32,000 nucleotides of DNA from Actinopolyspora sp. H202 (GCF_051225635.1 NZ_JBMIHH010000009.1:167835-199834); one strand, 5' to 3'; shown: positions 1 to 32,000, counted from the stretch's first letter. The notes: generated by a model from the letters alone, not told the origin. A program made the numbers and translations.

Positions 1-992
1 GGCCGATCGCGCCCAACCGCGCGGTCGAACTGCTGGGGCAGGTGGCGGAGGCGCTCGACACCCTGCACGAGCAAGGGCTGGTGCACCTTGATCTCAAACC
101 GGCCAACGTGCTGGTCACCTCCAGGGAGGCCTCACACGAACACGTCTATCTGGCCGACTTCGGGCTCACCAGGCGTGGCGCCACCGGGCATCGAACGAGC
201 ACCGGCGATTTCCTCGGTTCGCCCACCTACGCCGCCCCGGAGCACCTGCGTGGCGAGTCCGTCGACGGCAGGACCGATCTCTACGCGCTGGCGTGCATGC
301 TGTTCGCCTGCCTGACCGGCAGCGCTCCCTACAAGGGTGAGGTGCAGGAGATCATCCAGGGGCATCTTCAGCTGGATCCTCCCCGGGTCACCTCCCGCGT
401 GGCGCTGCCGCCCATGATCGACGAGGTGCTGCGCAGGGGGATGGGTAAGACGCCCGAGCAGCGCTATGGCAACTGCAAGGAGCTCATCTCCGCGACCAGG
501 AACGCGTTGAGCTCGTTGGGGAAGCAGGGCGACCAGCCCCCACGCCCGGCCCCTCCGGAGGCGCCGCCCTCGGCTGGGCAGCCACCTTCCGGCCCGCAGC
601 CGATGCCCTCCGGGCCGGTTCCACCCCAACCCCAGTCGCAGCCCCAGCCGACGGCCCCGCCCGGTACTCCTCCCGGCGGAATGGCCCCGCCCGGTACGCC
701 TCCGGGTGGAACGACACCGCCCGGCCCCCGCCCCGGCGCGGGCGCTCCGGGGATGCCCGCCGGTCCGGGAGCACCCGCCGGGCCACCGCCCGTCGGTGGC
801 CCCAGACAGCCGATGCCCCCTGGCGGCTCGCAGCAGGGGCCGGGTGAACCGGTGCGGTTGCGCCCGCCGATGCCCGCGCAGTCCGCATCCTTCGCGAAGA
901 AGTCGGACAGCACAGCCCGCTGGCTGGTTCCGGTGCTGGCGATATCGGTGTTCACCGTGATCGTGGTGATTTTAATCATCGCGTTCGGCTAG
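1..992 (+). CDS. Ser/Thr protein kinase, 3' part (5' end outside window): catalytic core, Pro-rich linker, C-terminal TM anchor
   Basis: The frame is open from nt 3 (PIAPNRAVELLGQVAEALDTLHEQGLVHLDLKPANVLV...). Hanks motifs are visible: catalytic loop HLDLKPAN (nt 84-107), DFG (ADFGLTR) and APE (YAAPE). About 130 aa of P/G/Q-rich low complexity follow, then the hydrophobic tail WLVPVLAISVFTVIVVILIIAFG (nt 921-989) and stop TAG 990-992. Confidence 0.85.
   Translation, partial: PIAPNRAVELLGQVAEALDTLHEQGLVHLDLKPANVLVTSREASHEHVYLADFGLTRRGATGHRTSTGDFLGSPTYAAPEHLRGESVDGRTDLYALACMLFACLTGSAPYKGEVQEIIQGHLQLDPPRVTSRVALPPMIDEVLRRGMGKTPEQRYGNCKELISATRNALSSLGKQGDQPPRPAPPEAPPSAGQPPSGPQPMPSGPVPPQPQSQPQPTAPPGTPPGGMAPPGTPPGGTTPPGPRPGAGAPGMPAGPGAPAGPPPVGGPRQPMPPGGSQQGPGEPVRLRPPMPAQSASFAKKSDSTARWLVPVLAISVFTVIVVILIIAFG
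654..713 (+). repeat. In-frame 30-nt tandem duplication (2 units) inside the kinase Pro-rich linker
   Basis: Unit 1 (654-683) is gccccgcccggtactcctcccggcggaatg. Unit 2 (684-713) is gccccgcccggtacgcctccgggtggaacg. They match at 26/30 nt by hand alignment and encode APPGTPPGGM / APPGTPPGGT. Confidence 0.75.
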
Positions 993-1132
993 TACTCGCC
1001 GCTCGTCGCTGTTCGCGGCGGGCGTGCTTCGTGGGGGAGCGGCTCCCGCACCCCGGTCCGCCCGGTGTGCTCCCGGGCCTCCCGACGCGGCCCCTCCCGG
1101 GACGTTTTCCCCGAAAGCGTTCCGCCCGCTGG

Positions 1133-1159
1133 CTTGCACTCGCTGTCGGTGAGTGCTAA
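1133..1159. promoter_or_regulatory. CIRCE operator (HrcA binding site), copy 1
   Basis: The sequence is cTTGCACTC-gctgtcggt-GAGTGCTAA. It matches the CIRCE consensus TTAGCACTC-N9-GAGTGCTAA with a 9-nt spacer and lies about 175 nt upstream of the groEL start. Confidence 0.8.
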
Positions 1160-1167
1160 ACACGATA

Positions 1168-1194
1168 CTGGCACTCAGTAGGGGTGAGTGCCAG
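1168..1194. promoter_or_regulatory. CIRCE-like operator, copy 2
   Basis: CTGGCACTC-agtaggggt-GAGTGCCAG is a perfect 9-bp inverted repeat with a 9-nt spacer, 8 nt downstream of copy 1. The half-site core GCACTC/GAGTGC is conserved. Confidence 0.7.
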
Positions 1195-1234
1195 GTCGGG
1201 ACGGTGAGGCCGTAGCCGCGCATTCGCGTGGTGA

Positions 1235-2986
<1,752 letters not shown>

Positions 2987-3009
2987 CGTCCGGTTAGGAC
3001 GTTCTCGCC

Positions 3010-3036
3010 GCTGTCGCCGTCGTCGACGGCGACAGC
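3010..3036 (+). repeat. Perfect 13-bp inverted repeat (GC-rich hairpin) downstream of groEL
   Basis: The arms are gctgtcgccgtcg and cgacggcgacagc, separated by one t, starting 24 nt after the groEL stop codon. Confidence 0.45.
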
Positions 3037-3063
3037 CACCGGCACCATCCGAGCATGTGCCTT

Positions 3064-3099
3064 ACGGAGGGCCGTTCCCGAAGGGGAGCGGCCCTCCGT
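3064..3099 (+). terminator. Probable intrinsic terminator of groEL
   Basis: An 11-bp stem acggagggccg / cggccctccgt encloses a 14-nt loop that can pair further (ccc..ggg). It is followed by tgtgt, and no ORF occupies 3049-3354. Confidence 0.55.
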
Positions 3100-3384
3100 T
3101 GTGTCCGGCGGGGAGTCGCCGCCCCGTTCGGCTGGTCAGGGTGCGCTGCTGGTCCGGCCACTCGGAGAGGGACGAGCCGCGTCAGACGGGCCGGCTTGAT
3201 GTCGCCAGCTCGATCGAGTGAGTAGCTCTCACACTTCCGGGGGAGTAACGGTGCGCCACACGTCCCCCGAAACGGGCCACCGGTTAGAACCCGGCCAGGG
3301 CATCATGATTCACTCTGTGCTGCCGCTCCACGGTTTCCGACGAGGGCGGCCGCAGTGTTCCTTCCCCGAATCAGAGGAGGCGCC

Positions 3385-5433
3385 GTGAACCGCTTCCGGC
3401 GAACTTCCAACCGTTCGGCGGTGCTGGCGTCGTTGGCGTGCGTGCTCGCTCTCCTGCTGGCGGGCTGCACCGGCGATCAGCCTCCCGATTCGGGCGAGAC
3501 CGACCGCTCCGGGACGGGCACGGCCGCTCCGTCACCCGGTGGCGGCGAACTTCCCGAGGTGGTGCCGCGGCCGACCAGCATGATTCCCAACGGTGGGGAC
3601 GTGCGCGTGTCGGGCAAGGTCGCCCTGGTCACCGATCCCAGTGTGGAACCGTGGACCCGCAGCCTGGCGGTGCGGGTGCTGCGCGCAATCGGTGCCGAGG
3701 AGGTCGTCGTGCGGGAGCCAGGTCGCTCCATCGATGACTCCGACCTGCGGGTTCGGCTGGGAAGCCGTTGGTCGCCCACGGTACGCAAGACCTTCCAGGA
3801 CACCGAGCTGGACTTCCCGGACGGGGACGAGAAGCTGGCATCCGAGAGCTACGCGATATCGGTGCGCGACGGTCAGAGCCCGGCCATCGCGCTCGGCGGG
3901 ATAGACCCCGCGGGCGCCTACTACGCCGTGCAGACGCTGCGGCAGCTCGCCACACCCGGGCGGGTCGCGGGGGTCGCTGTTCTCGACGAGCCGGAGATGT
4001 CCACTCGTGGAGTTATCGAAGGCTTCTACGGCAGTCCGTGGACCCATGCCGAGCGGATGGACCAGCTCGCGTTCTACGGTTCCGTCAAGCTGAACAGCTA
4101 CGTCTACGCACCGAAGGACGACCCGTACCACCGCGACCGCTGGCGCGATCCCTACCCGGCCGACCGATTGCGGCGGTTGCGCGATCTGCAGCAGCAGGCC
4201 ACGCAGCACCACGTCAAACTCACGTTCGCGCTCTCGCCCGGCAAGTCGATCTGCTTCTCCGATCCGGACGACTGGCGTGCGCTGACGGACAAACTCCAGT
4301 CGTTGTACGACATCGGTATCCGCAGCTTCTCGGTACCGTTCGACGACATCGACTACGCCGAGTGGAACTGCGAGTCGGACCGCGCCGAGTACGGTGCGCC
4401 CTCCGCACGTGCGGCGGGGGTGGCGCAGGCACGGCTGCTCAATAGGTTGCAGCGTGAGTTCCTCGACGCTCACGTCGGGACGATGCCGCTGCAGACGGTG
4501 CCGACCGAGTACTCCGACACCGACAACTCACCGTACAAAACCGCGATTCGACAGCGGTTGGATCCCGCGGTCGAGGTGATGTGGACCGGTGAGGGAGTGA
4601 TCCCGGAAGACATCACCGTCGATGACGCGGCCTCGGCCGAGCAGGTGTGGGGCAGGAAACCGCTGCTCTGGGACAACTATCCGGTCAACGACTACGACGC
4701 CACCGAGGGACTGATGATGCTCGGCCCCTACGCCGAACGGCAACCGGGGCTGGGGCTGCGACTCTCCGGGCTGGTGATCAACCCGATGAACCAGGCAGCC
4801 GCGAGCAAGGTGGTCGAGATCTCGGCGGCGGACTTCGCGTGGAACAGCACCGACTTCGACGAGCGACGGGCCTGGCACGAGGCCGCCGAGTATCTGGCCG
4901 GTGATCGTTTCCGGGGTGACGAACAGCGCTTTTCCCCGGACAGCGGGACGGTCAACGCCTTGATGGTCTTCTTCGACCTCAACCACACCGCTGTGCTGCC
5001 GGACGGTGAGCCGTGGCTGGAGCCCGCACCGGAGCTGCGGCGTCGGCTGGACGAGTTCCGCGAGGCGTGGAACGGCGATGCCTCGAACCGGCAGGGGGCG
5101 GTTTCCGAGCTGCGTGGTTACGCGCGCTCGATCGCCGAAGCCCCCGAGAAGATCCGGAAGGGCACCCCGGAGGATTTCGTCTCCGATGTGCGGCCCTGGT
5201 TGCGGGCCACTGATCTCTGGGGCGATGCCCTGCTGGCCGCACTGGACGGACTGTCCGCGCGGGCGTCGGGGGATTCGGCGACCGCTTCCGAGGAATTCCG
5301 CCGGGCCGCGGAGCTGGCCGCCCGCGCGGGTTCGGTGCGTACCGTCAAGGGCGAGACACTGCCGCAGGGGCCGGTGCGCCTCGCGGACGGTGTGCTCGAC
5401 GACTTCGTCCGCCAAGCTCCCGACATGCGGTGA
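3385..5433 (+). CDS. GH84-family beta-N-acetylglucosaminidase (O-GlcNAcase/NagJ-like), predicted lipoprotein
   Basis: The GH84 catalytic region reads RGVIEGFYGSPWTHAERMDQLAFYGSVKLNSYVYAPKDDPYHRDRWRDPYP, with the Asp-Asp pair in KDD, and later LLWDNYPVNDY. The N-terminus from GTG 3385 (RBS GGAGG 3376-3380) is VNRFRRTSNRSAVLASLACVLALLLAGC, a signal peptide with lipobox LLAGC. An alternative in-frame GTG lies at 3355. Confidence 0.85.
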   Translation: MNRFRRTSNRSAVLASLACVLALLLAGCTGDQPPDSGETDRSGTGTAAPSPGGGELPEVVPRPTSMIPNGGDVRVSGKVALVTDPSVEPWTRSLAVRVLRAIGAEEVVVREPGRSIDDSDLRVRLGSRWSPTVRKTFQDTELDFPDGDEKLASESYAISVRDGQSPAIALGGIDPAGAYYAVQTLRQLATPGRVAGVAVLDEPEMSTRGVIEGFYGSPWTHAERMDQLAFYGSVKLNSYVYAPKDDPYHRDRWRDPYPADRLRRLRDLQQQATQHHVKLTFALSPGKSICFSDPDDWRALTDKLQSLYDIGIRSFSVPFDDIDYAEWNCESDRAEYGAPSARAAGVAQARLLNRLQREFLDAHVGTMPLQTVPTEYSDTDNSPYKTAIRQRLDPAVEVMWTGEGVIPEDITVDDAASAEQVWGRKPLLWDNYPVNDYDATEGLMMLGPYAERQPGLGLRLSGLVINPMNQAAASKVVEISAADFAWNSTDFDERRAWHEAAEYLAGDRFRGDEQRFSPDSGTVNALMVFFDLNHTAVLPDGEPWLEPAPELRRRLDEFREAWNGDASNRQGAVSELRGYARSIAEAPEKIRKGTPEDFVSDVRPWLRATDLWGDALLAALDGLSARASGDSATASEEFRRAAELAARAGSVRTVKGETLPQGPVRLADGVLDDFVRQAPDMR

Positions 5434-5467
5434 GCTTCCGAACGGGGTGTGGTTCGGTTCCGGAGTC

Positions 5468-5722
5468 TCACGCCTCCGGGACTATCAGCCAGCAGGCCAG
5501 ATAGATCAGCAGTCCGGTGCCGAATCCCACCAGCGTGGCGACGACCAGCAGGATGCGCACGATCGTGGCGTCGATGCCGAACAGTTCCGCGGCGCCGCCG
5601 CAGACCCCCGCGATCATTCGTTCGTCGCGGCTGCGGCGGAAGCGGTGCTCGCGGTGCTGCCCCGTCGAGGCCTGCTCTCCCGTGCCGGTTGGCGGTTGTC
5701 CGAGCTGTTCCTGGTTCGTCAT
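5468..5722 (-). CDS. PspC-domain membrane protein
   Basis: The sequence RSRDERMIAGVCGGAAELFGIDATIVRILLVVATLVGFGTGLLIYLACWLIVPE is the typical PspC-domain signature (R..MIAGVCGG.A...G.d....R...v), followed by a TM hairpin. Confidence 0.8.
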   Translation of the reverse strand: MTNQEQLGQPPTGTGEQASTGQHREHRFRRSRDERMIAGVCGGAAELFGIDATIVRILLVVATLVGFGTGLLIYLACWLIVPEA

Positions 5723-5799
5723 GACTTCAGTGAACCCGTCCGACCGGCGCGACGACTCCGGGAAGTGCCCTGACCCGTCCCGTAGTCCCGCCGAGGCGC

Positions 5800-5821
5800 C
5801 CCCCGAGACACCCCCGAGACG
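5800..5821. repeat. Tandem 11-nt direct repeat upstream of the pspC-domain gene
   Basis: cccccgagaca (5800-5810) is followed directly by cccccgagacg (5811-5821), in the intergenic region about 80-100 nt upstream of the minus-strand start at 5722. Confidence 0.5.
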
Positions 5822-5873
5822 CCCCGGCGATTTCGCGAGAAACCGACACCGAGGTGACGGTTCGTCGCGGATC

Positions 5874-6524
5874 CTAGGCCACTGAGGGACGAAATACGTC
5901 GAGTAGATCGGTCTCCTGCTCCTGCCAGCGGTCGTAGAGCACGTCGCTGCCGTAACGCGCCACCAGCTGACTCTCGCCCCGTGAGATCGGCAGCAGGGTG
6001 ATCAGGCGCAGCACGGCCTCGCCCGAACCGTCGCGGACCACGTCGAAGTCCTCCCCCAGGTAGGGGTGCGGGGCCGCCAGGGCGCCGCTGATCGAGGTTT
6101 CCGGCAGCAGTGCCCGATCGTTCATGATCAGCGCCCCCGGGCCCACGCGGCTGTTCGACTCCTCGAGCAGCTCCGCGACGACACCGGTGAGGTGTCGTGC
6201 GTACAGCTCCTGTCCGTGGTGCAGGGTGCAGACCAGCTCGTGCGGCAGCGGGGCTCCCGCGGTACGCGAACGCAGCCCGCTGGTCAGTACCGAGACGTGC
6301 CCGCCGTGCGGCGGATCGCAGTACACCAGGTGGTATCCCCGCTCCCGTGAGCCCGCCTCCGGGCTGTCCGCCCCGCGGATCCTGCCGAGGTAGTGCTCGA
6401 CATGCGCGGGGAATTCACTGAACCGGCTCAAGATCCACCTCGGCTGTAGTTCGTTCCGCCACGTCGAGTATGCCCCCCGCCGACCGATGACGGTTCCTCT
6501 TTCGCGATTCCGCTCTCGGATCAC
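5874..6524 (-). CDS. Suppressor-of-fused (SUFU)-like domain protein; start uncertain
   Basis: The layout resembles bacterial SUFU-like proteins: HYLGRI...YHLVYCDPP..HVSVLTSGL...HELVCTL...ALLAAPHPYLGEDFDVV...LRLITLLPISRGESQLVARYGSDVLYDRW...DVFRPSV. The first ~30 codons from GTG 6524 have poorer third-position GC. An in-frame TTG at 6431 preceded by AGGTGG is an alternative start. Confidence 0.6.
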   Translation of the reverse strand: MIRERNRERGTVIGRRGAYSTWRNELQPRWILSRFSEFPAHVEHYLGRIRGADSPEAGSRERGYHLVYCDPPHGGHVSVLTSGLRSRTAGAPLPHELVCTLHHGQELYARHLTGVVAELLEESNSRVGPGALIMNDRALLPETSISGALAAPHPYLGEDFDVVRDGSGEAVLRLITLLPISRGESQLVARYGSDVLYDRWQEQETDLLDVFRPSVA

Positions 6525-6550
6525 GACCTCCGCTCGGAATATCGTGTTCG

Positions 6551-6570
6551 ACCGGCCGGTGTTTCACCGG
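6551..6570. promoter_or_regulatory. Overlapping palindromes in the SUFU-like/MoxR divergent intergenic region
   Basis: ACCGGCCGGT (6551-6560) is a perfect 10-bp palindrome. It overlaps CCGGTG-ttt-CACCGG (6556-6570). This is a candidate operator with unknown function. Confidence 0.25.
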
Positions 6571-6627
6571 TGCGCCCGCATTTCGGGAAACGAGCACGTA
6601 CCGGAATCGCACGGGCACCGAAAGTCC

Positions 6628-6633
6628 TAGAAT
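6628..6633 (+). promoter_or_regulatory. Candidate -10 hexamer (TAGAAT) positioned for a leaderless MoxR transcript
   Basis: TAGAAT ends 7 nt before GTG 6641. This fits the actinobacterial TANNNT -10 spacing to a transcription start that coincides with the start codon. There is no properly spaced Shine-Dalgarno sequence. Confidence 0.35.
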
Positions 6634-6640
6634 CGGTGGG

Positions 6641-7513
<873 letters not shown>

Positions 7514-7550
7514 AGCCACGGTTGCCCGTCCCGGTGTTTCCGAGTCCGTC

Positions 7551-9110
7551 TCAGGCGGACTTCTTTCGACTCAACCACACGAATGCCACGGCGACAGTCG
7601 ATGCGCACAGCAGAACCACGCCGTTGCACAGCAGACTGAGCTGTACCCCGGACTCGTAGGAGCGCAGAATCGCCGCCTGGATCATCGGGTCCTCGCTGCG
7701 GGGAACGCCCTGCCGCGCCGCTTCGACCAGTGCCTCGGCCTTCGGGGCGGCGACACCTGATTCGGCGAGCTCCTCCGAGAGTGCTCCCGCGAACCGAGTG
7801 CCCAGCACGGCTCCCAGAACCGCCGTACCCAGTACCGATCCGATCTGCCGAAAGCCGGTCACCGCGTTCGAGGCCGCTGGAGCCTGTTGCGGAGGTACCA
7901 CCGACAACGCGGCCGAAGTGGAGGGTGCGATCACCAGTCCGCTCCCGGCACCGACGAGCGCCAGTGCCAAGCCGCTGAACAGGTAGGGGGTGTCCCTGCT
8001 CTGGGTGCTCAGCAGAAAGGCGGCGACCGCCGCGACGAACAAGCCGGTCAGCAGCATTCGTGCCGGGCCGAAACGCGCGGTCCAACGGCCGGCCAGCACC
8101 GTGACGATCATGAACGCCGCCATTTCGGCCAGCAGTCGCAGACCCGACTCCAGCGGAGTGTGCTGCTGGACCTGTTGCAGGAACATGACCTCCACATAGG
8201 TCACTCCCACGAAGCCGAACAGGCCGACGGCCGCGAGCGTCAGGGCTATCGAGTACGGCAGCGAGCGCATCATCCGCACGTTCAGCATCGGCTGCTCGGC
8301 ACGCGCCTCGACCAGCACCAGTCCGATCAGGCACAGCACCCCCAGCGCAAGGCTGGTGAGCACGTGCGGTGCCGAGTAACCGTCCCGTCCACCCGCGATC
8401 ACACCGTAGACCAGTCCGGTGAGTCCGATGATGGCGAGCAGCTGCCCACCGGGATCGAGGCGACGTTCCGGATTCGCCGATTCGCGTAGCGCGCGGATGC
8501 CCAGTGGCACCGTGATCAGTGCCAGCGGAGCGTTGATCAGGAAAACCGCTCGCCAGCTGGTCATGGAGTTCAACGCCCCGCCGAGTACCGGTCCGAGCGC
8601 CAGTGCGACCCCGGACATGGACACCCAGACCGAGATCATCCGGGCTCGTACGCTCGCGTCGGTGAAGGTCGTGACTACGTAGGACAGCGACAGCGGCAGG
8701 ATCAGCGCACCGCCGATCCCGCTGATGATGCGTCCCGCCATGACGGTCCCGAAGGTCGGAGCCGCGGCGACCACCAGCGATCCGGCAGCGAGGATCACCA
8801 CGCCAGTGAGGTAGGAGCGTTTCCTGCCGAAACGTTCACCTATGGCGCCGCCCGACAGCACCAGTGCCGCCAGCGCGAGCGTGTACGCACTGGACACCCA
8901 GCTCAGAAGCGCGGGTGGCACAGACAGTTCCACCTGCATGCTGCGCAGGGTGGAGATAGCGGCGGTGACCTCGATGAATGCCATGAACATTCCCAGGCAG
9001 CAGGTCACCATGATCATGAGATGCCGTGGCCGTTCGGCATCGGCTTCGGCGGTCTTCGTCGGACTACTGTCCCGTTGCTCGTCGGCTGTCGACATGGCCG
9101 ATCCGTCCAA
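7551..9110 (-). CDS. MFS transporter, DHA2 (EmrB/QacA-like, about 14 TMS) drug:H+ antiporter type
   Basis: The 519-aa protein is highly hydrophobic with many predicted TM segments. MFS motifs include LSGGAIGERFGRKRSYL (motif A-like G..GdrfGRkr). Its length fits 14-TMS DHA2 members. Confidence 0.85.
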   Translation of the reverse strand: MDGSAMSTADEQRDSSPTKTAEADAERPRHLMIMVTCCLGMFMAFIEVTAAISTLRSMQVELSVPPALLSWVSSAYTLALAALVLSGGAIGERFGRKRSYLTGVVILAAGSLVVAAAPTFGTVMAGRIISGIGGALILPLSLSYVVTTFTDASVRARMISVWVSMSGVALALGPVLGGALNSMTSWRAVFLINAPLALITVPLGIRALRESANPERRLDPGGQLLAIIGLTGLVYGVIAGGRDGYSAPHVLTSLALGVLCLIGLVLVEARAEQPMLNVRMMRSLPYSIALTLAAVGLFGFVGVTYVEVMFLQQVQQHTPLESGLRLLAEMAAFMIVTVLAGRWTARFGPARMLLTGLFVAAVAAFLLSTQSRDTPYLFSGLALALVGAGSGLVIAPSTSAALSVVPPQQAPAASNAVTGFRQIGSVLGTAVLGAVLGTRFAGALSEELAESGVAAPKAEALVEAARQGVPRSEDPMIQAAILRSYESGVQLSLLCNGVVLLCASTVAVAFVWLSRKKSA

Positions 9111-9500
9111 CTCCGTTCATCTCGCACCCTCCGGCGGAAGGTCGTCGGGTTCGGAGGTCCTCACGGAACGGCTCGCGCGGTACCCCGGCTCACGCGCCGG
9201 AGAACCTCGGAAGCTCGGGCTGAGCGCACGTACCGGGAGAGGGCGTCCCGAAAGGACTTCCCGTAGGGGTGGCGACCCGTTGGTGAGGCAAGCGTGCCGC
9301 CACCCGGACAGATCCACCGCGGGCACGCACGGATACATCCCGACTCGGATATCACCCGAGCGTGGGAAATAGATCGTCCGGAACCCCCATGTGCCCGGCT
9401 GTTCAGCTATCCTGATTGCTCCGTTGAGTCGAGCCGCACGTCTCGTGGTGCCGTGGAATCGGTTGCGTGGACGTTGCTCGCGGCGGGCGAAGCCATCACC

Positions 9501-9543
9501 TCGGCACCGGTGCGCCGGGCCGAATTTCGCGCACCGGTGCCGA
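9501..9543 (-). terminator. Perfect 15-bp stem hairpin immediately downstream of the sigma factor gene
   Basis: The arms tcggcaccggtgcgc (9501-9515) and gcgcaccggtgccga (9529-9543) enclose a 13-nt loop, starting 20 nt past the sigma stop codon (TAG, 9565-9563). No U-tract follows, as is common in high-GC actinomycetes. Confidence 0.5.
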
Positions 9544-9562
9544 GCTCTCGTGGTGAATCGAT

Positions 9563-10180
9563 CTAGACCATGTGCTGCTTGATCTTACGCAGAATTCGGT
9601 CCCTGGTGGGACCGATGGACCCCCGTGGCATCCCCAGAGTTCGACTGATCGCCTCGTAGCTCGCCGGTGGTTCCGACATGAGCATCCCCAGTAGGTTTCG
9701 TTGGTGCTGGTTCAGGGTTTGCACGGCCGCCCGTAGTCGAGGATCGAGTATCCGTTCGATACAGATCTCCTCCGCGGGGCGTTCGTGAACGGACGCGGTG
9801 CAGCGCTCCATGATCTGCACGCTGTCCACCGGTACCTGCCACGCGTGCTTGGACACGTGCTTCATGGCTTCCCGCCTGCTGGTGGTCACGATCCAGGCGG
9901 AGACGCGGTGTGGTTCCTGCAATCGATGGATGTGTTCGTGCAACCGTTGCCAGGTCTGCTGGCACAGGTCCTCGCTGTCGGCGTGGTTGAGGCCGAACGA
10001 ACGTGCCACGGTCCATACCAGCGGCTGATACTCGGTGATCAACCTCGACCAGGCCCCGGCCTTACCCGCTCGGCACTCCTCGACCAATCCTGCTCTGAAG
10101 GCAGTCGATCTCCGTCCCCGTGCTTCGGATAACGGTCTTTCCGGCTCGTGCGTGATATCGGCGACCGCCGGTTCCGACAT
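9563..10180 (-). CDS. RNA polymerase sigma-70 family factor, ECF-like (group 4)
   Basis: Region 2 reads WSRLITEYQPLVWTVARSFGLNHADSEDLCQQTWQRLHEHI. Region 4 has a helix-turn-helix, LNQHQRNLLGMLMSEPPASYEAISRTLGMPRGSIGPTRDRILRKIK. A strong RBS AGGAGG lies 4 nt upstream of ATG 10180. Confidence 0.85.
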   Translation of the reverse strand: MSEPAVADITHEPERPLSEARGRRSTAFRAGLVEECRAGKAGAWSRLITEYQPLVWTVARSFGLNHADSEDLCQQTWQRLHEHIHRLQEPHRVSAWIVTTSRREAMKHVSKHAWQVPVDSVQIMERCTASVHERPAEEICIERILDPRLRAAVQTLNQHQRNLLGMLMSEPPASYEAISRTLGMPRGSIGPTRDRILRKIKQHMV

Positions 10181-10256
10181 GTTGCCTCCTACGGACTTGA
10201 CGTATCCGATCGAAGGCTAGCTATCACAGGACAAGTTTGAAAGAGCCTGTTTGCTT

Positions 10257-10276
10257 TAGTTACATAGCGCTAACTA
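10257..10276. promoter_or_regulatory. Inverted repeat TAGTTA-N8-TAACTA in the sigma/TetR divergent region (candidate operator)
   Basis: The sequence tagttacatagcgctaacta has a central AGCGCT palindrome. It sits in the most AT-rich stretch of the left part of the window, just upstream of the candidate -10. Confidence 0.3.
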
Positions 10277-10285
10277 GCGGGACAC

Positions 10286-10294
10286 TGCTATAAT
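10286..10294 (+). promoter_or_regulatory. Extended -10 promoter element TGcTATAAT facing the TetR gene
   Basis: A perfect TATAAT (10289-10294) is preceded by TG at 10286-10287, about 80 nt upstream of the TetR start. No convincing -35 was seen. Confidence 0.45.
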
Positions 10295-10374
10295 GCGAGT
10301 TCATCATCTGTTCGGGTTGACGTGTTTCGCGATCGCGGGATCGACCCGAGAATTCCCCGAATGTGAGGTAGCGA

Positions 10375-11106
10375 GTGATGGTGTCCGAGGCCGCATCGAA
10401 CAGGCGTTCTCCCTGGCAGGAACGCATGCGCGAGCGGACAGCCAACGAGATCAGGCAGAGCGCGGCGAAGCTGCTCAACGAACAGGGCATCGACGCCGTG
10501 TCCATACGTGCTGTAGCAAGAGAGCTCGGCATGAGTTCACCCGCGATATACAGATATTTCAGTAACCACGAGGACCTCGTGAACGCGGTCATCATCGACG
10601 TGTTCGAGGACCTCAACAAGTACCTGAGCGACGAAGCGGACGCGGTCTCGAACGTGGAGGACAAGATCGTCACTGCCAGCTGGGCGTTTCGGGAGTGGGC
10701 CGTCGCGCATCAGCGCGAGTTCGAGCTGATCCTGCATCATCCGCTTCCGCCTCGGATTCCCGAGGAAGTGGTCAACGCCCGGTGGAAGTTCGGGGCCACG
10801 TTCATGCAGCTGTTCGCCAGGCTCTGGTACGAGCGCGGTTACGCCACTCCCGCTCCGGAGGACATGACCGAGCAGCAGCACACCGTGGTCGAACGCTTCC
10901 GCTCGAACACCGGGGGAGCTTTCGATCTCCCCCCTGAGGCGTTGCTGGTCTTCATCCGCAACTGGAGCAAGCTCTACGGTGTGGTCTCGATGGAGGCCAT
11001 GGGGCAGAACACCATGATGGGCGACGCCGCCAACCTGGTGTTCGACATGGAACTGGCGGAGATGGGCGACGCTTTGGGAGTGCCCCGACGGCCCCCGCAC
11101 AAATGA
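10375..11106 (+). CDS. TetR/AcrR-family transcriptional regulator
   Basis: The N-terminal helix-turn-helix is RERTANEIRQSAAKLLNEQGIDAVSIRAVARELGMSSPAIYRYFSNHEDL (TetR_N signature). The C-terminal ligand-binding region is alpha-helical. The start is GTG 10375 or ATG 10378. Confidence 0.85.
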   Translation: MMVSEAASNRRSPWQERMRERTANEIRQSAAKLLNEQGIDAVSIRAVARELGMSSPAIYRYFSNHEDLVNAVIIDVFEDLNKYLSDEADAVSNVEDKIVTASWAFREWAVAHQREFELILHHPLPPRIPEEVVNARWKFGATFMQLFARLWYERGYATPAPEDMTEQQHTVVERFRSNTGGAFDLPPEALLVFIRNWSKLYGVVSMEAMGQNTMMGDAANLVFDMELAEMGDALGVPRRPPHK

Positions 11107-11143
11107 GTGGTCGGCAGGTCGAACACGACTGGCCCGCTGGCCG

Positions 11144-11173
11144 CACTGCTCCTGGCGGGCTCCCGGAGCAGTG
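11144..11173. terminator. Hairpin between convergent TetR and membrane-protein genes
   Basis: A 9-bp stem cactgctcc (11144-11152) / ggagcagtg (11165-11173) encloses a 12-nt loop. No T-tract follows. Confidence 0.35.
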
Positions 11174-11250
11174 TCGGGCAAAGTCCCGAGCGGACGATGC
11201 GATCCCAGCGGTCCGAGTCCCGCGGGCCACCAGGTGCCGGAGTGCTCAGC

Positions 11251-11694
11251 TCAGGCGATCAGCAGGCCGATCCCGAGCGTGACGACTCCCAGCGCCAGAA
11301 TCGCGGCACCGAGCCAAACCACGGCGATCATGCCGTTGGGCCGTGTCACGTCCCGACCCGCCGAGGACAGATAGAACCCGAGGGGCATCAACACGGCGGC
11401 CACCGGAACGCCGAGCCTCGCCACCCAGCCGAACGCACCGTCGACAGCCGCCGCGTCCGCCAGTATCAGGCATACCAGACTCAACGTGACCAGCATGCCC
11501 GCGTGTCCGTGCATGGCACGTGCGAACGCTCGTTGGAAATCGGTCATGGGAACATCACCGCGGACGATGCGCGAGACGAACCATCCGCCGAACTCGATCG
11601 TGACGATCGTCAGCAGGACTACTCCCGCGATGTACTGCGATTCGGGACTCAAGGCCAGGGTGGACAACTCTGCTGCGCTCCTCTGTGAATCCAT
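11251..11694 (-). CDS. Small integral membrane protein (about 4 TM), function unknown
   Basis: The 147-aa protein has four hydrophobic stretches: YIAGVVLLTIVTIEFGGWFV, AGMLVTLSLVCLILA, LGVPVAAVLMPLGFYL and MIAVVWLGAAILALGVVTLGIGLLIA. Third-position GC is high. I recognise no family. Confidence 0.6.
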   Translation of the reverse strand: MDSQRSAAELSTLALSPESQYIAGVVLLTIVTIEFGGWFVSRIVRGDVPMTDFQRAFARAMHGHAGMLVTLSLVCLILADAAAVDGAFGWVARLGVPVAAVLMPLGFYLSSAGRDVTRPNGMIAVVWLGAAILALGVVTLGIGLLIA

Positions 11695-11969
11695 TGCGGA
11701 ACTTGCTCGTGTGGTGGACCGATCCGCACGGTGTGCGAAAGCCCCGCTTTCGCTGCCGCGAGCTCGTGGTGGCTCACGAGCTTCGCCGGGTGGGCGTCAC
11801 GCGAGTCGAGGTGGTCCGAGCCGCCTCGGTCGGTTACGTCCGCCGGAGGAATCATCGACACGTTTTTCGGTGTGCGGTCGTGGTGCAGCGCCGATTCCCG
11901 GTGGGGAACCGAGATACCGTAGTGGGGTTCGTACTTTCGGTTCTCCCGGTTTTCCCGCGGCACGGTCAC
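11649..11969 (-). CDS. Possible small hydrophilic His-rich protein (106 aa), speculative
   Basis: GTG 11969 overlaps the upstream gene's TGA in a GTGA junction. The first ~80 codons have high third-position GC by eye, and the product (VTVPRENRENRKYEPHYGISVPHRESALHHDRTPKN...) is hydrophilic. Its 3' end overlaps the next gene's start by 46 nt, and I recognise no family. Confidence 0.25.
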   Translation of the reverse strand: MTVPRENRENRKYEPHYGISVPHRESALHHDRTPKNVSMIPPADVTDRGGSDHLDSRDAHPAKLVSHHELAAAKAGLSHTVRIGPPHEQVPQWIHRGAQQSCPPWP

Positions 11970-12490
11970 TCTTGGTCGCGAACTTGTTGCGCGTTCTCCT
12001 GGTGCGCTTCGTAAGGGGTTTCCCGTGGGGCTACTGTGGTCGCTCCGGAGCCTTCCTGCACCGGTGCTTCGGTGAATCTACCCATACCGAATTCGGGCAT
12101 GTTCCGGTAGATGATGTGCATCTCATTCGGATGAGTGACGTAAGCTTCGTGGAAGACCCCGACACTGCCGTCCACGCCCACCCGGCGGTTGAAATTCCGC
12201 CACGCCGGCACGTGTTCCTGGTCGGCGCTGCGGGCATAGGCCATCAGATGGTCCATGTCCTTCCAGTACTCGACCAGCAGTGTCGTCCGCCCGAACCAGA
12301 CGTGGTAGCCCAACATGCCCAGCTCCGGTTGTTTCCGCAGCTCGACGAGCATCGGTGGCATCGCCAGGAAACTCGGCAACCAGCGGTGAATCTTCCACCA
12401 TTTGTTGATTCGCATTCCTATCAGGAAGACGACGGTACCGTCGGGTACGTCGGCGGTGCGTCGTCCACCAGTAGGGGAGTTGCGTCCCAT
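11966..12490 (-). CDS. DUF4188-like (monooxygenase-fold) protein
   Basis: The core VVFLIGMRINKWWKIHRWLPSFLAMPPMLVELRKQPELGMLGYHVWFGRTTLLVEYWKDMDHLMAYARSADQEHVPAWRNFNRRVG matches my recollection of DUF4188. I prefer the start ATG 12490 because GGAGG lies 8 nt upstream; ATG 12514 is the alternative. The tracked ORF extension to 12718 overlaps the ALDH gene and is rejected. Confidence 0.7.
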   Translation of the reverse strand: MGRNSPTGGRRTADVPDGTVVFLIGMRINKWWKIHRWLPSFLAMPPMLVELRKQPELGMLGYHVWFGRTTLLVEYWKDMDHLMAYARSADQEHVPAWRNFNRRVGVDGSVGVFHEAYVTHPNEMHIIYRNMPEFGMGRFTEAPVQEGSGATTVAPRETPYEAHQENAQQVRDQE

Positions 12491-12563
12491 CGCTGTCACC
12501 TCCGCGTTGGACATGCGTAATCGATTCCCGCGAGCACTTCGTCGTTTTGATTCCGGGGTATTC

Positions 12564-14045
12564 TCAGAAAACGAACGGTCTGCCCGGTTCGGTGACGGTC
12601 GTGGTTCGCCAGGTGCTGAATGTCTCGACACTCGCGACACCACCGAAACCTCCGCCGTTACCGGACGTCCCGAAACCACCGAACGGCAATCGTGGTTCAC
12701 TGTTGACGGTCTGGTCACCGATGTGCACCATTGCGGCCCGCAATCTCTGCGCGATGGCCCGGCCCCGCTCCACCGAACCGCTCCGTACAGCCGCGGCCAA
12801 GCCGTACTCGGAGGCGTTCGCCAGCCTCACCGCCTCACTCTCGTGGTCGACGATCGTCACCGCCGCGACGGGACCGAAGATCTCCTCGGCGAATGCCGGA
12901 CTCCCGTACGGCACGTCGGTCAGCACCGTCGGCGGGTAGTACGGCGCCGCCGCCTCCCTGGAGGTCAGCTTCCGTGCCCCCGCCTCGACCGAGGTGCTCA
13001 CGATGGACGTGATCCGGTCGTGCTGTGTCCGGTTGATGATCGGTCCGACCTGTGTGTTCGGATCGTGCGGATCACTCACCACCAGACTCTCCGCGCGTTC
13101 CACCAGCGCGTGCAGATAGTCATCGGCGACCGAGCGATGCACCAGATGGCGCCCGATCCCGATGCACAGCTGTCCCGAGTGGATGAAACTTCCCCAGGCC
13201 CCCGCCTCGGCTGCGCTCTTCGGCTCCGCGTCCTCCGTCACCAGGAACGGGTTGTTGCCGCCCAGTTCGAGCGAGCACTTCTTCAGGCCCGCGCCCGCGC
13301 GGCGTCCCACTTCACGTCCGGCCCGCGTAGAGCCGGTGAAGGACACGCCGGCGACCTCGGGAGCATCGATGATCGCACCGGCCGTCTCGGCACCGCCGGG
13401 CAGCACGGCGAACACGCCGTCGGGTACCCCCGCTTCCCGCAGCACGTGCGCGAGCAGCATCCCGCCGCTCACCGGGGTGTTCGGGTCGGGTTTGAGCAAC
13501 ACCGCGTTGCCCATGGCCAGTGCCGGTCCGACCGAGCGCGTCGCCAACAGCACCGGCATGTTCCAGGGAGTGATCACTCCCACCACTCCGAGCGGGACGC
13601 GATGAGCACCCGCCACCCTGCCCGGCACCGTGCTCTCCGCCTCCACGGCCGTGTCGAGCAACGCGAGTTCGGCGGCCTCGGCCAGCTCCGCCGCACCGCC
13701 CCCCAGTTCCCAACGAGCCTTCGACCACACCGCGCCGGACTCCGCGACCAGCCAACCGGCGAGCTCCTCCCGCTCCCGGGTCAGCAGCCCGGCCGCGCGC
13801 CGCAGCACCTCCGCCCTGCTCTCGGCCGGAAGAGACCACCATTCCCGCTGCGCCTCGGCGGCTCGCGCCGCGGTCTCCGCCGTTTGCGTGGCGTCCGGGA
13901 CGCCCACGGTCAGCAGCTTGCGGCCGCTCACCACCTCCGTGCTTTCCAGGCCGGAAGCGCCCGGTTGCCATCCGGCACCGAAGAAGTTGCCCTCCCAGGA
14001 AGCCACGGGCAGGACGGCCTGCCCGTGCGCGCCTTCGTGCTCCAT
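12564..14045 (-). CDS. NAD(P)+-dependent aldehyde dehydrogenase
   Basis: ALDH superfamily motifs are present: FTGSTRAGREVG, the catalytic Glu in LELGGNNPFLV, the catalytic Cys in GQLCIGIGRHLV, then EEIFGPV and PFGGFGTSGNG. RBS GGAGGGGG lies 7 nt upstream of ATG 14045. Confidence 0.9.
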   Translation of the reverse strand: MEHEGAHGQAVLPVASWEGNFFGAGWQPGASGLESTEVVSGRKLLTVGVPDATQTAETAARAAEAQREWWSLPAESRAEVLRRAAGLLTREREELAGWLVAESGAVWSKARWELGGGAAELAEAAELALLDTAVEAESTVPGRVAGAHRVPLGVVGVITPWNMPVLLATRSVGPALAMGNAVLLKPDPNTPVSGGMLLAHVLREAGVPDGVFAVLPGGAETAGAIIDAPEVAGVSFTGSTRAGREVGRRAGAGLKKCSLELGGNNPFLVTEDAEPKSAAEAGAWGSFIHSGQLCIGIGRHLVHRSVADDYLHALVERAESLVVSDPHDPNTQVGPIINRTQHDRITSIVSTSVEAGARKLTSREAAAPYYPPTVLTDVPYGSPAFAEEIFGPVAAVTIVDHESEAVRLANASEYGLAAAVRSGSVERGRAIAQRLRAAMVHIGDQTVNSEPRLPFGGFGTSGNGGGFGGVASVETFSTWRTTTVTEPGRPFVF

Positions 14046-14215
14046 CGCCGTTCCCCCTCCGAGCGGATCCCAGTCCTCGCGTTACCCACAGAACCCGCGT
14101 GAAGACCCGCTGATACATGAAACCGCGAAATCACCCGAGTCCCCACCGCACACGGCGGGCGTGTCCGGGTGGAAGCCGGTGGGGAAGCGGTCGTACGAGA
14201 AAAAATTCGCGGAAG

Positions 14216-14250
14216 GTGTATCTGTGTATCGCTCGCGGACTCTGTGTTGG
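14216..14250. promoter_or_regulatory. Direct-repeat motif cluster in the divergent ALDH / oxidoreductase intergenic region
   Basis: GTGTATC-t-GTGTATC occupies 14216-14230, and TCTGTGT recurs at 14221 and 14241, 20 nt apart. An A6 tract lies just upstream at 14200-14205. This is a candidate regulator binding site. Confidence 0.3.
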
Positions 14251-14289
14251 CGAAGTCCCCCTGACGAGGGTCCGGTTGAAAGGGGAACG

Positions 14290-15600
14290 GTGACACCACG
14301 TACAGCAGTGATCGGTGGCGGGATAGCCGGTTTGTCGGCTGCCTACCATCTCCGCGACGAAACGCACGTGACTCTGTTCGAGTCCGATTCCGCTCTTGGG
14401 GGACACGCCTACACCGTCGAAGTCGAGGAAAACGGCCGAACAACGGGGCTAGACACCGCGTTCATCGTTTACAACGCGCCGCACTACCCGAAGATCGCCA
14501 ACTTTTTCGACGAACTGGGAGTGGAGACACAGGATCACCCCGGAAGATTCAGCTTTTTCGATCTCGACACGGGGTCGAGCTACGTCTCGGACGACTTCGA
14601 GCTGACCGAGGAACAGGTCAGACAGCGTTATCCCGCGGACTTTCTGGAGCTGTGGCGCGAAGCCAAACGCTTCTACACGGAGTCTCCCAAGCACTTCATG
14701 CGCAAGCAGGCGGACATGCCGCTCGGCGAGTACTTGGACCGCAACGGTTACAGCGAGTCGTTCCGGTACGGTTTCGTCGTCCTGATAGCCACCGCCGCCT
14801 GGTCCGTGCCCGCCGACAAGATCTGGGAGATGCCCGCCAGCACCGTGATCGCGTTCTTCTTCGCGCACGGTGCGGAGGGGCTCGGCGGCAGGACCGTGCC
14901 CTGGCGCACGGTCACCGGCGGCAGCGTCAACTACGTACGCGCGGTGCGACGTGCCCTCGACGAGGCCGGCGCACAGGTGCGGCTGTCCTGTCCGGTGATG
15001 GGGGTGGAGGAGCGGCCCGACGGTGTCGCCGTTCGCACCGAACGCGGTGAGCTGGACGTTTTCGATCACGTCGTGCTCGCCACCCACGCCGATGACTCGA
15101 TGGCGATGCTGCGTCGACCGAATCCGCGGCAGCGCGAACTCGCGGCGGTGCGCTACCACCCCACCAGGGCGACACTGCACACCGACAGCGCTGTCATGCC
15201 CTCCGATCGCACGGTGTGGCGGAGCTGGAACTACGGCAGGGTCGGCGACGGTGAGGAGTACAACTCCTGGGTCGTGTACTACCTCAACGATCTGCAGCAG
15301 ATCCCCGGGGACACCGACTACTTCCTCACGCTCGACTCGGGCGTGCCGATCAGGGACGAGGCGGTGATCGAGGAGATCTCGTACCGTCACCCCGTTTTCG
15401 ACATCGGGGCTCGTCGGTTGCAACACGACATATATTCGATCAACGAGAGCAGTCGACGGGTAAAATTCGCCGGTTCCTATTTCCACTCCCGCAAGATGGG
15501 GCCGGACATCATCGGTTCGCACGAGTCGGCATTCGATTCCGGTCAGGCGGCCGCGGAATCCGTACTTCGATCGGTCGCCGAGCCGGAACCCGCGCGCTGA
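14290..15600 (+). CDS. FAD/NAD(P)-binding oxidoreductase, amine-oxidase-like fold (COG2907-type)
   Basis: The N-terminal dinucleotide fold is TAVIGGGIAGLSAAYHLRDETHVTLFESDSALGGHAYTV, followed by GLDTAFIVYNAPHYPKIANFFDELGV. The start is GTG 14290 with a purine-rich aaaggggaa upstream. The tracked ORF extension back to 13630 is antisense to the ALDH gene and is rejected. Confidence 0.85.
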   Translation: MTPRTAVIGGGIAGLSAAYHLRDETHVTLFESDSALGGHAYTVEVEENGRTTGLDTAFIVYNAPHYPKIANFFDELGVETQDHPGRFSFFDLDTGSSYVSDDFELTEEQVRQRYPADFLELWREAKRFYTESPKHFMRKQADMPLGEYLDRNGYSESFRYGFVVLIATAAWSVPADKIWEMPASTVIAFFFAHGAEGLGGRTVPWRTVTGGSVNYVRAVRRALDEAGAQVRLSCPVMGVEERPDGVAVRTERGELDVFDHVVLATHADDSMAMLRRPNPRQRELAAVRYHPTRATLHTDSAVMPSDRTVWRSWNYGRVGDGEEYNSWVVYYLNDLQQIPGDTDYFLTLDSGVPIRDEAVIEEISYRHPVFDIGARRLQHDIYSINESSRRVKFAGSYFHSRKMGPDIIGSHESAFDSGQAAAESVLRSVAEPEPAR

Positions 15601-15626
15601 AAGAAGAGCACCCACTCCTCCGAACC

Positions 15627-15635
15627 ATCTGTATC
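15627..15635. promoter_or_regulatory. ATCTGTATC motif upstream of the carrier-protein gene, related to the 14220-14230 motif
   Basis: ATCTGTATC (15627-15635) compares with ATCTGTGTATC (14220-14230). It sits in an 81-nt comparatively AT-rich spacer that also contains ctaga-gta-ctaga. Confidence 0.25.
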
Positions 15636-15681
15636 TAGAGTACTAGAACAGTTTTCGTCCATATCCGCAGGAGGGATACCT

Positions 15682-15957
15682 GTGTCCGAAAACGGGCAGA
15701 AAACGCTCACGGCCGAAGGTGTACGCGAATGGCTCGTGGAAAAAGTGGCGCATCGTCTCGACATCGGTGCCGACCAGATAGATGTCAACCAGTACTTCGA
15801 CGAATTCAACCTCGATTCGACGGAGGCGCTGGTCCTCTCCGGGGAGTTGGAGAACTGGCTCGGTTTCGAGCTGGAGACCACCGCCCTGTGGTATCACCCG
15901 ACGATCGCCGAACTGTCCGAGTACATCGTGGAAGTACGTGACGCGAATGCGGCCTGA
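15682..15957 (+). CDS. Discrete acyl/peptidyl carrier protein (phosphopantetheine-binding)
   Basis: The 91-aa protein carries the attachment motif FNLDSTEALVLSGELENWLG and the C-terminal helix WYHPTIAELSEYI. RBS AGGAGG lies 7 nt upstream of GTG 15682. Confidence 0.8.
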   Translation: MSENGQKTLTAEGVREWLVEKVAHRLDIGADQIDVNQYFDEFNLDSTEALVLSGELENWLGFELETTALWYHPTIAELSEYIVEVRDANAA

Positions 15958-16831
15958 CTCCCCCCGGCCGCTGATTCGACGGGTCGATGAGCGGACCGGT
16001 GCCGAACACCCGCTGGTGCTGGTGCACCCCGGCGCGCTGCGTGCCGACGTCTACGGGCGGATCGGTGAGAACCTCCCCGAGGACCGAAGTCTGCACGTGA
16101 TCGACATGGAGGCGATCGACGAGTACTACGCCGCGGCGTTCGGTCAGTGGTACGGCGACGTCTCGGTGGAGAGCCTGGCCACCACCGTAATCGGCGCGCT
16201 CCGCGACGCGATCGGCGAACCGGCCGGTGGTTGGACCCTCGCCGGGTGGTCCTTCGGCGGTGTGATCGCGCACTCCGCGGCGGGCATGCTCGATGCCTCG
16301 GAACCGCCCGAGCGGTTGGTGCTGCTGGACAGCATCGCGCCGGTCCCCGGCTACCTCCGTGCTCCTGACGAGGAGTTGGAACCCGAACTGGTGCTGCCCT
16401 GGTTCGGGTTCTATCTGGGAGCCAGGCGTGGTGTGGACATCCCGGAAGCCGACTACTCCGATGTCGACCTCGTCGACGGTCTGCGACGACTGCTCGAACT
16501 GGCGATCGAGGCCGGCGCGCTGCCCTCCGGAACGACCTACCCCGGCCTCCGCAAGGTCTTCGACACCTACAACGCCGGACTGCTGCGCAACAACCGCATC
16601 ACCCGGGGACACCGCCCGATCGCCTGCCGCGCGCCGGTCACGCTGGTTCGGCCGCGCTCGGGATTGCTGGACACGCCACGACCTCTGGGTTGGGAACAAC
16701 TCCACGACGACGTCGACGTGGTGCGTTGTCCCGGAAACCACTACTCGATGCTCAGCGAGCACGAGCCGGCGAGCCTGATCGCCTCGGCACTCGTCGAACC
16801 GCGGTCCCGGGCTCTCGGAGAACCCGCCTGA
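15947..16831 (+). CDS. Alpha/beta-hydrolase thioesterase (PKS/NRPS TE-type)
   Basis: PLVLVHPGALRADVY is followed by the nucleophile elbow LAGWSFGGVIAH (GxSxG) and the C-terminal His motif CPGNHYSMLSEH. ATG 15947 overlaps the carrier-protein gene by 11 nt; GTG 15938 is an alternative start. Confidence 0.8.
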   Translation: MRPDSPRPLIRRVDERTGAEHPLVLVHPGALRADVYGRIGENLPEDRSLHVIDMEAIDEYYAAAFGQWYGDVSVESLATTVIGALRDAIGEPAGGWTLAGWSFGGVIAHSAAGMLDASEPPERLVLLDSIAPVPGYLRAPDEELEPELVLPWFGFYLGARRGVDIPEADYSDVDLVDGLRRLLELAIEAGALPSGTTYPGLRKVFDTYNAGLLRNNRITRGHRPIACRAPVTLVRPRSGLLDTPRPLGWEQLHDDVDVVRCPGNHYSMLSEHEPASLIASALVEPRSRALGEPA

Positions 16832-16898
16832 ACTCCCCACCCGATCCGCCGAAAACCAACGGGCACGCCCGATCGCCCGTCTACCGCTGGGAAGCAAC

Positions 16899-19800
16899 AT
16901 GCGACAGGACGAGCACGCGAGCACACGGCTCGGCGACACGCCGATCGCGATTGTCGGACTAGGCGCGCTGTACCCGCGTTCGGGAGACCTACGCGAATTC
17001 TGGAGCAACGTCGTCGAGGCACGGGACTGCATCGAGGAGGTTCCCGAGAGTCACTGGAGTATCGCCGATTACTACGATCCCGATCCGACCGCGCCGGACA
17101 AGACCTACAGCAAGCGCGGCGGATTCATCCCGACGGTGCCGTTCAACCCGATGGAGTTCGGGTTGCCACCCAACACGCTCGAAGTCACCGACGTGTTGCA
17201 GCTGCTTAGCCTGGTGGTGGCCAAGCAGACACTGCACGACGCCGGTGCCGCCGACATGTCCCGGGAGCACAAGGATCGGACCGGGGTCGTTCTCGGTATC
17301 ACCGGGGCGAACTCGCTGACCCAACCGCTGGCGACGAGGCTACAGACCCCCGTCCTCAAGGAAGTGGTGCGTAGCTGCGGACTCGACGACACCGCCGCCG
17401 AGGAGATCGCGGACAAGTTCACCAAGGCGTTCGCGCCCTGGGAGGAGAACTCCTTTCCGGGAATGCTCGGCAATGTGGTCGCGGGGCGTATCACGAACCG
17501 TTTCGATCTGGGCGGAACCAACTGCACCATCGACGCCGCCTGTGCCAGCTCGCTCGCGGCCGTACGCATGGCCGTGGACGAGCTGGTCTCCGGGCGTGCG
17601 GACATGATGGTCACCGGTGGGTGCGACGCGGAGAACACCATCCTGATGTATCTGTGCTTCTCCAAGACGCCCGCACTGTCCAAGACCGACCACATCCGTC
17701 CGTTCGACGACTCCTCCGACGGCACGCTCATCGGCGAGGGCATGGGGATGCTCGCGCTGAAACGTCTCGACGACGCGGAGCGCGACGGGGACCGCATCTA
17801 CAGTGTGCTGCGCGGGATCGGCTCCTCCAGTGACGGCCGGTTCAAGAGCATCTACGCCCCTCGCGAGGACGGGCAGGTCACCGCGCTGAACCGCGCCTAT
17901 ACCGACGCCGGGTTCGGTCCGGAGAAGGTCGGGCTGCTGGAGTGCCACGGCACCGGCACCGCGGTGGGGGACCTCACGGAGCTCACGGCGCTGGGCAGGC
18001 TCTTCTCCGGCGGTGAACGTTCCCAGTTCGCGGCCGTCGGCAGCGTCAAGTCCCAGATCGGCCACACCAAGGCCGCGGCCGGGGCGGCCGGACTGATCAA
18101 GACGTCGCTGGCGCTGCACCACAAGGTGCTGCCGCCCACCATCAACGTGGAAACCCCCCGTGCGGACGCCGATTTCGAGAACTCGCCGTTCTACGTCAGC
18201 GGCCGTACCCGCCCGTGGGTGTTGGAGCCCGAACGCGAACGCCGTCGTGCCGGGGTCTCCTCGTTCGGGTTCGGCGGGACCAATTTCCACTGCGTTCTCG
18301 AAGAGCACACTCCCGACGCGGACGATCTCGCGGTGCTTCACCCGGCCTGCCGGGTTCACTTCTGGCACGCCGCCTCGACCGCTGAACTCGCCGATTCGCT
18401 GCTGGAGGACGCGGCTCCGGACGATCCCGACGGGGAGATTCCGAGCACCGACGCCAGGGTGGCGATCGTCGCCCGAACCCAGGATGAGCTCGACGAGCTC
18501 CGGCAAGACGTGGCCGATAAGCTGTGCTCCGGTTCGCAAGGCGAGCCGGGGCCGTTGCCCAACGGTGTGCATTTCCGCTCGGAGGGCGGGGACCCCGGCA
18601 GAGTGGCGGCGTTGTTCGCCGGTCAGGGCAGCCAGTACGTCGGTATGGGGGAGCGGGCCGCGATCTGTCTTCCCCCCGTCCGTGCCGGGTTCGACGCCGC
18701 GAGCACGGCGGGGGACGCCGCCGCTCCGCTGAGTGGGGCGGTGTTCCCGCCGCCCGCCTTCGACAAGGCCACCGCCGAACGGCAGCAGGAGACGCTGCGG
18801 CGCACGGACAACGCGCAGCCCGCGATCGGTGCGTTGTCGGTGGGGCAGTACAACTACCTGCGGCACCTGGGATTCACCGCCGACGGCGCGATCGGGCACA
18901 GCTTCGGTGAGCTCACCGCCCTTTGGTGCGCGGGCAGCCTCTCGGAGGAGACGTTCCACCATCTCGCCCATCAGCGAGGCGGGGCCATGGCCGAGCGCGC
19001 CGACCCGGACGAGGACCCCGGAACGCTGGCCGCGATTCGGGTCGGGCGTGACCGGGTGGAGGAGCTGCTGGGTTCTCACCCCGATGTGACGTTGTGCAAC
19101 GACAACAGTCACGATCAAGTCGTCGTCGGCGGGAAGACCGCCGCTGTCGAGGCCTTCGTCGAACGGTGCCGCACGGAGGGGATCGGGGCACAGCTGCTCC
19201 CCGTGGCCGCGGCCTTCCACACGTCCTGTGTGGAGCACGCCGTGGAACGCTTCCGCGAGACGGTCCTGAGCAGTGATGTCTCCGCACCCGGGATACCGGT
19301 CTACGCGAACACGCGTGGCGCCGAGTACGGCGAGGACGTCGACAGCAACCGCTCCGTGCTCGTGGACCAGTTGATCAACCCGGTCGACTTCCGTGAGCGG
19401 ATCGAGCAGATGTACTCGCAAGGGTTCCGGACTTTCGTCGAGTTCGGCCCGAAATCCGTGCTCAGCGGTCTTGTGCGCTCCGTTCTCGCCGATCGCGCGG
19501 ACGTCGTCGTGCTCAGCGCCGACGCCGGTCCGAACTCGGACTCCGACTACTCGCTCAAGCAGCTCGCGGCACGGCTCGCGGTGCTGGGCATCCCGTTGCG
19601 GGGTTTCAACGACTTCACCGCGCGGAGCGAACCCGCTCCGGCTCCCACCGGGATGAACATTCCGCTGAACGGTGTGAACCATGTTTCCGAACGGCGTCGG
19701 GCCGAGTACCGCGAGGCGCTGAACAACGGTTACCGGATAACGCCACCGACCGCTCAGGACCTCCCGCACGACCGGGACGTCCGGCCCGATGTCTCCCCCG

Positions 19801-20837
19801 TCGTCCGTGCCGAGCCCCAACAACTCGTCGCCCACTCGGCCGGTGACGACTCCGCGCGACCCGAACCGCTCGCGGAGCGGCCGGGCTCCGGCACCGCTTA
19901 CCACGAACAGGGGAACGAAACCGTGTATCGCCAACCGCAAGGAGGAAGTGTCGGCATGCGAAACGATTCCGGTGGGACCGAAGGCTCGATCGGTTCGATG
20001 GCTTCCGACCATCTCTCGATGCACGGTGAGTATCTCAACAGTCAGCTCAGAATCGCCGAACGGCTCAGTGAGCTGCTCGGCGAGCGCGCTTCCGAGGGCG
20101 GTCCGGACCAGCACGTGGTGGACGGCATCAACGCCGTCACCAACCACAGCCTCGCCATCGGTCGCAGTCACGTGCACGCCAGCGAGGTGTTGCGCAGCTT
20201 CGCGCATCTCGCCGCTGGAGCCACACCGCAGGCACCGGTCGCCGACCCCGACGGTTCGTCCGTTACCGCTGTGGGGCCTTCGGAGCCGACTGATCCGCAC
20301 GCCGGCTTCGCCCGACTCGGTGGCCCGGAAACGGCCGCTACGGAACGGCAGGCCCTTACCGCCTTCTCCGGTCCGGCGGTGAACGGCGACGGACCCGCGG
20401 TCAACGGCGCGGACGAGCGGAACGGTCGAGCCGTCGGCGAACCCCGTCCCGCCGTCGGGACGGCCGTGGCGGATAGCCCCGTGGTGGGGAGCCCCGTTCC
20501 GGAGGAGCCCGCCGCCGGTGTGTCCGCCGTTGAGGGTGTTTCGGAGGTTGTCTCGTCGGGTTTGGATGTCGGGACGGTGCGTGAGGCGTTGTTGGCGATC
20601 GTGTCCGACAAGACCGGTTATCCGAGCGACATGTTGGATTCGGGGATGCATGTCGAGGCGGATCTGGGGATCGACTCGATCAAGCGGGTGGAGATCATGG
20701 GTGCGCTGCGTGAGCGTTTTCCGGATGCGCCCGCTGTTTCTCCGGAGCGGTTGGCCGAGTTGAACACGCTCGACGACATCGTCGGTTTCCTGGCCGGAAC
20801 CACCGAGGAGGTGGCCGAGGCCCTCCCAAAAGCGTGA
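16899..20837 (+). CDS. pfaA: PfaA-like PUFA-synthase subunit, truncated form: KS-AT-linker-ACP (1312 aa)
   Basis: The PfaA-type N-terminus reads IAIVGLGALYPRSGDLREFWSNVVEARDCIEEVPESHWSIADYYDPDPTAPDKTYSKRGGFI. KS, AT and a single ACP are identified below. Confidence 0.93.
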   Translation: MRQDEHASTRLGDTPIAIVGLGALYPRSGDLREFWSNVVEARDCIEEVPESHWSIADYYDPDPTAPDKTYSKRGGFIPTVPFNPMEFGLPPNTLEVTDVLQLLSLVVAKQTLHDAGAADMSREHKDRTGVVLGITGANSLTQPLATRLQTPVLKEVVRSCGLDDTAAEEIADKFTKAFAPWEENSFPGMLGNVVAGRITNRFDLGGTNCTIDAACASSLAAVRMAVDELVSGRADMMVTGGCDAENTILMYLCFSKTPALSKTDHIRPFDDSSDGTLIGEGMGMLALKRLDDAERDGDRIYSVLRGIGSSSDGRFKSIYAPREDGQVTALNRAYTDAGFGPEKVGLLECHGTGTAVGDLTELTALGRLFSGGERSQFAAVGSVKSQIGHTKAAAGAAGLIKTSLALHHKVLPPTINVETPRADADFENSPFYVSGRTRPWVLEPERERRRAGVSSFGFGGTNFHCVLEEHTPDADDLAVLHPACRVHFWHAASTAELADSLLEDAAPDDPDGEIPSTDARVAIVARTQDELDELRQDVADKLCSGSQGEPGPLPNGVHFRSEGGDPGRVAALFAGQGSQYVGMGERAAICLPPVRAGFDAASTAGDAAAPLSGAVFPPPAFDKATAERQQETLRRTDNAQPAIGALSVGQYNYLRHLGFTADGAIGHSFGELTALWCAGSLSEETFHHLAHQRGGAMAERADPDEDPGTLAAIRVGRDRVEELLGSHPDVTLCNDNSHDQVVVGGKTAAVEAFVERCRTEGIGAQLLPVAAAFHTSCVEHAVERFRETVLSSDVSAPGIPVYANTRGAEYGEDVDSNRSVLVDQLINPVDFRERIEQMYSQGFRTFVEFGPKSVLSGLVRSVLADRADVVVLSADAGPNSDSDYSLKQLAARLAVLGIPLRGFNDFTARSEPAPAPTGMNIPLNGVNHVSERRRAEYREALNNGYRITPPTAQDLPHDRDVRPDVSPVVRAEPQQLVAHSAGDDSARPEPLAERPGSGTAYHEQGNETVYRQPQGGSVGMRNDSGGTEGSIGSMASDHLSMHGEYLNSQLRIAERLSELLGERASEGGPDQHVVDGINAVTNHSLAIGRSHVHASEVLRSFAHLAAGATPQAPVADPDGSSVTAVGPSEPTDPHAGFARLGGPETAATERQALTAFSGPAVNGDGPAVNGADERNGRAVGEPRPAVGTAVADSPVVGSPVPEEPAAGVSAVEGVSEVVSSGLDVGTVREALLAIVSDKTGYPSDMLDSGMHVEADLGIDSIKRVEIMGALRERFPDAPAVSPERLAELNTLDDIVGFLAGTTEEVAEALPKA
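16938..18308 (+). other. KS domain of the PfaA-like protein
   Basis: The active-site Cys is in IDAACASSLAAV (Cys215, TGT 17541-17543). The His residues are in ECHGTGT and SQIGHTKAAAG, and the C-terminal motif is FGFGGTNFHCVLEEH. Confidence 0.9.
18600..19478 (+). other. Acyltransferase (MAT-like) domain of the PfaA-like protein
   Basis: The motifs are FAGQGSQYVGMG, the active-site GHSFGE (Ser668, AGC 18900-18902), and AAFHT in the xAFH position typical of malonyl-type ATs. Confidence 0.88.
20562..20798 (+). other. Single ACP domain of the PfaA-like protein
   Basis: The motif is VEADLGIDSIKRVEIMGALRERFP (Ser1260, TCG 20676-20678). I see no second DSL/DSI motif in the 320-aa linker upstream. 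Confidence 0.88.
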
Positions 20838-23116
20838 CGCCCGGGATCGGGCGCACCCATCCACACCTGGTCGCGCTGCCACCTCCAGCCGAGCTGATCG
20901 GCGCTTTCCGGCAACGACCGGTCGCGCTGCTGGCGGGTGAGGACTGCCCGCTGCGGCACGAGCTCGAAACCGCGCTGCGGCGGTACGGCTGGACAGTGCA
21001 CCACGGCCAACAGCCGCCGGAGGATTCGGAGCTGGACGCGGTGATAGCCGTGTACGACCCCGCCTCCGACGACACCGAGCGGGCGCTGCGCGGGCTCGCG
21101 GACGCTCTCCTGCTGGCCAGGAACACGCAGGGGCCGCTCCGTGCGGGTGCCGAGGGACGTGGCGCGTTCCTCACCGTCACCAGGTTGGACGGCCGATTGG
21201 GCACCGGCGGCACGGCCGACCGCTCGAATGCCGTGCTCGGTGGACTTCCGGGGTTGGTCAAGACCCTCGACATCGAGGCTCCGGAACTGTTCTGCAGGAG
21301 CCTGGACATCTCGCCGCGGCTCGACGAGCGGGAGGCGGCTTCGGCGGTGCTCGCGGAACTGAACGCCGCCGAGGTCGGATCGCCACAGGTCGGGATCGAC
21401 GAGGACGGCCGCTGGACGGTCCGACTCGGCGAACAACCCCCGGCCGCCGTGCGCTCCGAGATGAGCGAACCCGGCCCGGACGACCTGCTCGTGGTAACCG
21501 GCGGAGGGCGGGGAGTCACCGCGACGTGTGTCACCGAACTCGCACGCCTCCACCGCCCGGGACTGCTGTTGCTGGGGCGCACCCCGCTGGAGGAGGAGCC
21601 CGAGTGGGCCCGTTCCGCGCCGGACGAACGGCTGAAGGAAGCCGCGGCGGCCGACATCAGGAGTCGTGGTGACAAACCCACGCCCCGAGCAGTGGACGAA
21701 TCCGCCAACCGGATACGTGCGCAGCGCGAGATCCGGGAGACGCTGGAAGAGCTTCGTGCCTCCGGTAGCAGGGCCGAGTATCTCGCGGTGGACGCCACCG
21801 ACGCCGCCGAGACCGCTCGGGTGCTGCGTCCGCACGCCCAACGGATCACCGGGATCGTGCACGGGGCGGGAGTGTTGACAGACAGGCTGATCGCCGACAA
21901 GGACGAACGGGAAGTCCGCCGCGTACTGGACGCGAAACTGGTCGGCCTCGACAACCTGCTCGCCGCCGTCGAGCGGGACAGGCTGCGACACGTCGTGCTG
22001 TTCTCCTCGGTGGCCGGGTTCTTCGGCAACCGGGGGCAGTCCGACTACGCGATGGCCAACGAGGCGCTCAACCGCATCGCCTGGTCGTTGAAGCACGACT
22101 CCCCGGAGCTGGCCGTCACCTCCGTCAACTGGGGAGCGTGGGCGGGCGGCATGGTCACTCCCGAACTGGAACGAATGTTCGCCGAACGGGGCGTGCCACT
22201 GATTCAGCGGGAAACCGGTGCCGCGCTGTTCGCGGAACAGTTCTCCCCCGAACGCGGTGACGACACCGTTGTCGTCGTGGGGCCGAACACCCCGCTCTCC
22301 GAAGCGTCCCCGGCTCTTCCCGAGCGGGGCTTGACCGTGCGGCGAGGCCTCGAAGCGGTGGTTCACTCGCCAGTGATCACCGATCACGTCGTCGGGGACA
22401 CACCGGTACTGCCCGCGACCGCCGCTCTCGGTGCGATGCTGCGGATCGGGCACGACCTGGGGATCGAGAGCGCACGGCCCCACGAGTTCAAGGTTTTCAA
22501 GGGCATCACGTTCGACGGTTCCGCACCGGGACACCTGGATTTCCGGGTGGAACCGGACGACTCCACCGATTACGTCGTCACGGCCCTGGATCCGCACGGC
22601 AGGCCCCGCTACCGGGTGAAACTGGACACCGGTCCGCCCACGTCGGGTGATGCCGTCCTGGACCCTGTGGACGTTTCCGCGCTTTCCGCCGCCGAGGTCT
22701 ACGAGGACGGCACACTGTTCCACGGCCCGCTGTTGCGCGGTGTCGAGTGGATCGGGGGCGACGCGGACGAACTGGTGCTGCGCTGTCGGATGCGTGATCA
22801 CGATCTCGCGCGGGGCGCCTGCGGGGCTCACGACTACAGTCCCGTGCTCGCCGATCTGTTGCTCCAGGCCGCACTGGTGCGTGTCCGGAAGCAGCACGGA
22901 GTGGCGAGTCTGCCCACCGGGATCGGTTCGGTCGAGCGGTTCTCCGAACTGCCCGACGACTCGGATTTCCTGATCACGGTGTCCCATGCCGAACAAGCGG
23001 CCGGTTGTTACCGCTGCACCGTCACGGCTGTCGAACCGGCCGGGCGTGTCCTGCTGCGATTCCGTGACGTGGAGCTGGTCACGAACGCGGAGCTCGAAGG
23101 GAAGTTCTCCCAGTGA
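20834..23116 (+). CDS. Ketoreductase plus PKS-type dehydratase protein (the KR-DH half of a canonical PfaA), 760 aa
   Basis: GTG 20834 overlaps the upstream TGA (GTGA). The first ~200 aa look like a KR structural subdomain, followed by the catalytic KR and a hot-dog DH, listed below. Confidence 0.9.
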   Translation: MTPGIGRTHPHLVALPPPAELIGAFRQRPVALLAGEDCPLRHELETALRRYGWTVHHGQQPPEDSELDAVIAVYDPASDDTERALRGLADALLLARNTQGPLRAGAEGRGAFLTVTRLDGRLGTGGTADRSNAVLGGLPGLVKTLDIEAPELFCRSLDISPRLDEREAASAVLAELNAAEVGSPQVGIDEDGRWTVRLGEQPPAAVRSEMSEPGPDDLLVVTGGGRGVTATCVTELARLHRPGLLLLGRTPLEEEPEWARSAPDERLKEAAAADIRSRGDKPTPRAVDESANRIRAQREIRETLEELRASGSRAEYLAVDATDAAETARVLRPHAQRITGIVHGAGVLTDRLIADKDEREVRRVLDAKLVGLDNLLAAVERDRLRHVVLFSSVAGFFGNRGQSDYAMANEALNRIAWSLKHDSPELAVTSVNWGAWAGGMVTPELERMFAERGVPLIQRETGAALFAEQFSPERGDDTVVVVGPNTPLSEASPALPERGLTVRRGLEAVVHSPVITDHVVGDTPVLPATAALGAMLRIGHDLGIESARPHEFKVFKGITFDGSAPGHLDFRVEPDDSTDYVVTALDPHGRPRYRVKLDTGPPTSGDAVLDPVDVSALSAAEVYEDGTLFHGPLLRGVEWIGGDADELVLRCRMRDHDLARGACGAHDYSPVLADLLLQAALVRVRKQHGVASLPTGIGSVERFSELPDDSDFLITVSHAEQAAGCYRCTVTAVEPAGRVLLRFRDVELVTNAELEGKFSQ
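21476..22258 (+). other. KR catalytic domain
   Basis: The Rossmann motif is LLVVTGGGRGVTATCV. The catalytic region is LFSSVAGFFGNRGQSDYAMANEALN (Tyr405, TAC 22046-22048). Confidence 0.88.
22331..23113 (+). other. PKS-type (polyketide synthase) dehydratase domain
   Basis: ITDHVVGDTPVLPATAALGAML is a variant of HxxxGxxxxP (His518, CAC 22385-22387). Downstream elements are LFHGPLLRGV and DLLLQAA. Confidence 0.8.
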
Positions 23117-26100
23117 CGCGGAGCGATGCGATGTCCGGACAAGCCAATACCGGGCAGGAACTGGCCGTCGTCGGCACGGCCTGTCTGCTACCCGGTGCCA
23201 ACACTCCCGAACAGTTCTGGCGAACGATCGCGTCCGGGTCGGACTTCCGGGTCGAGGGCGGCACCGAGACCTTCGGCACCGGCCCCGAGATTCCCGGCGG
23301 GTGGGGCGACGAGGAACACCGGATCACCACCACACGAGGCGGATTCGTCACCGAACCCGACATCGACCTCGACGGCCTGGGCATCCCGGAACAACGGCTG
23401 CGGGAGCTCGACGACGTGGTTCGCTGGCCGCTGCACACCGTGCGGGCCGCCCTCGCCGACGCCGGTATGGCGGAGGCTGACGAGCGGCTCGCACGCACCG
23501 GCCTGGTGCTCGGCAACTACTCGTTCCCCACCAAGTCCAGTGTGGAGCTCTGTGTGCCACTGGTGCGCTCGATGGTCGACGAGGGGATGCGCAGGGCCGA
23601 TATTCCCGTGCCTGGCGGTGAACCCACCGGACACGGTGTGGCGGCGGAGAATCTGCGGCCCTCCGGGCTACCCGCCACCGTCGTCGGCTCGGCCTTCGGT
23701 CTCGGCGGCCCGACGCTGGCACTCGACGCGGCCTGCTCGTCCGCGCTCTACGGCGTTTCACTGGCCCGGGACTACCTCGGCACCGGAAAGGCCGACGTGA
23801 TGCTGGCGGGTGCGGTCTGCGCTCCCGATCCGTTGCTGATCCATCTGTCGTTCTCCGACCTCGGCGCCTACCCCGAGGACGGCCGCAGCGTGCCGTTCGA
23901 CGCCGGTTCCAACGGTATTCTTACCGGTCAGGGCGCCGGTATCCTGGTGCTCAAACGCCTGGCCGACGCCGAACGGGACGGCGACCGAATCCATGCCGTC
24001 GTCTCCTCGATCGGTCTGACCAACGACGGCGCGGGCAAGCACCTGCTGAGCCCGAGCGAAACCGGTCAGATCGGGGCCTACGAACACGCCTACCGCGACG
24101 TGTCGCCGGATTCGGTGGACTACATCGAGTGCCACGCCACCGGAACTCCACTGGGCGACGCCACCGAACTGCGTGGCATCTCGGCCTTCTTCGGGGAGCG
24201 CGTTCCGTGGCTCGGCTCGGTAAAGGGCAACATCGGGCACCTGCTCACGGTGGCGGGATTCAGCAGCATGCTCAAAGCGGTACTGATGCTGCGTGAGGGA
24301 GTCGTGCCGCCGTTGCCGGGACTCGACGAGGTCCGAACCCCCGAGGGGGGTGAGGGCGCCGCCGCCCGAGTGGTCCACGACGAGACCGGGAATCCCGCGG
24401 GGGCGACCGGGCCGAGTCGGATCGGCGTGTCGGCGTTCGGCTTCGGCGGTACCAACGCGCACCTGCTGCTCGACGCGCACGACGGTCGGTCGTCCACTTC
24501 GCCCGACCGCACGCAGCACGCCGAGGCCGTGACCGTGGTGGGGCTGGGAGCTCGGGCCGCTGCGGCCACCTCGCCGACCGAACTGCACCGCGCCTTGCAC
24601 CACGGTGCGAACCTGCTGCGGGAGCTGCCCGAGCCACGCTGGTACGGCTCGGATGCGATCTCCGACTCCCCGGCCGCCGTGCCGGTGGAACAGGGCTACA
24701 TGGCCTCCCTGGAGGTCGCCGCCTCGACCTATCGGATCCCACCCGCCGAACTGGGCCACTTCAATCCGCAGCACCTCGCGCTCTTCCAAGCGGCAGAGCA
24801 GGCACTGGACGAGGCGGGGCTGCACGCCCCCGGCCCCGGAACCAGCGCGACCGACCTGCCACCCCGGCGCGTCGCCGTGGTCGTGGCCATGGAAATGGAC
24901 CCGCGCACCCACAGCCACCGGGCCCGGTTCGACATCGGAGCCCACGTCCGTGCCGAGTGCGCACGGGCGGGTGTCGATATCGGTGCGGACGAGATGGACT
25001 CGCTCGAAGCGGCCGTACGCGGTGCCGTGCACGACCGGATCGGTTCCAACGAGGTCCTCAGCTACATCGGCAACATCATGGCGAGCCGGATCTCGGCCTC
25101 GCGCAACCTCACCGGACCCTCGTTCACGGTCTCGTCGGACGAGACGGCCGGCGCCCGGGCGATCGAGGTCGCCCAGCTGCTGCTGTGCGACCCCTCGGTG
25201 GAAGGGGTCCTGGTGGGTGGGGTGGATCTCGCCGCCAGCGCGGAGAACACCGCGGCCGACGCCCGGTTGACGAACGAAGCGGGCGTCACCGCGCTACCCA
25301 ACGGCGATGGTGCGGCGGCCGTGTTGCTGACCCGCGAGCGGCAGGCCGAGGAGTGGCCTCGTCGCTACGCGACGGTGGACGGGCTGCACTTGCGCACCGA
25401 GCGGCACCCCGGCGCGGATTCGGTGAGAGCGGGTGCCCGCGCGGCGCTGGCCGAGGCCGACATCGATCGGACCGAACTCGATTACGTGGAACTCGTCGGT
25501 TCCAGCACCGAGGAGCTGACCGGACTGATCAGCGGGATCGCCTCGCTCGTCCCACGGCCTTCCGACGGGGACCCCACGTGCGTGCTCGGCGAGTCGGCGA
25601 GCCTGACCGGGAACACGCGCAGCGCCGCTGTGCTGTTGTCGCTGGTGCGGGTGTGCGTGTCGATGTATCTCGCCGAACTTCCGGTAAGCAGCGCACGCGC
25701 AGTGGAAGCGGCCTCCGCCGTTTCGGACCTCGACTCGTCGGCGCTGTGCGTAAACACCGGCACCGAACCGTGGCTGCGTTCCGCCACCGACACCGACCGC
25801 AGGGCGATGCTCAGCGTCGTCGGCCGCACCGGAACGCTCGCCGGGACGGTGGCCCACCTGCTGCTGCGGGGCGCCGATGTTCGCAGCGACGAGGTGAGCA
25901 TCGACTGGCAGCGGCGGGAGGAGGCGCTGATCCTGCCGATCACCGGTCGGGACGGTACCGAGCTCGCGCGACGGGCCGCCGTGCTCCGTGACGAACTCAC
26001 CGCGAATCCGGCACGGCAGGTGATCCGATCGGCGATCGACGCCGCCGATCGGCGGGGCTACCGCGCGGTGCTGGTCGCCCGGAACGACAGCGAACTGGTC

Positions 26101-29100
26101 AAGGAGCTGACCGCGGCCGAACGGGACCTGCCGGACGTGATCACCACCGGAGGGGAGTGGGCAACCCCGGCCGGTAGCTACTGCACGGCCGATCCCATCG
26201 GAACCGGGAAGATCGCGTTCGTGTACCCGGGTGCCTTCACCGCCTATCCACGGGCGGGTGATGGCCTGTTCCGCCTGTTCCCGGGGCTGCTCGCCCGGTT
26301 CGAGAGCGGTTGTCGGCAACCGGGCCTGCGCTACAAACAGCGTGCGCTCTACCCCAGGGCGACCGGTGGTGTGGAGCGCGGGAAGTTGATGCGGCACGAG
26401 TCCGGGCTCATCGAGGACATCCCCACCATGCTCGCGCTGGGCACCAACCTGGCGGTGCTCCACACCCAGCTGCTGCGGGACGAGCTGGGGATCGTGCCGG
26501 ACGGTGCGTTCGGCTACAGCCTCGGCGAGAGCAGCATGCTGTTCGCCACCGGTGTCTGGGCCGAGTCCTCCCGGGACGACAGCGCGTTGACAGCAACCCC
26601 GCTCTTCAGGGACCAGCTGCGCGGGCCGAAGCGGCTGATCCGGAGAACCTGGGGAATCGACGACGAGACCCCGGACAGCGCGGTGTGGACGACGCGGGTG
26701 CTGCTGACCGCCCCGACATCGGTGCGCGCGGGCATGCACGGCCTCGACCGAGTGTTCCTCACCCACGTCAACACCCCGACCGAAGTGGTCGTCGCAGGTG
26801 CTCCGGAGCAGTGCGAGCGGTTGATCGAACGGCTCGGCTGCCAAGCGGCCAGGGCACCTGCCAACCACGTCATGCACAACTCGCTCGTGGACCCGGTGCT
26901 CTCGGAGCTCGCCGATCTGAATCGCTATCCGATGGGGGACGGTCCTGCTCCCGGAACGGAGCTGTTGTCCGGTTACACCGGCGGGCCGAGCGAGGTGTCC
27001 GATCCGGACGAGATCGCCTGGCGCATCGCGCGGACCCTGCGCGACACGGTCGACTTCGCCGCGCTGACCGAAACCGCACACGAACGGGGATACCGCTACT
27101 TCGTGGAGATGGGGCCAGCCGCGACCTGCACCAGGTGGATCGGCGAGACCCTGCGCGAGAAGCGCCACCTCGCCGTACCGATCGACAACCGGGGTAAGCA
27201 GGTCGGTGCTTCCGTGGCGAGGCTGCTGGCCCGACTCCACTCGCACGGCGTCGACATCGATCTGGCGAGGTTGTACCCGGCGGAGTCCGCGGAATCCGCG
27301 CGCGACGCCCTCACCGTAAGCGCGACCTGCGGCGGCGAATCGATCGTCGACCGGGTCGCCACCGCCTGCGCGGCGGTGCGTTCCGAGTCGAGCACGTGGA
27401 GGTACGGCATGTCCCCGGCGGCGGATTCCCCTTCGGGCACCGCGGGCACCGGAGCCATCGGCGGTGACGCGATAACCGAGGCCCCCTCACCAACCCGGTC
27501 ACCCTCGCTGTCCACCGGTGCCGAGGACGTGCTCTTCGAGGGCGACGGTTCGGACGGCAACGCGATTCTCGTGGAGGGTGAGCCGTTCGTGTATCCACCG
27601 GCGATACGGGAGCAACTGTCGAACGCGCGGACCCGACCCGTGCCGGACACACCCGCTGCCGTGGCGCCCGCCTCTTCGTCCCGGCCCGGAGAACCTCGTC
27701 CTCCCGCGAGTCCTGAGCGGACGGGTCAGCGTGCCGCCGCGGATGTCCCGGCGAGTCACATGAGTCTGCTGTCGCGGCAGATCGCCGAAGCGCACCGTGC
27801 CGCACTACGTGCCCAGGACGCGTTGTTGTGGGAGACGATGCGGCAGCTGGAGCCGGACACGCCCCCGCCCGCCGTCGACGACGGCGCCGAGCGGAGCTTC
27901 CACACCGGTGCGGTCGCCCGGACCGGACCGAGCGCGCCCACCCCCGTGCCGACCGCTCCCGACCGCGGCGGAGCTCCCGAGACGTCCCCCACCGTCGACA
28001 AGCCGATCCTGGACGAACGCGACCTGCTCGAATTCGCGGGCGGTTCCGTCGGCGAGGTGTTCGGTTCGCGATTCGCCGAGATCGACGCCTACCCGCGGCG
28101 TGTCCGGCTGCCCGAACCGCCCTACCTGTTCGTCAGCCGGGTCACGGAGCTGGCGGGCCGGACGGGGGTGTTCGAGCCGTCCTCCATCACCACCGAGTAC
28201 GACATCCCGCACGACGCCTGGTTCGCGGTGGACGGGTTGACCCCCTGCGCGGTGACGATCGAGGCGGGGCAGTGCGATCTCCTGCTGATCAGCTACCTGG
28301 GCATCGACTTCCACAACCGGGGAGAACGGGTTTACCGGCTGTTGGACAGCCGACTGGTCTTCCACGGTCCGCTGCCACGCGCGGGCCAGACGTTGCGCTA
28401 TCGGATCAACATCGATCGTTTCGTCTGGAACGACGGTTCGCTGTTGTTCTTCTTCAACTACCGCTGCTATGCCGACGACGAGCTGATCCTCGAACTGCTC
28501 GATGCCTGCGCAGGCTTTTTCACCAAGACCGAGCTGGACAACTCCATCGGTGTGGTGACCGGCGAGTCCGACCGACGGCGGCGTGCCGAGTTCACCGAGT
28601 CCTGGTTCAAACCGTTGGCCCGGACCCCGCGCACGGAGCTGTCCGACGCGGATCTTCGGCTGTTGACCGAGGGCAGGCGCGGCGAGGTGTTCGGCCCCGA
28701 GTGGGACCAGCACGCCGACGGCTGCAACCCCTCACTGCGGCTACCGGACGAGATGCTGCGGATGATCGACGAGATCCCGCTGATCGACCGTCTCGGCGGG
28801 CCGCGGTCCCTCGGAGAACTGACCGCCGTCAAGAACCTGGAGCCCGACGGCTGGTACTTCCGCTGCCACTTCACCGGTGACCCCGTGCTCGCGGGATCCA
28901 TGGTGGCCGAAGGCGCGGTCCAGCTGTTGCAGACCTACAGCTTGTACCTGGGTATGCACCTCGTCTTCCCGGATGCCGAGTTCCAGTCGGTGCCCGGGTT
29001 GGAGACCGAGGTCAAGGTGCGGGGACAGATCACACCGGAGACCTCGCGAATCCGGTACCACGCCGAGATCACCGAGTTGTCCATGCTGCCGCGCCCCACC

Positions 29101-30411
29101 GTGATCGCCGACATCGTGGTCTACGACGGGGAGAAACCGATCATCAGCATGCGCGACTTCGGTATCCAGGTCCGCGAGAAGCCCGGCACGCCCTATCGCC
29201 CCGAGCGAGGTGGTGTTCCCGAGTTCCTGGGCAGGCGCAATCATCGCGGTGAGGCGGCTTTCATCAACGAACTGCATCTCGCGCACGCTGCCAAGGGCGA
29301 TCTGGCCACCGCGATGGGCACCGAGTTCGAGATCTACGACAACCGCCGCGCGCCGCACATCCCCAACGGCGATTTCCAGTTCGTGGACAGGATCATGCGG
29401 CTGGACGGCACTCGGGGAGAGCTCACACCCGGCTCGACCATGGCCACCGAGTACGACAGCCCGCCCGAAGCCTGGTACTACCGGGACAACTCGCGTGCCG
29501 CGATGCCGAACTGCGTGTTCATGGAGACATCGCTGCAGGCGGCGATCCTGCTGGGGTACTACATCGGCGCCACGCTGGAGACACCGGAAGACGAGCTGTC
29601 CATCCGGAACCTGGACGGCAACGCCCGACTGGTCACCGACATGGACCTCCGGGGCAGGACCATCCGGCACGAGTCCGAACTGCTGTCGCACCAGACCGTG
29701 ACCGGAGCGACGTTGCAGAACTTCGGCTATCGGCTCTACGCCGACGACGTACTCGTCTACGAGGGCGAGTCGCTCTTCGGGTATTTCACCGCCGACGCGC
29801 TGTCGCAGCAGGTCGGTCTCGACGCCGGTCGCTACGTTCCACCCTGGTTGGACGAACAGCAGGGGAGCCGGGTCCGCACATTGCCGGTCCGAGCACGTGA
29901 CGAGTGGTTCCGGCCGGACCCCGAGAGCGGGTTGCGACTGGACGACGGGCACCTGCGGCTGGTCGACGAGGTGGACGTGGTCGACGGCGGAGGACGGTTC
30001 GGGGAGGGATACCTGCGCGGCCGTCGCGTGATCGACCCGGACGACTGGTACTTCAGCTGTCATTTTCACCGCGACCCGGTCATGCCCGGTTCGTTGGGCG
30101 TGGAAGCCGTGATCCAGGCCCTGCAGCTCCACGTCATCGATTCCGGACTCGCCTCCGGCATGTCGGGGGCCTACTTCGCCATCCCCACCGACGTGGCGAT
30201 GAGCTGGAAATATCGCGGACAGATTCTCCGCGGCGACCGCGAGATGACCTTCGATCTGCACGTCAAACGGGTGCACCGGGAGAACGGGAGGTTGCTGGTG
30301 ATCGCCGACGCGAACGTGTGGAAACCCGGACTGCGCATCTACGAACTGCATGACGTGGCCGTCGAGGTCCGTGCCGAATCCGCCGCCGAGCACTCGAATA
30401 CCGAGAGGTGA
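23113..30411 (+). CDS. pfaC: PfaC-like PUFA-synthase subunit with fused AT: KS-CLF-AT-linker-(FabA-like DH)x2, 2432 aa
   Basis: GTG 23113 overlaps the upstream TGA (GTGA). In-frame ATG 23131 is an alternative start. Domains are listed below. Confidence 0.93.
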   Translation: MTRSDAMSGQANTGQELAVVGTACLLPGANTPEQFWRTIASGSDFRVEGGTETFGTGPEIPGGWGDEEHRITTTRGGFVTEPDIDLDGLGIPEQRLRELDDVVRWPLHTVRAALADAGMAEADERLARTGLVLGNYSFPTKSSVELCVPLVRSMVDEGMRRADIPVPGGEPTGHGVAAENLRPSGLPATVVGSAFGLGGPTLALDAACSSALYGVSLARDYLGTGKADVMLAGAVCAPDPLLIHLSFSDLGAYPEDGRSVPFDAGSNGILTGQGAGILVLKRLADAERDGDRIHAVVSSIGLTNDGAGKHLLSPSETGQIGAYEHAYRDVSPDSVDYIECHATGTPLGDATELRGISAFFGERVPWLGSVKGNIGHLLTVAGFSSMLKAVLMLREGVVPPLPGLDEVRTPEGGEGAAARVVHDETGNPAGATGPSRIGVSAFGFGGTNAHLLLDAHDGRSSTSPDRTQHAEAVTVVGLGARAAAATSPTELHRALHHGANLLRELPEPRWYGSDAISDSPAAVPVEQGYMASLEVAASTYRIPPAELGHFNPQHLALFQAAEQALDEAGLHAPGPGTSATDLPPRRVAVVVAMEMDPRTHSHRARFDIGAHVRAECARAGVDIGADEMDSLEAAVRGAVHDRIGSNEVLSYIGNIMASRISASRNLTGPSFTVSSDETAGARAIEVAQLLLCDPSVEGVLVGGVDLAASAENTAADARLTNEAGVTALPNGDGAAAVLLTRERQAEEWPRRYATVDGLHLRTERHPGADSVRAGARAALAEADIDRTELDYVELVGSSTEELTGLISGIASLVPRPSDGDPTCVLGESASLTGNTRSAAVLLSLVRVCVSMYLAELPVSSARAVEAASAVSDLDSSALCVNTGTEPWLRSATDTDRRAMLSVVGRTGTLAGTVAHLLLRGADVRSDEVSIDWQRREEALILPITGRDGTELARRAAVLRDELTANPARQVIRSAIDAADRRGYRAVLVARNDSELVKELTAAERDLPDVITTGGEWATPAGSYCTADPIGTGKIAFVYPGAFTAYPRAGDGLFRLFPGLLARFESGCRQPGLRYKQRALYPRATGGVERGKLMRHESGLIEDIPTMLALGTNLAVLHTQLLRDELGIVPDGAFGYSLGESSMLFATGVWAESSRDDSALTATPLFRDQLRGPKRLIRRTWGIDDETPDSAVWTTRVLLTAPTSVRAGMHGLDRVFLTHVNTPTEVVVAGAPEQCERLIERLGCQAARAPANHVMHNSLVDPVLSELADLNRYPMGDGPAPGTELLSGYTGGPSEVSDPDEIAWRIARTLRDTVDFAALTETAHERGYRYFVEMGPAATCTRWIGETLREKRHLAVPIDNRGKQVGASVARLLARLHSHGVDIDLARLYPAESAESARDALTVSATCGGESIVDRVATACAAVRSESSTWRYGMSPAADSPSGTAGTGAIGGDAITEAPSPTRSPSLSTGAEDVLFEGDGSDGNAILVEGEPFVYPPAIREQLSNARTRPVPDTPAAVAPASSSRPGEPRPPASPERTGQRAAADVPASHMSLLSRQIAEAHRAALRAQDALLWETMRQLEPDTPPPAVDDGAERSFHTGAVARTGPSAPTPVPTAPDRGGAPETSPTVDKPILDERDLLEFAGGSVGEVFGSRFAEIDAYPRRVRLPEPPYLFVSRVTELAGRTGVFEPSSITTEYDIPHDAWFAVDGLTPCAVTIEAGQCDLLLISYLGIDFHNRGERVYRLLDSRLVFHGPLPRAGQTLRYRINIDRFVWNDGSLLFFFNYRCYADDELILELLDACAGFFTKTELDNSIGVVTGESDRRRRAEFTESWFKPLARTPRTELSDADLRLLTEGRRGEVFGPEWDQHADGCNPSLRLPDEMLRMIDEIPLIDRLGGPRSLGELTAVKNLEPDGWYFRCHFTGDPVLAGSMVAEGAVQLLQTYSLYLGMHLVFPDAEFQSVPGLETEVKVRGQITPETSRIRYHAEITELSMLPRPTVIADIVVYDGEKPIISMRDFGIQVREKPGTPYRPERGGVPEFLGRRNHRGEAAFINELHLAHAAKGDLATAMGTEFEIYDNRRAPHIPNGDFQFVDRIMRLDGTRGELTPGSTMATEYDSPPEAWYYRDNSRAAMPNCVFMETSLQAAILLGYYIGATLETPEDELSIRNLDGNARLVTDMDLRGRTIRHESELLSHQTVTGATLQNFGYRLYADDVLVYEGESLFGYFTADALSQQVGLDAGRYVPPWLDEQQGSRVRTLPVRARDEWFRPDPESGLRLDDGHLRLVDEVDVVDGGGRFGEGYLRGRRVIDPDDWYFSCHFHRDPVMPGSLGVEAVIQALQLHVIDSGLASGMSGAYFAIPTDVAMSWKYRGQILRGDREMTFDLHVKRVHRENGRLLVIADANVWKPGLRIYELHDVAVEVRAESAAEHSNTER
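23158..24477 (+). other. KS domain of the PfaC-like protein
   Basis: The motifs are LALDAACSSALYGV (Cys208, TGC 23734-23736), ECHATGT, KGNIGHLLTVAG and FGFGGTNAHLLLD. Confidence 0.9.
24526..25887 (+). other. Chain-length-factor (KS-like, non-catalytic) domain
   Basis: A second KS-like fold follows the KS. The position that aligns by eye with the active-site Cys reads TVSSDETAGARAIE and contains no Cys. Confidence 0.75.
26200..27147 (+). other. Acyltransferase domain (PfaB-like) embedded in the PfaC-like protein
   Basis: The nucleophile elbow is GAFGYSLGESSML (Ser1136, AGC 26518-26520). The N-terminal element reads KIAFVYPGAFTAYP in place of GQGSQ. Confidence 0.8.
28006..29172 (+). other. 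FabA-like dehydratase/isomerase module 1 (pseudo-hot-dog plus catalytic hot-dog)
   Basis: It opens with ILDERDLLEFAGGSVGEVFGSRFAEIDAYPRRVRLPEPPYLFVSRV. The FabA active-site motif is WYFRCHFTGDPVLAGSMVAEG (His1919, CAC 28867-28869). Confidence 0.85.
29230..30408 (+). other. FabA-like dehydratase/isomerase module 2
   Basis: It opens with FINELHLAHAAKGDLATAMGTEFEIYDNRRAPHIPNGDFQFVDRI. The active-site motif is WYFSCHFHRDPVMPGSLGVEA (His2317, CAT 30061-30063). Confidence 0.85.
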
Positions 30412-32000
30412 TCGCAGTGACCGTCACCGAACCGACACTCCGGTCCGGCCCTCGGGCCGATCCGGCAGGAATCAACGCCGTACTCGGCGAACTCGACAAA
30501 CCGTGCTACGTGATCCGCACTCACGAGGGCCCCGCGGTGTGCGACGAGCCCGTGGCCGACGATTCCCGGATCGTGGCCGCCATCGGCCCACTGCCCGCCG
30601 AGCGGCTGGGGTCGCCGCGTTTCCGTGCCGACCACGGTGTCCGATACGCCTACGTCGGTGGAGCGATGGCGGGCGGCATCGCACAGGAGGACTTCGTCAT
30701 CGCCCTCGCCCGTGCGGGGTTCCTCGGCTCGTTCGGGGCGGCCGGTCTGCTGCCCGATCGGATCGAACGCGCGCTGCGGCGGTTCGCCGCGGAGATTCCG
30801 GGACTTCCCTACGCGGTCAACCTGATCCACAGTCCCAGTGAGGAAGCACTCGAACGGCAAACCGTCGAGCTGCTGCTCCGGCACGGGGTGCGTCGCGTGG
30901 AGGCCTCGGCCTTCATGGAACTGACCGAGCACATCGTGCGGTACCGGGTCGCCGGGCTCTCCGCGAACCAACGTGGGGAACCGCTGATCGCCAACAGGGT
31001 GATCGCGAAGGTTTCGCGTACCGAAGTCGCCGAGCGCTTCATGCGTCCCCCGCCCGTCGAGCTGGTGCGGCGGCTGCTCAACGAGGGGACGATCACCCGG
31101 CAGCAGGCAGAGTTGGCGGCGAGCGTGCCGATGGCCGACGACATCACGGTGGAGGCCGATTCGGGCGGTCACACCGACCGTCGTCCGATGACCGCGCTGT
31201 TCCCGGCGGTGGTACGCACCAGGGAGACCGTGGCGAGCGAGTTCGCGCCCGCGGCGCGGCTGCGGATCGGCGCGGCAGGCGGGATCGGCACCCCACACGC
31301 CGCCGCGGCCGCGTTCGCGCTCGGTGCCGACTACGTGGTGACCGGCTCGGTGAACCAGTCCTGTGTGGAGGCCGGAACCTCGGAGTCCGCGAAGGAACTG
31401 CTCGCCAAGGCGGGAGTGGCCGACTGCGAGATGGCTCCCGCCGCGGACATGTTCGAACTGGGCGTCGAATTGCAGGTGCTGCGCAAGGGAACGCTCTTTC
31501 CGATGCGGGCGAAACGGCTGTTCGAGCTGTACCGCTCGTACACCGGCATCGAATCGCTGTCCGCCGAGGACAGGGAAAAGCTGGAGAAGCAGATCCTGCG
31601 TAAACCGGTGGCCGAGGTCTGGGAGGAGGTGACCGAGTACTTCGAGCGCAGGGATCCCGAGCAGCTGCGCCGTGCCGAACAGGATCCCAAGCGCAGGATG
31701 GCGCTGATCTTCCGCTGGTATCTCGGCATGGCCTCGCGCTGGGCCTCGGTCGGTGACGACACCCGCACACCCGACTACCAGATCTGGTGCGGCCCCGCGA
31801 TGGGCGCCTTCAACGACTGGGTGGCCGACACCTATCTGGCCGATCCCGGCAACCGGCGCGTCGCCGACGTGGCCGGACACATCATGCGAGGTGCCTGCCT
31901 GGTCGGCCGCGCCAATCAGCTCCGGCAGGCGGGTGTCCATCTCCCCGCGTCCTGCTCCGACTACCGCCCCCGCCGACCCGTCCACGCGGAGGAACGATGA
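30408..32000 (+). CDS. pfaD: PfaD-family enoyl reductase (FMN/TIM-barrel, nitronate-monooxygenase-like)
   Basis: GTG 30408 overlaps the upstream TGA (GTGA). PfaD-type motifs are FRADHGVRYAYVGGAMAGGIAQEDFVIALARAGFLGSFGAAGL, AVNLIHSP, ITVEADSGGHTD and ADYVVTGSVNQ. The stop TGA is at 31998-32000, exactly the last three bases of the window. Confidence 0.92.
   Translation: MIAVTVTEPTLRSGPRADPAGINAVLGELDKPCYVIRTHEGPAVCDEPVADDSRIVAAIGPLPAERLGSPRFRADHGVRYAYVGGAMAGGIAQEDFVIALARAGFLGSFGAAGLLPDRIERALRRFAAEIPGLPYAVNLIHSPSEEALERQTVELLLRHGVRRVEASAFMELTEHIVRYRVAGLSANQRGEPLIANRVIAKVSRTEVAERFMRPPPVELVRRLLNEGTITRQQAELAASVPMADDITVEADSGGHTDRRPMTALFPAVVRTRETVASEFAPAARLRIGAAGGIGTPHAAAAAFALGADYVVTGSVNQSCVEAGTSESAKELLAKAGVADCEMAPAADMFELGVELQVLRKGTLFPMRAKRLFELYRSYTGIESLSAEDREKLEKQILRKPVAEVWEEVTEYFERRDPEQLRRAEQDPKRRMALIFRWYLGMASRWASVGDDTRTPDYQIWCGPAMGAFNDWVADTYLADPGNRRVADVAGHIMRGACLVGRANQLRQAGVHLPASCSDYRPRRPVHAEER

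Follow-up and report, generated by a model that had tools for sequence, protein, structure and literature searches.

The 32,000-nt stretch of Actinopolyspora sp. H202 DNA analysed here (hereafter, the window) carries a pfa-type megasynthase locus (positions 16899–32000), in which a complete set of enzymes of the iterative PUFA-synthase type is specified by four coupled genes. Judged by gene order and sequence similarity, the cluster belongs to the 'Type H' pfa-like secondary-lipid clusters and is orthologous to the pfa cluster of Saccharopolyspora erythraea; it is a further copy of a known orphan actinobacterial family that has been catalogued since 2007–2011, and its architecture is not new. 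The best overall explanation, to which we assign a probability of roughly 55%, is that this orphan Type H cluster makes a specialised lipid by means of its synthase, flavoenzymes and thioesterase (TE).

Core synthase genes

The core of the locus consists of four plus-strand genes, pfaA1, pfaA2, pfaBC and pfaD, whose three junctions are GTGA start/stop overlaps. Pfam, NCBIfam and motif analyses agree with the initial annotation, which had read these coupled genes as KS-AT-ACP, KR-DH, KS-CLF-AT-FabA-FabA and PfaD at essentially the same coordinates, and the profile searches recovered all the genes and domains it had listed. PfaA1 (16899–20837), in which Pfam delineates a KS (16938–18152), a malonyl-type AT (18612–19493) and a single ACP (20583–20792), contains the motifs DAACASS, HGTGT, GHSFG, AAFH and LGIDSI and scores 1161 bits against TIGR02813 (omega_3_PfaA; cutoff 1010). 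PfaA2 (20834–23116), with a KR (21491–22144) and a PKS-type DH (PS-DH; 22367–23077) recognized by Pfam, aligns to the C-terminal third of the same model (model positions 1852–2567); the full PfaA-type complement, KS-MAT-ACP-KR-DH, is present but divided between two coupled ORFs. The PfaA2 sequence is 100% identical to an Actinopolyspora sp. H202 protein. Tandem ACPs, the so-called distinguishing mark of Pfa synthases, are absent from PfaA1: re-scanning of its C-terminal 379 aa again yielded one PP-binding/ACP domain, the LGIDSI motif occurs once, and one additional ACP is encoded by a free-standing gene. Single-ACP clusters were explicitly retained in the pfa family by Shulse and Allen (PMC3098273). 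The earlier suggestion that a single ACP signifies low flux fails as a statement about the family, given that orthologous clusters carry 1–5 tandem ACPs.

PfaBC (23113–30411) was resolved by Pfam searches on segments into a KS (23161–24321), a CLF (24619–25683), a PfaB-like AT (26488–27177) and two FabA-type DH domains (approximately 28741–29150 and 29944–30348). The first KS (aa 17–403) carries Cys205; the second KS-like domain, with SSDETAG where DxACSS is expected, lacks the active-site Cys and is therefore read as CLF. The AT (aa 1126–1355) displays the GYSLG serine motif, and the encompassing segment (aa 980–1385) matches TIGR02816 (pfaB_fam) with E = 1e-30 and 107 bits, under the cutoff of 144. 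Both FabA domains keep the CHF histidine, and the FabA model NF003509 is matched with 185 bits (cutoff 124). As previously proposed for this PfaC-fused AT, no AGPAT follows the second FabA domain of PfaBC, which terminates 20 aa beyond it. The PfaC-type arrangement of KS-CLF plus two FabA-like DH domains is found in PfaBC, and the best PDB match of its KS-CLF is 6RIW (E = 9.5e-143; chain named ORF10), which we take to be the KS-CLF of Moritella marina PfaC. The fourth gene (30408–32000) encodes a PfaD-type enoyl reductase (FMN) that scores 639 bits against TIGR02814 (cutoff 449) and matches the Shewanella PfaD structures 6LKC and 4YX6 with E of about 1e-174. Scanning of ORFs across the window revealed no PPTase (pfaE), consistent with the initial annotation.

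The core genes bring into play the possibility of a genuine membrane PUFA synthase, which would supply EPA- or arachidonate-like methylene-interrupted PUFA to phospholipids, as does the Type D cluster of Psychroflexus. The full catalytic set, including two FabA-type dehydratase/isomerase-like domains that exceed the NF003509 cutoff, the scores of PfaA1 and PfaD above the cutoffs of curated PUFA-synthase models, and the closest structural relatives of the KS-CLF and PfaD, namely 6RIW and Shewanella PfaD, are all compatible with such a product. The single ACP and the lack of an AGPAT or other lipid-transfer domain argue against it, however, as do several features of the accessory genes discussed below, and we consider a membrane PUFA unlikely.

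Relationship to known pfa clusters

[quoted passage not shown] In S. erythraea, where SACE_0019, SACE_0022 and SACE_0023 are published pfa genes (PMC3359211), the first of them being the equivalent of the free-standing ACP gene of the window, the genes follow the same order: flavoprotein, ACP, TE, KS-AT-ACP, KR-DH, KS-CLF-AT-DH2, PfaD, ACAD-like protein, fused carboxyltransferase, BCCP and biotin carboxylase. The S. erythraea proteins are 44–68% identical to those of the window (50–51% in the case of KR-DH), and a sigma-70 homologue is adjacent to the cluster (41%). The gene order also matches that of A. mortivallis, the closest relative. The S. erythraea cluster differs in possessing one ACAD-like gene, compared to two in A. 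mortivallis, and in its upstream region, where genes for a LuxR regulator and an LCM-family methyltransferase take the place of the aldehyde dehydrogenase (ALDH), af470-like, membrane-protein and TetR genes. Mutation has inactivated the cluster in an S. erythraea strain used industrially (PMC3359211), which we count as evidence of its dispensability.

The same pattern of pfaA1 (KS-AT-ACPn), pfaA2 (KR), pfaBC (KS-CLF-AT-DH2) and pfaD is seen in the Type D cluster of Psychroflexus torquis, which makes arachidonic acid and EPA (PMC3098273). Compared by description rather than by sequence, the Type D cluster, from the Bacteroidetes lineage, differs from the present one by its five tandem ACPs versus one, and the description mentions no flavoprotein, free ACP, TE, ACAD or ACC set (PMC3098273). 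All catalytic domains of the marine gammaproteobacterial pfaABCDE systems (Shewanella, Photobacterium, Moritella) are homologous to those of the window, but here PfaA is split, PfaB is fused into PfaC, one ACP stands in place of 4–6, pfaE is missing from the locus, and extra flavoenzymes, TE, ACP and ACC are added. Thus, the combination of domains is not novel, as had been supposed: Type H and, by domain order, Type D were already described in PMC3098273, and S. erythraea shares the gene order. These precedents cut both ways for a membrane PUFA. Type D, which shares both the split and the fusion, makes PUFA, and an EPA-like product was assumed by the annotators of S. erythraea (PMC3359211); by contrast, no PUFA production has been shown in actinomycetes with such clusters (PMC3098273). 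We found no published product for any member of this actinobacterial pfa family in the literature, and the initial assessment that the product is not assignable stands.

Conserved partners of the synthase

At least 579 relatives of the cluster are present in species-representative genomes. The best 80, all from actinomycetes, were inspected; upstream partners were counted in the 63 loci with visible upstream sequence and the ACAD-like gene in 64 loci. The free ACP is kept in 62 of the 63 loci, the TE in 41 and the flavoprotein in 33 (in S. globosus, the latter is located downstream of the dehydrogenases), and an ACAD-like gene directly follows pfaD in 61/64 loci. This co-conservation substantiates the earlier view of a single locus in which the flavoprotein, free ACP and alpha/beta-hydrolase TE, all in the same orientation, precede the pfa genes; the divergent ALDH operon, which had been included in that view, does not belong to the conserved set.

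The flavoprotein (14290–15600, plus strand; Pfam Amino_oxidase) is a member of the amine-oxidase/CrtI superfamily, in a family named 'predicted NAD/FAD-binding protein' by JGI. Across its full length (433 aa), it shows 39% identity (BLASTP E = 5e-83) to an Azospirillum protein that occupies the UfaD position in a syntenic operon with the order ChrR/sigma, flavoprotein, DUF1365, CFA-synthase family and DUF3833. Because this operon is of the furan-fatty-acid type, the similarity suggests that the window protein is a UfaD-like acyl-chain desaturase; of the previous assignment as an FAD/NAD(P) oxidoreductase, the FAD flavoprotein part holds, and the generic oxidoreductase part is better replaced by a UfaD-like acyl-chain dehydrogenase. 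UfaD is an O2-dependent acyl desaturase that yields a conjugated trans,trans diene (PMC7380195). UfaD of the Rhodobacter sphaeroides furan-fatty-acid pathway (RSP1091) and the window protein have the amine-oxidase/phytoene-desaturase FAD fold in common, the comparison having been made with the Azospirillum protein rather than with RSP1091. The partners of UfaD, DUF1365 (UfaO) and the CFA-synthase-family methylase, are encoded in the Azospirillum operon but not next to the flavoprotein of the window, and neither was detected in the window or in the related loci of A. mortivallis and S. erythraea. Furthermore, the substrate of UfaD is phospholipid-bound 11-methyl-18:1, and that of the window flavoprotein is presumably thioester-bound.

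The AF2 model of the flavoprotein (pLDDT 91) has as its nearest solved fold LkcE, the lankacidin amide oxidase/Mannich cyclase (PDB 6F32, 6F7L; Foldseek TM 0.80, 26–27% identity, phmmer E = 1.5e-26), well ahead of the remaining amine oxidases (Foldseek TM 0.60–0.68). The substrate of LkcE is a long acyclic polyketide chain. However, LkcE oxidises an amide C–N bond, not a C–C bond, in an amide-bearing polyketide, and no nitrogen source is encoded in the window.

The free-standing ACP (15682–15957, plus strand; Pfam PP-binding, E = 3e-11) has its best NCBIfam match to the N-terminal ACP of Pks13. Its gene overlaps by 11 nt that of the stand-alone TE (15947–16831, plus strand), an alpha/beta hydrolase (PF00975) with GWSFG and GNH motifs, which, among solved structures, is closest to type I TE domains from the termini of NRPS and PKS (4zxh, E = 9e-15, followed by NocB and DEBS). 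In one Nocardia locus whose downstream region was examined, the TE is missing and its place is taken by a stand-alone thioester reductase (TIGR01746, 302 bits versus a cutoff of 213) together with an aminotransferase of class III, so that an aldehyde or amine is implied as the head group. Both the affinity of the TE to terminal type I TEs and its replacement in Nocardia lend weight to the earlier idea of TE-mediated release. The swap further implies that members of the family share a specialised lipid scaffold whose termini differ between lineages, and it is incompatible with a membrane fatty acid; moreover, the three extra conserved flavoenzymes, the free ACP and the hydrolytic TE play no part in canonical PUFA synthesis.

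As had been noted, the window stops on the pfaD stop codon and the right boundary of the cluster lies beyond it. The last four bases, ATGA (31997–32000, plus strand), contain the ATG start of an ACAD-like gene overlapping the pfaD stop codon, with the gene body outside the window; the same 4-nt overlap occurs in A. mortivallis and S. erythraea, and Actinopolyspora sp. H202 encodes a 590-aa ACAD-family protein. The window, therefore, holds the left part of the cluster and ends before its last conserved genes. In A. mortivallis, the same-strand run continues past pfaD with two ACAD-like genes encoding 590-aa proteins and then with dedicated acetyl-CoA carboxylase (ACC) genes for fused AccD-AccA, BCCP and biotin carboxylase. 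Of the five downstream contexts examined, those of A. mortivallis and S. erythraea contain ACC genes (accA, 339 bits versus a cutoff of 319). A C-terminal extension of about 200 aa follows the ACAD-like core, similar in length to that of VLCAD and ACAD9. In both paralogues, an invariant Asp stands in place of the canonical catalytic Glu of YEG(T/S), so that ordinary alpha,beta-dehydrogenation by these proteins is an assumption. In A. mortivallis and S. erythraea, the 10 kb that follow the first ACAD-like gene contain no PPTase; the cluster of Streptomyces sp. HK10 does contain one.

The conserved dehydrogenases also bear on the possibility that the locus is a synthase of long-chain saturated or hydroxylated acyl groups akin to Azotobacter ars or cyanobacterial hgl, in which the FabA-type domains would only dehydrate, all unsaturation would be introduced later by the ACAD-like and UfaD-like enzymes, and the chain might be a building block passed to another pathway rather than a free acid. 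Apart from the post-assembly dehydrogenases themselves, this possibility draws on the saturated C22–26 chains made by single-ACP pfa-like systems such as ars (PMC3098273), the resemblance of the free ACP to the Pks13 loading ACP and the presence of a further PKS near the Nocardia cluster. Yet neither FabA domain has lost its catalytic His, and both exceed the cutoff set for the model of the bifunctional dehydratase/isomerase; in addition, the window and the flanks of the cluster in A. mortivallis and S. erythraea encode no type III PKS, glycosyltransferase or condensing partner. Accordingly, we regard a saturated or hydroxylated chain as rather doubtful.

Divergent and regulatory neighbours

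Several genes to the left of the flavoprotein recur, to varying degrees, next to related clusters. The MFS transporter gene (7551–9110, minus strand; Pfam MFS_1), possibly encoding a cluster-associated exporter, corresponds to genes of 51–55% identity that lie in divergent orientation to this cluster in 13 Streptomyces loci. Homologues of the sigma-70 family (region 2) factor (9563–10180, minus strand; Pfam Sigma70_r2), a possible cluster regulator, adjoin the cluster in Sphaerisporangium (46%) and Kutzneria (34%) as well as in S. erythraea (41%). The TetR-family regulator (10375–11106, plus strand; Pfam TetR_N and TetR_C_33) has a counterpart at this position in A. mortivallis (75%) and another that adjoins the cluster in Sphaerisporangium (37%). 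The 147-aa membrane protein (11251–11694, minus strand), without Pfam or NCBIfam matches, is 89% identical to its A. mortivallis counterpart and has homologues adjoining the cluster in Sphaerisporangium and Kutzneria (66% identity).

The other two genes of the divergent group that the initial annotation had described, rightly, as encoding an ALDH, a DUF4188-like protein and a membrane protein, are far more restricted. DUF4188 is the former name of PF13826, and the respective Monooxy_af470-like protein (11966–12514, minus strand; E = 1e-39, 136 bits versus a cutoff of 25) probably starts at 12490 or 12514 and is 90% identical to a 174-aa A. mortivallis counterpart. The ALDH (12564–14045, minus strand; Pfam Aldedh, E = 3e-131) reaches the cutoff of no NCBIfam model and has a counterpart of 74% identity in A. 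mortivallis. The pair lies beside the cluster in two Actinopolyspora genomes and in none of the 63 other loci with visible upstream sequence; the ALDH operon is, thus, not co-conserved with the pfa genes. We view the two genes as an Actinopolyspora-only addition to the cluster, with a hypothetical, unproven link to the pathway.

With low probability, the pair could represent an integral late stage, in which the monooxygenase cuts a conjugated polyene and the ALDH oxidises the resulting aldehyde to yield a polyene dicarboxylic acid. Such chemistry has a precedent in the namesake of PF13826, Fma-ABM/af470, an enzyme that cuts the dodecapentaenoyl chain of prefumagillin by oxidation (PMC7020470). 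In each of the two Actinopolyspora genomes, the pair immediately adjoins the flavoprotein gene in divergent orientation, although proximity observed in two genomes of one genus carries little evidential weight. At the same position, 13 Streptomyces loci hold a small protein with a weak match to DUF3291 (E = 7e-4, under the gathering score), which shows weak pairwise similarity to the af470-like protein (E = 7e-6) but only 19% probability in a profile comparison. The absence of the pair from all 63 other loci and the failure of the ALDH to match a specific NCBIfam model further weaken the case for late-stage cleavage.

Product and implications

The product of the orphan Type H cluster is most likely a specialised long-chain unsaturated acid that is further desaturated by the flavoenzymes and released by the TE. 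In the pathway that we envisage from the gene content, malonyl-CoA would be provided by the dedicated ACC, and a long acyl chain would be built iteratively on the single ACP of the synthase, with saturated stretches produced by the KR, PKS-type DH and ER, and cis double bonds by the pair of FabA-type DH domains. The ACAD-like and UfaD-like flavoenzymes would then put further double bonds, probably trans and conjugated, into the thioester-bound chain, which the free ACP may hold during this stage (a guess as to its role). Hydrolysis by the TE would yield the free acid, and the MFS pump may export it.

More tentatively, the cluster could be responsible for an undescribed class of lipids, in which a chain made by a PUFA synthase would acquire extra conjugated trans bonds while carrier-bound, through the action of the UfaD-like and Asp-type ACAD-like enzymes, and would receive lineage-specific head groups, with a polyene diacid as a possible variant in Actinopolyspora. 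If so, the same scaffold would be released as a free acid by the TE here and converted to an amine by the reductase and aminotransferase in Nocardia, and the af470-like protein and ALDH of Actinopolyspora could cleave the chain further by oxidation to the diacid. Such a lipid class would belong to a very widespread family of actinomycete clusters.

Synthase genes and their surroundings

An ORF listing and Pfam/NCBIfam scans, which supplied the domain evidence for the window genes, confirmed the gene set proposed in the initial annotation and showed a complete predicted set of iterative PUFA-synthase-type enzymes to be encoded in the window. The KS-AT-ACP protein (16899–20837), with a single PP-binding domain and a single LGIDSI motif, passes the NCBI curated PfaA model TIGR02813 (1161 bits; cutoff, 1010), and the adjacent gene (20834–23116) encodes KR and PKS-type DH domains that align to the C-terminal third of the same model. 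The third gene (23113–30411) encodes five domains: KS, CLF, AT and two of the FabA type. Its first KS carries Cys205, and the second KS-like domain is predicted to be a CLF, because it has SSDETAG where the DxACSS cysteine motif is expected; the closest PDB entry of the KS-CLF region is 6RIW (E = 9.5e-143; chain name ORF10), which we take to be the Moritella marina PfaC didomain. The AT matches the PfaB family model with E = 1e-30 but with a score below the model cutoff, the catalytic histidine is kept in both FabA-type domains, and the protein ends 20 residues past the second of these, so that AGPAT is absent. The enoyl reductase PfaD (30408–32000) scores 639 bits against TIGR02814 (cutoff, 449) and matches solved PfaD structures with E of about 1e-174. 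Each of the three pfa gene junctions is a GTGA overlap. The scan of ORFs across the window detected no PPTase, as the initial annotation had stated.

Upstream, on the same strand as the pfa genes, lie genes for an amine-oxidase-family flavoprotein (14290–15600), a 91-aa ACP (15682–15957) and a PF00975 thioesterase (TE; 15947–16831), the last overlapping the ACP gene. Divergent from these are genes for an aldehyde dehydrogenase (ALDH; 12564–14045), a PF13826 protein (af470-like, formerly DUF4188; 11966–12514) and a small membrane protein. The left flank (1–7519) looks unrelated to the pfa cluster: it encodes a truncated Ser/Thr kinase (3–992), a Cpn60/GroEL-family chaperonin (1283–2986), a GH84 beta-N-acetylglucosaminidase (3355–5433), a PspC-domain protein (5468–5722) and a SUFU-like protein (5874–6524), both on the minus strand, and an AAA ATPase (6641–7513) antisense to a longer ORF without a family match. 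G+C content is 0.62–0.67 over the accessory region, from the MFS gene to the TE gene (8001–16000), as against 0.67–0.71 in the pfa genes and the left flank, and the lower values could be a sign of a separate history of the accessory genes. Between the TetR and membrane-protein genes, which converge, is a 12-nt inverted repeat, CACTGCTCCTGG / CCCGGAGCAGTG, with a 6-nt loop (11144–11173), probably a terminator hairpin common to both; searching the divergent intergenic regions for promoters, terminators and inverted repeats yielded nothing above chance.

Relationship to known pfa-like clusters

The KR-DH protein shares 100% identity with a protein of Actinopolyspora sp. H202 and 74% with its A. 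mortivallis counterpart; identity is ~50% to the relatives in Glycomyces, many Streptomyces, Kutzneria, Nocardia and Saccharopolyspora erythraea. [quoted passage not shown] The order seen in the window also recurs in the Type D cluster of Psychroflexus, pfaA1[KS-AT-ACP5], pfaA2[KR], pfaBC[KS-CLF-AT-DH2] (PMC3098273). The S. erythraea locus, whose pfa genes include SACE_0019 (ACP), SACE_0022 and SACE_0023 (PMC3359211), has the same gene order as the window, namely, flavoprotein, ACP, TE, KS-AT-ACP, KR-DH, KS-CLF-AT-FabA2 and PfaD, and continues with an ACAD-like protein, a fused carboxyltransferase, BCCP and biotin carboxylase. Thus, what had been put forward as a new combination of domains and genes was already catalogued, without a product, and the window is a further copy of a known orphan cluster family, its architecture not being new. 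The literature searched assigns no product to this actinobacterial family, and a 2026 survey of hybrid PKS-NRPS-pfa clusters treats different families. The cluster is not essential: in Px, an industrial S. erythraea overproducer, SACE_0019 (ACP) is disrupted by a nonsense mutation and SACE_0022 (KR-DH) by a frameshift (PMC3359211).

Conservation of the locus among relatives

A scan restricted to one genome per species recovered at least 579 loci with a relative of the KR-DH protein. The best 80 of these, all from actinomycetes, were searched with the window proteins, upstream sequence being visible in 63 and downstream sequence in 64; their ORFs were grouped by all-against-all clustering, GC3 being too crude a guide to genes where the accessory region is lower in G+C. 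The free ACP is present in 62 of the 63 loci with visible upstream sequence and the TE in 41. The flavoprotein occupies the upstream position in 33/63, a frequency that is a lower bound, since the S. globosus 562-kb plasmid carries its gene downstream, past two ACAD-like genes. Tandem ACP domains of PfaA number from 1 (25 loci) up to 5, and the single ACP, which the initial annotation had taken to argue for low flux, is thus a variable feature and does not define the family.

Other neighbours recur patchily beside the cluster: an MFS gene in 13 Streptomyces loci (51%–55% identical to that of the window), a sigma-70 gene in three other genera (34%–46%) and the membrane-protein gene in two other genera (66%). 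Sigma-70-family factors thereby stand by the cluster in four genera (window 9563–10180 and, in compared loci, L085 15567–16085, L087 17475–17975 and L011 2211–2732); no anti-sigma gene was recognised beside that of the window. One copy of the cluster resides on the mobilizable S. globosus plasmid (NZ_CP030864.1; L090, 227716–268993), ~10 kb away from a complete type I-E CRISPR-Cas operon, and the flavoprotein has homologues in 25 Streptomyces plasmid records. The cluster's patchy distribution may be a consequence of its carriage on plasmids.

Exact-protein look-ups with PfaD and KR-DH of the window gave no entry, and the downstream gene order was therefore taken from relatives (A. mortivallis, S. 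erythraea and others). The locus extends past the right edge: relatives have further genes after pfaD, and the last four bases of the window are ATGA. An ACAD-like gene lies immediately 3′ of pfaD in 61 of the 64 loci with visible downstream sequence, and an ACAD-family protein of 590 aa is on record for Actinopolyspora sp. H202. A. mortivallis has two ACAD-like genes (591 aa; 28% mutual identity) followed by a fused AccD-AccA (accA model 339 bits; cutoff, 319), BCCP and biotin carboxylase; S. erythraea has one, with the same carboxylase set; and Streptomyces sp. HK10 has two, followed by an Sfp-type PPTase. In Kutzneria, one ACAD-like gene is followed by genes for a SufS-like enzyme, an MMPL protein and an AlkB-like desaturase with rubredoxin; in this genome, Kutzneria sp. 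CA-103260, the AlkB-type FA_desaturase-family gene (L087 16108–17393), with the rubredoxin and MMPL transporter genes, is situated just downstream of the cluster copy. These genes are another clue that a long-chain lipid may be tailored differently from lineage to lineage. Nocardia sp. CA-107356, with an unsplit PfaA and no TE, has two ACAD-like genes and an SRPBCC protein after pfaD, and further a class III aminotransferase and a stand-alone thioester reductase (TR; TIGR01746 302 bits; cutoff, 213). This swap of the TE for a TR and an aminotransferase is the best available evidence for the TE as the putative release enzyme, and suggests head-group diversification within the family. Among solved structures, the TE is nearest to terminal type I TE domains of NRPS and PKS rather than to type II editing enzymes.

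Putative functions of the flavoprotein and ACAD-like proteins

The best solved relative of the flavoprotein (14290–15600), whose family members carry the JGI label ‘predicted NAD/FAD-binding protein’, is LkcE (phmmer E = 1.5e-26); its structural model (pLDDT 91) matches LkcE with a Foldseek TM of 0.80, as against 0.60–0.68 for other amine oxidases. Polyenoic fatty acid isomerases, considered as a candidate family, were dropped, being absent from the PDB sequence matches and the top 50 fold matches. Full-length homologues with 35%–40% identity are found on proteobacterial plasmids. The homologue of Azospirillum oryzae (39% identity over 433 aa; E = 5e-83) is encoded first in an operon, followed by DUF1365, CFA-synthase family and DUF3833 genes and adjoining a ChrR anti-sigma/sigma pair, a layout matching that of the R. 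sphaeroides RSP1091-1087 operon. RSP1091 is UfaD, which desaturates acyl chains in an O2-dependent reaction, yielding a conjugated 10t,12t diene from a 12-trans monoene, and RSP1090 is the DUF1365 protein UfaO (PMC7380195). The identity to a homologue in such an operon argues, by analogy, for a putative UfaD-like dehydrogenase with a long acyl chain as its substrate, although UfaO and the methylase, the partners of UfaD, are absent beside the window flavoprotein. The UfaD-type operons of Azospirillum and Rhodobacter are associated with a sigma/ChrR pair, as the cluster is with sigma-70-family factors.

The ACAD-like proteins combine an ordinary ACAD core (residues about 42–383) with a C-terminal extension of ~200 aa, a length close to that in VLCAD and ACAD9. 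The mutual identity of 28% between the paralogues (P0122, the Actinopolyspora sp. H202 protein; L084 10001–13548, in a compared locus) would fit a heteromeric pair. Both paralogues have an invariant Asp, in F-(I/V)-D, where the catalytic glutamate of the canonical YEG(T/S) motif is expected, and because of this replacement we considered an ACAD-fold monooxygenase or nitroalkane-oxidase. The PDB and NCBIfam matches listed all belong to the ACAD family and are for the most part ordinary dehydrogenases. Alpha,beta-dehydrogenation of a long acyl thioester would be the simplest reading. Taken together, the UfaD-like flavoprotein, the free ACP, the long ACAD-like proteins and a TE or TR define, as judged from sequence, the conserved accessory set.

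Proposed pathway and implications

The synthase genes belong to a conserved string of genes, most of them overlapping, that also takes in the predicted flavoprotein, ACP, TE, ACAD-like and ACC genes. We infer a pathway in which ACC would supply malonyl-CoA and the synthase would assemble a long chain with some cis double bonds; further double bonds, probably conjugated, would then be introduced by the ACAD-like and UfaD-like enzymes on a carrier-bound chain, with the free ACP as the candidate carrier, and the TE would release a free acid for export by an MFS pump.

The initial annotation had asked whether the divergent ALDH operon is co-conserved with the pfa genes, and it is not: neither ALDH nor the af470-like protein occurs in any of the 63 loci with visible upstream sequence, and outside the window the pair is present only in A. 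mortivallis, at the same position. The comparison shows the operon to be peripheral. At that position beside the cluster, Streptomyces has a small DUF3291-like protein, a possible counterpart of the af470-like protein, with a BLASTP E of 7e-6 but an hhalign probability of only 19%. The namesake of the PF13826 family cleaves the conjugated dodecapentaenoyl chain of prefumagillin (PMC7020470), and polyene cleavage followed by aldehyde oxidation would therefore be an add-on chemically coherent with the proposed conjugated polyene mechanism; with the pair confined to one genus, such a role has a low probability.

Any expression construct must reach beyond the window to take in the dehydrogenase gene(s), the ACC genes probably belonging in it as well, and the S. 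erythraea overproducer with null ACP and KR-DH genes is a ready-made experiment. Collectively, the comparative picture provides testable hypotheses on the cluster family: a conserved UfaD-like/ACAD/ACP set, a swap between TE and TR, and a dedicated ACC.
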